Assembly (NCBI GenBank): GCA_963787255.1 | Contig: CAWBCJ010000029.1 | Span: forward strand, 704,001-768,000 | Length of the DNA stretch: 64,000 nucleotides | Direction of reading: 5' to 3' | Source: Methanobacteriota archaeon | GTDB taxonomy: Archaea > Methanobacteriota > Methanobacteria > Methanobacteriales > Methanobacteriaceae | Made by a program: the position numbers and the translations under genes | Notes under the pieces: model-generated | What the model saw: the letters and a program-made list of their open reading frames with translations, nothing else | Told to the model about the DNA's origin: nothing | Database searches by the model: none | Shown: piece after piece, positions 1-64,000 of the stretch | Position numbering within the stretch: the first letter of the stretch is position 1 | How the letters are laid out: each line of letters opens with the position of its first letter

Positions 1-710
1 GAACGAGTAAAAGAAGACATAGAAATGGTAATGTTAAGAGATCCGGCTGCAAGAAGCAAGTTAGAAATATTTTTTACATATCCTGGACTTCACGCCATAT
101 GGCTTTATAAAATAGCTAACTGGTTATGGATTCGCAATCATCATTTTTACCGGTGGCTTAATTTCGGCTATTACTCGCTTTTTTACAGGAATAGAGATAC
201 ATCCTGGAGCAAAAATAGGAAGAAGAGTATTCATCGACCACGGAATGGGTGTCGTAATTGGAGAAACTGCAGAAGTTGGAGATGATGTTTTAATTTATCA
301 GGGTGTTGTTCTGGGTGGAACAAGCCTTGGAAAGGAAAAAAAGGCACCCTACCATTGGAAGTGGGGTTGTAATAGGTTCTGGAGCTAAAGTTATTGGTAA
401 TATTGAAATAGGAGACTGCTCGAAGATAGGAGCAGGTTCTGTAGTCTTAAAATCAGCTCCAATGGGGTCTACAGTTGTTGGAATTCCTGGACGAAATGTA
501 AAAGAAGAGCGTAAATGCGCTATAGATCTGGATCATGGAGAGTTACCAGATCCTGTTGCAGAAGTGATTAAACTTATTTTAGACCGCCAAGATGAAATGG
601 AAAGCCAGATAAGAGCATTAGGAATATCAACATCTACCATAAAAATGAATGAACTTTTTGAGAGAAAATCAGAAATTGAAGAAATATTCTCAGAAGGTGC
701 AGGCATATAA
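1..710 (+). CDS. cysE: Serine O-acetyltransferase; 5' end outside window, two apparent frameshifts (~147, ~329)
   Basis: Stitched frames give [58 protein letters not shown], typical of CysE hexapeptide-repeat acetyltransferases. Confidence 0.9.
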
Positions 711-843
711 TATCATTTTTTTATTTTATTAGTAATTATATTAGCCTTAAAATTACATTTTAAGTTCATAAATTAGCTTTAAAACATAAATAAACAGTAA
801 TAAACTAAAATTTAATAAAATAATGTAAGCAAAAAAATATAAG

Positions 844-867
844 TTAATATAACACTAGTTATATTAA
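844..867. promoter_or_regulatory. Palindromic operator TTAATATAAC-acta-GTTATATTAA upstream of the HTH regulator
   Basis: Perfect 10-bp inverted arms; core TAAC-N4-GTTA at 850-861 matches motif repeated upstream of sulfur genes. Confidence 0.75.
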
Positions 868-966
868 TTCAATTTAAAGAGTTTATTTAAATTTTACAAA
901 TTCAGTTTAAAAGAGGGAAATAATCAATTGATAACATTTAAATTTCCAAATTATAATTAAACGGGC

Positions 967-1404
967 GTGATAGAAGTGAGACCACCATGTGAAATAGTTG
1001 TATGGTACGTAATTCCAAGTATACGGTCTGAATTGGCTAAAGAATTACTTAATTTAGGTATGAAACAAAAACAAATTTCTGAACTGCTGGATATTACTCA
1101 ACCTGCAGTATCACAGTATATAAGTGATAAAAGGGGACACGGAATTAAATTTGATGAAAATACTCAAAACATGATCAAAACTTTTGCAAGAGATTTAATG
1201 GAACAAAATCTGGAACAAGGGAGATGTAATACGCGAATATGTGAGATATGCAAGCACGTTAAAGCAGAAGAGGTTGTATGTCAACTGCATAAAGAAAAAG
1301 ATAACATTCCTGCAGGTTGTAATGCATGTATGGGATCAAAAAGGAATATAGATACCTGGATTACTGTATCTAATGGGTTCTTTTCTATTTATCCTCTAAA
1401 TTGA
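967..1404 (+). CDS. Cys-rich HTH transcriptional regulator (COG2522-like); true stop may be 1373 (..DYCI*) if the 3' end is frameshifted
   Basis: PPCE N-terminus, XRE-like HTH (MKQKQISELLDITQPAVSQYI), C-terminal CEIC..CQLH..CNAC cluster. Confidence 0.8.
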   Translation: MIEVRPPCEIVVWYVIPSIRSELAKELLNLGMKQKQISELLDITQPAVSQYISDKRGHGIKFDENTQNMIKTFARDLMEQNLEQGRCNTRICEICKHVKAEEVVCQLHKEKDNIPAGCNACMGSKRNIDTWITVSNGFFSIYPLN

Positions 1405-2768
1405 TGCCTAATATCTCTTAATCTGCTTCTTATTTCATCTGCAAGCTCATAATTCTTATTTTCACGGAGCTTTTCCCTTACATCAACCAGAATATTGACT
1501 AATTCATCATTGCGAATCTCCTTTGCAGGATTCAACTGAAAAATTAAGTCCCAAAATATCTCCGAATTCATTAAGTAATTCTTTTATTTCTTTAAATACA
1601 TTTTTAGAGATATTTTCTTCACTTATTCCTTTATTTATTTCTCTTATGAAATTAAAAAGTGCTGAAAGTGCAATAGGTGTATTAAAATCATTATCCATTG
1701 CATCCAAGAATTCATTTTTGGTATTTTCCAGCATTTTAAGGTATTCATTATTAGAATCACTATTTTTAGTTATATCCATTTCAAGGAATTCATCAACAGT
1801 TTCCATTAATTTATAAATTCTTTTCAAGCTATTCTGTGACTGCTGTAGAGCTTCATCGCTGAAGTCAATTGGACTTCTGTAATGAGTGGAAAGAACAAAA
1901 AATCTAAAGACCTGCGGGTCATATTCAGTGAGTAATTCTTCAATTGTAATAAAATTTCCAAGTGATTTGGACATTTTCTCCCCGCTGACATTTAAAAAGC
2001 CCGTATGCATCCAGTATTTAACCATTGGCTTTTTACCTGTTGCAGATTCCATCTGCGCGATTTCTGCCTCATGATGCGGGAAAATAAGATCTAATCCTCC
2101 ACCGTGAATGTCAAATTGGCCTCCAAAATAGGTTTCAGATATTGCAGTGTCTTCAATGTGCCATCCCGGTCTTCCATCGTCCCCATGGAGAAGCCCATGA
2201 TGGTTTGTCATCTCTCTTTTTCCAGAGTGCAAAATCTCCAGGATTTCTTTTTGTAGTATCTGGATTAACTCGATGAACATTTAGGTCTTCAATATTTCTA
2301 TTTGAGAGCTTTCCAAAGTCTTCAAAACGAGATTCATCAAAATAAATGCCAGTTGGAGGTTTCATAGGCAAAACTTTTCTTTATCAATGTTTGAATTTGA
2401 TTAATAATTTCGTTAAGGTGTTCCAGTGCCCTTGCATAATAATTAACGTTAGTTACACCTAATAATTCCATATCATGGAAATAGAGTTCTTCAAATTCCT
2501 TAGCAAGTTTTAATGGTTCAACACCAAGTTCATTTGCTCTTTTAATGATTTTATCGTCAATATCAGTGATATTTTGTAAATAAAAAATGCTGTACCCTTT
2601 ATATTTTAGATATCTTGCAATAATATCAAAAGCAATATAGGTTCTTCCATGACCAATATGTGATTTATCGTAAACTGTTGGCCCACATACAAACATTTTT
2701 ATTCTGTTTTCGTTTATAGGCGTGAATTCTTCCTTTTTACGGGTCATTGTATTGTATACTTTTATCAT
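1385..2768 (-). CDS. cysS: Cysteine--tRNA ligase, split by about four frameshifts
   Basis: Consecutive ORFs give CGPTVYD..HIGH, DFALWK, SPWG..GRPGWHIE, DIHGGGLDLIFPHHE, KMSKS, ADEIR..L; restored frame ends GINLEDK* at 1385. Confidence 0.92.
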
Positions 2769-3031
2769 AGGGCATCAAACTCGAAATTACTTAGAATTTC
2801 TTAAATTTGTTATAATCATCTTATATATGAAAATTAATATTGAAGTTGGATTTATATTCTTGTATTTTTAAAAGATGGTCAATTTTTATAATAAACTACA
2901 TTTGTTCAGTTTTTAAGATAAGATTTATTATAATAGATTATAATTAAATTAATTTAGAAAAATATCTAATTATTATTGATTATTTTCTCCTTCTGCAGCG
3001 AACAAACGAATTTTGTGAGCGAGGACTTTTT

Positions 3032-3065
3032 TGATCAATCCTTTTTTTCAAGGAAAAAAGGTTGA
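3032..3065. repeat. Hairpin element TGATCAA(T)CCTTT..AAAGGTTGA abutting the tRNA 3' end
   Basis: Inverted repeat; a related copy lies at 6408-6429 on the opposite strand. Confidence 0.55.
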
Positions 3066-3066
3066 G

Positions 3067-3137
3067 GGCCGAGATTGGGATTTGAACCCAAGTATCATGG
3101 TTTGCAGCCATGCACCTCGCCTCTCGGTCATCTCGGC
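3067..3137 (-). tRNA. tRNA-Cys(GCA), intronless, CCA not encoded
   Basis: GCCGAGA/TCTCGGC acceptor stem, ACC/GGT D stem, CATGG-CTGCAAA-CCATG anticodon arm, TTGGG-TTCAAAT-CCCAA T arm. Confidence 0.93.
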
Positions 3138-3167
3138 AAATATATTTAATTGCGTTAGTTACTAAGT

Positions 3168-3185
3168 TAACAATTGTTATATAAA
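3168..3185 (-). promoter_or_regulatory. tRNA-Cys promoter: TATA box (TTTATATA) with operator TAACAATTGTTA immediately downstream
   Basis: Perfect 12-bp palindrome at 3168-3179 overlapping the downstream edge of the minus-strand TATA box at 3178-3185. Confidence 0.75.
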
Positions 3186-3332
3186 TACTTTGCTCCACTT
3201 GATCATTATTGTGTAACTTATCATAGATTTATTTTTAGATAATACTGTATTTACAAGAATGTTAGATAAAAACGGTTTTTAATTGTAGAAACATCACTCG
3301 TAAACTTTAAATAAGAAGAAAGTAGTTAAATA

Positions 3333-3350
3333 TTATAACAATTGTTATAA
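3333..3350. promoter_or_regulatory. Perfect 18-bp palindromic operator TTATAACAATTGTTATAA upstream of metY
   Basis: Exact palindrome about 20 bp downstream of TTTAAATA (3306-3313), i.e. near the expected transcription start. Confidence 0.8.
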
Positions 3351-3502
3351 AAAATATGTTTATAAATTTTCATAGATTCAAACTTGAAATACTTATTTAC
3401 ATCTTCAAATACAAAATTGGGCAGTATAGAGCGATTTTAGGCTTCATTTAGAATCTATAGGTTATAGAATGCCAATAAAAACAAATTTATTGGAGGAATT
3501 AA

Positions 3503-4810
3503 ATGACAGAAGAAAAAAAGAAAGAATATGGATTAAGCACACTTGGATTACACGTAGGACAGGAAGAAGCATGCCCTGCAACAGGAGCAAGGGCAGTACC
3601 TATCTACCAAACATCATCATATGTTTTCAATGATGCAGAACATGCGGCAAATCTTTTTGCCTTAAAAGAATTTGGGAATATTTACACCCGTATAATGAAC
3701 CCTACAAATGATGTTTTTGAAAAAAGAATAGCTGCAGTTGAGGGAGGAAATGGAGCTTTAGCAGTGGCTTCTGGTCAAGCTGCAAACACCTATGCATTGT
3801 TAAACCTCAGTTTACCCGGTGATGAAATAGTTTCTGCAAATAACCTTTATGGTGGAACATATCAATTATTTAATTACACTTTTCCAGAATTAGGGCGAAA
3901 AGTGAATTTTGTAGAATCAACTGATCTTAAGGCAATTAAAAATGCAATTACAGACAAAACAAAAGCAATTTTCGCTGAATCAATAGGTAACCCTAAGTTA
4001 GATATACCTGATTACAAAGGAATAGCAGAAATTGCTCATAATGCAGGAATTCCTTTTGTAGTTGATAATACAACAGGAGTAGGGCTTGTAAAACCTATAG
4101 AACACGGAGCAGATATAACAACACTTTCTGCAACAAAATTCATTGGAGGACATGGTACATCCATTGGCGGGGTAATTGTTGATTCTGGAAACTTTAATTG
4201 GGGTAATGGTAATTTCCCTATTTTAACTGACCCTGATCCAAGTTATCATGGCCTAAAATTCTGGGAAACATTCGGAGATTTCCCGGGACTTGGAAATGTT
4301 GCTTACATAATGAGAGCAAGAGTAAGGCTCCTTCGTGACATGGGGGCAGCTTTAAGTCCTTTCAATGGGTTCCTATTTTTACAGGGACTTGAAACACTGG
4401 ATTTAAGAGTTAAGAAACATTCAGAAAATGCATTTGAAGTTGCAAAATTCTTAAAAGATCACCCTTCAGTAAATTGGGTAACTTATCCCGGATTTGAAGA
4501 TGATCCGGCCCATGAACTAGCTTCTAAATATTTAAACGGAGGATACGGGGCTTTAATAGGATTTGGTATCAGAGGCGGACTTGAAGCCGGTAAAAAGTTC
4601 ATTGAAAATACTGAACTCTTATCCCATCTTGCAAACATTGGAGATGCAAAGAGTCTGGTTATTCACCCTGCTTCAACAACGCATCAACAGTTAACTCCCG
4701 AGCAACAGGCAGAAACAGGAGTTACAGAAGACTTTGTAAGGCTTTCCATTGGTCTTGAAAACGTTGAAGATATAATTGCAGATATAGATCAGGCATTATC
4801 TAAAATATAA
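3503..4810 (+). CDS. metY: O-acetylhomoserine/O-acetylserine sulfhydrylase
   Basis: [23 protein letters not shown]-lysine motif [41 protein letters not shown]. Confidence 0.95.
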
Positions 4811-4881
4811 CTGAAAAATTTTGATAGTCCAAAAATCTAATAATAAAACTGGACATATCCAATATTATGGGATTTAGAAAA

Positions 4882-6351
4882 ATGAAAAAGGAATCAGTTG
4901 GACTCGCTAAAACGCAGTACTATAATCTTTCTGAGGATTTAACACTGGAAGGTGGAGGTAAGCTTAAAGAAGCTACAATAGCCTATGAAACCTACGGTAA
5001 ATTAAATAAGGAAAAAAGTAATGCGATTTTAATCTGTCATGCGCTTTCGGGAGATGCTCACGTTGCTGGATGGCACGATGGAGACCGAAAACCCGGCTGG
5101 TGGGACAGTATAATCGGTCCCGGAAAATGTCTGGATACAGATAAGTATTTTATAATCTGTTCCAATGTTATTGGGGGCTGTAAAGGTTCTACTGGCCCTT
5201 CTTCAACTAATCCTGAAACTAATGAACCATATGGGCTTGATTTTCCAATTATAACCATTTCGGACATGGTTGATGCCCAAAAGAAGTTAATTGATCACCT
5301 TTCTATAAAACAGCTCTTTGCAATTGTGGGCGGATCAATGGGAGGAATGCAGGTACTTCAATGGTGCGTTTCTTATCCAGATATGGTAAAATTAGCTATT
5401 CCTATAGCTACGGCAGCTAATTCTGCCCCACAACAAATTGCTTTTAATGAAGTAGGTAGAAGGGCAATTATATCTGATCCAAAATGGAATGGTGGTTCTT
5501 ATTACTCTGGAGAAGTTCCTAAGGAGGGATTAGGCCTTGCCAGGATGATAGGGCATATTACATACCTTAGTTATGAGTCAATGTACCAGAAGTTCGGTAG
5601 AAGACTTCAGGATAAGGAAAAATACAGTTTTGACTTTTCACTTGATTTTCAGGTGGAAAGCTATCTCCACTATCAGGGAGAATCCTTTGTTAAAAGATTC
5701 GATGCTAATTCATATCTCTACATAACAAAAGCAATAGATTATTTCGACCTTACAAAGAATGGGTCTCTTTCTGAAGGATTTGAAGATGTAGGGGCAAAAT
5801 TCCTGGTTATTTCAGTGGATTCTGACTGGCTTTACCCTCCAGCACAATCAAAAGAGATTGTAATGGCATTAACAGCAAATAACATAGATGTAAGCTATCA
5901 TGAGCTTAAATCTCCCTACGGGCATGATGCGTTCCTTCTAGAAGAGGGCCAATTAAATTACATTGTAAGTGGATTTCTCTCAGATATTCTCGTAGGGGAC
6001 GTAATGGCAACCGAAGTAACTAAAATCGGTGAAGAATCAAGTATGGATGAAGCAGCAAGGCTTATGCTTGAAAATAAAGTCACTCATTTACCTGTAGTTT
6101 CAGATGGTGATAAATTAATAGGAATTGTGACTGCATGGGATATTTCAAAGGCTGTTGCCTTAAAATGCAGTAAATTAGACGAAATAATGACGAAAGGAGT
6201 CATAGTGTCTAAACCTGACGACCAAATAGAAAAAGCAGCAGAGAAGATGAAAAAATACAATATTTCCTCCCTTCCTGTTGTGGATGATAATCAAAAAGTT
6301 ATTGGAATTATAACAACTGATCACATAAGCACGCTAATAACACGAGACTAA
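4882..6351 (+). CDS. metX: Homoserine O-acetyltransferase with C-terminal CBS pair
   Basis: [14 protein letters not shown] nucleophile, DWLYP, GHDAFL; C-terminal ~120 aa with two CBS repeats (HLPVV..GIVT; SLPVV..GIIT). Confidence 0.93.
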
Positions 6352-6395
6352 TGGAAAAAACTTATCATAATTAATGTTCATATTAAAATTAAGAA

Positions 6396-6454
6396 TTTAT
6401 GAGGATGCAACCTTTGGAAAGGTTGATCATTCATAAAGATTGATCATCCATAAA
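6396..6454. repeat. Hairpin CAACCTTT-GG-AAAGGTTG with extended stem, plus 15-bp direct repeat TTGATCATYCATAAA
   Basis: Inverted repeat 6408-6425; direct repeats 6423-6437 and 6440-6454. Confidence 0.55.
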
Positions 6455-6506
6455 ATTCGTTTATATATTAATTTACAGTAAAAAAAATAATTTATGAGGT
6501 GAAATA

Positions 6507-7679
6507 ATGATTTATATGGATCATTCAGCTACATCACCAGTTGATCCTAAAGTTTTTGAAGCAATGAAGCCTTATTTTGTGGAAGAATTTGGAAATGCTT
6601 CTACATTATACTCTCTTGGAAGAGATGCAAGAAAAGCAATGGAAAATGCAAGAGCACAGGTTGCTTCACTTATAGGAGCAAAAACTGAAGAAATTATTTT
6701 TACAAGTGGTGGAACAGAATCTGATAACATCGCCATTAAAGGTACAGCTTACAGATTAAAAGATAAAGGAAATCATATAGTAACAAGTGCTATAGAGCAC
6801 CCTGCAGTTGAAGAAACGTGTATATATTTAGAGAAAAATGGTTTTGAGGTCACATATCTTCCTGTTTACGAAGAAGGGATTGTTAGGGTATCTGATTTAG
6901 AAGATGCAATAACTGATAAAACTATTTTAATCACAATCATGCATGCAAACAACGAAATTGGTACAATCCAGCCAATAGCAGAAATTGGTAAAATAGCAAG
7001 GGAAAAAAAGATTTATTTCCACACAGATGCAGTACAGACTGTTGGAAAAATACCGGTAGTTGTTGAAGAATTAAATGTGGACATGCTTTCACTTTCAGCA
7101 CATAAAGTTTATGGCCCAAAGGGAATAGGTGCACTTTACGTTAAAAAAGGAGTTAGATTAGAGCCTATTGTCCACGGCGGTGGCCATGAAAAGGGTTTAA
7201 GGCCTGGAACAGAAAATGTATCAGGAATTGTTGGTCTAGGTAAAGCATGTGAAATTGCAGAAAAAAACCTCACCGATAATGCGAAATATATAACAAATTT
7301 GAGGAACAAATTAATAAAAGGAGTACTGGATTCGGTAGAACAATCTTATCTAAATGGACATCCCACAATGAGACTACCTAATAATGTAAACTTCAGATTT
7401 ACAGGTATCGAAGGTGAATCGCTGGTATTACACCTTGATTCTAAAGGAATAGCAGGTTCAACTGGTTCTGCATGTTCTTCAAAGAAATTAGAGCCATCAC
7501 ACGTTTTAACAGCAATTGGTCTGAAGGAAGTTGACGCTCATGGATCACTGCGTCTAACACTTGGAAAAGACAACACTGAAGAAGATGTTGAACATGCGAT
7601 AAAATCAATTCAAGAAGTGGTTGAAACCCTTAGAAAACTCTCTCCTCTCTGGTGTGCGGTGCCAGATACAAAAACATGA
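6507..7679 (+). CDS. iscS: Cysteine desulfurase (IscS/NifS type)
   Basis: IYMDHSAT, FTSGGTESDN, SAHKVYGPKG (PLP Lys), RPGTEN, STGSACSS (group I catalytic Cys). Confidence 0.95.
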   Translation: MIYMDHSATSPVDPKVFEAMKPYFVEEFGNASTLYSLGRDARKAMENARAQVASLIGAKTEEIIFTSGGTESDNIAIKGTAYRLKDKGNHIVTSAIEHPAVEETCIYLEKNGFEVTYLPVYEEGIVRVSDLEDAITDKTILITIMHANNEIGTIQPIAEIGKIAREKKIYFHTDAVQTVGKIPVVVEELNVDMLSLSAHKVYGPKGIGALYVKKGVRLEPIVHGGGHEKGLRPGTENVSGIVGLGKACEIAEKNLTDNAKYITNLRNKLIKGVLDSVEQSYLNGHPTMRLPNNVNFRFTGIEGESLVLHLDSKGIAGSTGSACSSKKLEPSHVLTAIGLKEVDAHGSLRLTLGKDNTEEDVEHAIKSIQEVVETLRKLSPLWCAVPDTKT

Positions 7680-7716
7680 AAATAAAGTTAATTTATGTGT
7701 ATTAGAGGTTGATTAT

Positions 7717-8127
7717 ATGTATAGTGATAAAGTAATGGAACATTTTCAAAACCCCCGGAATGTTGGCGAAATAGAAGATGCAGACGGTGTTGGAACAGTA
7801 GGAAACCCAACATGTGGAGATCTGATGACGATCTACATTAAAGTAAAAGACGACGTAATTGAAGATATTAAATTTAAAACCTTCGGCTGCGGCGCAGCCA
7901 TTGCAACAAGCAGTATGGTAACTGAAATGGCAATGGGAAAAACAGTAGATGAAGCCTTAAAAATCACAAGAAACGATGTCGCAGATAAACTGGAAGGGCT
8001 TCCACCAGTTAAAATGCACTGTTCTAACCTTGCAGCCGATGCATTACATGCTGCAATTGATAATTACAGGGGAAATAAAGGGGAAAAGACAGAAAAGCAT
8101 ATCTGTACAACGTGCGAAGAAGAATAA
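7717..8127 (+). CDS. iscU: Fe-S cluster scaffold IscU/NifU-like
   Basis: MYSDKVMEHFQNPRNVG, GNPTCGD, FGCGAAIA, LPPVKMHCS; GAGGT RBS before ATG at 7717. Confidence 0.95.
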   Translation: MYSDKVMEHFQNPRNVGEIEDADGVGTVGNPTCGDLMTIYIKVKDDVIEDIKFKTFGCGAAIATSSMVTEMAMGKTVDEALKITRNDVADKLEGLPPVKMHCSNLAADALHAAIDNYRGNKGEKTEKHICTTCEEE

Positions 8128-8142
8128 ATTCTTTTTTATAAT

Positions 8143-8580
8143 TTAAATTAATTCTATTTTATCTCCTTTTTTTATATTCCCGCTTTTAATTACTCTTGCA
8201 AATATGCCTTCTTTTGGCATTATGCAATCTCCAGCTTGATGATAGATTGCACAACGTGTATGGCACTCTTTACCAATTTGAGTAACTTCAAGAATTACTT
8301 CTTCTCCTACAAGTAGCTTTGTGCCTATTGGTAAAGCAGTTAGATCAATTCTTTCAGTAGTTAGATTTTCTGCAAAATCTCCAGGATTAACATTTAAGCC
8401 CATTTCACGCATTTTATCAATACTTTCTATTGCAAGTAAACTAATCTGTCTATGAGTGCTGGAATCTGCATGAGCATCGCCATCGATGCCGTAATTTTCT
8501 TCAATAACCGCCTTTTCAACGTTGTTTTTTTTAACTTGTTTTCTATCACTTGTAGAAATTGCTATTATTTTTGCAGTCAT
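8143..8580 (-). CDS. MOSC-domain protein
   Basis: GIDGDAHA, RQISLL, PGDFAENLT, EVTQIGKECH..CAIY..GDCIMPKEGIFARV. Confidence 0.85.
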   Translation of the reverse strand: MTAKIIAISTSDRKQVKKNNVEKAVIEENYGIDGDAHADSSTHRQISLLAIESIDKMREMGLNVNPGDFAENLTTERIDLTALPIGTKLLVGEEVILEVTQIGKECHTRCAIYHQAGDCIMPKEGIFARVIKSGNIKKGDKIELI

Positions 8581-8646
8581 AATATCTTTTTTTAAAATAA
8601 GAGTAAAATAGAAAAAAGAAGTAGGCATTGAATCCTTTCTTGTGTA

Positions 8647-9462
8647 TTATTTAGCTATTGCAGCTTCGCTGGTTTTAACTTTGCTGTTTTTAAGTTTCTC
8701 TATAATTAATTCAGCAACCTTTTCACCAGAAAGAAGCATTCCTCCGAAGGTAGGGCCCATTCTTGGCTGGCCGTAGGCGGTTGCAACTGACATTCCAGTC
8801 ACATAGAGTCCGGGGAAGATTTCTTTTGTATGTTCAACGATGGCATCTTCTGATTTTTCAACCCACATTCCGCCGAATCCTTTGATATCTACAAGCCCAC
8901 GCTCTTCTAAAGATTTTACAACAACTGCATCATGACCAGTTGCATCAATTACAATTTTTGACTCGATTGCAACGGGATCTACACATGTTATGGCTCTTGG
9001 AAGTGCAGATACTGGTGTCCAGTTCATAACAATACCATTTACGTGTTCATCTCTTAAAACGACGTCGTCGAATTTTGTCATATTAATTACTTTCGCACCT
9101 GCGTCCAGTGCGCTTGCTATGAGTTTTGAACATGCGTGAGGTCCGTCTGTGACATATAATCCGTCTTTTACTTTTTTGTATGGTACACCAATTTCGTCTA
9201 ATATCTTTTGACCTGGTTCTCTTACAGTTAGTTTGTTCATGAGGTAACCGCCTATCCAGAAACCTCCGCCTAGATAATTGTTGCTTTCTATAAGGAGTGT
9301 TTTTACGCCTGCTTCGCCGAGTTTTTTTGCAGCTACAAGTCCGCTGGGGCCTGCTCCAACGATAATTACGTCACTTTCTATATATTCTATAAATTCGTTT
9401 GCAAATCCTTCAACAATGGCTTTTGTCACATCTTTTTCTGATATCTTTGAAAAAATTTTCAT
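8647..9462 (-). CDS. thi4: Thiazole synthase Thi4 (Cys-type active site)
   Basis: [42 protein letters not shown]. Confidence 0.92.
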
Positions 9463-9484
9463 AGTTAATCCTCGTCAATTTACT

Positions 9485-9518
9485 TAACAATAGTTATATA
9501 ACAATTGTTACTTATAAA
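9485..9518 (-). promoter_or_regulatory. Tandem operators TAACAATAGTTA (9485-9496) and TAACAATTGTTA (9499-9510) directly downstream of the thi4 TATA box
   Basis: Two copies at 14-bp spacing; minus-strand TTTATAAG at 9511-9518. Confidence 0.8.
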
Positions 9519-9591
9519 TTTTATGAATGTTCCCTAAAAAACAAAAATAGATTATAAATAATAAAAAAAAGGTAAAAAGAGAAATTAGAGC

Positions 9592-10743
9592 TTATTTCGC
9601 TCTGGTTTTAATGGATGAAACAACTTCTTCAACCTTTTCTTCAAAATCAATATCTTCTAGAACATCTAAAAACTGTTCTAGATCTGCATTGGTTTCAGGA
9701 TATTTTGGAACTGCTGTACATCCTGGCGCTGGAAGAATTGATATTTCGAAGGTACCTATTTTTTTACCTATATTTTCAATTTCAATCTTATCCATACCAA
9801 TTAAAGGACTTAAAACAGGCATTTTGGTAACGTACCTTGTAGCAAGTAAATTAGGGAGTGTTTGGGAAGCTACCTGTCCTAAACTACTTCCATCAATAAT
9901 TGCAAGTGCTTCTTCCTTTTTAGCAATTTCTTCTGCTATACGGTACATTCCACTTTTACATAGGACGCAGGTAAGGCGAACAGGCGCATCTTCAACGCAT
10001 GATTTTAGATAATCTCCATAATCTGCCTCCAAAAACTTCAATTTTGATGGAGCGTATTCTGAGAGTTTTTCAATGATCTTAAGAACCTTTGCATTTGACC
10101 CTCCGGTGTAGGGATAGTTGTTAAAATGAAGAACTATGACTTCACATCCTCTTTTCATCATTAAAAAGGCAGATACAGGGGAATCAATACCTCCAGAAAC
10201 TAGAGCTATCACTTTTCCCTGAGTTCCCACTGGAAGGCCTCCAATTCCCTGTATTTTTTCATGGAAAATGTAAGTTTTATTTTCCCTTACCTCCACAAAG
10301 AATTTAAAATCAGGTTTACTTAAATTAACAGGAGCACCTGTTTTTTTAACGATTACTGAGCCGCAGAATCCGGCCATCTCCTGACTTGTAAATTCATGAG
10401 TTCCTACTCTTCTCCCACGCACTGCAAATGATTTAGTTCCATCAAATAATCCTTCAGAAATTAGATCATCAACATATTTGTTTAAAGTTTCTTCTATACT
10501 ATCAAAATCAGTTTCAGTAGAAACTGCAGGGCTGTATGAAACTACACCGATTGCCTTACTTAAAGCAGCATTTGCTTCTTTAAAATTCTTTGGAAATAAA
10601 AATATCCTTCCCTGATTAATCTCTATTTTGCAGTCAAGCTTTTTTTTAATGTTAGAAATGAGCTTATTTTCAAATCTACGCCTTACTTTTGGGCTTTTAA
10701 CTCCAATTTCTCCGTATCTTACAATTATTAAATCATAATCCAT
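9592..10743 (-). CDS. thiI: tRNA 4-thiouridine synthase ThiI (THUMP + PP-loop, no rhodanese domain)
   Basis: IVRYGEIGVKS, GGLPVGTQGK, SGGIDSPV, CVLC, SLGQVASQT, distal GCTAVP (three-Cys methanogen type). Confidence 0.93.
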   Translation of the reverse strand: MDYDLIIVRYGEIGVKSPKVRRRFENKLISNIKKKLDCKIEINQGRIFLFPKNFKEANAALSKAIGVVSYSPAVSTETDFDSIEETLNKYVDDLISEGLFDGTKSFAVRGRRVGTHEFTSQEMAGFCGSVIVKKTGAPVNLSKPDFKFFVEVRENKTYIFHEKIQGIGGLPVGTQGKVIALVSGGIDSPVSAFLMMKRGCEVIVLHFNNYPYTGGSNAKVLKIIEKLSEYAPSKLKFLEADYGDYLKSCVEDAPVRLTCVLCKSGMYRIAEEIAKKEEALAIIDGSSLGQVASQTLPNLLATRYVTKMPVLSPLIGMDKIEIENIGKKIGTFEISILPAPGCTAVPKYPETNADLEQFLDVLEDIDFEEKVEEVVSSIKTRAK

Positions 10744-10976
10744 TTAAATTTCTCCTTTGGATTTTTTAAAATTTCATTTATTTAATTTAACGATTTACTT
10801 TTTAGTTCGTAATATTCCATTTATTTTAGTAAAATGATGAAATGAGCATTAAAAATGTTATTGATATTATTAGTCAAATTTATGTGTTATATCTTGTAAA
10901 TAGTTGATATTTTTTGGGGGTAAATAAAAAAATAATAAGTAAAGGTTAATAACTTTTTAACCTTTTAGAATTGATT

Positions 10977-12110
10977 TTAAGCCCTCGAAAGTCCTTTGCT
11001 CAGGTCTTCAATTAAATCAGCAGAATCTTCCAGTCCAACGGAAAGCCTGATAAGGTCATCTGTAATTCCTGCACTTTTTCGAGCTTCTTCTTTCATTGAA
11101 GCGTGGCTCATTGTTGCGGCGTGTTCAACAAGTGAATCTGCTCCACCTAATGACTCCGCAAGGGAGAATATTTCTAAACTGTTTAGGAAATTTCTCAAAT
11201 CACCTTTGAGTTTAAATGATACTATTCCTCCAAATCCTTTCATCTGTTTTTTAGCTATTTCATGTCCTTTATGGGATGTAAGGCCGGGATAAAATACTTC
11301 ACTTACTTTAGGGTGTTCTAGTAGATATTCTGCTACTTCGTGAGCATTTGTGGCATGTTTGTCCATTCTAAGGGGGAGTGTTTTTAAACCTCTAAGCACT
11401 AACCATGAATCAAATGGTGCTGCATTTGTTCCAAGTCCGTTAAGGTTGAAATGAACTTTTTCTGCTAATTCTTCTGTTGTTGTTATTACAGCGCCGCCAA
11501 TAACATCTGAATGTCCGTTTATGTATTTAGTTGTTGAATGCATTACAATGTCGATTCCAAAGTCAATTGGCTTTAAAAAGTAGGGACTGGAGAATGTATT
11601 GTCGGTTACAGTAAGTAAATTGTGCTCTTTTGCGATTTTTGAGATTAACGCAAGGTCTGTAATGTTTAGAAGTGGATTTGAAGGTGTTTCTACCCATATG
11701 AGTTTAGTATTGGATTTTATTGCATTCTTTATTTTTTCCTCATCGTCAAGTCTTATAAATGTGAATTCAATTCCAAATTTGGTCATTATTTCTGAAAATA
11801 ACCTGAAAGTACCTCCGTAAAGGTCATCACATGCAATTACGTGATCACCAGCTTTTAGAATATGTATTACGGTTGTAATTGCGGCCATTCCACTTGAAAA
11901 TGCAAATCCTGCGTTTCCTCCTTCAAGATCTGCAAGGGCATCTTCCAGGGCGCTTCTTGTAGGATTACTTGTTCTTGAATAATCGTGCTTTTTGGGTTTT
12001 CTATAGTCATCAAAGATGAATGTTGACGTTTGCCAGATTGGTGTTGATATTGCACCGGTTGCAGGGCACGGCTGCCTGCCTGAGTGCACTGATTTTGTAT
12101 TAAACTTCAT
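10977..12110 (-). CDS. Cystathionine gamma-synthase/gamma-lyase family PLP enzyme
   Basis: YSRTSNPT, FSSGMAAI, ETPSNP, DNTF, HSTTKYINGHSDV, AESLGG, RLSVGLE. Confidence 0.9.
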   Translation of the reverse strand: MKFNTKSVHSGRQPCPATGAISTPIWQTSTFIFDDYRKPKKHDYSRTSNPTRSALEDALADLEGGNAGFAFSSGMAAITTVIHILKAGDHVIACDDLYGGTFRLFSEIMTKFGIEFTFIRLDDEEKIKNAIKSNTKLIWVETPSNPLLNITDLALISKIAKEHNLLTVTDNTFSSPYFLKPIDFGIDIVMHSTTKYINGHSDVIGGAVITTTEELAEKVHFNLNGLGTNAAPFDSWLVLRGLKTLPLRMDKHATNAHEVAEYLLEHPKVSEVFYPGLTSHKGHEIAKKQMKGFGGIVSFKLKGDLRNFLNSLEIFSLAESLGGADSLVEHAATMSHASMKEEARKSAGITDDLIRLSVGLEDSADLIEDLSKGLSRA

Positions 12111-12201
12111 ATTTTCCTCCTTATTCTATAAACATTAAGATTCAACTTTTAAAAAATTCGTATTTAACTCCTGTGGATTTTAAAAAAGCAACATGTTATA
12201 T

Positions 12202-12227
12202 TAACAATTGTTATATAACTATTGTTA
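12202..12227. promoter_or_regulatory. Tandem operators TAACAATTGTTA and TAACTATTGTTA upstream of the transsulfuration gene
   Basis: Copies at 12202-12213 and 12216-12227, same 14-bp spacing as at thi4; partial third copy at ~12189-12199. Confidence 0.8.
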
Positions 12228-12261
12228 TATGTTTTTCGGTTTTTAAACTCTAAATTAAATT

Positions 12262-13023
12262 TCATGACCTGTAAATTAATGCAACAAACCTTGAATAAAA
12301 CATAAGGATGTACGGTGCAATTACAAGTTGTGCTATTACAAAACCAATTATATTGACAGATTCAATTATTTCTTTTAATATAGGTCCCCCGATCACTACC
12401 ACGCCTAAAATTACAAAAAAGTATCCAATCAACAATCTTTTTAAACCTATCCTCATGATTTTTCTAGTTATCTCAATAAAACTAAAGGCTTGTTTAAAAT
12501 GACCGCCTTTAGACGCCATGTGAGGTATTGCAACTGTAAATAGTACGTCTGCAATAAATCCTAAAAGAAATCCAATAATTAAAATTAAAATAAGAGTATC
12601 ATCCGGCAGAGCAGGCATTCCTATATTTATTTCAGTAAAAAAATCGTCTAAGATTGCAAGAAAGATTATTGCAGGTATTAAAAAGTATATAAATCCAATA
12701 ATTATTTCATTTAGGCCGTGTTTAAACATATGAATAAAATTATTAAATTTTGGGAGTGTTTTAATTCCTAACAAGCTTTTTTCAATGACATTGAAAGTAT
12801 AACCTGCTTCTAGGATTGTAAAAAGGAGTACTATTATAAAAAATAGCAATATGGCTAATAATAAGCCAACATCACCAAAAAAATCGTCCAGAAAAAAGTA
12901 AAAATCATTGTACTGACTGAACAAAAAACTGCTAATTAAAATCATCAATCCCAACAAAAAAAACTGTTTTAATCCAGAAAATGGATATTTTGCTGCATCA
13001 TACAGGATTTCATATATTTTCAT
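12262..13023 (-). CDS. Membrane protein, DUF4013-like
   Basis: DAAKYP, GY..VI, LPKF..F..G pattern with several hydrophobic helices. Confidence 0.65.
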   Translation of the reverse strand: MKIYEILYDAAKYPFSGLKQFFLLGLMILISSFLFSQYNDFYFFLDDFFGDVGLLLAILLFFIIVLLFTILEAGYTFNVIEKSLLGIKTLPKFNNFIHMFKHGLNEIIIGFIYFLIPAIIFLAILDDFFTEINIGMPALPDDTLILILIIGFLLGFIADVLFTVAIPHMASKGGHFKQAFSFIEITRKIMRIGLKRLLIGYFFVILGVVVIGGPILKEIIESVNIIGFVIAQLVIAPYILMFYSRFVALIYRS

Positions 13024-13230
13024 TGCTACTCCTTAAGACGATAATTAAATTAATGTGATTTTCTTATGCTCTATTGGAGTTTATGGTGCTTAAATGTTTT
13101 TATAAAATCAAAAATAGCACTTTATTCTATTTTCAGTCATTAATTAACATTTTTATTTGTTAAATATAAAAAATAAAATTTAATATTGCTTTTAGTAAAA
13201 AAATAAAAATTGATTAAAAAAATTATTTAA

Positions 13231-14370
13231 TCATGCAAACATATCTTTTGGTTCATTTTTTTCCTTTTTATGCAGTTTAAGTGCATATTCCATGTGTTCC
13301 CATGTTAACTTGGGATCGTCATTGGAAATTGCCTTGTGAAGCGCTGTTTTCAGAACTCTCTCTTTTATATCTCTTCCAGAAAGCCCTTTGGTTTCATTTG
13401 CAAGCCTTTCAATGTTTACATCTACTTTGTAAGGCATTGTTTGAATGTATTTTGCAAGCATTGCCTTTCTCTGTTCTTTATCTGGAATTTCAAATTCTAT
13501 CTCTTCTTCAAAACGGCTCCTTATTGCGAAATCAAGAAGGTTAGGATTATTAGTCGCACCTATGGTCACAACACCATAATTCTGTTCTATGCCATCCATT
13601 TCGGTTAGTAAAGCATTGACAACTTCTGAAACGTCTCCTCGAAGTGATTGATACTTTCTATCAAGGCCTATGGCGTCCATTTCATCTATAAATATAACTG
13701 CCGGTGCTGATTGTGCAGCAATTTCAAAAAGCTCGTGTATTTGTCTTGCACCGTCACCAACATGTTCCCCTATAAGTCTTGTTGCTTTAACTAAGAATAA
13801 AGGCACTTCAAGCTCGTTGGTAAGTGATTTAGCAAGCATGGTTTTTCCTGTGCCTGGCTGTCCATAAAAAAGAACATTACGCGGAGCCCATTCTTTGAAT
13901 TTATCTGGCTCCTGCAGGTACTTCATTATTATCTTACATTTGGTTTTGGCGCGTTCCTGTCCAATTACGTCGGCCATTTTCAGATTATTTTCTATTTTTT
14001 TATCTTCTTTGTCCCCTTCGCTCTCCATTAAGAGTATTGAAGTATTTATAGTTATCTGGGAATTATTTGGATGTGCAGTAATAATTTTGAATGCAAAATC
14101 TGGCAGTAACTTTTGATCAAAGAGAAAAGAGCCTTCATTTACTATATAACCTTCCCACTGTTCTCGAGCATAGAGTTCGAAAAGCTCCTTGTCGAATATT
14201 TCTATTTTTGGATTTTCAACTAGATTACAAAGGAAAGGATAACCGATTGATTTTAAAACCACTACTTTGGCCTCTTTTTTCGGTCCACTTGTACTTTGTG
14301 GCGTTTTTTTCTCTGCTATATATGAATCGGATACTATATTGTTAAATTTCACTAATACACCTTCCAGCAT
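13231..14370 (-). CDS. AAA+ ATPase (archaeal COG1223-like)
   Basis: [42 protein letters not shown]. Confidence 0.85.
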
Positions 14371-14620
14371 TAAATAAATGCTTTCAAATTAATTTTTATG
14401 TCAAAAAAATCGTAGTTAATATAATATTTGTACATTTTCATTTAATGATATGTGCAGTAATTAATAAAAACTTTGGCCTTAATAAATCTTACAAAAAATT
14501 AATATTTTACATTTTCAAAAATAAATTTATTGCAAAAACCATAATATCAGTCAATGTATTCAATCAGTACATCTAAAACCGACTCTGTATTTTGGCTTTA
14601 TTTACAATTTTATTGCAAAA

Positions 14621-15457
14621 TTATTTTGGAATGTTGATAAATTCTTTTTTCATCTCGAGAGCGTCAATATCTAAAAGGGGAGTTTCACATATCATGGTGA
14701 GATTGTAGCCATTTTCAGAGATCAATTCAAGTAATGGAGTTAAAGGAGGTCCATAATTTTCATCTGCAAGTATATGATGCTTCCGCTCGCCGGCATCTGT
14801 ATATTCTATTTTTGTAAAGTGAGAATGAAGAGTTGAAAGTCCTAACTCTGCTTCAATTTTATCAAATATAGCTTTATAATCTTCTTGGGATCTAATACTT
14901 CCTCCAGATCGTGCATGCAAGTGTGCAAAGTCTACAGTTGGCGCAAAATTGTCAAATGATTGACAAATATTTATTAATTCTTCCAGAGAACCAAACTGTG
15001 ATTTTTTACCAGTTGTTTCCGGTGCAAAAGTGTAATTCTTTATTCCATCGCTTTCACATTTCTCTAAAAGCTCTTCTATGGCTTTTTTACACTTTTCCAT
15101 TGCCTCTTTTGGGGAATATTTTGTATAAAATCCCATATGAAAAACTATTCTGTATGCATTCAGCCAATCAGCAGCGTGGGCTGATTGAACAAGCCGAATT
15201 ATTGATTTTTCAATAGTTTCATCCTTCTGGGAGCATAAATTAATGTAATAAGGGGCATGCATGGAAACTAAAATATCATTTTTCTCTGCATTTTCTTTAA
15301 GTTTCAAACCCGGCTGTTTTGATATTCTAACGCCGTATGTGGCCTGATATTCAAAAGCATCGAGCCCCATCTCTTTTATATAATCACAAACGTTCTCTGT
15401 TTTTCCTTTGTAGCCCTTTGGTCTTCCTGCCGGTCCAAATCTTACTTGTGGTTTCAT
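14621..15457 (-). CDS. nfo: Endonuclease IV / AP endonuclease family 2
   Basis: [37 protein letters not shown]. Confidence 0.8.
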
Positions 15458-15513
15458 TATATCACTATTTTTATTTTTAAATTAAGTAACATGTAGAATT
15501 ACGGGGTAACTAG

Positions 15514-16466
15514 TTATATTATTCTATTTTTTATTTCATATTTTTTGCATAACTTATTTGTCCTTAAAGCAAGCTCTTTTTGATACTTTTGGTGGGGATA
15601 GAAATTATTTCCAAATAACTTTTTAGTTTTTTCTAAAAGTTCAGGAAAATGAGTTTCAAGAGTTTTATAATAAACAGTCTTACAGTCAGTTGGTCCCTCT
15701 CCAAATAATGTTAAACCAGCAGTTAAAATAGAATCAGCACCATAATTTTTAGCTAAAACCACCATTTTCTCCATCTGTTTTTGTGAATCCGATAAAAACG
15801 GTAAAACAGGCATGAAACATACTCCTGTCCGGAATCCTTCATCCTTAAACTTTTTCATGGTTTCCAACCGTTCTTTTGGCGTTGGAGCGTTCGGTTCAAA
15901 AATTTTAGCCAGTTTTTCATCAGGAGTAGAAAACGAAAAAGATATTATGGCACCATCTCTTAACCGGGTCTTTAAATCTGGAGGTAAAATGGCATTTTCA
16001 TTAATTTTCTTTAAAACATCCATATCTCTTAAAACTAACTTAGATCTTGTTAAAATGCTAACTGGAAATTTAAATCTGGCTATTATCTGTAATAAGGACC
16101 TTGTTAGTTTTAATTCTTTTTCAATTTCAGGATAAGGCTCAGTAGATGATGCAATTACAATAATTCCATATTCATTGTTTTTTGTCATCCTTCTCAATTG
16201 TTTTTTCAGAATTTCAGCTGCATTTGCCTTAACCTTGAGTTTATGAGTAGCATCACCCCCATAATGACTTCCCCTAATATAGCAATATAAACAGTTAAAT
16301 GAGCATCCTGAAAATGGATTTAAGGTATAATCACTTAAAAACAATGAGTCACGCTTTTTATGTTTGTTTAAAATAGACTTTACCTGAACTTCACTTACGG
16401 ATTTTTTAGCCAGATTTTTTCCAAAAAAATCAGTTAAAGTAGTGTTGCTAATTTTATCAAAACCAT
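15514..16466 (-). CDS. Radical SAM protein (SPL-like family); start probably ~16466 with a 1-nt homopolymer slip
   Basis: LNPFSGCSFNCLYCY, STEPY, LTRS, FEPNAPTP..R; frame stays open upstream of 16344 (VKSILNKHKKRDS). Confidence 0.75.
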
Positions 16467-16489
16467 AATATTATTTTTGATATAAAAAG

Positions 16490-16843
16490 TTAATTTGACT
16501 TATTAAGCTCAATAGACTCTTCTAAAAGCTTTTTTATGTACTCATCATCAATCTCAGACATGGCTTTAATTTTAACATGCCTTAGTTTCTTTCCAGTACC
16601 CTCAAGAAGACTTTTAGGATCTTGAAGTTCTGTGCCACGCCAAAATTCAAGGTTCACATGATTTTTATGCATTAAAATAGCACAAACATATCCATTCTTT
16701 CCGTATACAAGATTTTTCCATTTTATGATCTCATCCATGTCTGGAAACATCTCTAAAATAAGATTACGCAATTTAAGGGCAAGCGCACTCATTTCAGAGT
16801 TGTAATTTTCTAAATATTCATTTATATCCACCCTTTTAGGCAT
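16490..16843 (-). CDS. DUF1801/YdhG-like protein
   Basis: IKW, KNHVNLEF..G..L.DP..LLEGTGKKLRHVK. Confidence 0.75.
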   Translation of the reverse strand: MPKRVDINEYLENYNSEMSALALKLRNLILEMFPDMDEIIKWKNLVYGKNGYVCAILMHKNHVNLEFWRGTELQDPKSLLEGTGKKLRHVKIKAMSEIDDEYIKKLLEESIELNKSN

Positions 16844-17014
16844 GATTTCACCTATTTAATTTAGTAAATTACATAAGTATAAAATTTTAGTTTCCTGACC
16901 AATTAATAGGCAATTTTCAACTTCACTAAATGTCCCTAAATGACGCATTATTCTCATGTACCTAACCTCTTCAACTTTAAGAAATTCAGTGATGTTTAAC
17001 TACTTTTTCAAGTA

Positions 17015-18151
17015 TTAGTATGGATCCCAGTCTTTAACTTCTTTATATTCTGGAAAATCACCGTATTCATATGTATCGAACATCTGACCCCAATTTGTCT
17101 TTTTATATTCTCCAATTTTCTTTTTACCCGTTGTAGGATACCATAATTTGTCGTGATAAAATTCTGAAGCAAATATAAAGGTTTTAAAGAGTGGTGAGTT
17201 GAATAAGATGTTGTGCAGCCACTTAATATTCATAGTACTTTTCCTTATTCGTTGATCCCACTTAACAACAGGACTTCTGCTTGTTTGAAATTTAAAATTC
17301 ATATTTTTTAAATCTCCCTTTTCCATTCCAACTATTTCAATCTGGTCAACATCTCCCATTCCCAGACCTTTATCGTGGGCCATTTTAATATAATCTATTT
17401 TTAATGGATCAAATCCCATTATTTTAGCTGCAAGAGCGTCTATCGCAACTTGATCTTCGCTTGCAAGAATTACATTTCCACAGAAAGGCTCCATTGTTCT
17501 TGGACCTGCACCATTTCCACAAACACATCCATCCATCACTGAAAATATTCCTTTGTGAATTTCTTTTTGAATTGAAAGCAAATCAACAAGGACTTCATGT
17601 ATCTTTTTATGGGCATGGTGCCTATATTTCGGAATTAAACCTCCAAAGGCATTTTTCATAGCTCCTGTGGTTGTAGTGTGGCCATGGGTTTTCACTGTTG
17701 GAAAATGAATTATATTAGAGCCGTAAAACATTTTGGGGACCCATACTTCTCCAAATATTTCATTCATGGCTAGCATTTCAGACTTTGGTTCATGAGAGAT
17801 CCATTCAACATCTGTCAGTGGCTGAAAATCTATTTTATGCTGATTTAAAAGAGGTAACCATTTATTGTAATATGCCCCTTTCCATGGATGAGTAACCACG
17901 GTCTGATTCTCTACAGCCACAATATCCTCGTATTTGTCGGTTTTTAATGCATTTAATACTCCTTCCAGCTGCCAGGGTGGTGTTGAACAAGCAGGATAAT
18001 AGAGGGTCCATGAAAGATTAAGCTTTAAAATAGTCTTATAATTTTTAGATAATGATTTTTCGTAATCTGCTTCGCGCATAATCTGGTTATAATCGTTGAT
18101 AACTGTTTCTGGTGATGTTTTCATCACCGTGACTTTTGACACTAATTTCAC
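17015..18151 (-). CDS. DUF362-domain protein
   Basis: LKLN, PTVKTHGHT..TGAMKNAFG, GNGAGP, DQVAIDA..MGFDP..I. Confidence 0.7.
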   Translation of the reverse strand: MKLVSKVTVMKTSPETVINDYNQIMREADYEKSLSKNYKTILKLNLSWTLYYPACSTPPWQLEGVLNALKTDKYEDIVAVENQTVVTHPWKGAYYNKWLPLLNQHKIDFQPLTDVEWISHEPKSEMLAMNEIFGEVWVPKMFYGSNIIHFPTVKTHGHTTTTGAMKNAFGGLIPKYRHHAHKKIHEVLVDLLSIQKEIHKGIFSVMDGCVCGNGAGPRTMEPFCGNVILASEDQVAIDALAAKIMGFDPLKIDYIKMAHDKGLGMGDVDQIEIVGMEKGDLKNMNFKFQTSRSPVVKWDQRIRKSTMNIKWLHNILFNSPLFKTFIFASEFYHDKLWYPTTGKKKIGEYKKTNWGQMFDTYEYGDFPEYKEVKDWDPY

Positions 18152-18158
18152 CTCGTTA

Positions 18159-19091
18159 TTAATTTGAAGTTTCTTTAATAATTCTTTTTTTGAAAATTAA
18201 GTATACAAGGAATCCTAGGATTGCACCGTACCAGAGAGTTCCAAATCTTATTATTATGGCTACACCTACAGAAATTGTGGCTGTTAGTCCGAAATATTGC
18301 AGTAATCCTGAAAATGTTGCTTCTGCAACTCCAAGGCCGCCTGGAATCATGCTTACCGCACCTGCAAGTGATGCAAAGCTGAATATAAATGTTGATATTA
18401 ATACGCTGATGGATTCTCCAAAGCCGATGATAACAAAATAAAGAGCTAGGCATTCAAAAAACCATGCAAAAGCACTTAAAAATGACATCAAAGACATATT
18501 TTTAGGATTCATCACCTTTTCAAATGTTGTGTGCATTGTTTTAATGTCTTTAGAATATTTACCTGCCCTACCTTCAAGAATACTTATTATTTTGCCGGAA
18601 ATCCTTTTTGACTTTATTGTTATAAAAAATCCGATAAATAGCAATATAAGGATAATCAAAATGTAGGATCCTTCTTTATAATAAAGGATTCCAAGTGCAG
18701 AAAGTATTATCAGACCAGTTAAGTCTGTAACCCGGTCTATGATTACAACAGGAACTGTTTTACTTAAACTTTCACCATTTATGTCTTTTATAAGCCATCC
18801 TTTCCATATTTCTCCTACTTTTGCAGGGGTTATAATCATTCCCAGACCGCTGAAGAATACGAATAAATTATCTTTAAGGTTTAAATGCACATCAACACTT
18901 TTAAGGAAATAATTCCACTTTAAAAACCGGATAAAATAGGCTATGGTGGTTAAAATTATCATTAAAATGAAAAATATCCAGTTGAAATGCTTAATTGCAG
19001 ATAATAGATTTCCAAAATCCGCATATATACCCATTATTAAGTAAATAGCCACTGCAAAAAGAATAATCAGCCAGAACTTGTTTTTCGTCAT
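18159..19091 (-). CDS. Flippase-like membrane protein (LPG-synthase TM/UPF0104 family)
   Basis: RFLKW, TPAKVGE..K, DRVTD, PGGLGVAE, IIRFGTLW. Confidence 0.85.
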   Translation of the reverse strand: MTKNKFWLIILFAVAIYLIMGIYADFGNLLSAIKHFNWIFFILMIILTTIAYFIRFLKWNYFLKSVDVHLNLKDNLFVFFSGLGMIITPAKVGEIWKGWLIKDINGESLSKTVPVVIIDRVTDLTGLIILSALGILYYKEGSYILIILILLFIGFFITIKSKRISGKIISILEGRAGKYSKDIKTMHTTFEKVMNPKNMSLMSFLSAFAWFFECLALYFVIIGFGESISVLISTFIFSFASLAGAVSMIPGGLGVAEATFSGLLQYFGLTATISVGVAIIIRFGTLWYGAILGFLVYLIFKKRIIKETSN

Positions 19092-19145
19092 TGATTCACC
19101 ATCTTGGTTAAAACACCATAATTGCTCAAAAATGTTGATAGTAGA

Positions 19146-19778
19146 TTAAAAATATTTTCTCCTCAATTTCACTATCTTTGTTAGCACATGGTTTAATGGA
19201 GTTGATCTTTTTCCAAATACTTGTAGGTCATTTTTTAAAATAGCATTTTTGATGTCATCTTTTTCTATTATCACGCCAGCATTTCCAATTTCATTGGCAA
19301 AATGAGCATCGCTTCCACCAGTAACTCCAAAATTGTTTTTTTTAGCAAATAATTCTGCTTTCTTGTTGTATTTGTTATCTACACACCGTGAATTGAATAT
19401 TTCAATGTTATTTACTAGTTTATAATCTTCTTTTTTTAAAGATGCGGATTTACGCAGTTCATCAAATGGATGGGGGACAATTATTAGGCCATTTTGAGCT
19501 TTAATTTCATCTATAACATCATAAAAATTATTTGATTTTATTTCTTCTGATAAAAAGAGCCCAATTATTTCTCCTTTTGATGTTGATACTTCTGAACCGA
19601 TTATAACTTTAAAATCATCGGTTTCATATTTTTTTGCTTCTATTCCTCCTTTAATGGTATCGTGATCAGTTACTGCAATTCCTGAAAGGCCTCTTTTTCT
19701 TGCAACTTTGACTATTTTTTCTGGATTAAGAAATCCATCAGGGGAATGTTTTGAGTGAGAGTGAAGGTCATATTTCAT
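19146..19778 (-). CDS. PHP-domain phosphoesterase
   Basis: DLHSHS, AVTDHD, GSEV, PHPF, GGSDAH. Confidence 0.88.
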   Translation of the reverse strand: MKYDLHSHSKHSPDGFLNPEKIVKVARKRGLSGIAVTDHDTIKGGIEAKKYETDDFKVIIGSEVSTSKGEIIGLFLSEEIKSNNFYDVIDEIKAQNGLIIVPHPFDELRKSASLKKEDYKLVNNIEIFNSRCVDNKYNKKAELFAKKNNFGVTGGSDAHFANEIGNAGVIIEKDDIKNAILKNDLQVFGKRSTPLNHVLTKIVKLRRKYF

Positions 19779-19789
19779 ATATTTAACTC

Positions 19790-21486
19790 CTAAAATTGTT
19801 TGGGACCCTGGAAAATTAATTCATTATTCTTAATTTGATTATCTTTAATATCTGAATAGTATATTTTTTTACCATCAGGCAAGTTAATGGTGTTTATCTT
19901 GATTTGAGATGTGATTTGGGGGAAGTAATTTGATTTGTCGCTTATTATCCATATAATTTTTTCTGTCGGATGTGTTTAATGGAATTTTGAATACATTAGA
20001 ATCTGCCCATTTGTTGGTGTGGTTTTCACCGTACCATGGGGATGTTATGAATCCTTCAGCCTCTATTAAATAATAAATTTGATAATTGGGCAAATAATAC
20101 ATGGCTTTACGCCAGCTGAAGCCTTCATTCCCTCTGTTTATCTCCCCTATGACGATAATGGTGTTATCTTGATTAGATCCAGGAACTTTTGATATGGCAT
20201 CAAGATAAACCTGAGTGCTGTGGTCATTTGAATTTATTTTCTCATTATTATACATGAATGACGTGTCAATTCCCCATAAAACTCCTTCATAAGTATTCAT
20301 ACTGCTGATTGGAGTTTCCCAAAGTTTCTCTTCGTTTATATTATATGGGAACAGGAAGAATGCTGAGTTAAATATTATAATAACTGCAAGCAATATTGCT
20401 AGCCATTTTTTTGGGGAATAATTATCATATTTATCAATTAAACATTTAGAAAGCTCGTTTACAAAGTATGCTAAAATAATGGCCAGAACAGGCACATATA
20501 CAAGCATATATCCCGGTTTAGCTAAATGTACTAGAATATAAACAAGTGAAGCAGGCAATATCCATAAACTGATAAATATTATCTTTGGATTTTTAATATT
20601 AAGACGGAATAAATGTATAGGGCCTATGCCCTGATATTTATTGTATAATGTTATCAAAATGATTCCAATAAATGTTAATCCTAGACCCGCTCCATGCAAG
20701 ATATGCTCCAATGGCTGAAAGTCGATTGACAATGCTTGATCCAAAGATAAGGGAAGATCTGGGGAAGCACATTTGGTATAAAGTAGCAGATGCATGGGAA
20801 TATTGCTCATAGCCTCCTGAAAAAATGATAGTAGGAATGAACCAGACTAAAACGGTAGGTATGAGCACTAATAATGCTTTTAAAAATCTTAAAGGATCTC
20901 TATTTTTATAGAATAGGCAGAATAACCATAATGGAAACATAAATACTATTAAATCTTGCCTAAAACCGCCTGCAAGGCCAAGAGCAAGTATAGAAGGATA
21001 AAAATACTTTTCTTTTCCCTTAAATACTCCATAGGATAAAAATGCAATTAGAGAAGCAAAAAATGCTTCGCTTGGATAAATTGTGGCTATTTCTCCATAA
21101 TACCAGAACAATGGGTTAAATATCAGCAAAATGGAAGCTATAACAGCAACTTGCATTGAAAACATTTCCTTAGCAAGGAAATAAATCAATACAACTGTTA
21201 GAACGCTAAAGAGAATGCTAATAAATATCATTGTATTATTGGGGTCGCTGAAAAGCGTATTTAGAGCTTTTCCAAGACCTACATAGAATATATAGCCTGG
21301 AGGGTGGGGCTGGTGGTTTAAAATATTGAAATTTTCAAATCCAAGTGCGTAATTAATGGAATCCCATTCGTAAAGGTATTTGCTTACAAAGGGAATTCTT
21401 GTAATTACTACCAAAATACTTAAAAGTGCAGAAATGAGTACATCCATACTTCGTGAACTTAAATTTAGATGAAATTTATTTGACAT
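19790..21486 (-). CDS. Membrane GT-C glycosyltransferase (PMT/ArnT/DUF2723-like), two apparent frameshifts (~20680, ~19968)
   Basis: WDSINYALG..PHPPGY, FNPLFWYYGE, GGFRQD, many TM helices; restored frame continues to stop at 19790. Confidence 0.7.
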
Positions 21487-21488
21487 CT

Positions 21489-22367
21489 TTAAAATACTCC
21501 TAAAAACTGAAATATGCTATTTCCATATAGTACAAGTACAACCAGCAGTATCCAGAGGGTTATACTTAGGAGCATTCCTTTATCTTTAAAAAGCATTTCA
21601 GGCTCTCCACCAAAGTTTTCGGCATGAACAAGGTATATGTATCTGAAAAGACCGTAAAATGCAAAAGGAATTGTAAGCATGATGAAAATTTTACCGGTAA
21701 AGAATGTATAAAGTGAGTATGACATGATTAAAGCACTGGTTGTAATATTTGTCATCTGATCAAGCATTTCAGTTGAATATCCATCTAAAATTTTCCTGTG
21801 ATTTGCTGCATTATCTCCTAATAATACTAACTCATGTCTACGCTTTCCGATCCCTAAAAATAATGCTAGAAGGAATGCACATATTATAAGCCATGGTGAA
21901 ACAAGCACTCCTACAGCTAAACATCCGGCAATAGCTCTTAAAACAAAACCAGTTGATATTACCAATATGTCTACTATAATAAGGTGCTTTAGAAATAGCG
22001 AATAGACTAATAACAGTATAAAGAAAGTTAAGGCCGTAACTAAGAATAGTAAATTGATTAAGTAGGAAATACTAAAAGATACAGCTACTAATAATATAAC
22101 TGAGAAGATTGCATAATTTATATTTAATTTACCTGAAGCAATAGGTCTTTGACGTTTTTTAGGATGATTTTTATCCTTTTCAACATCAAGAATGTCATTA
22201 ATCACATATATGCTGCCTGAAAGTGCACAGAAAATTGCAAACGCACTGATTGCATCGATCCAGAGATTAAAATTTAAAAGGTTTAATGAAAACACAATTC
22301 CAATGAATATAACTAAATTTTTGTACCATTGTCTTGGACGCATTGAAATTATCAGTTCTTTTATCAT
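21489..22367 (-). CDS. Polyprenyl-phosphate phosphoribosyltransferase (UbiA family, DPPR-synthase-like)
   Basis: RPRQWYKN, YVINDILDVEKDKNHPKKRQRPIASG, YSLFLKH, GFVLRAIAG, KRRHE, YGLFRY. Confidence 0.88.
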   Translation of the reverse strand: MIKELIISMRPRQWYKNLVIFIGIVFSLNLLNFNLWIDAISAFAIFCALSGSIYVINDILDVEKDKNHPKKRQRPIASGKLNINYAIFSVILLVAVSFSISYLINLLFLVTALTFFILLLVYSLFLKHLIIVDILVISTGFVLRAIAGCLAVGVLVSPWLIICAFLLALFLGIGKRRHELVLLGDNAANHRKILDGYSTEMLDQMTNITTSALIMSYSLYTFFTGKIFIMLTIPFAFYGLFRYIYLVHAENFGGEPEMLFKDKGMLLSITLWILLVVLVLYGNSIFQFLGVF

Positions 22368-22552
22368 TTGTATCCCTGTAACTATTTGAAATTGTTAAAT
22401 TGATTTTTATAAAAAAATTAAACCATCAATTATATAGAAAATATGTCCATTCAATCTAATAAATAATGCTTCTTAAAATGAGCTAGCTTATTAGCATTAT
22501 TAAAAAATAATAAAGTTTATTATAAAAAATGAGATGAGTATTAATTCTTTAA

Positions 22553-23569
22553 TTAAAGAATTCCCATTGCTTTATTTGTTTTTTCGATGGATTTTTCAGG
22601 ATCATCTTCCATTTCAAGCATGGCTCTTATTGCATCTACATTTTCGGGTACAACATCTGATTCTTGATGAATGGCCTGCATGTAGTAGAGTTCCCCATCT
22701 ACAATATTCAATGATTCTTCCCAAACACCGATTTCAAATAAGTCATTCCTGGAACGACCTAATTCTTTAGCATATTCCATAAATTCAGCTGTTGAGCCAA
22801 GACCTTCGCTTGCTTTAAGTAGAAGAACTCTTGGAGTTTTATTTAAAGTATCTTTAATATCCTCAATACTGACTTGAGATTCCAGTTCAACCATTAAATT
22901 GTGCTGGTGCATTAATGTTGTAGGCACTAGAAGAGCCATTGTAGTGATATTCAGGTCGTACATCACGGTTTGAACGTCAGGCCCGTGGTGTGATGGCACT
23001 GTCGGTGGATTTGGAACTATGGCGTTAATTGGTCCTTTTTTAACCTGTCTGGGATCAGCACCCCTTCTCACCATTACTGCTCTAACTTTTTTAATTCCGC
23101 AGAGGTTATCAATTGGCTTTAAGGTTCTACAAAGTCCTGTGGTGTTACAAGATACTACTCTTGCGTAATCTTTTCCTATGACGTCTTTATAATTTGAGAA
23201 TGAGTTGAATGAGAGCCCTATATTATCGTGTTTTTCTCCGCCCTGAAATGTACTTTTTAATCCTATTTTTTCGTAAATATTTTCCTTATTTTTGGCACCA
23301 ATGCCTTCGGGGGTACAATCTACAACCAAGTCAAGCTTTTCAAAGAGTTCTTCTGCAGTACCAGTTACTTTAATTCCCGCATCTTCAAATGAACTTTCTC
23401 TTTCAGGAACGCTTATATAAAGGTTGTAACCTTTCTCTACAGCCATTCTAGCCTCATAATCAGGGTTTCTTTTGGTAACCCCTATAATTTTCATGTCATC
23501 TTGCTTTGATACAGCGTCTGCTACTCTTTTACCTATTGTTCCATAGCCATTTATTCCAACGGATTTCAT
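22553..23569 (-). CDS. gap: Archaeal (type II) glyceraldehyde-3-phosphate dehydrogenase
   Basis: [46 protein letters not shown]. Confidence 0.95.
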
Positions 23570-24102
23570 AAATTAACCTCCTTATTTGCAAGTTCTGCAA
23601 TGATGCCTTCAAGATATATCCTTGTGGATATCTCAAATAAGGCTCCAAAAGGTGTTAAAGGCTCGTATTCGCCAGCCACTCTTCTTTCTATGTAATTTTT
23701 GGTTTTTGCTTTTATTCTACCCGGTATTTCAATTACAAGATCGGATATGTGGGCAATTGGCGAACCAGTAAAAGAAGTTATGGATATAATTTTTGCACCG
23801 TTTTGCAGTGCTTTTTTTGTAATAGTTAAAGTTGGTTCGGTTTCCCCAGATCCAGATATGGTTATGAGAACGCTTCCATCATCAATTTCAGGAACAATGG
23901 TCTCACTTATTACATATACATCCCGGCGAATTTCACTTAGTCTTGAAGCAAAAGCTTTTCCAACAAGTTCTGATTCCCCAAATCCACATATAAAAACTTT
24001 TGAAGCATTACACAAATAATTTTCCATTAGTTTTATATCATTATCATCAATATCAATGGATTTAATGTGGGATGTTATTTCTTCAAGTACGAGCCTCAAC
24101 AT
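23566..24102 (-). CDS. SIS-domain sugar-phosphate isomerase (6-phospho-3-hexuloisomerase-like)
   Basis: [29 protein letters not shown]; overlaps the gap start. Confidence 0.75.
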
Positions 24103-24385
24103 AAAAACACCAGTTCTACATATCATTAATATAATTCTGGCATTATAAAATAGTTACGGTTTAAAAACAAAAAAGTGAGATTTATTCTGATTTTCAAGGA
24201 TTAATGCACTAATTTAGGTTAATCGTGATAGTTAAGGTGATATTAACTATATATGGGGGCTTAAATATCTTATTTTATTTAAATAGAATGTATTAATGTA
24301 ATTTTTACATTCTATCCACATTTTTTGTGAATAATATCATTGTATTTAATTAAAAATAATGAAGATTAAGCTTCAAAATTTAAAA

Positions 24386-25315
24386 TTAGCATTTGCCTGT
24401 AAAGAAAGGTTCTCTATCTTGCACTGCTTTTAAAAATAATTTTTTAAGTTCATCATCAGTATAACCAAGATGCATGGGCTCTAGAAGGTCAACTAAATTA
24501 TCATTCCGGAGCAAACATGGTTTAATCTTTCCTTCAGGAGTTATTCTAAGTCTTGTGCAGTTTTTACAGAATTGTGTGTTGTCCATAGGTTTAACAACTT
24601 CAATTTCCCCACCTTCAACGAAATACTTTTTTCTGTCCTGCATGAAATGCCTTGTTTTAACATCATCAGCTATTTTAGTAAGTTCTTCTTCAACTTCGTC
24701 CATGTCAAAGTGATATTCATCATAAAAACCATTATCAGGACAATTATCTGTTTTTAAAAGTTCTATGAGCTGCAAAACAGCATTATTTTCTTTACAAAAC
24801 TGGAACATGTCCCATATTTCATGATCATTAATTCCTTTCATAACAACCATGTTAACTTTAACAGGATAAAGTCCTATTTCTGACGCTTTCTTTATTCCTT
24901 CTTTGGCGTTTTTAATGTAATCTCTTTTAGTTATAAAGCGGTATGTTTCAGGATTCAATGTATCAAAACTCACATTGACACGATTAAGCCCTGCAGATTT
25001 TAATTGTTCAGCATATTCTCCAAGAAGGGTTCCATTTGTGGTTAAAGCTATATCCTTAAATCCAATTGTTTCTAATTTCTCCACAATTTCAACAATGTCA
25101 TTTCTTATTAATGGTTCCCCTCCAGAAAGCCTTATTTTCAAAACTCCAATGTCTGCTGCTATTTTAGCAACTCTATAAATCTCATCTGGGGTCATTTCAT
25201 AGCTTTGAGGAATTATCCCGTCATGATGGCAATAAAAGCATCTAACATTGCAGCGATTGGTAATTGAAATTCTAAGGGAAATAATGGGTCTTTGAAACTT
25301 ATCAGCCACTGTCAT
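24386..25315 (-). CDS. moaA: GTP 3',8-cyclase (molybdopterin biosynthesis)
   Basis: [34 protein letters not shown]. Confidence 0.93.
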
Positions 25316-25479
25316 CCTTATTTTATCTCCTAAATTGTAATTTTTGAAAATTATATAATTTGATTAGGAGTTATTGAATATAAATTCAATAGTTAAGTAG
25401 TTGACAATATTTAAAAAATAATTAAAAAAAAAGAATAGTTGGAAACATTTTAGTTTCCTAAAAACAATAACATGTTTTT

Positions 25480-26535
25480 TTACATTGCGTCTAACTTCTC
25501 GGGTAAATAGGTATCTACTACATATTCGAGACCATATTTAGAAAAGGACTGCTGTTCTGCCTTTTTACCAATTTTAAGCATCTTCTTAATTTCGGTTTTC
25601 CACTGCTCATCCCTATAACGAGGGTCTTTAAGCAGTTCTTTAAGTCTTAAAACATCTATATCTTTTAATGGATCGGTTGGAAGGTCGTAATTAATTATAT
25701 CGCTTGCTGTAACACCTAAAAACTTTGCATCAGGCGTTGCCAGGTCGTGATTAACATGTGCAAGCTTTGCACTTCCTGAAATTATAACCATGGCAATGTG
25801 GAATCCCCATGGATCTCCGTCATTACAGATGTAAACAGGTAAGTTAAGCTCTTCATTAACCCTTTTCAAGAACCTTCTAGTTGCTCTTGCTGCCTGGCCC
25901 TTGAGTCCAACAATAAGCGTGTCAAATTTTTTATACGCCTGTTCTTGAACCAACCTGTGGAACATACCCATGGTTTCAACTGCAATTACTCTTTTCACGT
26001 CGTGATCCACAAATTTAACATCATCAATGGTAGGAGATATAGTATAACCGGACTTACCGGATTTTATTGCGTTAATTTCAACGTCATCTTCCTGAATGAT
26101 AAGGTCACCATAAACAGATGCTCCATCCTCTTCAGGCATTAAACCAAGGTCTTCCCGGGACATTCCCAGTGTAACTTCCAGATCTTCTCCAACGATGTTT
26201 GATTCCTGCTGGTCGCCGAAATCAACATCCCATCCTTCTGAAACGTAATAAAGCTCCCTTAAAGTCGCTGTTTTATTGGTTCTTATGAGATCTTTACAGA
26301 AATTGGCCATATAGACCATCTGAGCTATTTTTTTTATTTGTTTAACATTACCAAGGGATCTTTGACCATATCTGTCTCCAAGGACGTAGTATCTCTTTGC
26401 ATCGTCGTAAACTAGATTTGAAGTTCCTCTGGACGGTACTTTAATTGAAGGAACGTTTGTATTGTTCACATCCTCTATTATTTGCTCACCTAGCCCTTTG
26501 AGCTTGTTTATCGCAATATCTCTTCTATTTAGCAT
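25480..26535 (-). CDS. top6A: DNA topoisomerase VI subunit A
   Basis: TLRELYY catalytic Tyr, AVET, DGDPWG TOPRIM, KAEQQ. Confidence 0.95.
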
Positions 26536-28126
26536 TAATATCCCCTATTATCTTTGGTTTCCTTGTTACTTTAGCTAATATTTCCTCGTATTCCGGGACG
26601 TCTGCCTCAGCTAGTAAGGCAGCTTCTTTTAATATTACAGGTACATAAGTTTCAAATACTTTTGAACGCATTGCCTCTTCTTTGGCGGCTTTTTTGGCGT
26701 TTAAATATTTCTGCAGGCTTCTTGCAATTTTCATGGTAGCATGTCGTACTTCTTGCATTATCTCCTCTTCAGGGGCAACGCTCTGCTTTCCTGTAGACAT
26801 GTAAGGCACGTGAGTAGACACAATATTTGCAAATACGGTTATTGGAGCGTTCTCAAGATCCTTTATTCCATAACGTTTCCAATCTATACTTTTGAGCGCT
26901 TCAGTTATACCGCAGCTTCCCTGATCAAATGTAAGTGGAACTCTATTTGCAAAACGCATGATTTCTGCCTTTTTCTGCTCGCCGATAACCCTTCCAGCTT
27001 TTCCGCCGTATGCAATTCCTGCTTCAATTACAAAGGATACCCCACCTTTGTATGTTTTAGGTTTTCTGGTGATTGTTTTTACATATTCTGGCTCGAGTAT
27101 TTCTCTCATACCCTTTTCAATCTGTTCTTCGCCCATTGGGATTAATCCGGCTGTTGGGGGAGCCATGAAGTCCATTTTTTGGAATAATTCAACAATTCTT
27201 TCGGCTTCTTCCCATTTCATGTCTTTCGGACGCTTATTGAAATCGATTCCAGTAATTTCTTCAATTTCATCTATTCTTTTATTGGACATTCTGGAAAGTG
27301 AACTTGTAAGAAGGCTTCTAAATCTCCGCTTATCTGTGTGTTTTGCCATGAAGATTAAATCATCTGCTGTTACTCCTTTTGGGTGAGGGAGCACTTCTTT
27401 TGGCATTGGGGGAATTTCATTAGTAGCCCTATCAAATATGTATTTGTGGCCAGTTGGATCTTTAAATATGATTCTAGTATGGGGGTTGGCAATCATGGTT
27501 CTTCTAATGTATTCAAATGCTCCCTGTTCGCTTAGGGAATATGAAACATCTTTAAAGTGAAGTTCTATGCCTACACCTGTTGAATCCAATTTAATTTCTT
27601 TTTTATCTAATATAAGCCCCTGGTTCTTTTTGACATCCATTTTGAATGTCATTCCCACTCCCTTGATCCTATTTCCTTCTTTATATCCTGAAGTAATTTT
27701 AACGGGCATTCCAGTGGTCATTTGTGATAATAAAACACATCCACTACAACCCAACCCTTGTTGCCCTCTTGACTGGATATTTCTGAATTTAGAGCCAGCA
27801 AACATGGTACAATACACTTTAGTAAGGAAATCTTCAGGTATACCCGGTCCATTATCCTGATGATGTAAAATGTAATGATCTTTGTCCACTCGTTTAAGGT
27901 CTATTGTTATTTCTGGTAAAATACCTGCTTCTTCAGCAGCATCAAGACTGTTGGTGATTAGCTCATGAAAAACAATGGTTAATGATCTTATTTTACCCGA
28001 AAAACCCAGCATTTGCTTGTTTCTTCTGAAAAATTCAGATGCTGTTAGTTCTTTAAACTCTTCAAAGAGCTCCGATGCTTCTCTTTCCACAGAAATTTCT
28101 TTTTCCAAAGATAATTCTTTTTCCAA
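26525..28126 (-). CDS. top6B: DNA topoisomerase VI subunit B
   Basis: [28 protein letters not shown] (GHKL), RFANRVPL. Confidence 0.95.
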
Positions 28127-28198
28127 AGTTAGCCTCCTTTAATACATTTTCGAATTAGTTATTATGTTTTAATTTTGAATTTATTAATCAAATGATAA

Positions 28199-28765
28199 TT
28201 ATTCCTTAATTACAATATTTTCAAATTCTTTTCTTTTCAATTCCTGTTTTTTTCTTTCTAAAAAGGAATATACGCTTTTATGTCTTACACCATCCAGTAT
28301 CATCTGAACAGCTTCTTTTGCAATTTGTATTCGTTCCATATCACCAATAAGTGCTACTGTTTTACCGTATACAGAAACGTCAACACCGGTCATTTCCTTG
28401 ATTATTTCTTTTGTTCTTCCTTCTTTACCTATAATTCTGCCTTTCTGCCGCAATATGGCTTTTTTTGATTTTCCAACAAAATCGGGTAAATTAATTATAT
28501 CAAGAATAGTTTCATCGTCAAGTAATTTAAGAGCTGTTTCGGGACTGAATCCTCTCCCTATAGCTTTTACAATATATCGGACTTTCCACACAGCCAGTGG
28601 ATCTTCCATTTTTTCAGTAGGAATAATGGTGATGGTGCCGGTTTCACTATCTATATCCAGCTTTATACTAGTCATATTTTCAATATGTTCTTTTGTAGCT
28701 CCGTCTTTTCCAATTAGGACTCCAACTCTTTCTTTTGGAATCTTAAGATATTCAGTGTTTGGCAT
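28199..28765 (-). CDS. KH-domain RNA-processing protein (Dim2/Pno1-like)
   Basis: [28 protein letters not shown]. Confidence 0.9.
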
Positions 28766-28813
28766 TTTTTCACCTCATAAATTATATTACGATATCTATT
28801 ATAATATACTTTT

Positions 28814-29590
28814 CTATCCAGATAAACCTGTAATTTCGCTTTTTATCTCTTCAAAAGATACTTTAACTTTTAATTTTTTAAAATCTTTTACAATATTCCA
28901 TATGTCTCTATTTAGAAGTTCCTCAGAGATGGGATGATCTCGGATCATTCCCTGTGAAATGTCGATAATTACAGGATCATCATTTTGAATCAGAATGTTG
29001 TAACTTGAAAGATCTCCATGCACAAGTCCTGCATCCTGGTATAAAATTTTCATGTAGTTAACTATTTTATTTAAAAGTTCTTGAGGGTCTGAAATATCCG
29101 AATGCCTCATAGGAAGTGCTGCGTTACCCTCATCGTCACCAATAAATTCCATTACCAACACGTTATTTTTAGATGCAATTGGTTTAGGAACTCTCACACC
29201 AGCGTCTTCTGCGCGTTGAAGGTTTCTAAATTCTTTAGTGACCCATGCATTAATAAGTTGCCGTTTATTTGTTGTTCTAACCTGGAATCGCGGGTCTCCC
29301 TGTATATAGGTCTGCATTTTCTTAAAATCAGATGTTGTAACCCTGTATATTTTTACTGCTACAAAATCATCATTATCATCGGCACCTTTAAATACATTGG
29401 CTTCTTTTCCTGTACTTATTGCGCCGTTTAGACTATGAATATTCCCCATTTTTGCGAGTTTATAAAGCGTCTTTAAAGTAATTGAATCAAATACTTCGCT
29501 TCCAACTCTTCTATCTTCCACGCTTTTAATTCTTTTTTCAGACAACATTTTTCGTAAAATATCATCTGCTTTCGATATTTTGGAATCCAT
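28814..29590 (-). CDS. rio1: Rio1-family serine kinase/ATPase
   Basis: [38 protein letters not shown]. Confidence 0.92.
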
Positions 29591-29701
29591 TGTAACTCAC
29601 AGCATGGTTTTAATTAAATATATAAATTAAAATTAAAATTACAAAAAGCATCAATACTTTAAGTTAAAATCAATTTGATGATTTTAAAATTTATTGGGAG
29701 A

Positions 29702-30016
29702 TTATAAGTTAAGATAACCCCTACGTTCAAGCCAATTTGCTTCTGTTCTTGTGTATCTCCATATAACATCTGCTTTTTCATCGCTCTGGAAATCCCATGG
29801 TTTTACAAGAACTACATCTCCTTCCCTTATCCATATTCTTTTTTTCATTTTTCCGGGAATTCTGGAAAGTCTTGTTATCCCATCGGCACATCTTACCCTT
29901 AATTTACCATGACCTAAAATTTGCTCAACTACTCCAGGTATCTCTCCCTTTCTGGGGGATCTTACCCTTCTCATTTCTTGAGTTCCTTGACCCTGTTTTC
30001 CACGTCCTCTCCTCAA
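29702..30016 (-). CDS. eif1a: Translation initiation factor aIF-1A
   Basis: [37 protein letters not shown] with TTG start. Confidence 0.95.
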
Positions 30017-30465
30017 ATACTCTCCTCCTTAAATTAAAAATTTTTATGATATATTGTATTTATAATAAATTAAGATGAATATATAAATACTTAGTTTTTA
30101 TGTCCTGTTCATCAGACGTTTTTTGACGAATCAGGCAATTTTCGCAGTAAAATAATCATCTATTTAATATAATAAATTATATGTCCATCATAATATATAA
30201 AACAGTCTAATCAAATTATTAAAATAAAAATTATTTTCACCCTTTATTTTAACCGAATTTTTTAGGAAATTCTATAATAAGCAATTAACATACTATATGG
30301 AACCAATTTCATATATACATAATTAATTTTTTTTACCTATTTTTCTTAAAAAACTATAAAATAAATGTATAAAAGAGGAAATACAAAAAAAATGACTGTT
30401 AATTGGATAATTTAAAAGACATTATCTCGATTATTAAATTCATTAAAGATAAAACTGTGGTTTAA

Positions 30466-31683
30466 ATGGGAACGGAATTCTTAAAAATAACAGATTCAGA
30501 GGACGTGCAAAATTTAATAAAAAACATCCCCTTTAAAAGAAAAACTGAAGAAATATTATTGAAAAGCGCCCATAGAAGGGTACTTGCAGAAGATATACAT
30601 GCTGCTATTGATCTTCCGCCATTTAATAGAGTTTCAATGGACGGATACGCTGTTAAAGCCGAAAATACATTCGGCGCTTCTGAAGATGATCCTGCAGTTT
30701 TGAAACTTGTAGAAACAGTAAGAGCCGGTGAATCGGCATCAAAAAAAGTTGAAAAAGGAACATGTATTGAGGTTAGCACCGGAGCGCCTATGCCTGAAGG
30801 TGCTGATGGAGTAGTAATGGTCGAATTTACAGAAAATAAGCAAGGAAATATCAATATTTATAGAAGTGTTGCAATAGGCCAGTATATTGCACCTAAAGGT
30901 TCTGATATAACTAAAGGAAATCTTCTTTTAACAGCCGGTACTTTGCTAACTCATGATAAAATAGGAGTTTTAGCCGCAGTTGGAATTGGTGAAGTGAATG
31001 TTTTTAAAAAGCCAAAGATTGCAGTAATTTCCACAGGTAATGAGATAATTGAATATGATGAGCAGCTAGAATACAGCAAAATATATGATATAAACTCTCA
31101 GACAATTGCAAATGCTGTAAAATCATGTGGATGCATCCCAATATATTCTGGTATTGTTAAAGACGATTATGAACATCTCAAAAATAATTTAGAACAACAT
31201 ATGGATGCTGATGTGATAATCACTTCTGGCGGAACATCTGCTGGTGCTGGAGATGTTTTAAGATCGGTTTTAGACGATATGGGTGAGGTATTTGTACATG
31301 GAATAGCAGTAAAGCCGGGTAAGCCTACTCTAGTTGGAATGATTAATGATAAACCTTTTTTTGGACTTCCAGGGTATCCTGCAGCAGCATTGATAGTTTT
31401 TCATGTTTTTGTAGCTCCTTATTTGCGAAAAATGGCATCAAGAAAGATTTTTAGAAAATCAGATATCTTAAAACTTAAAATATCCCGAAGATATCATTCA
31501 TCAAGGGGAAGACATCAATATGTTCTTGTTAAAATTGAAGGAGATGTTGCACATCCTATTTTAAAAGATTCGGGAGCTATAACTGCAATTGCAGAAGCTG
31601 ATGGTTATTTTGAAATACCTAAAAATGTAGAAATGGTTGCAGAAGGAACAGAAATTGAAGTAGTACTTTTAGAAGGACAATAA
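30466..31683 (+). CDS. moeA: Molybdopterin molybdotransferase
   Basis: [47 protein letters not shown]. Confidence 0.93.
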
Positions 31684-31837
31684 TAGTATTAAATTAGTTT
31701 AAACTCTTCAAATTAATTAATGATTAAAAAATTCATTTCTCCATTTAAATCCTGCTTTATATCCTCATAAAATCCAAAAATATTCTCTAAATCCATTTAC
31801 TCTTTTTTTTGGTTAAATCCTTAAAATAAGTGTAAAT

Positions 31838-32308
31838 TTACAAGTTCAGATTGTTTATTTCAATTTTAATATCTTCGTCACTCTTTTTGCCACTGTTTGC
31901 TATTGCAAATGTTTTTATCACGTTACCGCCATTAGCTTCAACTTTGGTTTTAATCAAATTGAGTGCATTTTTAAAATTTGATCCACCAAGTGTTACAAAT
32001 AATATAATATCTTTTCCAGTAATTTCAAAGTTTTTTATCATTGTATTAAAGGGAGGAGTAGGTTTACTAGCCCAAATAGGTGTTCCAATATATAATGTGT
32101 CGTAGTTGGATGTATCAAAAGATGATGGATTTATCTGAGTAATTTTTTCACCCCTCGCATCCAGTGCAGCCCTTATCCAGCCAATGATCCCTTTTCTACT
32201 TTTAAGATCTTTAATTTCAACTAAATCTCCAGAAACACGTTCTGCAAGCGCTTTTGCAGCAGCCGCGGTTTTTTCAGTCCTTGAATAATACAGTACAGCA
32301 GATTTCAA
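31838..32308 (-). CDS. Flavodoxin-like protein
   Basis: VLYYSRT..T, YDTLYIGTPIW, ILFVTLGG. Confidence 0.8.
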   Translation of the reverse strand: MKSAVLYYSRTEKTAAAAKALAERVSGDLVEIKDLKSRKGIIGWIRAALDARGEKITQINPSSFDTSNYDTLYIGTPIWASKPTPPFNTMIKNFEITGKDIILFVTLGGSNFKNALNLIKTKVEANGGNVIKTFAIANSGKKSDEDIKIEINNLNL

Positions 32309-32459
32309 AAATATTCATCTCCTTTTAATTCTATAACATTTATTTTTTATATTATACTAACATCTTATTTATTTACTTTATTAAAATAGTCCATATCACG
32401 AATTGAAGACATTAGGGATAAAAAAATAGATTTTTATAAAAATTAAAAACTTTAATTCT

Positions 32460-33260
32460 TTATTTCAATAAAAAACTGCATAAATCCTCTATATTATAGA
32501 ATATAGTTTTATTTTTAAGTTCCACAACTTCCGGGCGAACAACAATCACCACTTGGATACCTAAATCAAGAGCAGCGGCAATTTTATAGGCTGTACCTCC
32601 TGTCTTACCGCTTTCTTTGGTTATAATTACAGAAATATCATATTCTTCCATTAAAGCTTTGTTGAAGTTTTTTGAAAATGTTCCTTGCATTGCAATTATA
32701 TTCTCCTGCTTTAATCCAAGATCAAGACATTTTTGAACTGAATCAACAGAAGGTAGAACTCTAGCAAAAATCCGTTTTTTGTCAATCTTTTTAATTATAT
32801 GGTTGAGAGTTGAAACACCGGCAAGATGGAGTATTCTGTCACTCTTTTCGGTTATTTCTAAAACCTTTAAAGCTGCTTCTTCAAATGAAAAAACCTTATA
32901 AATAAGTGGGGTTTCAATTAAATCTTCTTCTGGCCTTTCGAACCTTATATATTTGATTTTAGTGTATTCTGACGATTTAATAGCATTTTTAGTTGCAGTG
33001 GTAGCAAATGGATGGGTGGCATCCACTAGAATTTCAATTCCATTTTCTTTTATCAGATTTGTTAGCTCTTTTTCATCCAGTTGGCCTGAAAGAACTTCAT
33101 CTGCCCCTGATGATTTTGCTATTTCTGCCCCGTATTCTGTCGTGGTTGTGGCTATTATTTTAAAATTTCCAGTGGATTTAAGTTTTTTAATGATAATGGC
33201 AGCGTCTTTAGTACCTGCCATTACCAAAACGCTTTTTTTGTCCTTTTGGGGCATATTCAC
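32460..33260 (-). CDS. cbiJ: Cobalt-precorrin-6A reductase
   Basis: MAGT.D, VDATHPFA, YIRFERP, IIAMQG.FS, ITKESG..GG..KI.AA. Confidence 0.9.
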   Translation of the reverse strand: MNMPQKDKKSVLVMAGTKDAAIIIKKLKSTGNFKIIATTTTEYGAEIAKSSGADEVLSGQLDEKELTNLIKENGIEILVDATHPFATTATKNAIKSSEYTKIKYIRFERPEEDLIETPLIYKVFSFEEAALKVLEITEKSDRILHLAGVSTLNHIIKKIDKKRIFARVLPSVDSVQKCLDLGLKQENIIAMQGTFSKNFNKALMEEYDISVIITKESGKTGGTAYKIAAALDLGIQVVIVVRPEVVELKNKTIFYNIEDLCSFLLK

Positions 33261-33291
33261 AACCTTATTATCAATTGCTTCAAATGTTTTA

Positions 33292-35823
33292 TTATTTTAC
33301 AAATCTCGCAACAATCCAATCGCTGATTAGGATTGTACATGAAACTGCTAGTATCCATATCCAGTCAATACTTGATATTGCAGTGGTTCTAAAGATTCCC
33401 TGGAAGAATGGAATATAAATAACGCATAATTGCAGTAATAATGATATTCCAATTGCTATAAGCAGGAATTTATTAGAAAATCCTTTTTCTGATCTGCAGT
33501 TAAACACGTTGAATATCTGGAACATTACAAAAACGGTAAATGCAATGGAAGTTGCCTTTAATTCACCGACTCCAAGGGAAAGTTCGTATATGTAAAGTGC
33601 AAGAGTACCCACGGTCATTACTATTCCTGCAAGAAGAATTCTAATAAGGTTTCTTCTTGGAATTATTTCTTCTTTTTTAGGGGCACGCTCCATAACGCCT
33701 TTTTCTGGAGGTTCAACACCTAAAGACTGTGCAGGAGGTCCATCCATAATAATATTTATCCATAAAACTTGAATGGGGTTGAATGGAATGGGAAGACTCA
33801 TAATTGACGCCGCAGTAATGGTGAGTATAGCACCTACGTTAGTTGAAAGCTGGAATCTTACAAATCTTCGGATGTTGTCAAATATGGTACGTCCTTCTTT
33901 AACTGCCTTAACAATTGTGGCGAAATTATCGTCTTGTAGAAGCATGTCTGCTGATTCTTTAGCAACGTCAGTACCGCTACCCATGGCAACTCCAATAGCT
34001 GCTTTTTTAAGAGCTGGGGCGTCGTTAACACCGTCTCCAGTCATTGCAGTTACATTGCCTTTATCTTTAAGTGCTTCTACAATTCTAACTTTCTGTTCTG
34101 GGAAAACTCTGGCGTAAACTTGAATATCTTCCACCATTCTTTCAAATTCTGCATCAGTGAGTTTATCTAATTGAGAACCAGTTAGAACTTTTCCATCTGT
34201 GAGTATCCCAATTTCTTTTGCAATGGCGGCTGCAGTGTCTTTATGGTCACCTGTAATCATTATAACCTTAATTCCCGCTTTCATACAGGTTGCAACTGCT
34301 TCTTTTGCCTCAGCTCGTGGAGGATCCATCATTCCCACTAACCCAACAAAAATAAGGTTTTCTTCTAACTTTTCCTTATGGATGGAGTCAAATTTACTTT
34401 CCTGGTAAGGAATTTTTTTATAGGCAAGCGCAAGAACACGGAGCGCTTTACCAGTCATATCCTTTAAATCATTTAATATGGGTTCTTTATCTTGTTTTGT
34501 AATTTTTTGGACTCTTTCATCCTTTTCAATCCATGAACATTTATTTAAAACGATTTCGGGGGCTCCTTTAATGAGAACATATTTTTCTCCATCTATTTCG
34601 TTCACTGTTGTCATTCTTTTTCTAACGCTGTCCAGTGGAATTTCGTAAAGCCTTGGATATCTCTTTTCAAGCTCTGATTTTGAGTATCCGTTTTCTTCTG
34701 CAAATATCAGGATTGCCCCATCTGTTGGATCGCCTATAATTTTCCCTTCATTTATACTGGCGTTATTACATAGTGCAGATATTTCAAAAGCTCTTTCAGG
34801 GGCAGTAATATGGGTTTCCCTTACAGTCATCTTGTTTTTGGTAAGTGTCCCTGTTTTATCTGTACATATAACATTACATGAACCTAAAGTTTCCACTGCA
34901 AGGAGTCTTCTAACGACTGCATTGCTTTTTGCCATTCTCTGCATTCCAAGTGCAAGAGTTAATGTTAAAATTGCCGGAAGTCCTTCAGGAACAGATGCTA
35001 CTGCTAATGAAATTGCAATAAGGAATGTTTCTACAATTGGAGTGCCCTGTAAGTACTCCAGTATAAATACTATAGAACACACTCCCAATGCTAGAATTCC
35101 CAAATTTCTTCCTAATCTTGATATTTTTTGATGTAAAGGTGTTTCTTCCTCTTCTTCCTGTATCATTTCAGCTATTTTACCGATTTCAGTGTTCATACCT
35201 ATTTCTACAACAACACCTTTTCCTCTACCTGTGGATACATCAGTTTCCATGAAAATAGTGTTACATGTGCTTTCTTCACCGGGTTCAAGTGCATCACAGA
35301 CTTTTTCAACAGGAAGGGATTCTCCAGTAAGTGCTGATTCGTCAATTTTCAAATCAGCAGTTTGTATCACCCTTAAATCTGCAGGGATATTGTCCCCTTC
35401 TTCGACAGTAACAATATCTCCCGGTACTAAATCAACTGCAAGTATTTTTTGCTCTTTCCCGTCACGAACTACAACTGCTTCACTTGAAATGAGTCCTTTA
35501 AGTTTTTCCATGGCTTTTTCTGCCCGGTATTCTTGTATAAATCCAACAACTGCATTTATTATTACTACAATGAGAATGACGATAGCATCAATTACATCTC
35601 CAACAAAATATGCTGCTATTGCCGCAAAAATAAGTATAATTATGAGTATTTCTTTAAACTGGCTTAAAAAAAGGCTCATTGGGCCAGCTTTCTTTTTTTC
35701 AACCAGTTCATTTTTTCCGTATTTGAGCGAACGTTCCTCCGCTTCTCTGGTTGTTAAACCCTTTTCAGCATCTGATTTAAGGTTTTTTAAGGTTTCTTCT
35801 ACACTTAAATTTTCCCATTTCAT
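33292..35823 (-). CDS. P-type ATPase, P2A (Ca2+-transporting, PMR1-like)
   Basis: TGES, VPEGL, DKTGTLT, KGAPE, DPPR, TGDGVNDAPALK. Confidence 0.93.
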   Translation of the reverse strand: MKWENLSVEETLKNLKSDAEKGLTTREAEERSLKYGKNELVEKKKAGPMSLFLSQFKEILIIILIFAAIAAYFVGDVIDAIVILIVVIINAVVGFIQEYRAEKAMEKLKGLISSEAVVVRDGKEQKILAVDLVPGDIVTVEEGDNIPADLRVIQTADLKIDESALTGESLPVEKVCDALEPGEESTCNTIFMETDVSTGRGKGVVVEIGMNTEIGKIAEMIQEEEEETPLHQKISRLGRNLGILALGVCSIVFILEYLQGTPIVETFLIAISLAVASVPEGLPAILTLTLALGMQRMAKSNAVVRRLLAVETLGSCNVICTDKTGTLTKNKMTVRETHITAPERAFEISALCNNASINEGKIIGDPTDGAILIFAEENGYSKSELEKRYPRLYEIPLDSVRKRMTTVNEIDGEKYVLIKGAPEIVLNKCSWIEKDERVQKITKQDKEPILNDLKDMTGKALRVLALAYKKIPYQESKFDSIHKEKLEENLIFVGLVGMMDPPRAEAKEAVATCMKAGIKVIMITGDHKDTAAAIAKEIGILTDGKVLTGSQLDKLTDAEFERMVEDIQVYARVFPEQKVRIVEALKDKGNVTAMTGDGVNDAPALKKAAIGVAMGSGTDVAKESADMLLQDDNFATIVKAVKEGRTIFDNIRRFVRFQLSTNVGAILTITAASIMSLPIPFNPIQVLWINIIMDGPPAQSLGVEPPEKGVMERAPKKEEIIPRRNLIRILLAGIVMTVGTLALYIYELSLGVGELKATSIAFTVFVMFQIFNVFNCRSEKGFSNKFLLIAIGISLLLQLCVIYIPFFQGIFRTTAISSIDWIWILAVSCTILISDWIVARFVK

Positions 35824-35870
35824 GGTAACACATCTTCAATATTATAATTGTACTAATCATAAAAATTAAA

Positions 35871-36258
35871 TTATTTCACTATCATTTTATAAAAACTTGT
35901 TTTTCGGTAATTTGAAAGCTTCATTTTGTTAGAACTCATAAATTCGGTGGAAAATGGTTTAATAATGATGTCTGCTCCAACATTTTCAGCCACATCTATA
36001 ATATATGGCTGTAGTTCTGGTTGTGGCCGTATAGAATAAATAAGAGATGATCCCTTATATATTTTTAAGTCAGGATTACAAATATCATCCTGAACTATTT
36101 TGCTAGAAGAAGGTTTAATATCTGTCAAGACAATAGTTGCTTTAAGGTTTTCTTGGAGAATTGAGCCAACCATTATGAAATTTTCCAACACCAACTTCAA
36201 CTATCTTGTCTGCATCTACATAATTATTGATAATATATTGAGCAAAATCTTCCCACAT
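35871..36258 (-). CDS. UPF0146-family protein, one apparent +1 frameshift near 36180
   Basis: ATG at 36258 gives MWEDFAQYI..KIVEVGVGKF, joining TDIKP..DD..P....Y....IYSIRP.PEL in the listed ORF. Confidence 0.75.
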
Positions 36259-36277
36259 TTCTATCACGGAGACATTT

Positions 36278-36718
36278 ATGATAATAAGAGAGTTTAAGCG
36301 TCCAGATATTAAAAGAGTCCTGGAAATAGAAACAGAAGCTTTTAAAGATCCTTATCCTCCAAGTATTCTCATTGATATATATAATCTAGGGGCAGGATTT
36401 CTGGTAGCGCAACATGATAATATTGTCGTAGGGTATATTATATTTTGGATTAGATATGAAGATGAAGGCCATATAATTTCTTTAGCTGTAGATAAAAAAT
36501 ACAGAAAAAAGAATATGGGAAGAGAGTTAGTGGACTATGCTATAGATATATTCACTAAATGCGATGTAAGGGAAATTAAGCTGGAAGTAAGAATTGAAAA
36601 TAAAGGAGCAAGGAAATTCTATAAAAAAATAGGATTTGAGGAAAAGAAAGTCCTCAAAAATTACTATGAAGACGGAGAAGATGCCGTTATCATGAGAAAA
36701 GAAGTGAAAGAAACTTAG
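36278..36718 (+). CDS. RimI/Ard1-like N-acetyltransferase
   Basis: GHIISLAVD..YR, LEVR..N..A..FY...GF, YYEDGEDA. Confidence 0.88.
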   Translation: MIIREFKRPDIKRVLEIETEAFKDPYPPSILIDIYNLGAGFLVAQHDNIVVGYIIFWIRYEDEGHIISLAVDKKYRKKNMGRELVDYAIDIFTKCDVREIKLEVRIENKGARKFYKKIGFEEKKVLKNYYEDGEDAVIMRKEVKET

Positions 36719-36847
36719 CAATTTCACTTAAAGATAAATACTTGAAAATTAAATGATTTAAAGGAACCATTGTTGGTTCAAAATTACTGCTTATATTAGG
36801 TTTATTAGACATATCAAATGAAAATTCACGATTAATATGGTGATTAA

Positions 36848-37930
36848 ATGTTAAAAGAAGCAAAACTTGCTTTAGAAGACGGAACGATACTAAAAGGAGA
36901 AAGCTTCGGCTTTGAAACTACAAAAACAGGGGAAGTAGTTTTTGCAACAGGTATGACGGGTTATGTTGAGTCCCTTACAGATCCATCATACAAAGGCCAG
37001 TTATTAATGAACACTTATCCCCTGCAGGGAAATTATGGTATATCTGAAAAATGGTTTCAATCAGAAGGAATAAAGGCTGAAGGATTCATTGTAAGAGAAG
37101 AAAACAAGCACCCATCACATGCAAAGTCCACAAAAAGTCTTTCTGATTTCCTGGCAGAATACGAAATTCCGGGAATCAGTGGAGTTGATACAAGAGCGCT
37201 AACTATTAAAATTAGAGAACATGGAACAATGAAAGCAGTTCTTTCTACAGAAGACATAGAAGATAAAGAATTACTGGAAATAGCTAAAACGCAGCCAAAT
37301 ATCGAAGAAATAGACCTTGTTGATCAGGTATGTGTGAATAAACCCAAAATATTAGGAGAAGGCTTTAAAAGTAGGGTAGCCATACTTGACTGCGGAATAA
37401 AAAATAATAGTATAAATGCTTTACTTAAAAGAGAAACTGGAGTAGTTGTTTTACCTTATAAGATGGATTACAAGGAAATTCTTGATTATGATCCTGAGGG
37501 TATACTTGTTTCCAGCGGCCCAGGGGATCCTACAAGAGTAAAAGAAGCCATTGATAATGTGAGGAAACTCTCAGAAAGGCTTCCAATGTTTGGAATATGC
37601 TTAGGCCAGCAAATAATAGGTCTTGCATTCGGAGCTAAAATATACAAGATGAAATTCGGTCACAGGGGAATAAATCAGCCTGTAAAAGACCTTAGAACAG
37701 AGAAGGTTTCAATAACATCTCAAAATCATGGATTCACCATTGATCCATCATCTGTTGAAGAAACACCTTTGAAGATGACACAGGTGAATCTAAACGATGG
37801 AACTCCGGAGGGAATCGAACACAAAGAACTTCCAGTTTCAAGCGTTCAATACCATCCAGAAGCAGGTCCAGGACCTCACGATACAGATTACACATTTGAC
37901 AGGTTCCTTAAGATTATAAAGGAATATTAA
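36848..37930 (+). CDS. carA: Carbamoyl-phosphate synthase small subunit
   Basis: [42 protein letters not shown]. Confidence 0.97.
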
Positions 37931-38048
37931 ACTTCACTTTAAATTTGGAAAAACAATTAATCAGCTCTTGAAATGTTAATAAATGACAAAAATATAATTT
38001 AATAATTTAAAACTCACACATTATATAAGTTACAAACGGGGACTAAAG

Positions 38049-41000
38049 ATGCCTAAAGATCATGACATAAAAAAAGTTCTTATCATTGGATCAGGACCAA
38101 TTCAAATAGGCCAGGCTGCTGAATTTGACTATTCCGGCTCTCAAGCATGCAAATCAATTATGGAAGAGGGAATTAAAACTGTACTTGTTAACAGTAACCC
38201 TGCAACAATCCAGACAGACATGGACATGGCAGACAGGGTTTATGTTGAACCATTAACTCCAGAAATAGTTGCAAAAATCATAGAAAAAGAAAAACCAGAC
38301 GCAATTTTACCAACAATGGGCGGACAAACTGGTTTAAACGTTGCAACAGGTCTTGAAGAAATTGGAGCGCTTGAAGGTATTAAAGTAATAGGTTCCTCTG
38401 TAGAAACAATAAGGAACGTAGAAGACCGTGATCTTTTTGATAGGTTTATGAAAGAGCTTAACGAACCTGTACCTAAAGCGAGAGCTGTTAGTTCATTAGA
38501 AAAAGCTTTAGAAGCTGTTGAACAGATAGGGTACCCTGTCATTGTAAGGCCTGCATTTACTCTTGGAGGTACCGGTGGTGGGGTAGCTTACAATGAAGAA
38601 CAGCTTCGCGAAGTAGCAACACGTGGACTGGACATGAGTTTTATAGGTCAGGTACTCATTGATGAATCGGTAATGGGCTGGAAAGAGTTCGAATACGAAG
38701 TAATGCGTGATAAGAACGATACGTGTATTATTGTTTGTAACATGGAAAACATCGATCCTATGGGAATACATACTGGAGAAAGCATAGTTGTCGCGCCCTC
38801 ACAGACTTTAAGTGATGATGATAACCAGAGGCTTAGAGATGCTTCTATTAAGATAATAAGAGCGCTTAAGATTCAGGGAGGATGTAACATACAGTTTGCA
38901 GTGCACCCTGAAACTGGGGAATACAAAGTAATTGAAGTTAATCCTAGGGTGAGCAGAAGTAGTGCGCTCGCTTCAAAGGCTACAGGATACCCAATAGCTA
39001 AAATATCATCTAAAATTGCAATTGGAATGACTCTTGATGAAATACAAAATGATATTACCAAAGAAACACCTGCATCTTTTGAACCTTCAATTGATTATGT
39101 GGTTGCTAAAATACCTCGATGGCCATTTGATAAATTTAAAGGGATAAACAGACAAATTGGGATACAGATGAAATCTACAGGAGAAGTAATGTCTATTGGC
39201 AGGACTATTGAAGAATCTCTCCATAAAGCTATAAGGTCTCTTGATATTAAGCGATTTGGTTTTGATGATGTTGATTACACTAAGGAAGCGCTTGAAAAAG
39301 CAACAGACGACCGCATATTTCAGGTTTATACTGCACTTAAATCTGGAATGAGCATTGATGAAATTAAAAGGATCACTAAAATCGATGAATTTTTCCTTTA
39401 TAAAATAATGAATATTATTGATTTTGAAAATAAATTGAATAAAGATAGTATTAGAGATCTTTTAATGCTTCGAAAAGCAAAAAGAATGGGTTTCTCTGAT
39501 AATAAGCTTTCAGAAATCACAGGATACCGTGAAGAAGAAATAAGGAAAATGCGTAAAGAAAACGGTATTATACCAACTTATAAAATGGTAGATACATGCG
39601 CTGCTGAATTTGAAGCAAAAACGCCCTATTATTACGGTACATATGAACAATTCGATGAAGTGAAAGTTTCTGATAAGAAAAAAGTTATTATATTAGGTGC
39701 TGGGCCAATAAGGATTGGTCAAGGTATTGAATTTGATTATTGCTGTGTTCATGGTGCAATGGCCCTTAAAGATGAAGGAATAGAAACTATTGTCATAAAT
39801 AACAATCCAGAAACTGTTAGTACTGATTATGATATTTCAAATAAACTTTATTTTGAACCACTAACTTTTGAAGATGTTATGGAAATTATTGATAAAGAGA
39901 AACCACATGGAGTTGTTGTTCAATTTGGTGGTCAAACATCCATAAATCTTGCTGTACCTCTTGCAGAAGAAGGTGTAAAAATACTTGGTACTCCGCATGA
40001 AAGTATTGACCGGGTAGAAGATCGTGAAAGATTTACACGGGTTTTAGAACGGTTAAACATTCCTCAAGCAGATTATGGAACTGCTAATTCATTTGAAGAA
40101 GCAAGAAAGGTTGCTGAAAGAATTGAATTCCCTGTACTTGTCCGACCATCATACGTACTGGGCGGAAGAGCTATGGAAATTGTCTATGACGATGTAGAAC
40201 TTAAAGAGTACATGAAAGAAGCTGTAAAAATTTCCCCCGAGCATCCGATACTTGTGGATAAATTCCTTGAAGATGCAATTGAAGTAGATGTAGATGCACT
40301 CTGTGATGGTGAAGATGTATTCATTGCAGGAATAATGGAACACATTGAAGAAGCAGGAGTTCACTCTGGAGATTCTGCGTGTGTTATACCTCCTCAGACC
40401 ATTCCTAAAGATGTTTTAGAAAAAATTAAAGAGTATACTAAGAAACTTGCACTTGAAATTGATGTAGTAGGTCTTATTAATATCCAGTATGCAGTAAAAA
40501 CTAATGGAGAACATAAAGTTTACATTTTAGAAGCAAATCCGCGTGCAAGTAGGACTGTACCTTTTGTGAGTAAGGCTATTGGTATTCCTATTGCAAAAAT
40601 AGCAGCTAAATTGATGATAGGCCATAAACTCGCTGATTTGGGACTTACAGATGAGATAAAGATTGATCATGTAGCTGTTAAAGAATCAGTATTTCCATTT
40701 ATTAAACTTCCAGAAGCAGATTCAATACTGGGCCCCGAAATGAAATCTACAGGAGAAAGTATGGGAATAGATGATAATTTCGGAGTTTCGTACTATAAAT
40801 CTCAGTTATCTGCCCATATGCAACTTCCAACTGAAGGTAAAATATTCATAAGTGTAAGAGATGCAGATAAAGATAAAATTCTTGATATTGTCAAAAAAGC
40901 TGAAGAACTTGGATTTGAGACACTTGCAACAAGAGGAACTGCAAGGGCAGTTGAAGAACACGTGAAAATTGATAGAATTAAGAAAATCAGTCAGGGTTCT

Positions 41001-41228
41001 CCAAATATTAAAGAAGCAATACTAAATGGCGAAATAAATCTTATAATAAATACACCCTCTGGTAAGCAGTCTGCAGATGATGGCTACTTTATAAGAAGGC
41101 TTGCAGTTGAACTTGGAATACCTTACGTTACAACACTTGCAGGGGCCCGTGCAGCATTAACTGCTATTGAAAAGGTAAAAGATGGAGAAATAGGCGTAAA
41201 ATCTTTAAATGAATATCATCATCTATAA
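38049..41228 (+). CDS. carB: Carbamoyl-phosphate synthase large subunit
   Basis: [43 protein letters not shown], second ATP-grasp, MGS domain. Confidence 0.98.
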
Positions 41229-41588
41229 ATTCTTTTTTTCAATAGATTAACTGCATGCAATATTAAAATTTAACTGTGTTTAAACCTCTTTTTATTTTAA
41301 AGCTTTTTAACAAATTATAATATAAAAATATTCATAATAATATTCTAATTTGTAAAATTATCATTTTAAAAATATGAATTCAGGGACAAATGGAGATACA
41401 AGTGGAACTAAAAAGATTTCAGGGAGTTAATAAAGTTTAATTCTTAAAAATCAAAAGTTATTAAGAATTCTTATAAAAAAAGAAGGATTAATAACTTATT
41501 TTATTTCTTTTTATTAATTTTTGTTATTTAAAAATATAGTTGCTAAATACATAATGATAAATATGTTTTTAATTATATTCTAAATTGT

Positions 41589-42740
41589 ATGATTATTATT
41601 GAGAATGCCACTGTTCTTCATGGGAAAGAAATGAACGCTTTGAAAGCTAATATTGTAATTGAAGATACCAAAATAGTTGAAATCAGTAAAAACAGAGTAA
41701 ATAAAGGCAAAAAAATAGATGCAAGAGGATGTATTGTATCTCCTGCATTACTTAATTCTCATGTTCACATGGGAGATTCTATCGCAAAGGACATAGGGGA
41801 TGGAAGAAACATTGATGAAATTGTTAAACCACCCAATGGATTAAAACACAGAGTATTGAATGAATCTAAACCATTTGACATTATAAATTCTATGAAGCAA
41901 TCCATGAAGGATATGCTAACAAGTGGGACATCTACATTCGTTGATTTTAGAGAAGGTGGACTTGAAGGAATTGAATTAATTAATGAAGCTGCAGAAGATT
42001 ACCCCATCCGTAAAATAATACTTGGAAGGCATCATTCATTTCAAAATGAGGAAACAAAAAAATCAGAAATAAAAAAAGTGGCAAAAAAACTCCTTGAATC
42101 CTGTGATGGCATTGGTTTAAGTGGATTCGGAGAAATAAAGGATGATGTGGCATCATTAATAACAAAAATCTGTAAAAAGCAAGGAAAAATATCAGCAATA
42201 CATGCTGCAGAATATGAAAAAATTCAGATGGATTCTATAGAATTGACAGGTAAAAGTGAAGTTCAAAGGGCGGTTGAATCAGATTTTAACATGTTAGTGC
42301 ACCTTACAGCACCTATGGGGGATGATTTAAAACTGGTTGGTAATAGCAGCAGTTCTGTGGTTTGTTGTCCACGATCCAATGGAACACTTTCAGTGGGAAT
42401 CCCTCCGGTAAAAGACCTTTTTAAACATAAAATAAATGTACTTCTTGGAACAGATAATATAATGTTTAACTCTCCAAACATGTTGCGAGAAATGGAATAT
42501 GCTTTAAAGGTTACGCGCGGTTATTATAAGGAATATTTCCCTCCGGTGGAAATATTGAAAATGGCAACAATAAATGCTGCAAACGCGTTAAAAATGGATA
42601 CTGGATGTATAGAAGAAGGTAAAACTGCAGATATCATCATTGCAAAGCAAAAATCTGAAGATCCTATACTTTCAATTATTAACAGAACAGAACCTTCGGA
42701 CATTAAAAACACAATAATAGAAGGTAACTTGGCATTTTAA
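41589..42740 (+). CDS. Metal-dependent amidohydrolase (nucleoside deaminase-like)
   Basis: NSHVHMGD, IHAAE, LVHLT, CPRSN, LGTDN. Confidence 0.82.
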   Translation: MIIIENATVLHGKEMNALKANIVIEDTKIVEISKNRVNKGKKIDARGCIVSPALLNSHVHMGDSIAKDIGDGRNIDEIVKPPNGLKHRVLNESKPFDIINSMKQSMKDMLTSGTSTFVDFREGGLEGIELINEAAEDYPIRKIILGRHHSFQNEETKKSEIKKVAKKLLESCDGIGLSGFGEIKDDVASLITKICKKQGKISAIHAAEYEKIQMDSIELTGKSEVQRAVESDFNMLVHLTAPMGDDLKLVGNSSSSVVCCPRSNGTLSVGIPPVKDLFKHKINVLLGTDNIMFNSPNMLREMEYALKVTRGYYKEYFPPVEILKMATINAANALKMDTGCIEEGKTADIIIAKQKSEDPILSIINRTEPSDIKNTIIEGNLAF

Positions 42741-42808
42741 AAACAATTAACATTATTTACTTAACATAATCTACGTTTCATTGATTGATTTATGGAAGAG
42801 GTGAAATT

Positions 42809-43255
42809 ATGTATAAAAAAATTTTATTACCAACAGACGGTTCTGAATATGCTGAAATGGCCGCAGAACATGCGTTTCTTTTGGGAAGCAGAAGCGGTGC
42901 TGAAATTATAGTTTTAAATGTAGTTGAAGCTCCACGATTTACAGGGATTAGATCAGCAGATAAGGATGAATTAATTAGTAGGTTTAAGGAAGAAGGACAA
43001 AACTCATTTAACCGTATTAAAGACATGCTAATGAAACGTAAAAGTGAAGGCAAGTGTGAAAAGGAAGTAAATTTAAATTTCGAATATAAAGAAGGTTCTC
43101 CTGCAGATATTATACTTAAAGTCATAGAAGAAGAAAATATAGACCTCGTAATTATGGGAACTTCAGGAAAAAGAGGTCTGAATAGATTTTTACTTGGAAG
43201 CGTGGCTGAAAATACCATGAGATCGGCAAAAATCCCGGTTTTAGTGGTGCGTTAA
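42809..43255 (+). CDS. Universal stress protein
   Basis: [36 protein letters not shown]. Confidence 0.93.
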   Translation: MYKKILLPTDGSEYAEMAAEHAFLLGSRSGAEIIVLNVVEAPRFTGIRSADKDELISRFKEEGQNSFNRIKDMLMKRKSEGKCEKEVNLNFEYKEGSPADIILKVIEEENIDLVIMGTSGKRGLNRFLLGSVAENTMRSAKIPVLVVR

Positions 43256-43356
43256 TATTTGTTTACTGGTCTCCATAAATAATCAATTATATAAATCTTG
43301 AATCATAACAGTTAAAATATATAAATGAGTAATATATTATTTCAAGGGGTGAACTC

Positions 43357-43806
43357 ATGTATAAAAAAATTTTATTACCAACAGACGGTTCTGAATATGC
43401 TAATAAAGCTGCAGAACATGCAATATGGATTGCAAGTTTAAGCGGAGCAGAAATCGTAGTTTTAAATGTAATCGAAACATCTTCATTGGTAGGATTGCCT
43501 GCCGAAGACCTTATAGTGCGAATTAAAGAAATGCTTAAGGAAGAAGGGCGTAAATCACTGGAAGAAATTTCTAAATTAGCTGAAGAAAGTAAAACAGAAG
43601 ATGAATGTCAAGAAGAAGTTAAGTTAAATATGGTTACAGAAGAAGGTTCTCCTGCTGATATTATAGTTAAAAAGATAAAAGAAGAGAATATAGATTTGGT
43701 AGTAATGGGAACGTCTGGAAAACATGGGTTAGACAGATTTTTATTGGGTAGCGTCACAGAAAATGTGGTTAGATCAGCCCCATGCCCCGTATTAGTCGTT
43801 CATTAG
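43357..43806 (+). CDS. Universal stress protein (tandem paralog)
   Basis: [33 protein letters not shown]. Confidence 0.93.
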
Positions 43807-43860
43807 ATATTAAAGATTATTATTTAATTATTTTTTAATTAAAAAATTGTTGGTGTAACC

Positions 43861-44697
43861 ATGCTTATAAAAGAAGTAATGTCAGAGAGTATACACTATA
43901 TACAGGTTCCAGGGAACCGCCAGAACGCTCTGGAATTAATGAGAGAAAAAAATGTATCAGGACTGCCTGTAGTAAAAAATGGAACAAAGAAACTTATTGG
44001 AATAGTTACAAGGTCCGATCTTGTAAATAATCCTGATGAAGAACAACTAGCGCTTATAATGACTAGAAATCTTTTAACAACAACTCCAGACGACGATATC
44101 AAGCACGCTGCAGAGATAATGATAGATAACAACATAAGAAGAGTCCCAGTTGTTCAAAATGATGAACTGGTGGGAATAGTAACTGCATTTGACCTCATAG
44201 AACAAGCATTGTCTAAATTGAACATTGAAGAACCAGTTAAGGATTATACACTTAAAAATATTCCTACAACATGGGAAGGAACCCCGTTAAACGTAGCTTT
44301 TGAGATAATGAGATATTCTGGCTTTAAAGTGCTTCTTGCTTTAAATAAAGATGGTAGATTGTCTGGAATACTCACAGAAACCGATTTTATTAACGAAAGT
44401 GAAATCGTCTCTGAAAGATCAGTTCACAACACATCTGTAGGTACTGAAGGAGATAAATGGTCGTGGGACAGTACAAATGTTCTTTACGTAATAAAAAATC
44501 ATCTTAAATTCTCTGATAAAAACGTGAAAGACGTATCAGCTACAGATCTTGTTTTAGCTACCACTAGAACCACCGTAACAGAATGTGCTAATAAAATGAG
44601 GCATCACAACATAGAGCAGATACCAGTTATAGACGTTGAAGGCGAACTTTCAGGGCTTGTAAGGGCCACTGATTTAATAAAAGCACTTAAGGATTAA
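43861..44697 (+). CDS. Four-CBS-domain protein
   Basis: Repeated LPVV..GIVT..D motifs. Confidence 0.88.
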
Positions 44698-44698
44698 G

Positions 44699-45121
44699 AT
44701 GTCGAGTCCATTACTTCTTAAAATAACATCAGAAAAAGGAAATATACGGATTGTTTCTAAAAACGACGGTGAAGTATCCGTAAAAATAATACTCCTTAAA
44801 TTACTCTTTGGATACTGCTGGTGGGCAAATGTTCCTGTTGTAGAAACAATATTCAATGTTCTTGAAGAAACAATCAAAAATACAATGAAAAATGTGTATG
44901 ATTACAATGACATTACCATAGACTACGATTACATGGCAAATGATCTATTAGAAGACGCATCAAAGATTGAAATCTTCATAAACAGTATTACTATAGATGG
45001 AATTGAAATTGAAGTGACTGGAAGGTACATATTCTTTGAAGGTCAAGATAATAGGAGCTTTTGGCAAAAAAAGACAAGTTTTAGAAGAAAAATCCATAAA
45101 AACGTCTTTAAACATCTTTAA
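44699..45121 (+). CDS. Hypothetical protein
   Basis: 140-aa ORF starting 1 bp after the CBS gene stop; no recognisable motif. Confidence 0.6.
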   Translation: MSSPLLLKITSEKGNIRIVSKNDGEVSVKIILLKLLFGYCWWANVPVVETIFNVLEETIKNTMKNVYDYNDITIDYDYMANDLLEDASKIEIFINSITIDGIEIEVTGRYIFFEGQDNRSFWQKKTSFRRKIHKNVFKHL

Positions 45122-45169
45122 AATATTTTTCTTTTTGCATTATTAAATTCACACGATTATTTAATGTAT

Positions 45170-46225
45170 TCATGCCAATTTTCTTCTTAGTAAGGGTAGA
45201 ACTTCAGTTAAAAGAGCTTCTGCATCTTCTTTATCTATAACACGCCTTGCAACAACTTTTCCATTCCTAAAAACAGTAACATTTCTCCCTCTGGTCTCTA
45301 GCATTGCAATTCCCATTTCCTCTGAACATTTAGGGGATCCTAATTTTTCCAGTTTCGAGCATGTTTTTTTGATATCTATTTCATAGGGAAGCTCTGTTTC
45401 AAACATAATCTTATTCTCTTCATCTTTACATGGCTTGTAAACTACAAGATCCTTTTTTTCTTCACCATACTCCCCTATATCCAGAGTGACTCTTTTAAAG
45501 CCGACAGCTTTAAGTTCTGAGCTAATATGGCGCAAAATGCCCATATTAAGAAGTTTGGCTATATTTCCAACTTCAATTCTTGCAATGTCTGAATAGTCGC
45601 GAACCCTCACTGGACCTTCACCAACGGTATTTTTAATTAAGGATTCGGCATAATTTATTCTGTTTATCTTTTTTGGGGTAATTTCGCTATTTGTAGATAT
45701 TCTGGTTGCAAAACATGTTGTAGATGTTGAATAATCTATATTAAGTGTTTTAAGAGTCTCCCTAACTTCAGCTTCAGTAAAGCCAGCATATACAAGGGGA
45801 CTTACAATGTTTTTTTCATAATTAACCATTATTCCCGGCCTATCTTCCAGTAAATCGCTTATATTGGTACCATCAATAACCATTTCAAATCCTCTCTCCA
45901 TTGCAACATCCTGAAGTTTACTGTACATCTTATTTTTACAGATAAAGCATCTTTGTGGAGGGTTAGATTTAAAAGATTCATCTTTAAGGAAATCTTCTTT
46001 TATAACTTCGTGAGAAATTCCGATTTCTCCTGCAATATGTTTAGCGTTGCTGATACAGTCGGGAGGTAAAACTCCGTTATCAACAGTTACTGCAAGAGCA
46101 TTTTTAGTGGAGTCTTTCGCTATTTTTGCTACAAGTGCGCTGTCAGCACCGCCTGAAAATGCTACTAAAACTTCTTTATCCTTAAGATATTCTTTTACTT
46201 TTCCAATTTTCTGCTGAAGGTCCAT
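45170..46225 (-). CDS. LarE-like ATP-dependent sulfur transferase with C-terminal extension
   Basis: AFSGGADS PP-loop, RCFICK, DGTN..D..DRPG, CFATRI, VRVR, ARIEV, GFKRVTLD. Confidence 0.8.
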   Translation of the reverse strand: MDLQQKIGKVKEYLKDKEVLVAFSGGADSALVAKIAKDSTKNALAVTVDNGVLPPDCISNAKHIAGEIGISHEVIKEDFLKDESFKSNPPQRCFICKNKMYSKLQDVAMERGFEMVIDGTNISDLLEDRPGIMVNYEKNIVSPLVYAGFTEAEVRETLKTLNIDYSTSTTCFATRISTNSEITPKKINRINYAESLIKNTVGEGPVRVRDYSDIARIEVGNIAKLLNMGILRHISSELKAVGFKRVTLDIGEYGEEKKDLVVYKPCKDEENKIMFETELPYEIDIKKTCSKLEKLGSPKCSEEMGIAMLETRGRNVTVFRNGKVVARRVIDKEDAEALLTEVLPLLRRKLA

Positions 46226-46342
46226 AAACTCATCCTTTAAGCTTGTTTCAATGATATTTAATTTATAATAAGTCTGTTATTCTATCATATTTAAAAAAAA
46301 AATTTCCCAATGTATCTTCTTAAAGTTCAATACTTCATTTTT

Positions 46343-46990
46343 TTAATCAATTAATTTTTTAATATATTTTATTACATTCTCTGCATCCTGTCTTTTTATA
46401 TCTATGCCCTCTTCAATTAAAAAGTTTTCAATAACTGCTATTTTTGCCGGATGAATTTGAACTGTATTTAAAAGTAGTGTATAGGTTCTTTTTGGATAAA
46501 AAATGGCTTTTGCAGTTTTAATTAAAGTATTAAAATCTTCTTCAGATATCAAACCTTTATCTAATGCTTTTTTGAAGTTATATTCCATACTTACAAGTGA
46601 ATCTGAAAGTTGTTCCATGGTCATTGGATTAATAACCACAGCTACATCGTCATCTGATTCAATAAGTCCGTTTTTATACTGGTTGTAAACATAACCAACA
46701 CCAACCATCCCAAAATCGTCAAGTTCAGATGCTCGAAGCGCACCCATACTAGCGCCACCAACGACAGTTACGCCTTTTTTAAGTGCATCAAGTATTTCAC
46801 GGTGGGAAACAGCAGGTTGCTGATGGAAAACGCCATCTATAATTCCTATTACATCTGGATTTTCATTTAAAACAGCTGAAATATCTCCTCTTTGTATGGG
46901 GGGTCTATAATCTGCATTTAATATTGTAGAGGCCTCTTCATGGCTTAATGAAGGTCCAAGAAATATTATTACATTTTTTTGTCCTTTCAA
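46343..46990 (-). CDS. tfuA: TfuA protein (partner of YcaO in McrA thioamidation)
   Basis: FLGPSL, PP..RGD, IIDGVF, V.HREI, GASMGALRASEL, SDDDVA. Confidence 0.9.
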   Translation of the reverse strand: MKGQKNVIIFLGPSLSHEEASTILNADYRPPIQRGDISAVLNENPDVIGIIDGVFHQQPAVSHREILDALKKGVTVVGGASMGALRASELDDFGMVGVGYVYNQYKNGLIESDDDVAVVINPMTMEQLSDSLVSMEYNFKKALDKGLISEEDFNTLIKTAKAIFYPKRTYTLLLNTVQIHPAKIAVIENFLIEEGIDIKRQDAENVIKYIKKLID

Positions 46991-47108
46991 TTTAATCTCC
47001 AGACTAAGTTTAGATATTATTATAACTCAATTAGGTTAAAAAATTTTCTTAAAATAAAAAATAAGTCAGAGAATTAACAAAAAATAGTTATAAAAACAAT
47101 TCAAGCTA

Positions 47109-47603
47109 CTAATAACCTGTAATCTCATGATGAAGTTTAATTAGCCTTTTGATTGATAGGTGGTTTTCTCCAAGCCAATCTTTCCACTTTTTAATCACAA
47201 AATCAAGCTCCACTTCATCATTCCAGTGAACGAGATTATCGGCGTGAGCAACAATTTTTTCTTCTAAAGTAAGAGGTATATAATCTTTTGGGGGTAAACC
47301 AAGTAATTTAGCCTCTTCTTTTGGAATACCGGCACCTATATGTCTAAGTGCTATTTTAGTTACTTCATCTGAAAAACCAAGCTCTTTCAGCATCCCTGCC
47401 CCGATTATGGCATGGTCTATGCCATTTGTCCGGCATCTACCGATATCATGCAGCATCGCACCTGTTTTTACAAGTTCAATGTCAACAGCGTCAAAATTAG
47501 TGGATAGTTTAACTGCTTTTTTGCAAACAGCTACGCTATGTTCAATTAAATGAAAAGGGCAGTTCAAACTTTTTAAAATTTCAATGGTCAATGAAGCCCT
47601 CAA
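47109..47603 (-). CDS. HD-domain protein (TIGR00295-like)
   Basis: [32 protein letters not shown]. Confidence 0.85.
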
Positions 47604-47627
47604 TATAGAATTTAAAAATAAAAAAAA

Positions 47628-48176
47628 TTAGTTGTTCATTTGGTCCTTTAATTCATCTTTAATTGATGAATTATCTTGGTATTCGAGAGGACTATCACAT
47701 TCTGGACACATAAAGTTTAGCTCTGAAGCTTCTTCGAAGTTGTATCTGCATCCGTTTAAACAGCTAAAGAACATATTTTCCTCTTCATAGGCTAATGATT
47801 CTTCTATTTCTTTAGAATTTTGTTTATAGTTTTCGGATATTGTTTCTATGACTTTTTCTGTATCAAATTTCCAGCTGTAGGTGTACCACTGGGTTTCAGG
47901 GTCTTTACTTCTTTTGTAACTTGCAATTCCTGCATCGTAGAGCTTATAAAGAATTCTTCTTACGATATTTAATCTTAATTCAATTTTCTCAGAAATTTCC
48001 TCGTCAGTAAGTTTGCCTTCTAAAAGGCAGTTAATAATAGAAATGCTGTTTTCAGTATCCTTGGTTATTCCATGAATAAACTCTTGAACAAGAGGCTCTT
48101 GAAGCATTTCAATTCCTTCTTTGGATATGGAAGATTTAATTAATTCTTGAGTTACAGAACCGTTAACATTAAGCAT
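47628..48176 (-). CDS. tfe: Transcription factor E (TFIIE-alpha homolog)
   Basis: [20 protein letters not shown], Zn ribbon FSCLNGC..F.CPEC. Confidence 0.92.
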
Positions 48177-48455
48177 TTTTTTCCTCCTATTTTTGGACTT
48201 AATTCAATACTCTTCTAAATTATTTAAATAAATGTAATAATGAATTTAATGATAGATCGCTGTCAAATAACCATTATTTAACGTGTGTAGTTGAAAAGCA
48301 CTGATATGAAAGAGTTCAAATTCCAAATTTTTATCAAGTATATCAAAGTGACACATCTTGATGCTACTATGTATTATTGGTTTCCTACTATTTAATTATT
48401 TGTATCGATCAATATTGATCACGGCGAGCAATGATGCTCAAAGCCATAATAATTT

Positions 48456-49295
48456 TTAGAGCTTTCTTATAATAACAGCGGGCGTATGTTCAATGGAACT
48501 TAACATTTCAACCGTCACACCGTCAATTTCACCTTTGAAGATATTTTTCATTTCATAAACAGTTGCCATGCTGTGATCATTTTCCATTTGGTAATCATCG
48601 GCAATTTTAGCGATTTTCATAATAGTATCAATATTACAATTTTTAGAAATCCCTAAGGGAGTAGGACCTTTAATTTTACCAAATCTCCCTAATAAATAAC
48701 CAAAAAATCCAAAATTAGCTTTAATTCCGCTTGCAGCTATGGGAAGGGAGGTAAATAATTTTCCTAAAAATTCATATGTGACGTCAGTATCAATTACTAT
48801 CACAACAACCTCTTTTCCAACATTATTAGATATTTTCCCAGCAATATCAAAGGCAATTACATCAGGTTTATCTGGTAAAAGGGAAACATAGGTTCCTGGA
48901 GCATTACTCAGGTCAATTCCCGCCTCAGAAGCCGGTTTTAAAGCGTGTTTTAAACCATAATATTTTAATACTACTTCCTTATGAGATCTGGCTTCAACAG
49001 GTAAATTTCTTAAGTTTTTAATAGTTCTCTTTTTGATGCCTAAAATAGGCCCCAAAAAATAGCCCCAAATGTATTTTGACCAGATATCTGCAAGAAAAAT
49101 AGAAAGAAGAGAAGGTTTAAATAAGGCCTCATCAACTAGCCTGCCCTGTGAAATGGCTATTGGTGTTTCAGAAATTACAAGAAAGTCCCCATCCTCCAGT
49201 AAATCCTTTGAATTCTCTATTATTATGTCATAGGATTCATTTGGTTTGATGTAACCTGTTTTTATAGGTATTATCTCATATTCTTTATTTTTCAT
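48456..49295 (-). CDS. F420-0:gamma-glutamyl ligase (CofE)-like family protein
   Basis: VISET..AISQGR, AGIDLSN.PG, VIVIDTD, TPAVIIR. Confidence 0.65.
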
Positions 49296-49415
49296 GTTTA
49301 TACATCTGTTAAATAATTTAAAATGAAATCTAAATAGAAAAACTCTACAGGAATTTTTTATATATTTAAAACTAATTAATTTAATGTATTATTAATTTTC
49401 ATAGGAGATGAAAGA

Positions 49416-50102
49416 ATGAAAAAATCAGATAATTTAACACCGCTTCCTTCTAATGAATATGATTCAAATATAACTAATACAATTCCCTATTACAACCGTT
49501 TTCACGAAGAAACAATTAATCTGATAAAGTCAATGGATATTGGGCCTGAAATATGGTTAGATACTGGCTGTGGAACCGGCACGTTTGTAGAAAAGGCAAT
49601 CCAACAATTTGAAAATACTAATTTTATACTTGCTGATCCGTCAGATGGCATGTTAGATGAAGCATGGAAAAAACTGGCCAAATACGGCCATGAAAGAGCA
49701 AAATTTTTAAAACCGATGCCTAGTTACGACATATCTCTTTCCAGGGAGGTAGATATAATCACTGCAATTTTATCCCACCATTACATGACAAAAGAAGAAA
49801 GAGTTAATGCTACAAAATCGTGCTACGATCTTTTGAAGAAAAATGGAGTTTATGTGGCATTTGAAAATATCAGTCCATTTACTGAAAAAGGGATAGAAAT
49901 AGGTAAAAAATACTGGCAAGACTTCCAGATTTTAAAAGGAAAGAATGAAAAAGAAGTAGAAAACCATATAAACCGTTTTAACACAGGATATTTCCCAATT
50001 AATGTTGAAGAACATCTTGCACTGTTTAGAAAATGTGGTTTTGAAGTAGTTGAACTATTCTGGTACTCCTACATGCAGGCTGGCTTTTACTGTATCAAAT
50101 AA
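49416..50102 (+). CDS. Class I SAM-dependent methyltransferase
   Basis: WLDTGCGTG, ADPS..ML, SHHY. Confidence 0.85.
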   Translation: MKKSDNLTPLPSNEYDSNITNTIPYYNRFHEETINLIKSMDIGPEIWLDTGCGTGTFVEKAIQQFENTNFILADPSDGMLDEAWKKLAKYGHERAKFLKPMPSYDISLSREVDIITAILSHHYMTKEERVNATKSCYDLLKKNGVYVAFENISPFTEKGIEIGKKYWQDFQILKGKNEKEVENHINRFNTGYFPINVEEHLALFRKCGFEVVELFWYSYMQAGFYCIK

Positions 50103-50122
50103 AATAAATAAATTTGAAGGAT

Positions 50123-50815
50123 TTATCTTTCCCCTTTGATTGGGGGAGCCCACACTTTAGAATCAATTCCTTCTATAATTGCTCTGTTACCTATAAGCTG
50201 GACAACCACCCCTGAATGAACCTTCTGCATCATGCAGTGGCCTGGAAGAAATCTAACGGTTTCACCAACTGCAGGGAGCTTTCCTTCAATAATTCCCTCA
50301 AATCCACCAACCATGCACACTCCAATATCCTTAAAATCAAATTCAGTTGCTTCATCAAGCCTATGGCAAGGCCCTACGATATGAACAACAATCAATCCAT
50401 GATTTTCTTCAAGTATTTCTGCAAAATGGATAATTGGACATCCAAGAGGTCTGTACCTTATTATATCGCCGAATTTTAGCTCTTCTCTTGTAAATGGAAA
50501 TAATGTTTCTCTACAGGAATGTTCTTCAGGAAGGGAGTTTAAAATAAAATCTGCCTCGTATTTATCTAAAAGTCCAACTATTTTTTCTTCTTCAGGAATT
50601 ATATTCTCTTCTTTTAATAAAGCCTCTAAATTGGCCATATTTTCTTTAAATATTTCTTGAAGCATGAATCTGCACTCTACAAGATTTGTTTTTTTTTCGA
50701 GAACTGCCCTGCCAAATTCATCACATCGGGCATAGCCGCATACGCCACAATTATACCCTGGAAGTAATTTTGAAACTCTTTCTCTTTGATCATAAGTGCT
50801 GGACTTAGCTGCCAT
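50123..50815 (-). CDS. Fe-S-binding protein (N-terminal FeS domain)
   Basis: [16 protein letters not shown] motif; further conserved-looking GCP, GPC, HCMMQ. Confidence 0.8.
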
Positions 50816-50830
50816 TGTTAATTACCTCTA

Positions 50831-51532
50831 TTATTCCCCTTCATATTTTTGGAAACCGTCAATCTGTCTTAATATCCCGCGGTGGTACTTTTTATTTACC
50901 TTTGTTTCACCAACACATAGCGTACAAACAGCAAGGGGAGCAGAATGCCTTAATTTTTCTTCATCAAGTCCAACTTCCTTGGCTTTAATCATTTCTTCAG
51001 CAAGCTCTACACAGCCTTGTCCACTTAATCCATTAGCTTCTATCACTTTACAGTTAGGATTAACTTCTAAAACTCTTTCACGGAATATTTCACGCTCTGC
51101 TTGGGATATCATGTCTCCTTTGGTGATAACTGCCACATCTGCAGTGCTTAGAAAAGGTCCAACCTTTAGTGGTGTATTCGGGCCGCTGGTTGCATCTATC
51201 ACACATACTCCCAGGCTGTTCATGGTGTAAGGCGCACACCTGTGACAGAGCCCTGCTGTTTCCATAATTAAAAAATCAGACTCATTTTCTAAAGCCCAAC
51301 TTATCATATCCTCTATATTATAAATTGCGTAATGATCGGGGCACATGTCCATGGAAAGCCCTACTTTGGTGGGAACGCCAATTTTCTCAAACTTTTTATC
51401 GTCGTCGGTGTATAAACAGTCAACTTTGACTACCGATGATTTTAAATTCCTTTCATTGAGACTTTTAAGTGCGTGTATTAAAACTGCAGTTTTCCCTGAA
51501 CCTGGGGTTCCAGCAACTATTATCATTTTCAT
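50831..51532 (-). CDS. HypB/UreG-like (G3E) GTP-binding protein
   Basis: [26 protein letters not shown]-terminal CTLC. Confidence 0.82.
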
Positions 51533-51669
51533 GCAATCAACTCACGGTTTTTAATTAAATTTCAAGCTCAATTTCCTTAATAAATCTTAAATCAATCATT
51601 TTACAAATGAAATTGAATTATAGGTTATTATGTGTTTAAAAATAAATAAATTTATGTAGAAAAACCAGA

Positions 51670-52440
51670 TTAAATCTCAATATTTTCTACGTCCTCTAAA
51701 ACTTCCCCATTCCTTACTCTATCCCTTAAATTGAGCATTAACTCATCAATTTTGTTTAATTTTCTTGACATGAGTTTTTCTTTTTCGCTGGTGATTAAGA
51801 CATTTCGCATGCCTCCATTTTTCATGACAATTCTTTTATCGGTCATAAGGGCGAGTACGGGGTCATGTGTTACAACCATTACTATTTTCCCATGCCCTGC
51901 AAGCGCTTTTAGAGCATCATGCTTTCTTATACCTGCGTTTTCGATTTCATCAATAAGAACAATTGGAGAATTACTTATAATTGCCACGTCAGCTACCATT
52001 AGCGCTCTGGACTGTCCGCCGCTTAATATTGTGAGGTCGTGATCTTTTTTTATTGGCTCGCCGGTTAGAGTGTTTGCAAGGTCAACTACGGCATTAACAC
52101 ATTTGTTGCTTGCACCGCGGCATTTTGCATGGAGATTTAAAAAATCCCCCACGCTCATATCTGCTAAAAAATTCATGTTTTGAGAAAGCTGCGCAACCAT
52201 TTTCTTTCTGGGATTAGTCCGGTCATCGTAACTTGGTTCTTTGCCGTCTACAAGGATTTTTCTCCTTGAAAAGGTGTCTTCCTGTGCGAGTTGTTCAATA
52301 TCCGCTATAAGTGAGCTTTTACCACTTCCTGTAGGACCTACAACTCCGAAAATTTCTCCTTTTTTGACTATAACTTTCTCAACAGGTTCTTTGTCCCCTT
52401 GTTTGTCGTAACCGCCGAGAATGGTTATTTCTTCTATCAT
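51670..52440 (-). CDS. Orphan ABC-type ATPase
   Basis: [22 protein letters not shown]; no adjacent permease. Confidence 0.85.
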
Positions 52441-53213
52441 TAAAGGTCCACCTTTCCTAAAGTGTCTCCCCTAAGCCCTCGTCTCATTGTTTCAAGGGCA
52501 GTTACCTCTTCTGGAGCTATATTACCCAAATTAACATTTGCTCCAAATTTTAAAATTAAATACATCTGCTGATTTTTGAGAGGTGCTTCCCAAATCAGTT
52601 TTTTCCCATCTATTTTTGCGAGCGCTTCAAGTTCATCTTCTTTGACGTTTCCAGCACCATCATAAATACCAATATCTTTTCCGCCTTCGCGTGCTTCAAT
52701 TAGCACTCTGTCCGCTCCAGCATCTATGTCCAAATTAATCAGATCTACACGATCTTCTATATCCAGTTTACCATCTTCAAATGGATCTTTTTTTCCAACT
52801 TCTGAAATAACTAAAAATCCCTGTTCTTTTGCTTTGGAAATGGAAGCTATTCTATCTTCAGGAGATATATTTATAGAGCCATCTGATATTTCAACAGCTT
52901 TAAATCCTAATTTATCAGCTTCATTTAAGAATTCATCGAATTTATTTTTTAAATATGCAAGTTCAAAAAGTGTTCCGCCAGGATATGGGATCACATCATA
53001 GGACAAATACATTTCTGTTTTGTTTTTTATAAGATCTCTGTCATGAAGTGCGGAAGTACCCCATCCAAATTTAGCAAGATCAATAAATTCACCAGATACT
53101 TCCATTAAGTCGTTCACGGCATTTAAACCCATTCCTTTATCTAACATCATTGTTATTCCATTTTTACGAGGTTTAGAAATTCTATCTGGTGCAATAAAGT
53201 TAAATGCTTTCAT
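52440..53213 (-). CDS. comA: Phosphosulfolactate synthase (coenzyme M biosynthesis)
   Basis: [62 protein letters not shown]. Confidence 0.93.
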
Positions 53214-53303
53214 CTGGCCACCTTTTTATAAATCAATGTTTTAAAATAAATTTAATTTCATGCTTAAACTTGCATATAGTCTTTAATTTATTGTTTTGCC
53301 ATT

Positions 53304-53323
53304 TATATAAAATTTGTTATATA
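53304..53323. promoter_or_regulatory. Degenerate operator copy TATA-TAAAATTTGTTA-TATA between comA and the divergent gene
   Basis: One arm mismatch to TAAC-N4-GTTA; overlaps TATA-like sequence. Confidence 0.4.
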
Positions 53324-53383
53324 TCTTAGAATATATATTAAAACGGATAATTAAATCCACCTAAAAATTTATCTGGTGATTAA

Positions 53384-53947
53384 ATGGAAAAAACCATTAG
53401 CTATTTTGAAAATAAAGGCGCAGAAAATACGGATAAAGTTATAGAGCTTGTAAAGAAAAGAAGAGAAGAATTAGGTGTAAAAACCATATTGGTTGCATCT
53501 GTATCTGGAAAAACTGCTTTAAAATTGCGTGAAGCAATGGAAGATGTTAACCTAGTTAGTATAACTCACCATGCAGGGTTTAAAGAGAAAGGAAAGCTTG
53601 AAATAGTTCCAGAATACGTACAAAAACTTAATGATAATGATATAACGTTATATGCAGGATCTCATGCACTTAGCGGTGTAGGTAGAGGAATTTCCAATAA
53701 ATTTGGAGGAGTAACACCTGTTGAAATAATAGCTGCAACTCTCCGTCTATTTGGTCAGGGAGTTAAAGTTTGTGTCGAGATATCTATCATGGCGGCAGAT
53801 GCGGGGTTAATTCCAGTAGATGAAGAAATAATTGCTGTTGGGGGAACCGCGTGGGGTGCAGACGCTGCAGTGGTCTTAAAAGCGGCTAATATGAATAATT
53901 TCTTTGACCTTCAAATTAAAGAAATTATTGCAATGCCTCGGCAATAA
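53384..53947 (+). CDS. Pyruvate-kinase C-terminal-like alpha/beta protein (MTH1675-like)
   Basis: YF...[42 protein letters not shown]. Confidence 0.8.
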
Positions 53948-54167
53948 AGTCAAAAAATTCATTATGACCTAAATGGGCAATATAATCAAAGACTATTAAT
54001 GCAACACAAACTAAAGCAAGATCAAACAAAATTTTGTTGAGATATCATGATAAAACCAAAAAATTGTTTGCAAGATTGCGAATTATCACTAAAATAATCG
54101 CTGGTTTTAAATATAAGTTAATACAATACCACAAATAAATTTAACAACATTGGCTGTGGGGGTAGTA

Positions 54168-55319
54168 ATGAAATCTCTTATAAATAATACACTAAAAGAA
54201 TCGGAAGTTAGAAGAGAAAAAAGGCCAGCTGACATCCAAAATAGCATCGACGTTTCAGACGTTAACAGCGATCTCAAAGATATCATAGAACAGAGCCGGG
54301 CAAAAATATTCGTTGTTGGAACTGGAGGGGCCGGAAATAACACAGTTTCAAGACTTATGGAAATAGGAATCGAAGGCGCAGATACCATTGCAATAAATAC
54401 TGATGCACAGGATCTTTTCTACTCAAATTCCCATCAGAAGATACTTATAGGAAAAGCAACATGTGGAGGATTAGGCGCAGGTGGAATGCCTGAGATAGGC
54501 GAAGAATGCGCTGAAGAAAGTGAAGAAGCAATAAAAGAAAGGTTAGACGGGGCCGACATGGTTTTTGTAACCTGTGGACTTGGAGGAGGTACCGGAACAG
54601 GTTCCGCTCCTGTAATTGCAAAATTAGCCAAAAAAATTGGAGCATTAACAATTGCAGTATCTACAATGCCTTTCAGTGCTGAAGGACTTAGAAGAAGAGA
54701 AAATGCTGAAAAAGGGCTTGAAAAGCTCCAGAATGCGGCAGATACAGTTATTGTAATACCTAACGATAAATTACTTGAAGTTGCACCTAATTTACCTATA
54801 AATAAAGCTTTCATGGTAACAGACGAACTTCTGGGAAGGGCTGTTAAAGGAATAACTGAACTCATAACTAAACCCGGACTTGTCAGTCTTGACTTTGCAG
54901 ACATAAGAAGCATAATGAAAGGCTCTGGAATGGCAATGATTGGTATGGGCGAATCTGAATCTGGAGACAGGGCAATAGAATCCGTTCACGAGGCTTTAAA
55001 CAGTCCATTACTTGATCTGGACATTTCTAATGCTAAGGGTGCACTGATAAACATATCAGGAAGTTCAGACATGACCCTGCACGAAGCCGAAAAAATCGTT
55101 CAGATTGTTGCTGACGAACTTGATCCAGATGCAAACATAATCTGGGGTACACAAATTCAGGAAGACCTTCAAAATGTCATACGTACAACTATCGTAGTTG
55201 CAGGCGTGAAATCTCCTCACATATTTGGCGTACCAGCAGAACGTGAGTTTATTGAAGAGGAAAAAGAGAATACAGTTCCTGAATCAGCTTTAGAAGAGTT
55301 TATAGACGGTGTTTTCTAA
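54168..55319 (+). CDS. ftsZ: Cell division protein FtsZ
   Basis: [29 protein letters not shown]. Confidence 0.97.
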
Positions 55320-55511
55320 TTAAATATTAATTATGAGAAACACCACTGATTTTCTCTAACTTGCTTAGTTTTAGTTATCTATAAAAAATGAAAAGGTTTA
55401 TAAATTCATAAATAAAATAAACTATTATCATTTATATAGAATAATTAGTAAATATATTATTCTCAAATAATTTAATAACTTATTCTTTAATGAATTTAAG
55501 TAGGTATTTTT

Positions 55512-55697
55512 ATGAATTTGAATAAGGAAACTACCTCCCAGTTTATAAGACAGTGCAGGAGAGTTCTGCACGTATCTAAAAAGCCAGATAGAGAAGAATT
55601 TATAAATGTAGCAAAAATAACGGGAATTGGAATTATTATAATAGGCGTTATAGGCTTTATAATAAGTCTAATTGCTCAACTGTTAGGTATGGTATAA
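55512..55697 (+). CDS. secE: Protein translocase SecE/Sec61-gamma
   Basis: RRVL..SKKPDREEF + single TM helix; conserved position. Confidence 0.92.
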   Translation: MNLNKETTSQFIRQCRRVLHVSKKPDREEFINVAKITGIGIIIIGVIGFIISLIAQLLGMV

Positions 55698-55742
55698 TTT
55701 TCATTAATTTACTGCTTTATAGCCCGTTAGGTAAGTGATAAT

Positions 55743-56186
55743 TTGATATATGCATTAAGAACCCTTGTAGGACAGGAAAAAAACGTTGCAAGATTGCTTT
55801 CAAGAAATGTCAAAAACAGTGATATTGAAGTTACTTCAATACTTGTTCCAGACAATTTAAGAGGTTACATTTTAGTTGAATCTTCATCTAAAATTGACAT
55901 GCAAGATCCTGCTTTTAAAGTTCCAAATCTAAGGGGATCAGTGGAAGGTGAAATAACCTTCGAAGAGATTAAAAGCTTTTTAAATCCAGAGCCTATTATA
56001 GCTTCTGTTAAAAAAGGAAGTATTATAGAGCTTATATCTGGTCCTTTTAAAGGTGAAAGGGCTAAAGTAGTTAGAATAGATGAATCCAAGGAAGAAGTAG
56101 TTTTAGAGCTAATCGAAGCTGCAATTCCGATCCCAGTTACGGTCAAAGGTGACCAAATAAGATTAATTCAGAAGGAGGCAGATTAA
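55743..56186 (+). CDS. spt5: Transcription elongation factor Spt5/NusG
   Basis: GQEKNVA, GYILVE, KOW GPFKGE.A.V. Confidence 0.93.
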
Positions 56187-56665
56187 TGGCTAAAGAGACA
56201 GTGGAGATTCTCATTGAAGGCGGAAAAGCAACACCAGGACCACCATTAGGCCCTGCAATTGGACCGCTTGGTATTAACATGATGCAAGTTGTAGAGCAAA
56301 TAAACAGCAAAACTTCAGATTTTGCAGGTATTAAAGTTCCAGTAAAAGTCATCGTAGATGTGGGGACAAAAGAATTTGAAGTTGAAGTAGGTACACCTCC
56401 AACAACTGCACTTATATTAGATGAACTAAATATTGAAAAAGGTTCTCAAGATCCTGGACTAGACAAAGTTGCTGATCTATCCATAGAGCAGACACTTAAA
56501 ATCGCCAGGATGAAATTCGATTCACTACTTTCAAACGATTATAAAATGGCTGCTAAAGAAGTTATTGGAACATGCGTGAGCATGGGCTTAACTGTAGATG
56601 GCAAAGACCCTAAAATCGTGCAGAAAGAAATTAGTGAAGGCGTATACGACGAACAATTACAATAA
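56186..56665 (+). CDS. rpl11: 50S ribosomal protein L11
   Basis: [23 protein letters not shown]. Confidence 0.97.
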
Positions 56666-56752
56666 AATTTTATAAATAAATTAAAATCAATCCATTTGAT
56701 CAAAAATCAATTATTGTGAACTTTTAACCAAAAAAGTTCATGGAGGAATTTG

Positions 56753-57391
56753 ATGAATCAAGAGATATTGGAAGCAGTGAAGAAGGCGAAAGAGGAATCC
56801 AAGCCGAGAAACTTCACACAGTCTATAGATGTTGTTATAAACATCAAAGATTTAGACGTGAAAAAGCCAGAGAACAGAATAGATGAAGAAGTCTTCCTTC
56901 CAAATGGACGTGGTAAAGGCATAAAAATTGCCTTTATAGCAGATGGTGAACTGGGAATTCAGGCAAAAAATGCCGGTGCAGATCTTGTAATAACCAAAGA
57001 GAATTTAGAAGACTTTGGAAAAGACAGGAAAGCAGCCAAAAAAATGGCTAACGAATACACATTTTTCGTTGCACAGGCAGATATGATGCCGCAAGTAGGT
57101 AGATTTTTAGGACCCGTTCTTGGACCTAGAAAAAAGATGCCAAAACCAGTTCCAGCATCCGTAAAACCAGATCCTATAATGGAAAGACTCAACAATACAG
57201 TAAAAGTAAGAATAAAGGATCAGCCAGTTATCCAGGCAATTGTTGGTTCCCAGGATATGGAGGACGAGCAAATTGCAGATAATGTTGAAGCTGTGCTTGG
57301 AATATTGGACAGAAAACTGGAGAAAGGAAGAAACCAGATAAAATCCATGTACATTAAAACTACCATGGGTCCAGTAGCGAGGGTGATTTAA
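56753..57391 (+). CDS. rpl1: 50S ribosomal protein L1
   Basis: [24 protein letters not shown]. Confidence 0.97.
56777..56817 (+). promoter_or_regulatory. L1 autoregulatory mRNA binding site within the rpl1 coding sequence
   Basis: GTGAAG-aa-GGC..GCC-gagaaa-CTTCAC two-helix structure ~25 nt after the start codon, resembling the Methanococcales L1 mRNA target. Confidence 0.7.
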
Positions 57392-58398
57392 TGGCTCATG
57401 TTGCTGAATGGAAAAGAGAAGAGGTCAATGACCTTAAAGAACTTATAAAAAGTCACAGTGTAGTGGGTATGGCCAATCTGGCAGATATACCAGCTCCTCA
57501 ACTCCAGAAAATGAGAAGAAACTTAAAGGATACTACAACCATTAAAATGTCAAGAAAGACATTAATGAGCTTGGCTTTAGGCGAATCTGAAAAAGATAAT
57601 ATAGTTGCACTTGGTGAACATATGGAAGGTCAGCCAGCATTGATCTTTACAAACATGAACCCATTTAAGCTCTATAAAATTCTTGAAGATAGTAAAACAG
57701 CCGCGCCTGCAAAAGCAGGAAGTATAGCTCCTTCAGATATTGTAGTGCCTAAAGGTGACACTTCATTTAAACCAGGTCCTATTCTTGGAGAGCTTCAAAA
57801 AGTCGGTATTCCTGCTAAAATTGATAAAGGAAAAATTGTTATAACCAAGGATAAGGTAATTGTTGCTGAAGGGGAAGCAGTTCCTCGAAATGTGGCAGGT
57901 ATTCTTACAAGGCTTGAAATTGAGCCAATGGAAGTTGGAATTGACTTAGTAGCAGCTTATGAAGACCAGACAGTGTATACATCTGACCTTTTAACTATAG
58001 ATGAAGAGAAAACATTATCTGACATACAGAAAGCGTTCTCTCAAGCACTGAATCTATCAGTAAATGCATCTATATACACTAAAGAAGCTATGCCGCTTAT
58101 TATACAGAATGCTGCAATTAAAGCAATGAATCTTGCATTAAATGCAGAAATACTCACATCAAAAACAACAGATTTACTGTTATCCAAGGCTTACTCACAG
58201 ATGTTAGCATTAGCATCTGATTTATCATCAGTAGATGAAAAAGCACTTGATGATGAACTTCTGGATAAACTGAAATCACGCCCACAGGCGGTTGAAGTTA
58301 AAGCGGAAGATAAAGAAGACGAAGAAGAAGACGAAGAAGAAGACGAAGAAGATAAAGAAGAAGATGCAGCAGCAGGGCTAGGCGCCTTGTTCGGCTAA
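57391..58398 (+). CDS. rplP0: 50S ribosomal protein L10 (P0)
   Basis: [21 protein letters not shown], acidic tail ending GLGALFG. Confidence 0.97.
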
Positions 58399-58435
58399 AC
58401 TTTATTAAATATTTTTAAAATTTGAGGTGATCATA

Positions 58436-58741
58436 ATGGAATATATATACGCAGCAATGTTATTGCACACAACAGGTCAGGAAATTAACGAAGAAAATGT
58501 AACAAAGGTTTTAGAAGCAGCAGGAGCAGAAGCAGACGATGCAAGAGTAAAAGCATTAATCGCAGCACTTGAAGATGTGGACATCGAAGAAGCAATGGAG
58601 AAAACCGCAGTAGCAGCAGCAGCTCCAGCAGCAGCAGCTCCAGCAGCAGAAGAAAAACCTGAAGAGGAAGAGGAAGAGGAAGAAGACGAGGAAGAAAAAG
58701 AAGAAGAAGCCGCAGCAGGTCTCGGCGCACTCTTCGGATAA
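58436..58741 (+). CDS. rpl12: 50S ribosomal protein L12 (P1)
   Basis: [11 protein letters not shown], Ala-rich hinge, acidic tail GLGALFG. Confidence 0.97.
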
Positions 58742-58751
58742 TTCCGATTCG

Positions 58752-58790
58752 AAGCCAAGAAATTGGCTTTCCTTACTATTTTTTTTATTT
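58752..58790 (+). terminator. Hairpin plus oligo-T after rpl12
   Basis: AAGCCA..TGGCTT stem followed by a T-run. Confidence 0.5.
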
Positions 58791-58833
58791 TAATTATAAT
58801 TTTAAAATTTAATAACTTTTATCACTGATTACT

Positions 58834-61539
58834 ATGTCTAACCAGCTTGAAGAACTTGGATATACTAAAAAAACATGTATTACTTGTGGAAACGATTTCT
58901 GGTCTATTGGAGATAGAAAAACTTGTGGTGACGCCCCATGCGATGAATATGAATTCATTGGGAATCCTGCAACAAGTAAAAAATATGACCTTTATGAAAT
59001 TCAGAAGACTTTCATGGAATTTTTTGCCGAAAAAGGCCACACACCAATAAAAAGATATCCTGTTCTTGCAAAAAGATGGAGAGACGACGTTTTTTTAGTA
59101 GGCGCATCAATTTACGATTTTCAACCATGGGTCACATCAGGAGCAGTAGATCCTCCTGCAAACCCATTAGTAATCGCACAACCATCAATTAGACTTAATG
59201 ATGTGGATAATGTCGGAAGGACCGGCAGGCACATGACTTGTTTTACAATGGGTGGACATCACGCATTTAATTCTCCTAAAGAACAAATTTACTGGGAAGA
59301 TGAAACAGTAAAATACTGTCATGACTTTATTAAACACATTGGAATCAACCCAGAAGAAATTACTTACATTGAATCATGGTGGGAAGGCGGAGGAAACGCA
59401 GGTCCCTGTTATGAAATTTGTGTTAGAGGGGTAGAATTAGCAACACTTGTTTTTATAAAATACAAAACACTTCCTGGCGGAAAACTTGAAGAAATCCCTC
59501 TTACGATTGTTGACACTGGATACGGGCTTGAAAGATTTGCTTGGATATCGCAGGGAACTCCAACAGCTTATGATGCTTCATTTGGTCCAGTAATAAATGA
59601 ATTAAAGGATTTATCTGGTATTGAAGTGAATGAAAGCATTCTTGCTGAAAACGCCCAGGTAGCTGGAATGATGGACATTGAAACTTTCGCAGACTTAAGA
59701 GAGTTAAGGAAAAAGGTTGCTGAAAGGCTTAATATAACACTTGATGAACTTGAAGAAGCTACAAAGCCAATGGAAGCAATATATGTAATTGCAGACCATA
59801 CAAGATGTCTGGCATTTATGCTTGCAGATGGTGTAATTCCATCCAACGTTAAAGAAGGATATCTGGCAAGACTCGTTTTAAGAAGAACAATTCGTTTCAT
59901 AAAAGACTTAGGATTAGAAGAATCATTAGCAGATATGATGAAAATACAGCTTGATTTCTTATCAAAAACTTATCCTGAAATTAAGCATCATCAAGATCAT
60001 ATACTTAATATTATCAATTTAGAAGATAAGAGATACCTTAAAACAGTTTCAAAGGGCAGAAAACTTGTAAAAACGACAATAAAACAGCTTAAAAAACAGA
60101 ATAAAGATGAAATACCTCTTGAAACACTTATAAAACTTTATGATTCTCATGGAATCCCTCCAGAAACCATTAATGAGATTGCAGCAGAAAACAATTTCAA
60201 AGCAGAAGTTCCTGATAATTTTTATACATTAGTTGCAAATGAGCATGCAGAAGAAGTTCAAGAAGAAAAAGAGGAAATAAAGCTTAATTTTCCCCTTACA
60301 GATTTATTATTCTATGAAAAGCCTTATGATACACAATTTGAAGCTCATGTAATTGGAACTTATGAAAATAACGTTATATTGGACCAGACTATTTTCTATC
60401 CTGAAGGAGGAGGGCAGCCGTCAGATATTGGATTCCTTTCCATTCGCGGTGAAAAAATAAAGGTTCTTCATGCTGAAAAGATAAATAATATTGTTTTACA
60501 CAAGGTAAACGAAGAAGATATTGAAAAAGTGCACCCTTATAAAGGCCAGATAATAAATGGGCAAATTGATCTTAGAAGGCGCCAGGCTCTTACTAGGAAC
60601 CATACTGCAACTCATTTAATAATTGCTGCTGCAAGAAAGGTTTTAGGCGACCATGTATGGCAGGCAGGGGCTCAAAAAGGTGTTAAAAGGTCAAGAATTG
60701 ATATTTCCCATTACAAACGGATAAAACCTGAAGAACTTCAGGAGATTGAACTTCTTGCAAATAGATATGTTATGGAAAATCGCAGTGTGCTTACTAACTG
60801 GATGGCCAGGGCAGAAGCCGAGAAAAAATATGGATTTATCCTTTACCAGGGCGGAGTAGTTCCAGGAATGTCTATAAGAACAGTAAAAATTGAAGATGTT
60901 GATGTGCAGGCCTGTGCAGGAACACATTGTTCAATGACGGGAGATATTGGGCTTATTAAGATTACCAAAACTGAAAGAATTCAGGACGGGGTGGAAAGGA
61001 TTGAATTTTCAGCGGGCGAAGCCGCAATTGAGGCTGCTCAGTCTAAAGATAATCTTTTAAAAGAAAGCGCCGCAGTTTTCAAGGTTGAACCAGAACAGCT
61101 CCCTAAAACCTGTGATAGATTCTTCAGTGAGTGGAAATCATTTAAAAATGAAATAAATAGACTTAAGGGTCAGATAGCAACATTAAAGATGAAAACTTTA
61201 ATGGGCAAATCCGAAAAAATTGGTGATCTAAATGTTTTAGAAGACATGATTGATGCAGATATAGGTGAAATGCAAAAAATGGCTTTAGACCTCACTGATG
61301 ATGACGGAGAGTTTGACGTGGTTCTTCTAGGTAATTTAGAAGGTAAAATAGTAGGAACTTCCTCTGCCCATGCAATAGAATATGGTATTAAAATTAATGA
61401 AATAATTAAAGAGGCTGCAACTATTCTTGGTGGTGGAGGTGGCGGAAGACCTAATCTTGCCCAAGGTGCGGGTCCAAAATCCGAAAAGATGAGAGAAGCA
61501 CTTGATTTTTCATTAGACAAAATTAAAGCTAAGTTCTAA
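58834..61539 (+). CDS. alaS: Alanine--tRNA ligase (archaeal type)
   Basis: N-terminal Zn motif CITC..CGDAPC, VGRTGRH, DTGYGLER, ADHTR, HTATH, CAGTH editing site, GGGGGG. Confidence 0.97.
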   Translation: MSNQLEELGYTKKTCITCGNDFWSIGDRKTCGDAPCDEYEFIGNPATSKKYDLYEIQKTFMEFFAEKGHTPIKRYPVLAKRWRDDVFLVGASIYDFQPWVTSGAVDPPANPLVIAQPSIRLNDVDNVGRTGRHMTCFTMGGHHAFNSPKEQIYWEDETVKYCHDFIKHIGINPEEITYIESWWEGGGNAGPCYEICVRGVELATLVFIKYKTLPGGKLEEIPLTIVDTGYGLERFAWISQGTPTAYDASFGPVINELKDLSGIEVNESILAENAQVAGMMDIETFADLRELRKKVAERLNITLDELEEATKPMEAIYVIADHTRCLAFMLADGVIPSNVKEGYLARLVLRRTIRFIKDLGLEESLADMMKIQLDFLSKTYPEIKHHQDHILNIINLEDKRYLKTVSKGRKLVKTTIKQLKKQNKDEIPLETLIKLYDSHGIPPETINEIAAENNFKAEVPDNFYTLVANEHAEEVQEEKEEIKLNFPLTDLLFYEKPYDTQFEAHVIGTYENNVILDQTIFYPEGGGQPSDIGFLSIRGEKIKVLHAEKINNIVLHKVNEEDIEKVHPYKGQIINGQIDLRRRQALTRNHTATHLIIAAARKVLGDHVWQAGAQKGVKRSRIDISHYKRIKPEELQEIELLANRYVMENRSVLTNWMARAEAEKKYGFILYQGGVVPGMSIRTVKIEDVDVQACAGTHCSMTGDIGLIKITKTERIQDGVERIEFSAGEAAIEAAQSKDNLLKESAAVFKVEPEQLPKTCDRFFSEWKSFKNEINRLKGQIATLKMKTLMGKSEKIGDLNVLEDMIDADIGEMQKMALDLTDDDGEFDVVLLGNLEGKIVGTSSAHAIEYGIKINEIIKEAATILGGGGGGRPNLAQGAGPKSEKMREALDFSLDKIKAKF

Positions 61540-61676
61540 TGAATTAGTTTTTTAATTTTTAAATATCATTTCTTTTTAATTCTTATTGAATTTTAATCCT
61601 TAAAATTCCTTTTTTCATGTTAATAAACTAGATATATTATGATCTAAATAAATTTAATAGATTATTAGAAAACAAG

Positions 61677-61696
61677 TTTATATAACAATAGTTATA
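61677..61696 (+). promoter_or_regulatory. TATA box overlapped by operator TATAACAATAGTTATA upstream of the marker-16 gene
   Basis: TTTATATA 61677-61684; core TAACAATAGTTA 61683-61694, identical to the copy at 9485. Confidence 0.78.
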
Positions 61697-61729
61697 AATT
61701 TCAAGATATGATGATTACGGAGGAATTTT

Positions 61730-62989
61730 TTGAATATCCGCTCAATTGAAGAAATTAACCATAAAATTGAAAGAGGAGAAGCAACAGTTCTCACAGCAGA
61801 AGAAGTCAGTGACCTTGTTAGGAATGGGAAAGAGCCAAATGCAGAAGATATCGATGTTATAACTACAGGAACATGTGGAATAATGTCCGGAACAGCAGCG
61901 ATATTCCACGTAAAAGCAGGGGAACCAGGATCATTTAAAAAAGCCAAAAGCGTGCATTTAAATGGAGTACCAGGATTTCCAGGCCCATGTCCAAACGAAT
62001 GGCTTGGATCAGTTGACATGATGGTTTATGGAACAGCCCACAGTATTTACGATGAAGATTACGGTGGAGGATTTTTATTTAAGGATATTGTTTCTGGAAA
62101 AGACATAGAAATTGAGGTAGAATCTATAAACGGCGAAAAAATAAAATCAACAGTTAATATAGGTGATTTCGGATCAGCAAGAATGATTGGAACTCGTTTA
62201 GCGTTTAAAAATTACACTGCATTCCTGAACCCTAATAATGAACCTGTTGCATCAATATTCAATGCAATAGAAATGGAAGGGCCTTATAGGGGACTTTCAT
62301 TTTCAGGTTGCGGGGAATTAAATCCTTTACAAAACGATCCAGTAATGAATACCATAAAGACAGGCACTAAAGTACTTATGTGCGGCTCAGAAGGAATGGT
62401 AATTGGGAATGGAACAAGAAGCACTCCAGAAAAGCCAAATTTAATGATTTCTGCTGATATGTACGATATGGATCCTCATTTCCTTGGTGGATTTAAAACT
62501 GCTGCAGGACCGGAAGTTTTCAATAGCGTAGCTGCGGCAATTCCTGTTTTAAATGATGAGATCTTGAAAAACACTTATATCAAAAATGAAGATATTCCAC
62601 TCCCTATTGCAGATATAAGGGGAAGACACTTGCCTCTAGGCTCTACAAATTATGCCGAAGTTTGGGGAGATGTAGATGAACGGCCAATTTATTATCTAGA
62701 AGAATGTAGAAACTGTGAAGTGTGTATTGTGCGTGAAAGATGTCCTACAGGAGCGTACAATAAAACTCTAAATGTAAAAAGATGTTTTGGCTGTGGAATG
62801 TGTGCTTATTCCTGTCCTTACGGTGCATTTGAAATGAAACGCGGTAAAATTAAGTTTAAAGTTGAAGACAGACTCATTGATGTTCCTGTTATATGTCGTC
62901 AATCTGATATTAAAAGAGCACGTGAATTAGCTAATGATCTTAAAAAGAGAGTTCTTGAAGGAAAATTTTCGATTTCAAAATGTTATTGA
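61730..62989 (+). CDS. Methanogenesis marker 16 metalloprotein (DUF39/COG1900 + 2x[4Fe-4S]); reported as coenzyme M synthase (ComF-type)
   Basis: DVITTGT.G.MSGT, GPCPNE.LG.VD, YGGGFLF, SGCGELNP.QNDP, GTRS; C-terminal CxxCxxC..CP and CFGCGMCAYSCP; GGAGG RBS with TTG start. Confidence 0.82.
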   Translation: MNIRSIEEINHKIERGEATVLTAEEVSDLVRNGKEPNAEDIDVITTGTCGIMSGTAAIFHVKAGEPGSFKKAKSVHLNGVPGFPGPCPNEWLGSVDMMVYGTAHSIYDEDYGGGFLFKDIVSGKDIEIEVESINGEKIKSTVNIGDFGSARMIGTRLAFKNYTAFLNPNNEPVASIFNAIEMEGPYRGLSFSGCGELNPLQNDPVMNTIKTGTKVLMCGSEGMVIGNGTRSTPEKPNLMISADMYDMDPHFLGGFKTAAGPEVFNSVAAAIPVLNDEILKNTYIKNEDIPLPIADIRGRHLPLGSTNYAEVWGDVDERPIYYLEECRNCEVCIVRERCPTGAYNKTLNVKRCFGCGMCAYSCPYGAFEMKRGKIKFKVEDRLIDVPVICRQSDIKRARELANDLKKRVLEGKFSISKCY

Positions 62990-63009
62990 CTAACTTGAAT
63001 TAAAAAAGA

Positions 63010-63441
63010 TTAGATTTTGAATCCAGGTATTTGGGGAATTGATTGTGAACCAAACATTAATAAACCTACAATAAATCCAAGAACAAGCGCTATAAATAAT
63101 AAAAGGATTATGTTTCCTATTCCCACTCCTGATTTTTCTTTATAGTCCTCTTCATAATAGTCTTTTTGATGGGATTCGGCTTCTTCATATTCCACATCAT
63201 ATTCATTATCATAATGGGAATAATCAGGGCTTTCTGGTACTGAATCTTCAGTATATTTCTTTTTTATTGGTTTTTCAACTATTTGAGAATTATCAGGACC
63301 AATTGATTTCGAATCTTTATAATATTTCTTTTTTTTCATGGGATTAGGAGGCAAATCTAAAAGCTGCATTCCACAGTTAGGGCAGTATTCTTCGCCTTTA
63401 TCAATGTTTGCTCCACAGTTATCACAGATCATATCAATCAT
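63010..63441 (-). CDS. Zinc-ribbon protein with C-terminal TM helix
   Basis: CDNCG..YCPNCG, acidic linker, hydrophobic C-terminus. Confidence 0.75.
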   Translation of the reverse strand: MIDMICDNCGANIDKGEEYCPNCGMQLLDLPPNPMKKKKYYKDSKSIGPDNSQIVEKPIKKKYTEDSVPESPDYSHYDNEYDVEYEEAESHQKDYYEEDYKEKSGVGIGNIILLLFIALVLGFIVGLLMFGSQSIPQIPGFKI

Positions 63442-63558
63442 TTTTAAGGAGTTTAAGAAATTTAATATTTTTTTTATTCTTTAAGTTTTAATATTTTTAT
63501 TTTTTTGGCTAAAATATATTTATTATTATATTGGAAAATAGGATAATGATTACTATTT

Positions 63559-64000
63559 TCATATTAAATTTATAAAACCTAAACTTTTTGCATAATTTAT
63601 TGTTTCTTCCATTTCATGCTGCGTTGGGTAGCGCATTATTTTAGGGGATTCATTTGCCATGTAGACTGGTCTGTATTGTCCCATTATGTTTACAACTGTT
63701 TCATTTCCTAAATTTTTAGATACCCACTTTAAAATTGGCTTTGAGCAACATTCGACATGGTCTGGTAATACAAGATGTCTTATGATCATATCTCCTGCTT
63801 TTTTTGCCATCAAATGATTCCGGGTAATGGTATCCCAGTAATTTGCTACTTCTGAAAGCTTTTCTGCACAATCTGAAGGTCCATATTTAAAATCGCTTAG
63901 ATAAAGGTCAATAAAACCGTCAAGAAGCTTCATAGCATCTTCGCTCAAGTAGAAATTACTGTTCCAGATTACTGGAATATTTTCCTTACTTAATCTCATT
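63559..64000 (-). CDS. Radical SAM protein (PflX-like), 3' part only
   Basis: WNSNFY, DLYLSDFKYG, IIRHLVLP.H..C, VNIMGQYRP. Confidence 0.8.
   Translation of the reverse strand, partial: MRLSKENIPVIWNSNFYLSEDAMKLLDGFIDLYLSDFKYGPSDCAEKLSEVANYWDTITRNHLMAKKAGDMIIRHLVLPDHVECCSKPILKWVSKNLGNETVVNIMGQYRPVYMANESPKIMRYPTQHEMEETINYAKSLGFINLI

Follow-up and report, generated by a model that had tools for sequence, protein, structure and literature searches.

A palindrome as the probable operator of an undescribed sulfur regulon in the Methanobacteriaceae, with a small protein encoded nearby as its likely regulator

Methanogens need sulfur and Fe-S clusters in very large amounts. The DNA analysed here is a 64,000-nucleotide archaeal stretch, referred to below as the window. 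The initial annotation of the window had singled out the palindrome TAAC-N4-GTTA upstream of genes for cysteine, methionine, thiamine and coenzyme M (CoM) synthesis and had proposed that it marks a sulfur regulon under one repressor. A literature search found no published account of such a regulon, and the words regulon, repressor and transcriptional regulator are absent, according to a term search, from a 2021 survey of methanogen Fe/S pathways (PMC8351635).

The window contains nine matches to TAAC-N4-GTTA compared with a mean of 1.21 in shuffled sequences, and none of 100 shuffles reaches nine. Eight of the matches are the cores listed in the initial annotation, all of which were confirmed (Table 1), as was the perfect 18-bp palindrome at 3333-3350. 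The list was nevertheless incomplete: a ninth exact copy at 2444-2455 had been overlooked. This copy is intragenic in cysS and lacks TATA-like flanks, and it was rejected as a regulon site; cysS may be a putative member of the regulon at most. As had been described, the core at 53308-53319 differs from the motif by a single mismatch; the change is A for C at core position 4. The genes adjoining the sites also match the earlier assignments, namely tRNA-Cys, O-acetylhomoserine sulfhydrylase, a Thi4-family protein, a member of the cystathionine gamma-synthase/lyase family (cgs), methanogenesis marker 16, ComA and a helix-turn-helix (HTH) protein. The consensus of the copies is a 16-18-bp palindrome, ATATAAC-N4-GTTATAT, in which N4 is mostly AATT, AATA or TATA. 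In the intergenic DNA of the genome (0.50 Mb, 25% GC, delimited with crude ORF-based gene calls), TAAC-N4-GTTA occurs 31 times compared with 12.3 +/- 3.5 times in shuffles. The comparison with shuffled intergenic DNA that had been proposed together with the motif gave, for the longer form TATAAC-N4-GTTATA, nine matches against 0.20 +/- 0.44 in dinucleotide shuffles (maximum 2 in 200), and the 1.97 Mb of coding DNA contains none.

Table 1. Features of the window that belong to, or adjoin, the proposed regulon; operator and target denote predicted roles
Feature	Position	Strand	Remarks
cysE in two pieces (25-285, 303-710)	25..710	+	Hexapep domain; tail of operator-cysK-cysE unit
Operator, core 850-861	847..864	.	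105 nt upstream of HTH regulator gene; PWM 21.8; candidate autoregulatory site
Candidate regulator, 145 aa, N-terminal XRE-like HTH and C-terminal Cys/His-rich domain	967..1404	+	Pfam HTH_3
cysS (cysteinyl-tRNA synthetase), broken into three frames	1507..2768	-	Contains the uncounted motif 2444-2455
tRNA-Cys (GCA), target	3066..3137	-	
Operator, core 3168-3179, fused to TTTATATA box	3165..3182	.	~30 nt upstream of tRNA-Cys
Operator, perfect 18-bp palindrome, core 3336-3347	3333..3350	.	153 nt upstream of metY
Target operon: metY (3503-4810), metX with C-terminal CBS pair (4867-6351), nifS/iscS (6507-7679), nifU/iscU (to 8127)	3503..8127	+	
Target operon: Thi4-family paralogue (8647-9462) and MOSC-domain protein (8143-8628)	8143..9462	-	
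Tandem operators, cores 9485-9496 and 9499-9510, 14 bp apart	9482..9513	.	Directly after TTTATAAG box; 22 nt upstream of thi4 paralogue
Target operon: cystathionine gamma-synthase/lyase family gene (10977-12110) and thiI (9592-10743)	9592..12110	-	
Tandem operators, cores 12202-12213 and 12216-12227, 14 bp apart	12199..12230	.	Upstream of cystathionine gamma-synthase/lyase family gene
One-mismatch copy between comA (-) and PK_C-like gene (+)	53305..53322	.	Doubtful member; PWM 13.9
Operator, core 61683-61694, fused to TTTATATA box	61680..61697	.	35 nt upstream of methanogenesis marker 16
Methanogenesis marker 16 metalloprotein gene, lineage-specific target	61730..62989	+	TIGR03287, 551.6 bits

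A position weight matrix (PWM) trained on eight window sites and scanned across the genome places non-seed sites before pdxS (the top score, 26.1), cysK, ThiS, an operon for GMC-FAD, ThiF, HdrC, HdrB and HdrA-like proteins, nadA, thiC and a second thi4; the sites before nadA, thiC and the canonical thi4 are weaker. The cysK-cysE unit, preceded by three operator copies, begins upstream of the window (G000:C29:702763-703926). The motif thus marks a set of sulfur-related genes, as originally claimed, and the sites before cysK, ThiS, the ThiF/Hdr-like operon and pdxS, located a short way beyond the window, are independent of the set from which the matrix was built.

Scanning of related Methanobacteriales, likewise proposed at the outset, shows that the palindrome is a conserved cis-element standing before the same genes across genera. 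Of the 26 non-self loci with an orthologous metY, 19 have a site in the 600 bp preceding the gene. Eight of nine orthologous cgs promoters, across eight genera, have one as well, and tandem sites precede cysK-cysE-HTH in G063, G103, G062 and G043, which represent four genera. Among 79 named loci from Methanobacterium, Methanobrevibacter, Methanosphaera and Methanobinarius, the HTH gene is immediately preceded by cysE in 59 and cysK is present in 52; 38 of the 79 (38 or more of the 52 with cysK) have a site no more than 350 bp from cysK. The metY-metX-nifS-nifU gene order recurs in relatives, tRNA-Cys lies within the conserved gene island in 11 of 11 relatives' loci scanned, and a site equivalent to the tRNA-Cys operator is kept in other genera. 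The conserved core of the proposed regulon is made up of cysK-cysE, metY(-metX-nifS-nifU), the cystathionine gamma-synthase/lyase family gene and tRNA-Cys.

Of 12 promoter orientations, five have TTTATA fused to the operator. Overlap with or adjacency to the TATA box, noted earlier for tRNA-Cys, thi4 and marker 16, was borne out at all three and was also found at pdxS and the GMC-FAD operon. The fusion of operator and TATA box at several promoters suggests repression, and the placement is ambiguous at metY, cgs and the HTH gene, where the factor may act as an activator.

The factor that most likely reads the operator is the HTH and Cys-rich protein encoded at 967-1404. Its match to Pfam HTH_3 is borderline (residues 24-56; 23.1 bits, cut-off 23), and HTH_3 is found in 21-68% of the members of its Atlas neighbours. 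The AlphaFold model is confident (pLDDT 85, pTM 0.80) and all-helical, and a PDB fold search with it returned no match at E <= 0.001. The protein family comprises 1335 clusters at E <= 0.001. A C-x2-H...C-x2-C pattern shows little or no variation among 47 family members, and additional cysteines (PCE, CxxC and a C-terminal Cys) are confined to the present subfamily. A frameshift in this assembly alters the 3' end of the HTH gene, with loss of the conserved C-terminal ...DYCI. In relatives, the cysS orthologues are intact (454-468 aa), and so is cysE, which encodes 237 aa and immediately precedes the HTH gene. Since cysK, cysE and cysS are broken and the C-terminal Cys of the regulator is lost in this assembly, the circuit may be partly decayed in this genome.

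It is scarcely credible that the motif lacks a specific role in regulation and is simply a compositional feature of AT-rich promoters, such as a variant of the TATA box, or a small mobile repeat. Its flanks are indeed TATA-like, several copies overlap TATA boxes and the intergenic DNA is AT-rich, but the dinucleotide shuffles that yield 0.2 rather than nine sites were made from this same DNA; the control pattern read backwards occurs 0-5 times per genome compared with 4-20 times for the motif; most promoters of unrelated genes lack the motif in the genome PWM scan; and genomes without the HTH gene carry sites at background level, whereas the same genes are preceded by a site across genera. The copies have only 16-18 bp in common and their flanking DNA differs, which speaks against a mobile element, and chance is excluded as the source of the window copies. 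A role at the RNA level, as a hairpin in 5' leaders or a terminator, is also very improbable. The palindromes can fold, with z-scores of -3.2 and -4.5 for two single copies, but the hairpins are weak (-3.0 to -5.4 kcal/mol), tandem copies fold no better than shuffles, and the region has no Rfam family match. Many copies overlap the TATA box and hence lie upstream of any transcript, and genes on either strand are served. Fixed half-sites around a variable spacer are the pattern of a site contacted by protein.

A more substantial objection is that the operator of a real sulfur regulon is read by a different factor and that the HTH and Cys-rich protein is only a target, or has another role in the cysK-cysE unit; we regard this as unlikely. 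The HTH gene is found in 68 of 80 family genomes, and strict sites average 7.6 per genome in these 68 compared with 1.0 (maximum 2, about the control level) in the 12 without it, these being related genomes and not independent observations. Five sister-family genomes without the gene have 0-1 sites. Seven genomes with the gene have two strict sites or fewer, one of which, G042, carries looser copies before metY. In most genera the HTH gene is the last gene of an operator-cysK-cysE-HTH unit, and because it is located in this regulated unit it could be a mere target, which would give the same linkage and co-occurrence; moreover, its HTH_3 match is borderline, and the five HTH-negative genomes tested also lack cysK, so that part of the co-occurrence reflects loss of the whole gene block. 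Against this, G044 and G049 retain metY but lack both the HTH gene and the site, and one genus contains two genomes that possess the HTH gene, with 10 and 11 sites, and two that do not, with 0 and 0. In genus g1, to which the window's genome belongs, the HTH gene has a private operator, with a site 60-120 bp upstream in 19 of 21 loci, the half-sites invariant and the central N4 varying. Outside this genus no site directly precedes the gene (0 of 25 loci), presumably because it is co-transcribed with cysK-cysE. The conserved island revealed no further regulator gene.

It is therefore the HTH protein that we favour, and the palindrome is likely to be a transcription-factor operator of a sulfur-assimilation and sulfur-trafficking regulon in the Methanobacteriaceae, read most probably by this protein and used for repression. 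The factor would bind each palindrome as a dimer, with dimers side by side on the 14-bp tandem copies, and would repress its targets, as suggested by operators that are fused to or directly follow the TATA box at several promoters. It would also control its own synthesis. The preferred guess for the signal is sulfur or Fe-S sufficiency, which may be sensed through the conserved cysteines. More tentatively, it is possible that a large, unstudied family of archaeal regulators has in this protein its founding characterisable member, which serves as the master sulfur-status repressor in the Methanobacteriaceae and uses a cysteine-ligated metal centre to read whether sulfide or Fe-S is sufficient. 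If so, it would shut off Cys/Met synthesis, Fe-S assembly, sulfur relays of the ThiS/ThiF/DsrE type, sulfonate uptake, organosulfur enzymes of the nitrogenase-like kind and even the tRNA-Cys gene, and methanogens, gut Methanobrevibacter included, would have their first defined sulfur-sensing transcription circuit.

Several known systems resemble parts of this arrangement. McbR of Corynebacterium glutamicum, a TetR-family repressor with a palindromic operator, controls hom, metX, metY, a cystathionine enzyme, cysK and sulfonate uptake, a content very similar to that found here and in relatives. However, McbR is bacterial and its effector is known, whereas no TetR domain was found in the HTH protein, the present promoters are of the archaeal TATA/BRE type, and tRNA-Cys and sulfur-carrier genes are included. 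CymR, an Rrf2-family protein functionally tied to CysK, is the master repressor of cysteine metabolism in Bacillus and Staphylococcus. The candidate regulator is likewise genetically tied to cysK-cysE, but membership of the Rrf2 family (IscR, CymR, NsrR) was rejected: no Rrf2 match was detected in Pfam or NCBIfam, and the fold match to NsrR, a [4Fe-4S] Rrf2 protein, is insignificant (E = 2.1). IscR and SufR are Fe-S-cluster-sensing repressors of Fe-S assembly genes, that is, small HTH proteins with few conserved cysteines and iscS/iscU-type targets. Here, too, nifS-nifU/iscU are targets and the HTH protein has conserved Cys/His residues, but it has no sequence or fold relationship to either, and these residues may form a structural zinc site rather than hold a cluster. 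SurR of the Thermococcales, an ArsR-type winged-helix protein, switches genes for hydrogenase and sulfur reduction in response to elemental sulfur; it shares with the present case an archaeal host, a link to sulfur, a cysteine motif and a short palindromic site with GTT/AAC arms. Its targets are not biosynthesis genes, however, and its half-site spacing, GTT-N3-AAC as given in the initial annotation, differs from that of TAAC-N4-GTTA. An ArsR/SmtB assignment (SurR-like or SahR-like) was also rejected, HTH_5 scoring 19.3 bits, below the cut-off of 22. In Rhodospirillum rubrum, one study describes control of the nitrogenase-like methylthio-alkane reductase by the LysR-family protein SalR and co-induction of nitrogenase-like genes, taurine/sulfonate-type ABC transporters, cysE and cysK under sulfur limitation (PMC13474568). 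The resemblance lies in a NifD/K/H-like trio and an SsuA-type transporter that bear the present operator in G103 and G063. The difference is that SalR is a bacterial LysR activator and that nitrogenase-like genes are absent from the genome of the window, where matches are only 24-29% identical.

An operator, a candidate regulator and a target list together make sulfur sensing and budgeting in the Methanobacteriaceae open to bench experiments. The family includes gut and rumen methanogens, for which sulfur supply is a possible control point. A tRNA gene under an operator of an amino-acid pathway is unusual. A sulfur context is moreover assigned to poorly understood genes, namely the thi4 paralogue, the MOSC protein, the HdrA-MvhD-type paralogue with ThiF and the GMC flavoprotein, NifX-like proteins and, in relatives, the nitrogenase-like trio adjoining the sulfonate-type transporter.

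The periphery of the regulon is lineage-dependent and here consists of the thi4 paralogue with MOSC, thiI, ThiS, the ThiF/HdrCBA-like operon, pdxS and marker 16. In relatives, the operator is additionally borne by genes for an SsuA-type (sulfonate-type) ABC transporter, DsrE2, a class-V aminotransferase, IscU, MoaE and FdhD and by nadA and thiI. No obvious sulfur role is apparent for pdxS, nadA and some targets in relatives (amidohydrolase, cyclase, AcnX), and the pdxS site is conserved in just three of 28 orthologous promoters. The extension of the regulon to CoM synthesis, part of the original proposal, proved weak: none of 28 orthologous comA promoters has a perfect site, the one-mismatch copy recurs only in the same-genus genome G004, and marker 16 is a lineage-specific member because its site is conserved in only four of 26 orthologous promoters. 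For thi4, the tandem site proposed in the window held up, but a site directly before the thi4 paralogue is rare elsewhere (one of eight orthologues). In G063, the thi4 paralogue lies within a thiI-thi4-MOSC operon that has an upstream site.

Nine exact copies of the palindrome TAAC-N4-GTTA are found in the window by DNA pattern search, whereas shuffled sequences carry 1.21 copies on average and none of 100 shuffles reaches nine. The eight exact copies listed in the initial annotation are all among them; they share a longer consensus of about ATATAAC-N4-GTTATAT, and one lies in a perfect palindrome of 18 bp. The genes adjoining the sites are also as called there, namely tRNA-Cys, metY, a Thi4-family gene, the cystathionine gamma-synthase/lyase family gene cgs, marker 16, comA and the gene of a small HTH protein, the copy at comA having one mismatch. 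The ninth exact copy lies within the coding sequence of cysS and has no AT flanks. The proposed enrichment test was carried out on the intergenic DNA of the genome (2.47 Mb, 33% GC, 29 contigs; the close relatives by protein are named Methanobacterium sp.), delimited by crude ORF calls. The extended form TATAAC-N4-GTTATA occurs nine times in this DNA against 0.20 +/- 0.44 (maximum 2) in 200 dinucleotide-preserving shuffles of the identical segments, and it is absent from 1.97 Mb of coding DNA. The window shuffles, the intergenic shuffles and controls with backwards-read patterns rule out chance or base composition as the origin of the motif, and the operator is very probably a real regulatory site.

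A symmetrised 18-bp weight matrix was built from the eight window sites, as the first reading of the sequence had suggested, and a genome scan with it gives 46 matches of at least 12 bits, including sites that were not in the seed. The highest score of all, 26.1, belongs to a non-seed site at pdxS. Three non-seed copies lie upstream of cysK, one copy lies between ThiS and an alpha/beta hydrolase gene and another after ThiS, and a tandem pair precedes an operon encoding a GMC-type flavoprotein, ThiF and HdrC-like, HdrB-like and HdrA-MvhD-type proteins, whose products may reduce disulfides or persulfides as a system devoted to sulfur trafficking. Weaker matches are found before nadA, thiC, a second, canonical thi4, homoserine dehydrogenase, an ABC ATPase and comA. 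Nearly all strong sites fall between 691 and 800 kb on contig C29, within or close to a sulfur island, the window spanning its right part.

Coordinates of features discussed in the text (G000, the genome of the window; C29 and C10, its contigs; other G-numbers, genomes of relatives; L-numbers, loci)
Feature	Window position	Other coordinates	Details
cysK		G000:C29:702926-703926 = L001:17926-18926	
cysE	25-710		
Candidate regulator gene	967-1404 (+)		145 aa; N-terminal HTH (Pfam HTH_3, 23.1 bits against a cut-off of 23), Cys-rich C-terminal half
Altered 3' end of regulator gene	1330-1404		
cysS	1507-2768		
Core copy in cysS	2444-2455		
Perfect palindrome	3333-3350		
metY			O-acetylhomoserine sulfhydrylase; then metX-CBS, nifS, nifU
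metX	4867-6351		
Thi4-family gene	8647-9462		with MOSC gene
Tandem operator copies	9485/9499		
Canonical thi4		G000:C10:156881-157666	
Tandem operator copies	12202/12216		
cgs			then thiI
One-mismatch copy	53308-53319		
GMC-type flavoprotein/ThiF/HdrC-like/HdrB-like/HdrA operon		L001:6419-12855 = G000:C29:691419-697855	behind tandem operator; HdrA 791 aa, C-terminal MvhD/FlpD domain
Second hdrA		C29:460851-462809	663 aa
ORF after ThiS		L001:14644-14967 = G000:C29:699644-699967	107 aa
Operator copy after ThiS		L001:15118-15135; site at 700118	
SepRS gene		C29:307059-308648	849 bits
NifD/K/H-like trio and SsuA/NMT1-type ABC transporter		L171:453-8026 (G103); L167:5524-12789 (G063)	adjoining cysK-cysE, behind operator
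Tandem HTH regulator copies		L167:2796-3564 (G063); also G110, G081	genus g30
Operator pair between convergent ORFs		L178:6874-6975 (G043)	

In 24 genomes of the family, a perfect core lies within 600 bp upstream of metY in 19 of 26 non-self loci (L081, a C-terminal fragment at a contig end, is excluded), and many metY loci also keep a second copy serving the divergent tRNA-Cys. The cgs promoter has a site in 8 of 9 orthologues from eight genera. Peripheral members, in contrast to these, lack conservation: the corresponding figures are 3 of 28 for pdxS, 1 of 8 for the thi4 paralogue (in G063 it lies inside a thiI-thi4-MOSC operon with a site upstream of the operon) and 2 of 13 for canonical thi4. 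For marker 16 the figure is 4 of 26, a count that excludes three fragments with no upstream DNA (L096, L112 and L113) and one G059 paralogue with no locus; for comA it is 0 of 28. L058, which has just 211 bp of upstream DNA, was retained in the counts and scored as a miss. In four genera inspected site by site (G063, G103, G062 and G043), the strict sites are clustered in the same island and precede cysK-cysE, metY or nifS, cgs, ThiS, HdrA-like and NifX-like genes and nadA. The tRNA-Cys gene lies within the island in 11 of 11 loci scanned, either with its own operator or directly behind cysK-cysE-HTH. The sulfur regulon proposed from the sequence finds support for its core members and extends to cysK-cysE, sulfur-carrier and Hdr-like genes; its coenzyme M genes are weak members.

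Additional targets in the relatives deepen the sulfur theme. They include an SsuA/NMT1-type binding protein with an ABC ATPase and permease, a ThiS-linked SsuA-like protein, DsrE2 with a class-V aminotransferase, IscU, MoaE, FdhD, a ThiD-like kinase, thiI, and a trio of NifD-like, NifK-like and NifH-like proteins; other targets, namely an amidohydrolase, a cyclase, an AcnX-like protein, a GATase and 5-FTHF cyclo-ligase, have no obvious sulfur role. The Nif-like trio and the SsuA/NMT1-type transporter genes are not present in G000. They recall the bacterial nitrogenase-like organosulfur reductase clusters; such enzymes are reported to be induced by sulfur limitation together with taurine transporters, cysE and cysK (PMC13474568). 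The sites at pdxS, thiC, thi4 and nadA raised the possibility that the main theme is a vitamin or PLP regulon, and this was set aside because these sites are weak or lineage-specific and the conserved core consists of cysK, metY and cgs. The four genes may be peripheral members of the sulfur regulon, as Fe-S- or sulfide-dependent enzymes or as suppliers of PLP for PLP-dependent sulfur enzymes. In content and logic, the closest known systems are the bacterial sulfur-amino-acid repressors McbR and CymR and the Fe-S sensors IscR and SufR, but none of them shares sequence or fold with the candidate regulator. Thermococcales have an archaeal sulfur-responsive factor, SurR, which belongs to another family and controls another regulon. 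No published account of this motif, regulon or regulator emerged from the openly accessible articles searched, and the 12-mer motif as a query gave unrelated matches only.

The small HTH/Cys-rich protein probably reads the operator. Its gene occurs in each of the 24 family genomes chosen as relatives and in 68 of the 80 drawn from across the family (23 of 27 genera). It was not found in samples of two sister families (0 of 9 and 0 of 5 genomes), and five sister-family genomes have zero or one site. The 68 genomes with the gene carry 7.6 strict sites on average against 1.0 (maximum 2) in the 12 genomes that lack it, where the backwards-read control pattern also gives about 1; the genomes compared are related and not independent. 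Within one genus, two genomes with the gene have 10 and 11 sites and two that lack it have none. Two genomes keeping metY but not the HTH gene have no site before metY, and the five HTH-negative genomes tested for cysK all lack it. Seven HTH-positive genomes have two strict sites or fewer. The regulator's own promoter carries a site in 19 of 21 same-genus loci, with invariant half-sites and four free central bases, as expected of a protein-contacted palindrome. No private site precedes the HTH gene in 25 loci outside genus g1, which could be taken as an argument against autoregulation; this is probably resolved by the gene order there, in which the HTH gene closes an operator-cysK-cysE-HTH unit. 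Among 79 named loci, the HTH gene has cysE directly upstream in 59 and cysK in 52. A site is found no more than 350 bp from cysK in at least 38 of the loci, a figure that is too low because the ranges of some tblastn matches extend past the sites.

An exhaustive profile-free search for homologues of the regulator retrieves 1335 clusters at E <= 0.001, of which 427 remain at E <= 1e-10; most are proteins of about 120 residues that align over their full length. The regulator's atlas neighbours come from several archaeal phyla. No NCBIfam model matches the regulator, and no Rrf2, ArsR, LysR or TetR domain was detected with Pfam and NCBIfam. For an intact orthologue, AlphaFold predicts an all-helical structure with good confidence (pLDDT 85, pTM 0.80), which gives no match at E <= 0.001 in a PDB fold search; by sequence, the best hit among solved structures (E = 0.12) is not meaningful. 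A C-x2-H...C-x2-C pattern is invariant or nearly so among 47 aligned members, and the Methanobacteriaceae subfamily has three extra cysteines (an N-terminal PCE and a CxxC); a C-terminal cysteine is also usual in the closest relatives and the aligned family loci. The conserved Cys/His pattern makes a role in metal or Fe-S sensing plausible, although the four universally conserved ligands could equally hold a structural zinc. Sensing of sulfur or Fe-S status by the regulator's cysteines is a tentative and rather doubtful proposal.

A TTTATA-type box, read in gene direction, is fused to the operator in 5 of 12 promoter orientations, those of the GMC-type flavoprotein operon, tRNA-Cys, marker 16, thi4 and pdxS, in agreement with the TATA overlap claimed earlier for tRNA-Cys, thi4 and marker 16. 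A protein bound there would cover the stretch from the TATA box to the predicted start site, and this region is the usual site of archaeal repressors. At metY, cgs and the HTH gene, the operator shows no clear geometry relative to a TATA box. Repression by the regulator is favoured, by a modest margin. At two window promoters, tandem copies are exactly 14 bp apart, a spacing seen again in at least four other genera, which suggests dimers bound side by side. An RNA structure encoded by the palindrome was rejected as the main explanation, since the hairpins are weak (-3 to -5.4 kcal/mol) and have no Rfam match, and many copies overlap TATA boxes. A sigma-70/terminator scan, which is not applicable to an archaeon, gave fewer promoter-like matches than shuffles.

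Several genes of the circuit are broken in this assembly of G000. Two single-base insertions lie in cysK, cysE is split into two ORFs and cysS is spread over three frames. A one-base shift replaces the conserved C-terminal ...DYCI of the regulator, with loss of the conserved cysteine. The adjoining metY-metX-nifS-nifU genes are intact. These lesions may stem from genuine decay of the CysK/CysE/CysRS route or from a local error in the assembly. SepRS is intact, and so a tRNA-dependent cysteine route could render CysRS, and perhaps CysK and CysE, dispensable.

In relatives, an SsuA-like protein of 302-312 aa is translationally coupled to ThiS; the ORF that follows ThiS in G000 corresponds to just a portion of it. 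An operator copy occupies the 200 nt that separate ThiS from this fragmentary ORF, suggesting a rearrangement or another broken gene. MetX (homoserine O-acetyltransferase) has a C-terminal CBS-pair domain at about residues 373-490, which may be an allosteric control site for an adenosyl ligand. The two Thi4-family proteins are 44% identical; the window copy adjoins thiI and the MOSC gene, its orthologues of 79-90% identity are confined to genomes that carry the island, and its product may be something other than a thiazole synthase. The canonical gene has a one-mismatch site only. A second hdrA lies elsewhere on C29. The core copy within cysS has a counterpart at the equivalent position in the cysS of a relative (L024, about position 3099), probably reflecting a conserved peptide rather than regulation. 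In genus g30, two tandem regulator copies, one of them shorter (about 112 aa), lie behind cysK-cysE. In G043, two good operator copies stand between convergent ORFs with no obvious downstream gene; this region may harbour a small gene or RNA that was not called.

Follow-up and report, generated by a model that had tools for sequence, protein, structure and literature searches.

A small helix-turn-helix protein with cysteine clusters as candidate self-regulated repressor of sulfur assimilation in Methanobacteriaceae

Control of sulfur assimilation, of cysteine and homocysteine synthesis and of Fe-S supply is essentially undescribed in methanogens, and for the genes concerned our literature search on regulator, regulon and motif found neither a methanogen regulator nor an operator. 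The question arises at one end of a stretch of 64,000 nucleotides from a Methanobacteriota archaeon (Methanobacteriaceae; GCA_963787255.1, CAWBCJ010000029.1, positions 704,001 to 768,000, forward strand), hereafter the window. Here a small cysteine-rich helix-turn-helix (HTH) protein, which we call REG (encoded at 976..1404), lies as earlier noted between cysE upstream and cysS downstream, behind a long palindrome. Does REG control the sulfur genes around it, and its own expression? Reasoning from sequence, we consider it probable that REG is a small archaeal self-regulated repressor of a sulfur-assimilation regulon; if so, it would be the first candidate sulfur/cysteine regulator for methanogens.

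The ORF listing places REG at 967..1404 on the forward strand (145 aa). Its homologs, 680 at E<=1e-3, are typically 126-132 aa long and, when aligned, begin with MRPPCE, so the real start of REG is the in-frame GTG at 976, which is preceded by the ribosome-binding site GGCGTGAT. Together they make up a broad family of archaeal HTH/Cys proteins of ~120 aa, with 438 clusters at E<=1e-10. HTH_3 (PF01381) is the one Pfam match of REG, and a marginal one (E 7.8e-5; 23.1 bits against a cut-off of 23; residues 24-56), while many of the homologs carry PF01381 as a precomputed domain. The family profile matched a lambda-repressor-like chain in the PDB at 1.6e-6, over the HTH part only, and PDB sequence searches with REG matched nothing outside this part. 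NCBIfam has no family for REG, and no Pfam model covers its Cys/His module; the protein ends about 10-25 residues past the last CxxC. Scanning 20 other neighbouring ORFs (303-20810) revealed no DNA-binding domain, in agreement with the earlier statement that REG is the only DNA-binding regulator of the sulfur island.

Table 1. Coordinates of REG, of candidate operators and of neighbouring features in the window (residues of REG in 967-numbering).
Feature	Position	Strand	Remarks
cysE (serine acetyltransferase, Hexapep)	1..710	+	open at window start; two frames; ends ...EGAGI
A-rich/TATA-like stretch aaaaaaatataag	831..843	+	directly upstream of palindrome; candidate BRE/TATA box of the presumed REG promoter
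Candidate REG operator TTAATATAAC-ACTA-GTTATATTAA	844..867	.	10+4+10 perfect palindrome; 16-bp core 848-863; PWM 21.0 bits
REG ORF as assembled	976..1404	+	GTG start; 142 codons; in frame with listed GTG 967
N-terminal Cys of PPCE	988..990	+	C8; C5 in homolog numbering
Helix-turn-helix of REG	1036..1134	+	residues 24-56 of the ORF starting at 967; recognition helix ITQPAVSQYISDKRG
+1/-1 indel pair	1218..1236	+	GRCNTR where relatives read GD(I/M/V)IRR; four residues before C92 scrambled
Cys/His module	1240..1329	+	C92, C95 (CEIC), C105, H108 (CQLH), C118, C121 (CNAC)
D-Y-C-I-stop (GAT TAC TGT ATC TAA)	1359..1373	+	conserved clade end; out of frame as assembled, ORF reaches 1404
cysS (cysteinyl-tRNA synthetase, tRNA-synt_1e/DALR)	1389..2768	-	convergent with REG; several frames
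tRNA-Cys (GCA)	3066..3137	-	upstream of cysS
Operator-like GTTAAC-AATT-GTTATA	3166..3181	.	29 nt upstream of tRNA-Cys; overlaps minus-strand TTTATATA box; PWM 17.0 bits
Candidate operator upstream of metY	3334..3349	.	PWM 24.2 bits; metY (O-acetylhomoserine sulfhydrylase) 3503-4810, then metX, iscS, iscU
Two candidate operators 14 bp apart upstream of Thi4	9483..9512	.	PWM 18.3 and 18.4 bits; Thi4 8647-9462, minus strand
Two candidate operators 14 bp apart upstream of Cys_Met_Meta_PP enzyme	12200..12229	.	PWM 15.2 and 23.9 bits; gene 10977-12110, minus strand
One-mismatch site, comA/PK_C-domain gene interval	53306..53321	.	PWM 15.8 bits; comA (phosphosulfolactate synthase) 52440-53213, minus strand; PK_C-domain gene 53384-53947
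Candidate operator before HcyBio gene	61681..61696	.	site centre 41 bp before gene; includes TTTATATA; PWM 25.9 bits; HcyBio homocysteine-biosynthesis gene 61730-62989

The palindrome with 10-bp perfect arms, described before as lying ~100 bp upstream of REG, ends 108 bp before GTG 976. It is the single window match to its own 24-mer pattern with up to three mismatches (shuffle mean 0.04; at least one match in 4 of 100 shuffles). In an alignment of five species, ATATAAC-N4-GTTATAT before REG is invariant, the A-rich stretch upstream of it is partly conserved and the flanks diverge. The shorter pattern TATAAC-N4-GTTATA occurs in the window four times perfectly and twice with one mismatch, against an expected mean of 0.40, and six occurrences were reached in none of 100 shuffles. 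Using a PWM for the 16-bp core TATAAC-nATn-GTTATA that was built excluding the window's own sites, we obtained nine matches, all intergenic and all adjoining sulfur genes, compared with 0-2 in 20 shuffles. A one-mismatch site at 55637, before Spt5/NusG, scored under the PWM threshold, and we discounted it as a chance match. The arrangement of tRNA-Cys upstream of cysS is found in 13 related loci examined as well, and an operator-like site precedes tRNA-Cys in 13 of 14 sequences examined.

We extended the analysis to 79 related loci, all from Methanobacteriaceae (1,217,879 bases) and chosen, via a narrower REG alignment, for encoding REG. They contain 175 perfect and 60 one-mismatch palindromes, against 0-2 and 9-23 in ten block shuffles, counts that describe motif abundance around REG in REG-selected loci and not genome-wide co-occurrence. 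Almost all of the sites (236 of 241) are intergenic, the central A-T is present in 92%/91% of them, and they often form arrays with 14 or 28 bp between operators. The genes behind them are predominantly cysK (54 loci), ThiS (25), REG itself (22), metY/CGS-type (13) and PNPOx (12), followed by NMT1/SsuA-like (10), NifX-like (10), nitrogenase-like (8), Thi4 (6), cysE (6), cysS (5) and EamA (4) genes; NifU, NifS and ParA/NUBPL are also among the targets. The palindrome is thus supported as the mark of a conserved sulfur regulon. No site with up to one mismatch was found in 15 of the 79 loci, several of which are short contigs.

The recurring unit is operator-cysK-cysE-REG, with REG as third gene. 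A same-strand cysE lies directly 5' of REG in 64 of the 79 loci, and cysK plus cysE do so in 55. Within an automatically set search range, 49 of 54 loci have a site near the cysK start; four of the five cysK loci without a near site have truncated cysK ORFs with sites further upstream, and the remaining locus (L033) has one-mismatch sites only. As for a REG-proximal site, 55 loci have 120 bp or more between REG and the gene before it, and in 30 of them a PWM site directly precedes REG; this is so in 0 of 24 short-spacer loci, where REG follows close behind cysE. These REG-proximal sites have atypical spacers (ACTA, ATAT, ATAG, CCAT and others). When the 34 gene clusters present in at least eight loci were considered, a DNA-binding domain was seen in REG only (17 unannotated clusters were scanned, three of them giving no match). 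The conserved unit, REG's own site, the invariant palindrome and the lack of a rival DNA-binding gene support by association the earlier proposal that REG is the cognate, autoregulated regulator.

On the protein side, the peptide DITQPAVSQY is near-identical across the 79 loci (one has EITQPAVSQY) and SDKRG varies at a few positions, the loci having been partly selected on this peptide. The half-site centres of the 16-bp palindrome are one helical turn (10 bp) apart, and tandem REG-REG proteins occur naturally; palindromic operators and tandem proteins both fit, and suggest, a dimeric REG. The six Methanosphaera-type loci L071-L076 differ in that a near-identical recognition helix comes with no palindrome within the 5-20 kb examined; a conserved TATAAC half-site alone precedes REG there. 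Such loci, and the unusual spacers of the REG-proximal sites, would be expected if REG were a regulon member and not the binder, an unlinked transcription factor recognising the palindrome and REG controlling something else. We regard this as distinctly unlikely, since REG is the sole recurring DNA-binding gene in the 79 neighbourhoods, its placement right after the core operon, and after a conserved site of its own, is what one usually sees for a local repressor that controls itself, and a 16-bp palindrome with half-sites spaced in this way fits a dimeric HTH protein.

The position of the sites within promoters is informative about the direction of control. In cysK promoters the first operator follows a tttataaa-type box at a distance of ~10-15 bp, all operators falling between this TATA-like box and the ribosome-binding site; the order of TATA-like stretch and palindrome before REG is alike. 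Operators just downstream of TATA-like boxes suggest a repressor. As part of the region between TATA-like box and start codon may be transcribed, the palindromes might instead work as hairpins of RNA or DNA, whether as leader structures or as promoter elements, and 844-867 is predicted to fold as RNA at -9.1 kcal/mol (z = -4.9). Such a role is scarcely credible, since the sites conserve sequence and not pairing: the arms TATAAC/GTTATA are fixed in 175 sites, as is the central A-T, the variant left arms TATATC and TATGTC have no compensation in the right arm, and the usual core stem would have six A/T-rich pairs only. Rfam matches in 1-13000 are confined to tRNA-Cys, which leaves no riboswitch as a competing explanation.

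The computation itself shows the motif and its enrichment, the target genes, the position within promoters and the linkage to REG. Binding of the motif by REG, repression, and the manner in which REG would sense sulfur are what we infer. In the proposed mechanism, REG would be built of an N-terminal strand bearing Cys5, an XRE-type HTH, a connecting helix and a C-terminal Cys/His metal module. A dimer would bind the 16-bp palindrome TATAAC-nATn-GTTATA and, held next to the TATA-like box, would block recruitment of RNA polymerase. The predicted controlled set would comprise cysK-cysE-REG, metY-metX-iscS-iscU, a second Cys/Met PLP enzyme, HcyBio and Thi4, together with ThiS-like carriers, SsuA-like binding proteins, nitrogenase-like reductases, probably tRNA-Cys/cysS, and REG itself. 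Nitrogenase-like reductases, NifX-like and SsuA-like binding proteins, tRNA-Cys/cysS and possibly comA are unexpected among the predicted members. The analysis yields a candidate repressor, a sharply defined 16-bp operator and a putative regulon of roughly 20 gene families in Methanobacterium and Methanobrevibacter, and the operator-repressor pair might be put to use in methanogen genetics to switch expression in response to sulfur.

Which signal REG would answer to is addressed by its Cys/His residues. The PPCE and CEIC..CQLH..CNAC residues reported earlier are all present in REG and invariant in 13 aligned close sequences; C8, C92 and C95 in 967-numbering correspond to C5, C89 and C92 in homolog numbering, which we use below. 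The C-x2-H...C-x2-C part is nearly universal in the family, whereas the three-Cys subset C5/C89/C92 is gained or lost as a separate unit. C5 and C89 co-vary perfectly (both in 42 sequences, neither in 49, mixed in 0), a tail Cys is present in 20 of the 42 members of the C5-bearing subfamily versus 5 of 49 in the other, and the tandem REG-REG forms retain C5/CxxC only. The C5/C89/C92 set could be a sensor. We propose, with low confidence, that DNA binding would depend on this labile site holding a metal or an Fe-S/persulfide species, the site often being completed by a Cys or His of the C-terminal tail and its occupancy reflecting sulfide or cysteine supply, and that the near-universal C-x2-H...C-x2-C site would be structural.

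Comparison with fused relatives bears on the same point. Proteins carrying a ThiN domain (PF10120) align with REG over ~124 residues at 34% identity (pairwise E 1e-19), and in the alignment PPCE and each of the six other Cys/His positions coincide. Retention of the full set in relatives that have their own ligand domain favours, and suggests for REG, a structural metal site within the DNA-binding module. The CxxC/CxxH...CxxC knuckle spacing is typical of zinc ribbons. It is therefore quite possible, if somewhat short of an even chance, that REG represses as proposed and that its Cys/His residues hold structural zinc only; the signal would then be a small metabolite bound at the dimer in the manner of MetJ or TrpR, with cysteine, O-acetylserine, homocysteine, SAM and sulfide as candidates, or else a partner protein, perhaps CysK, to which the C-terminal tail considered below would point. 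The gain and loss of C5/C89/C92 as a unit, along with Cys-rich tails, is at odds with this, as it looks accessory and not core structural. The same Cys/His module is present in one relative that is fused to a NifS-type cysteine desulfurase, which again suggests a structural metal site and also links the family to cysteine. A further link to cysteine is seen in Methanosphaera, where REG adjoins a glutamate-cysteine ligase gene. An ORF combining a REG-like N-terminus with a DNA ligase (P0320, on a 1.5-kb contig) was set aside as probably chimeric or mis-called.

Besides the Fe-S/thiol site, CysK docking is the second mechanism that we raise for REG. The C-terminal DYCI is invariant in 17 members of the window's clade, behind a variable linker. 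A plant SAT peptide that binds OASS ends in ...DYVI. S. aureus CysE ends in ...DDYII and CymR in ...YMFYI, and the terminal Ile of these tails enters the active site of CysK. By analogy, the REG tail resembles known CysK-docking tails and may dock into CysK in the window's clade. REG ends differ in other clades with the same regulon, so that docking cannot be the general mechanism. The EGAGI tail of CysE is found in 47 loci.

Both mechanisms could be joined in a two-input switch with a labile Cys4 site (C5, C89, C92 and the DYCI Cys) and a CysK-docking tail that is freed when the site is emptied, a scheme that we hold to be highly unlikely as a whole. With plentiful sulfide or cysteine, the Cys4 site would hold an Fe-S or persulfide-derived species and the tail would be tucked away; sulfur shortage would empty the site, and D-Y-C-I-COOH would enter the CysK active site, altering REG's hold on the operator. 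The REG tail would compete with the EGAGI tail of CysE and with O-acetylserine for CysK. If true, this would be a convergent archaeal counterpart of CymR-CysK on a ThiR-type module, not described for archaea, in which CysK, acting in trans, would do what ThiN or NifS domains do in cis in the fused relatives.

These features place REG relative to several known systems. An N-terminal DNA-binding module followed by ThiN is the architecture of the archaeal thiamine regulator ThiR. ThiR is reported to repress, through palindromic operators, a cofactor pathway that also involves Thi4. The whole REG module aligns with the N-termini of the ThiN-fused proteins, which have a ThiR-like layout and may be orthologs of ThiR. 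REG has no match to ThiN at E up to 1 in the window and hence no thiamine-phosphate sensor, and its predicted regulon is one of Cys, Met, Fe-S and sulfur salvage, with Thi4 as a minor member (6 loci; two sites in the window). The earlier note had called COG2522-like proteins uncharacterised, a description that needs qualifying: we found nothing in print on the stand-alone family, but its whole ~120-aa module shares homology with the N-terminal segment of regulators fused to ThiN. Our proposal gives this wide archaeal HTH/Cys family a candidate role tied to the ThiR architecture; ThiR is called a central regulator in PMC12029414, which cites Rodionov et al. 2017 and Hwang et al. 2017.

Among bacterial systems, CymR of Bacillus and Staphylococcus, the Rrf2-family master repressor of cysteine metabolism that works with CysK, represses cysteine/sulfur genes through palindromic operators, a mode of control that the operator-to-target map given here would fit for REG. 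REG's clade-specific tail can be set beside the Ile-ending CymR and CysE tails that insert into CysK, and cysK and cysE are the immediate neighbours of REG. The fold of REG is unrelated, an XRE-type HTH with a Cys module and no Rrf2 family among its Pfam/NCBIfam matches at E up to 1, and the tail occurs in a single clade, the window copy having it out of frame. IscR, the [2Fe-2S] Rrf2 repressor of the isc operon, is comparable in that REG is likewise a small candidate repressor with iscS-iscU in its predicted regulon. Its cluster is reportedly ligated by Cys3His, and the Cys3His set of REG (C-x2-H...C-x2-C) is comparable in composition; fold and ligand spacing differ, and the predicted REG regulon is centred on cysteine/methionine synthesis and not on Fe-S assembly. 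SurR of Pyrococcus and Thermococcus is said to be a winged-helix, ArsR-type protein with a CxxC redox switch answering elemental sulfur and to control hydrogenase and sulfur-reduction genes. REG would share with it the role of an archaeal regulator of sulfur-related genes with a Cys-based switch near the N-terminus, but no sequence relation to REG appeared in any search made.

The copy of REG in the window itself carries frame disturbances. Set against four related species, it shows one additional G around its start, the internal indel pair alters the residues before the Cys/His module, and a frameshift puts the conserved DYCI-stop end out of frame; cysE is split by two single-base insertions. 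Within 1-2800, some nine single-base indels, most of them insertions, disturb the reading frames (cysE 149 and 325; REG 973, 1221-1235 and 1353/1357; cysS 1409, 1509, 2176 and 2358). The next genes metY, metX, iscS, iscU, MOSC and Thi4 are full-length as in the related locus L013, which has an intact Methanobacterium oryzae copy of REG. Decay of the cysE-REG-cysS stretch in this genome, with REG a pseudogene or crippled, would account for such a pattern, yet we think it rather unlikely. The window opens inside cysE, possibly at an error-rich contig end, and losing CysRS would be a serious handicap for a cell with no alternative route. All operators are intact, the REG frame is back 14 bp after the internal shift, and the DNA of the DYCI-stop is unchanged.

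A GTDB genome scan with the family alignment of REG, the small Cys-rich HTH protein encoded at 976-1404, returned 274 relatives, and the best 80 of these 274 matches gave 79 loci, all from Methanobacteriaceae. Over the 1,217,879 bases of these loci, 175 perfect copies of the palindromic core TATAAC-N4-GTTATA were counted along with 60 that deviate at a single position, compared to 0-2 and 9-23, respectively, in ten block shuffles. When the window is included, 236 of 241 sites are intergenic. The extended motif reads wTATAAC-nATn-GTTATAw, with the central A and T found in 92% and 91% of sites, respectively. Neighbouring sites are spaced by 14 bp in 29 cases and by 28 bp in 8 cases, and adjacent palindromes in such arrays share their terminal TA, as in both operator pairs of the window and in many loci. 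This strict phase suggests cooperative binding of at least two dimers on different faces of the helix.

Clustering of the downstream genes in the 79 loci followed by Pfam scanning identified as targets cysK (54 loci), ThiS-like genes (25), REG itself (22), metY/CGS-type (13), PNPOx-like (12), NMT1/SsuA-like and NifX-like (10 each), nitrogenase component-1-like (8), Thi4 and cysE (6 each), cysS (5), and EamA (4), in addition to NifU, NifS, ParA/NUBPL, DUF362, and ferredoxin-type genes. As the loci were chosen for encoding REG, these counts describe the regulon around REG rather than genome-wide co-occurrence. A conserved sulfur regulon marked by the palindrome is strongly supported; neither this operator nor this regulator was found described in the mostly open-access literature searched. 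A nitrogenase-like cluster with two Oxidored_nitro genes was seen just upstream of cysK in six loci (L001, L003, L006, L014, L020, and L021; about 3500-7700 in each), where it has its own operator, often TATAAC-GATC-GTTATA; both loci scanned for it, L020 and L021, also carry a NifH-type gene. This cluster and the NifX-like and SsuA-like targets may form a sulfur-salvage reductase system under sulfur control.

In the window, TATAAC-N4-GTTATA is present in four perfect and two one-mismatch copies (expected mean 0.40), and none of 100 shuffles reached six. A weight matrix built from the related loci only (threshold of at least 12 bits) detected nine sites, every one intergenic, where 20 shuffles gave 0-2. 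The copy upstream of REG that the earlier note had described is indeed present at 844-867 as TTAATATAAC-ACTA-GTTATATTAA, a pattern with a single match within 64 kb (expected 0.04).

Features of the window: REG, its neighbouring genes, and the operator sites
Feature	Position	Strand	Location or description	Basis
REG ORF	967..1404	+	145 aa as called	ORF listing
cysE pieces	1-285 and 303-710		two ORF fragments	
cysS pieces	1389-2768	-	several ORF fragments	
Operator site	846		before REG	weight matrix
Operator-like site	3164		before tRNA-Cys/cysS	weight matrix
Operator site	3332		before metY-metX-iscS-iscU	weight matrix
Operator pair	9481 and 9495 (span 9483-9512)		before Thi4	weight matrix
Operator pair	12198 and 12212 (span 12200-12229)		before second Cys/Met PLP enzyme	weight matrix
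Operator site	53304 (53306-53321)		between comA and PK_C-domain gene	one mismatch, 15.8 bits
Operator site	61679		before HcyBio homocysteine gene	weight matrix

The first, sulfite-using step of coenzyme M synthesis is catalysed by the comA product, and the operator beside this gene hints that the pathway is tied to the sulfur regulon. At 8647-10743, Thi4 (thiazole synthase) and ThiI, with the double operator between them, lie beside a MOSC-domain gene and iscS-iscU; Thi4/sulfur-relay clustering of this kind is discussed in bioRxiv 10.1101/2025.09.23.678117.

In cysK promoters, the first operator follows a tttataaa-type box at a distance of about 10-15 bp; one or more operators occupy the whole stretch from this box to the ribosome-binding site, and operator centres cluster 40-60 bp before the ATG. 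The same layout precedes REG, with a box at 831-843 and the operator at 844-867, and is also seen before tRNA-Cys. A protein that binds immediately downstream of an archaeal TATA box typically keeps polymerase from being recruited, and the position of the operators just downstream of TATA-like boxes therefore makes REG a putative repressor. That the palindromes act as RNA hairpins rather than protein operators is unlikely: although the 844-867 copy, if transcribed, would fold at -9.1 kcal/mol, it is sequence rather than pairing that is kept, and the variant left arms TATATC and TATGTC show no compensation in the right arm. An Rfam search of 1-13000 found tRNA-Cys and no other RNA family. In all examined loci of this arrangement (window 3066-3181; L001-L014, L018, L054, and L077), the tRNA gene immediately precedes cysS. 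An operator-like GTTAAC-rATT-GTTATA overlaps its TTTATATA box (minus strand in the window); this site precedes the gene by 19-38 nt in 12 of the 14 sequences and by 103 nt in L006, and is degenerate in L011. Its presence may place the tRNA gene and its synthetase in a sulfur regulon.

The usual gene order is [operator, operator] cysK cysE [operator] REG, followed in the window's clade by cysS(-), tRNA-Cys(-), [operator], metY, metX, and iscS. cysE is the immediate upstream neighbour of REG, in the same orientation, in 64 of the 79 loci, and cysK-cysE precede REG in this way in 55. Of 54 loci assessed with an automatic window, 49 have a site at the start of cysK; four of the remaining five have truncated cysK ORFs with sites farther upstream, and L033 has one-mismatch sites only. 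Where the spacer before REG is 120 bp or longer (55 loci), a site of at least 12 bits directly precedes the gene in 30; the 24 loci with a shorter spacer have none, and REG, being close behind cysE, is probably co-transcribed there. In an alignment of five species, ATATAAC-N4-GTTATAT upstream of REG is invariant while its flanks diverge. In line with the earlier note, REG is the only one with a DNA-binding domain among 34 gene clusters present in at least eight loci (17 of these, unannotated, were Pfam-scanned, and 3 gave no match). The cysK-cysE linkage and the site upstream of its own gene back the earlier note's reading of REG, the putative binder, as the autoregulated cognate regulator. 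An autoregulated repressor of the regulon is the best explanation for REG, and in our judgement a fairly probable one.

Against this reading, six Methanosphaera-type loci (L071-L076) encode a REG with a near-identical recognition helix but show no palindrome within the 5-20 kb examined; there, a conserved TATAACATTGTGAAAT block and then TATATATT precede REG, leaving the left half-site only. Also against it, no site with up to one mismatch was found in 15 of the 79 loci, several of them short contigs, and the REG-proximal sites have atypical spacers. One genome (contig DATN01000002.1, L061 and L067) has two REG paralogs, one in a cysK-cysE-REG unit and the other immediately behind a PNPOx-like gene (which elsewhere belongs to the regulon) and lacking a palindrome in the DNA examined.

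The REG ORF lies between the cysE pieces and the minus-strand cysS pieces, as described earlier. Since homologs (126-132 aa) open with MRPPCE, translation starts at GTG 976, in the same frame and behind GGCGTGAT. The sole Pfam match is a marginal HTH_3 (residues 24-56; 23.1 bits for a cut-off of 23), and an NCBIfam search found nothing specific. Compared to four related species, the window copy carries one additional G at its start codon and a +1/-1 indel pair just before C92 (GRCNTR versus GD(I/M/V)IRR), and a frame shift puts the conserved D-Y-C-I-stop end (1359-1373) out of frame. Within 1-2800, the frames of cysE, REG, and cysS are broken by about nine single-base indels, of which most are insertions and most lie outside homopolymers. 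The next ~9 kb, from metY to Thi4, contain full-length ORFs as in the closest locus, L013 of Methanobacterium oryzae (82.5% DNA identity). We prefer an error-rich contig end, because the window opens inside cysE, to the alternative of a recent true decay of the cysE-REG-cysS block.

All cysteines named earlier, C8 (PPCE), C92/C95, C105 with H108, and C118/C121, were recovered and are invariant in 13 close sequences; they correspond to C5, C89/C92, C102 with H105, and C115/C118 in homologs. An exhaustive search gave 1348 representative clusters at E<=1e-3, of which 438 reach E<=1e-10; most are ~120 aa long and align end to end, and Atlas look-alikes are archaeal (Methanobacteriota, Thermoproteota, Bathyarchaeota, and Nitrososphaerota). 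When 91 diverse members were aligned, C115 and C118 proved invariant, C102 is conserved in at least 90%, and most carry the exact C102-x2-H105...C115-x2-C118 set. C5 and C89 occur together in 42 members and are jointly missing from 49; none has just one of the two. Tails are longer in the C5-bearing subfamily and contain a Cys in 20 of 42 members (13 of 30 by eye without 12 close Methanobacterium rows) versus 5 of 49 in the other, and the natural tandem REG-REG proteins P0272, P0274, and P0133 (single-chain dimers) keep only the C5/CxxC cysteines. This joint gain and loss, the Cys-rich tails, and the tandem forms point to two putative ligand sites, a core Cys3His and an accessory three-Cys site. 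The latter would link the helix that follows the HTH with the N-terminus and would often be completed by a tail Cys or His. A PDB sequence search found no relative beyond the HTH. That the Cys cluster may be a sulfur sensor, as suggested earlier, is an attractive hypothesis, rivalled by a structural zinc combined with metabolite or CysK input.

In 17 sequences of the window's clade, a variable linker is followed by an invariant C-terminal tetrapeptide, D-Y-C-I. In 47 loci CysE terminates in EGAGI, and most of the remaining ones have some other G-I ending; such tails are of the classic CysK-docking type. A plant SAT peptide probing OASS ends in ...DYVI, and S. aureus CysE (...DDYII) and CymR (...YMFYI) both insert their C-terminal Ile into the CysK active site. 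By analogy with CymR, which recruits CysK through such a tail, REG might recruit CysK in trans. Other clades with the same regulon end in ...EADGC, ...HADHHHAGP, or ...HANTV, which argues against docking as a general mechanism, and the tail Cys of DYCI may be a plain metal ligand.

Proteins of 311-321 aa (P0321-P0326) combine a REG-like module, with all Cys/His in register and 34% identity over 124 residues, with ThiN (PF10120), the architecture of ThiR, the archaeal thiamine repressor. ThiR is called a central regulator in PMC12029414. In P0217 (506 aa), a REG-like module from the C5-less subfamily is joined to a cysteine desulfurase of the NifS type (527 bits, TIGR03402); whether this is a genuine fusion or the read-through of two abutting genes, it links the family to cysteine. 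These architectures argue in two directions: they tie the family to sulfur-containing metabolites, and they also show the Cys module to belong to a shared DNA-binding unit, with the signal usually coming from a C-terminal enzyme-like domain. In Methanosphaera-type loci, REG lies away from cysK/cysE, and in the one scanned (L073) a glutamate-cysteine ligase gene follows it.

Follow-up and report, generated by a model that had tools for sequence, protein, structure and literature searches.

A palindromic promoter site probably links the methanogenesis marker-16 gene to a sulfur regulon in Methanobacteriaceae

Introduction

Could the synthesis of a methanogenesis cofactor be controlled together with sulfur assimilation? 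This question is raised by the promoter of a methanogenesis marker-16 (ComF-type) gene in a genome of the family Methanobacteriaceae. The promoter bears a 16-base palindrome-type site whose motif recurs in an island of sulfur-metabolism genes on the same contig. In Methanosarcina acetivorans, MMP16 is the main coenzyme M (CoM) synthase and turns essential when sulfide is absent (PMC12068725). Conversion of sulfoacetaldehyde to CoM by the marker-16 protein considered here would be assigned by analogy with the published genetics of that other methanogen (PMC12068725).

Materials and Methods

The window is the whole stretch of DNA that was analysed, 64 kb in length (G000:C29:704001-768000). It belongs to genome G000, which comprises 2.47 Mb in 29 contigs with 33% G+C. 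All coordinates below refer to the window unless a contig is named.

The motif was represented by a fixed 16-nt leave-one-out matrix (16 columns), built from 15 other sites with the focal site excluded; the reversed genome served as the control. This matrix replaced an iterated 24-nt matrix, which had drifted into AT-rich noise. The bare core TAAC-N4-GTTA was dropped as a motif definition because it is not enriched genome-wide (77 found against about 94 expected), and the signal therefore resides in the full 16-mer.

Orthologous promoters were compared in a set of 23 genomes of the same genus, 22 of which gave a marker-16 match and 21 of which provided upstream sequence. Motif counts are given as pattern/reversed-pattern control and were obtained for ten genomes with the candidate regulator and five without it. 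For the island genes of G000, a same-genus genome with intact cysE (237 aa), regulator (131 aa) and cysS (459 aa) genes served as the reference.

Results

The marker-16 gene and its promoter

The marker-16 open reading frame matches TIGR03287 (methan_mark_16) with 551.6 bits (cut-off 363.95), residues 20-415 corresponding to positions 1-391 of the 391 in the model. It also matches PF01837 (HcyBio, 339 bits) and, at residues 348-367, PF00037 (Fer4, 22.9 bits, cut-off 21.1); other Fer4 models remained below their cut-offs. Orthologues are present in 61/61 genomes of the family. The sulfoacetaldehyde branch of CoM synthesis is encoded in G000, where comA (TIGR03849, 329 bits), comD (TIGR03845, 214.5 bits) and comB (TIGR00298, 249.5 bits) are all present.

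The palindrome-type site was confirmed by direct reading of the plus strand, in the context ...aaacaagTTTATATAACAATAGTTATAaatttcaagatatgatgattacGGAGGaattttTTG (Table 1). It lies 34 nt upstream of the TTG start codon. The TATA and BRE labels used in Table 1 are our assumption, taken from the archaeal promoter consensus. The preliminary description had placed this site across the TATA box of the marker-16 gene, at about 49 kb from the island; this was borne out at 61681-61696, and the overlap is conserved. The upstream neighbour alaS is encoded on the same strand and ends at 61539. Because the 190-nt spacer behind alaS is T-rich, the marker-16 gene should have its own promoter. Both the promoter and the gene are intact in the G000 assembly.

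Table 1. Coordinates of genes, promoter elements and putative operators in the window (a point in the strand column marks a site given without strand)
Feature	Position	Strand	Remarks
Putative operator TATAACACTAGTTATA	848..863	.	about 110 nt upstream of the HTH/cysteine-rich regulator gene
Candidate regulator, about 130 aa	976..1404	+	N-terminal HTH and cysteine-rich C-terminal part
Putative operator	3166..3181	.	cysS / metY-metX-nifS-nifU divergent intergenic region
Putative operator, perfect palindrome	3334..3349	.	161 nt upstream of metY
Two putative operators 14 bp apart	9483..9512	.	centres 28 and 42 nt upstream of thi4
Two putative operators 14 bp apart	12200..12229	.	upstream of a cystathionine gamma-synthase/lyase-type gene
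comA	52440-53213	-	
Weak half-like site TATAAAATTTGTTATA	53306..53321	.	between comA and a 187-aa gene
A-rich, BRE-like stretch AACAAGT	61670-61676		directly 5' of TTTATATA
TATA-like box TTTATATA	61677..61684	+	overlapped by the left arm of the focal operator
Focal putative operator TATAACAATAGTTATA	61681..61696	.	1 mismatch to the palindrome TATAACAATTGTTATA
Ribosome-binding site GGAGG	61719..61723	+	6 nt 5' of TTG; 22 nt 3' of the operator
Methanogenesis marker-16 / ComF-type gene, 419 aa	61730..62989	+	COG1900 domain and ferredoxin domain

Distribution of the motif in the window and in the genome

With up to 3 mismatches, the focal 16-mer has 22 matches on both strands of the 64-kb window (14 positions), compared with 2.7 expected, and 0/100 shuffled windows reached 22. 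An exact reverse complement of the focal 16-mer forms the second site of the pair at 12200..12229 (12214-12229, minus strand), 49.5 kb away. In the 2.47-Mb genome the palindrome TATAACAATTGTTATA occurs at 2 exact, 5 one-mismatch and 15 two-mismatch positions.

In the leave-one-out matrix the focal site obtains 20.18, the third highest score of the genome. A score of at least 16 is reached by fifteen positions, namely 14 of the 15 training sites and the focal site, which is the sole member of this set outside the training data. No position of the reversed genome reaches 16 (maximum 15.44). The focal motif is not a chance match.

Genes associated with the motif

Twelve strict sites are found in a 25-kb island (C29:691-716 kb), half of which lies inside the window, and strong sites outside the island occur only at marker 16 and pdxS. 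The latter are located 49 kb and 83 kb, respectively, from the last island site, which upholds the earlier view that the motif is a regulon signal spread over distant loci, as opposed to the product of a local duplication. The palindromic motif is enriched and restricted to promoter regions of genes with related functions; in the genome scan, high-scoring sites are limited to about 10 sulfur-related promoters.

In addition to the sites in Table 1, the island has putative operators upstream of a gene for a MoaD/SAMP-type sulfur carrier and of cysK (three sites). The motif also precedes a GMC-type FAD oxidoreductase gene, which is followed by a ThiF/MoeB-type E1 gene and, downstream, hdrCBA. The cysS-thiI interval contains one strong site. 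The gene thi4 codes for a sulfide-dependent thiazole synthase and is followed by a MOSC-domain gene. At pdxS, which is responsible for the PLP cofactor used by many enzymes of the regulon, the site overlaps the presumed TATA box. The site upstream of the regulator gene makes its autoregulation possible.

Site centres mostly lie 28-160 nt before the start codons, and the farthest is at about 330 nt (metY has sites at 161 and 329 nt). Sites as distant as those of metY could point to activation at some promoters. In 3 promoters two sites are spaced by exactly 14 bp and share the junction GTTATATAAC; arrays with this phasing are also found in other genera, where up to four sites follow one another.

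Other genes of CoM synthesis gave no comparable sites. In G000, comB, comD and two COG1900-CBS (homocysteine-type) paralogues have no operator, their best matches containing 4-6 mismatches. The weak half-like site next to comA scores 7.33, and comA was rejected as a second CoM gene of the regulon; the site is kept in 13/23 genus genomes, yet its flanks are equally conserved, and this retention was not accepted as evidence.

In G000 the genes cysE, cysS and cysK are split and the C-terminal tail of the regulator is altered. Relative to the same-genus genome, at least 8 single-base insertions occur within about 2.4 kb. The split genes may reflect either a partly decayed system or a faulty assembly.

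Conservation at orthologous marker-16 promoters

The palindrome is kept in 18/21 marker-16 promoters of the genus: 14 of them carry it with at most 1 mismatch, three with 2 and one with 3 (arms intact). All 18 aligned, site-anchored promoter sequences are distinct. Information content averages 1.80 bits over the 16 columns of the site, compared with 0.87 bits over 40 upstream and 0.56 bits over 24 downstream columns. Both arms are essentially invariant in the 18 species, including the right arm GTTATA, which lies outside the TATA box. The centre is not palindromic and occurs in either orientation, AATA or its complement TATT depending on the species, which would be expected of a site bound by a symmetric dimer. 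TTTA directly 5' of the site and an A-rich (AA) patch some 10 nt further upstream are conserved as well; presumably they represent the archaeal BRE/TATA pair.

In the three remaining promoters the palindrome is lacking: two retain degenerate remains in place and the third has a different upstream neighbour. Since these species have lost the site, control of marker 16 through the operator appears to be dispensable.

The distance from site to start codon is 34-55 nt in 13 species and 153-259 nt in 5. In the latter, a block of short hairpin-like repeats is inserted between the promoter and the ribosome-binding site. Pieces of this block were found in 7-13 copies per genome in each of 5 genomes tested; because of this recurrence, the block can be regarded as a dispersed intergenic repeat outside the regulatory unit. 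Rfam gave no match on seven marker-16 loci.

The motif outside the genus

Conservation of the site at other marker-16 promoters had been proposed as a check, and the outcome was positive within the genus, where the site is retained; no significant site was found outside it among 30 loci of the family. Three same-genus relatives among these loci score 20.2, 18.2 and 0.9. In a sister genus, 3/3 genomes carry (C/A)TAAACAATTGTTATA at 147-192 nt upstream of marker 16, with scores of 10.6-11.0. The reversed control yields 63 hits per genome at scores this high, and the sister-genus sites are individually not significant; as operators they are suggestive at most. The other 23 marker-16 loci of the family, 2 of which have incomplete upstream sequence, reach a matrix score of 6.7 at most. 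Because loci outside the genus score low, membership of marker 16 in the regulon looks like a lineage-specific recruitment.

Sulfur genes themselves carry the motif more widely. In one genome from a different genus, exact palindromes lie in front of a ThiF-type gene, a divergent cysK/cysE pair and metY, and a one-mismatch site is located 44 nt before a glutamate-cysteine ligase-type (gshA-like) gene adjoining the regulator gene. ThiI and a TusA/YedF-like gene appear among the motif-bearing loci in two further genomes, and the pdxS site is also kept in one same-genus relative. Judged from this distribution of sites, the putative sulfur regulon is older than the recruitment of marker 16.

The candidate regulator

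The best candidate for the DNA-binding protein is encoded in the island. Its start was set at GTG 976 (MRPPCEIVVWY...) from homologues, which begin with MRPPC. The match to PF01381 (HTH_3) is borderline (23.1 bits, cut-off 23), and among the island ORFs screened this is the sole one with an HTH match. The gene is present in a single copy in G000 and was found in 49/61 genomes of the family.

This protein belongs to a large family without a name, which comprises 1348 clusters at E ≤ 0.001 and 438 at E ≤ 1e-10, mostly of about 120 aa. Its Atlas neighbours are archaeal clusters named 'transcriptional regulator' or 'hypothetical', of whose members 41-50% carry HTH_3. Among 75 aligned family members, C102, C115 and C118 show conservation of at least 90%, and C5 and a CxxC motif are additional features of the methanogen branch. 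Assignment to the Rrf2 family found no support: no NCBIfam match was obtained at E ≤ 1e-5, and the sole Pfam matches were HTH_3 and, below its threshold, HTH_5. No match to a SurR-like family was obtained either.

The AlphaFold model contains six helices and is of high confidence (pLDDT 84.6). A Foldseek search of the PDB with this model gave no match at E ≤ 0.001, and the best E value in a sequence search of the PDB was 0.12. In VIA-align the best Z score was 6.1, to unrelated helical proteins, with about 5 to HTH domains. From this predicted structure no fold assignment beyond HTH is possible.

Two same-genus genomes likewise have the motif in front of the regulator gene, at -113 and -86, and a different genus has it at -146 and -206. 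Motif counts exceed the control in 9/10 regulator-bearing genomes (32/10, 23/4, 15/10, 18/5, 18/6, 32/8, 21/12, 19/4 and 26/10) and are nearly level in the tenth (G025, 19/17). Exact palindromes, 2-6 in each, were found in 7/8 of the regulator-bearing genomes listed, often near the regulator gene; G040 has none. No such excess is seen in the five genomes that lack the regulator (10/8, 9/12, 4/3, 2/2 and 18/14), which also have no exact palindrome. This co-occurrence supports the pairing of regulator and motif, with the confounding factor that genomes without the regulator may also miss the sulfur island.

Discussion

A putative operator of a sulfur regulon

The reading that accounts best for these observations, to which we assign a probability of about 0.7, is that the palindrome functions as an operator within a conserved sulfur-metabolism regulon and places marker 16 under its control. 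The marker-16 gene would then probably share control with genes for cysteine, homocysteine, thiazole, Fe-S, sulfur-carrier and PLP synthesis. The parts of this reading differ in strength. That the focal palindrome is a genuine site for a regulatory protein is very likely. Repression at the marker-16 promoter, as opposed to activation, is favoured by a fair margin, and the island HTH protein is a somewhat less secure, still rather probable, binder. For sulfur status as the signal (sulfide, cysteine or Fe-S, perhaps perceived via the conserved cysteines), the chances are about even.

The mechanism could be as follows. A dimeric HTH protein, for which the product of the gene at 976-1404 is the best candidate, would bind the two TATAAC arms, and binding on the 14-bp arrays may be cooperative. 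At marker 16 the protein would occupy roughly -27 to -10 relative to the predicted transcription start. Because the site extends over the TATA box and ends some 10 nt short of this start, binding would shut out TBP/TFB or RNA polymerase and thereby repress the gene. Under a shortage of usable sulfur the protein would be released, perhaps through its cysteines, and expression of marker 16 would rise together with that of other sulfur-incorporating enzymes. Induction under sulfur limitation would be physiologically sensible, since MMP16 is essential without sulfide in M. acetivorans (PMC12068725).

It had also been claimed that the site lends independent support to the role of marker 16 as a CoM synthase. 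The site does fit a role in sulfur transfer; co-regulation by itself cannot single out CoM synthesis.

Alternative explanations

That the palindrome is a chance match can be considered effectively refuted. AT-rich intergenic DNA does yield many matches with 3 mismatches (139 in the genome), but just 7 genome positions are found at up to 1 mismatch, the reversed-genome control never attains the focal score, and the orthologous site is kept while its flanks have diverged. A shared flavour of the core promoter, in which two TATA-like hexamers stand back to back and no specific factor is involved, is very improbable as well. The arms contain TATA, a presumed TATA box is overlapped at both marker 16 and pdxS, and a genome of this G+C content would favour such sequences. 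Against this, the conserved C and G (TAAC...GTTA) and the entire right arm fall outside the TATA box, yet are nearly invariant among the 18 species. Sites are also arranged in arrays with a 14-bp phase and lie at distances of 28-330 nt from start codons, the high-scoring ones are limited to the sulfur-related promoters, and the five related genomes without the regulator have no excess.

A more serious alternative, though still an unlikely one, is that the element is regulatory and the HTH/cysteine-rich protein is not its binder, or that the factor activates the marker-16 promoter. The evidence linking this protein to the motif consists entirely of co-location and co-occurrence; on the other hand, its gene is in single copy, stands alone in its HTH match among the screened island ORFs and carries the motif in its own upstream region in several genera, and the motif excess tracks its presence in 14/15 tested genomes. 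Archaeal factors can activate from sites 100-330 nt upstream, and several sites of the regulon lie at such distances from start codons, which speaks for activation, but the marker-16 site overlaps the TATA box, the classical position of a repressor. Repression by the island protein is accordingly preferred.

A broader version of the preferred reading is more tentative and falls short of even odds. The small HTH family with its conserved four-cysteine C-terminal module might be a master repressor of sulfur assimilation across Methanobacteriaceae, with the CoM synthase captured in one genus. Its targets would be phased TATAAC-N4-GTTATA arrays, Fe-S, metal or persulfide could be sensed by the cysteine module, and the supply of a terminal methanogenesis cofactor would be tuned to sulfur availability.

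Significance

If the preferred reading is true, the genome context would give independent support to marker 16 as a sulfur-incorporating enzyme for which demand rises when sulfide is scarce. Such rising demand would match the sulfide-dependent phenotype of M. acetivorans (PMC12068725). A compact regulon of about 10 promoters would be defined, and a concrete regulator would be nominated from a widespread but unstudied archaeal protein family. The three species of the genus that have lost the site would provide a natural comparison. The regulon is also a possible source of sulfur-responsive promoter parts for the engineering of methanogens.

Comparison with known systems

MMP16/ComF of M. acetivorans and MJ1681 belong to the same family as the marker-16 protein of G000 (TIGR03287; COG1900 and ferredoxin domains; PMC12068725). 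The dependence of M. acetivorans on MMP16 at low sulfide (PMC12068725) fits an induction of marker 16 under sulfur limitation. A term search of PMC12068725 found no transcriptional regulator or operator for MMP16. The putative operator of marker 16 reported here is confined to a single genus of Methanobacteriaceae.

A repressor-operator regulon is an ordinary kind of system. In open-access papers and preprints no description was found of transcriptional control of CoM synthesis, of a sulfur regulon or sulfur-sensing regulator in Methanobacteriales, or of the motif or candidate regulator reported here. The regulator family, the sulfur regulon of Methanobacteriaceae and the inclusion of a cofactor gene appear to be undescribed.

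The nitrogen operators of methanogens recognized by NrpR are inverted repeats GGAA-N6-TTCC, from which the repressor is released by a metabolite signal. The present sites resemble them in that an inverted repeat coincides with, or closely follows, the TATA box in several operons of related metabolism, some promoters having tandem operators. They differ in the motif (here TATAAC-N4-GTTATA), in the protein family and in the nutrient sensed.

SurR of Thermococcales is a larger winged-helix protein, which recognizes the motif GTT-N3-AAC and controls hydrogenase and S0-reduction genes. Common features are the link of an archaeal regulator to sulfur, cysteines thought to act as a switch, and a motif composed of GTT and AAC triplets. 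Here, however, the arms are arranged as AAC-N4-GTT inside a 16-mer, tandem sites meet in GTT-N4-AAC and not in the GTT-N3-AAC of SurR, and the protein has about 130 aa and an XRE-type HTH.

The bacterial cysteine regulons of CymR (Rrf2 family) and CysB include cysK, cysE, sulfur-uptake and methionine genes. As in these systems, cysK, cysE and methionine genes would be placed here under one regulon responding to sulfur status. Unlike CymR and CysB, the candidate regulator matches neither Rrf2 nor LysR and would act within an archaeal promoter architecture, and the present regulon adds thi4, ThiF/MoaD, pdxS and a methanogenesis cofactor gene.

Operator sites near further genes

In G047, a genome of another genus, the operator lies 44 nt upstream of a glutamate-cysteine ligase (gshA-like) gene, which adjoins the regulator gene. 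This arrangement hints that in the genus of G047 low-molecular-weight thiol synthesis falls within the regulon. A perfect palindrome is located 65–74 nt before pdxS both in G000 (the Methanobacteriota archaeon assembly) and in a same-genus relative, and PLP cofactor supply thus appears to be co-regulated with PLP-dependent sulfur enzymes. Tandem operators also precede the genes encoding a GMC-type FAD oxidoreductase and an E1 of the ThiF/MoeB type. Immediately after these genes, in the same orientation, comes a complete hdrC-hdrB-hdrA set, with a 110-nt gap upstream of hdrC.

Arrayed operators are spaced with an exact 14-bp period, and neighbours share the palindromic junction GTTATATAAC; in one genome, four operators are consecutive (G010:C22:156255-156312). 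Such spacing suggests that binding is cooperative and multimeric.

TATAAAATTTGTTATA is situated between comA (phosphosulfolactate synthase) and a gene whose product has a pyruvate-kinase C-terminal-like domain. This site is no more than half-like, with a matrix score of 7.33; it is kept in 13 of the 23 genus genomes, and the flanking DNA is conserved to the same degree.

Coordinates of the features (C29, contig of G000; L001 and L002, stretches of C29; other L-numbers, extracted loci)
Feature	Position	Remarks
Motif and gshA-like gene beside regulator gene	L111:1492-2944	G047
Perfect palindrome before pdxS (PLP synthase)	L002:9154-9169 (C29:799154); L118:1492-1507	
Tandem operators, GMC-type FAD oxidoreductase, ThiF/MoeB-type E1, hdrC-hdrB-hdrA	L001:7365-13855 (C29:691.4-697.9 kb)	
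14-bp operator arrays	window 9483-9512; window 12200-12229; C29:691365-691394	Also other genomes
TATAAAATTTGTTATA	window 53306-53321	Between comA (minus strand) and 187-aa gene
Split cysK/cysE/cysS, altered regulator	window 1-2768 and L001:18926-19926 (C29:702.9-706.8 kb)	
Inserted repeat block	L008:1275-1490	Equivalent leaders in L009, L010, L067, L072, L079

Broken genes and redundant contigs

Around the regulator gene of G000, cysK is broken into 97 + 180 aa, cysE into 94/98 + 135 aa and cysS into 143 + 257 aa, and the C-terminal tail of the regulator is divergent. These genes are intact in the same-genus genome compared with it, and alignment of the region between the two reveals that G000 carries eight or more insertions of a single base. 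The neighbouring hemA, histidine kinase and SsuA-like genes look fragmentary too. The cause is either a fault in the assembly at this place or a decaying cysteine branch. Elsewhere in G000, several segments of contig C1, including a COG1900-CBS gene together with its upstream DNA, are identical to segments on C2, C3 or C4; the assembly therefore contains redundant contigs, consistent with its contamination figure of 4.6%.

Repeat block in the marker-16 leaders

In five or six species the marker-16 promoter/operator is separated from the ribosome-binding site by an inserted block of ~100–210 nt built of short hairpin-like modules, for which no Rfam match was found. Since its pieces occur 7–13 times per genome, the block is a dispersed intergenic repeat of the MITE/REP-like kind.
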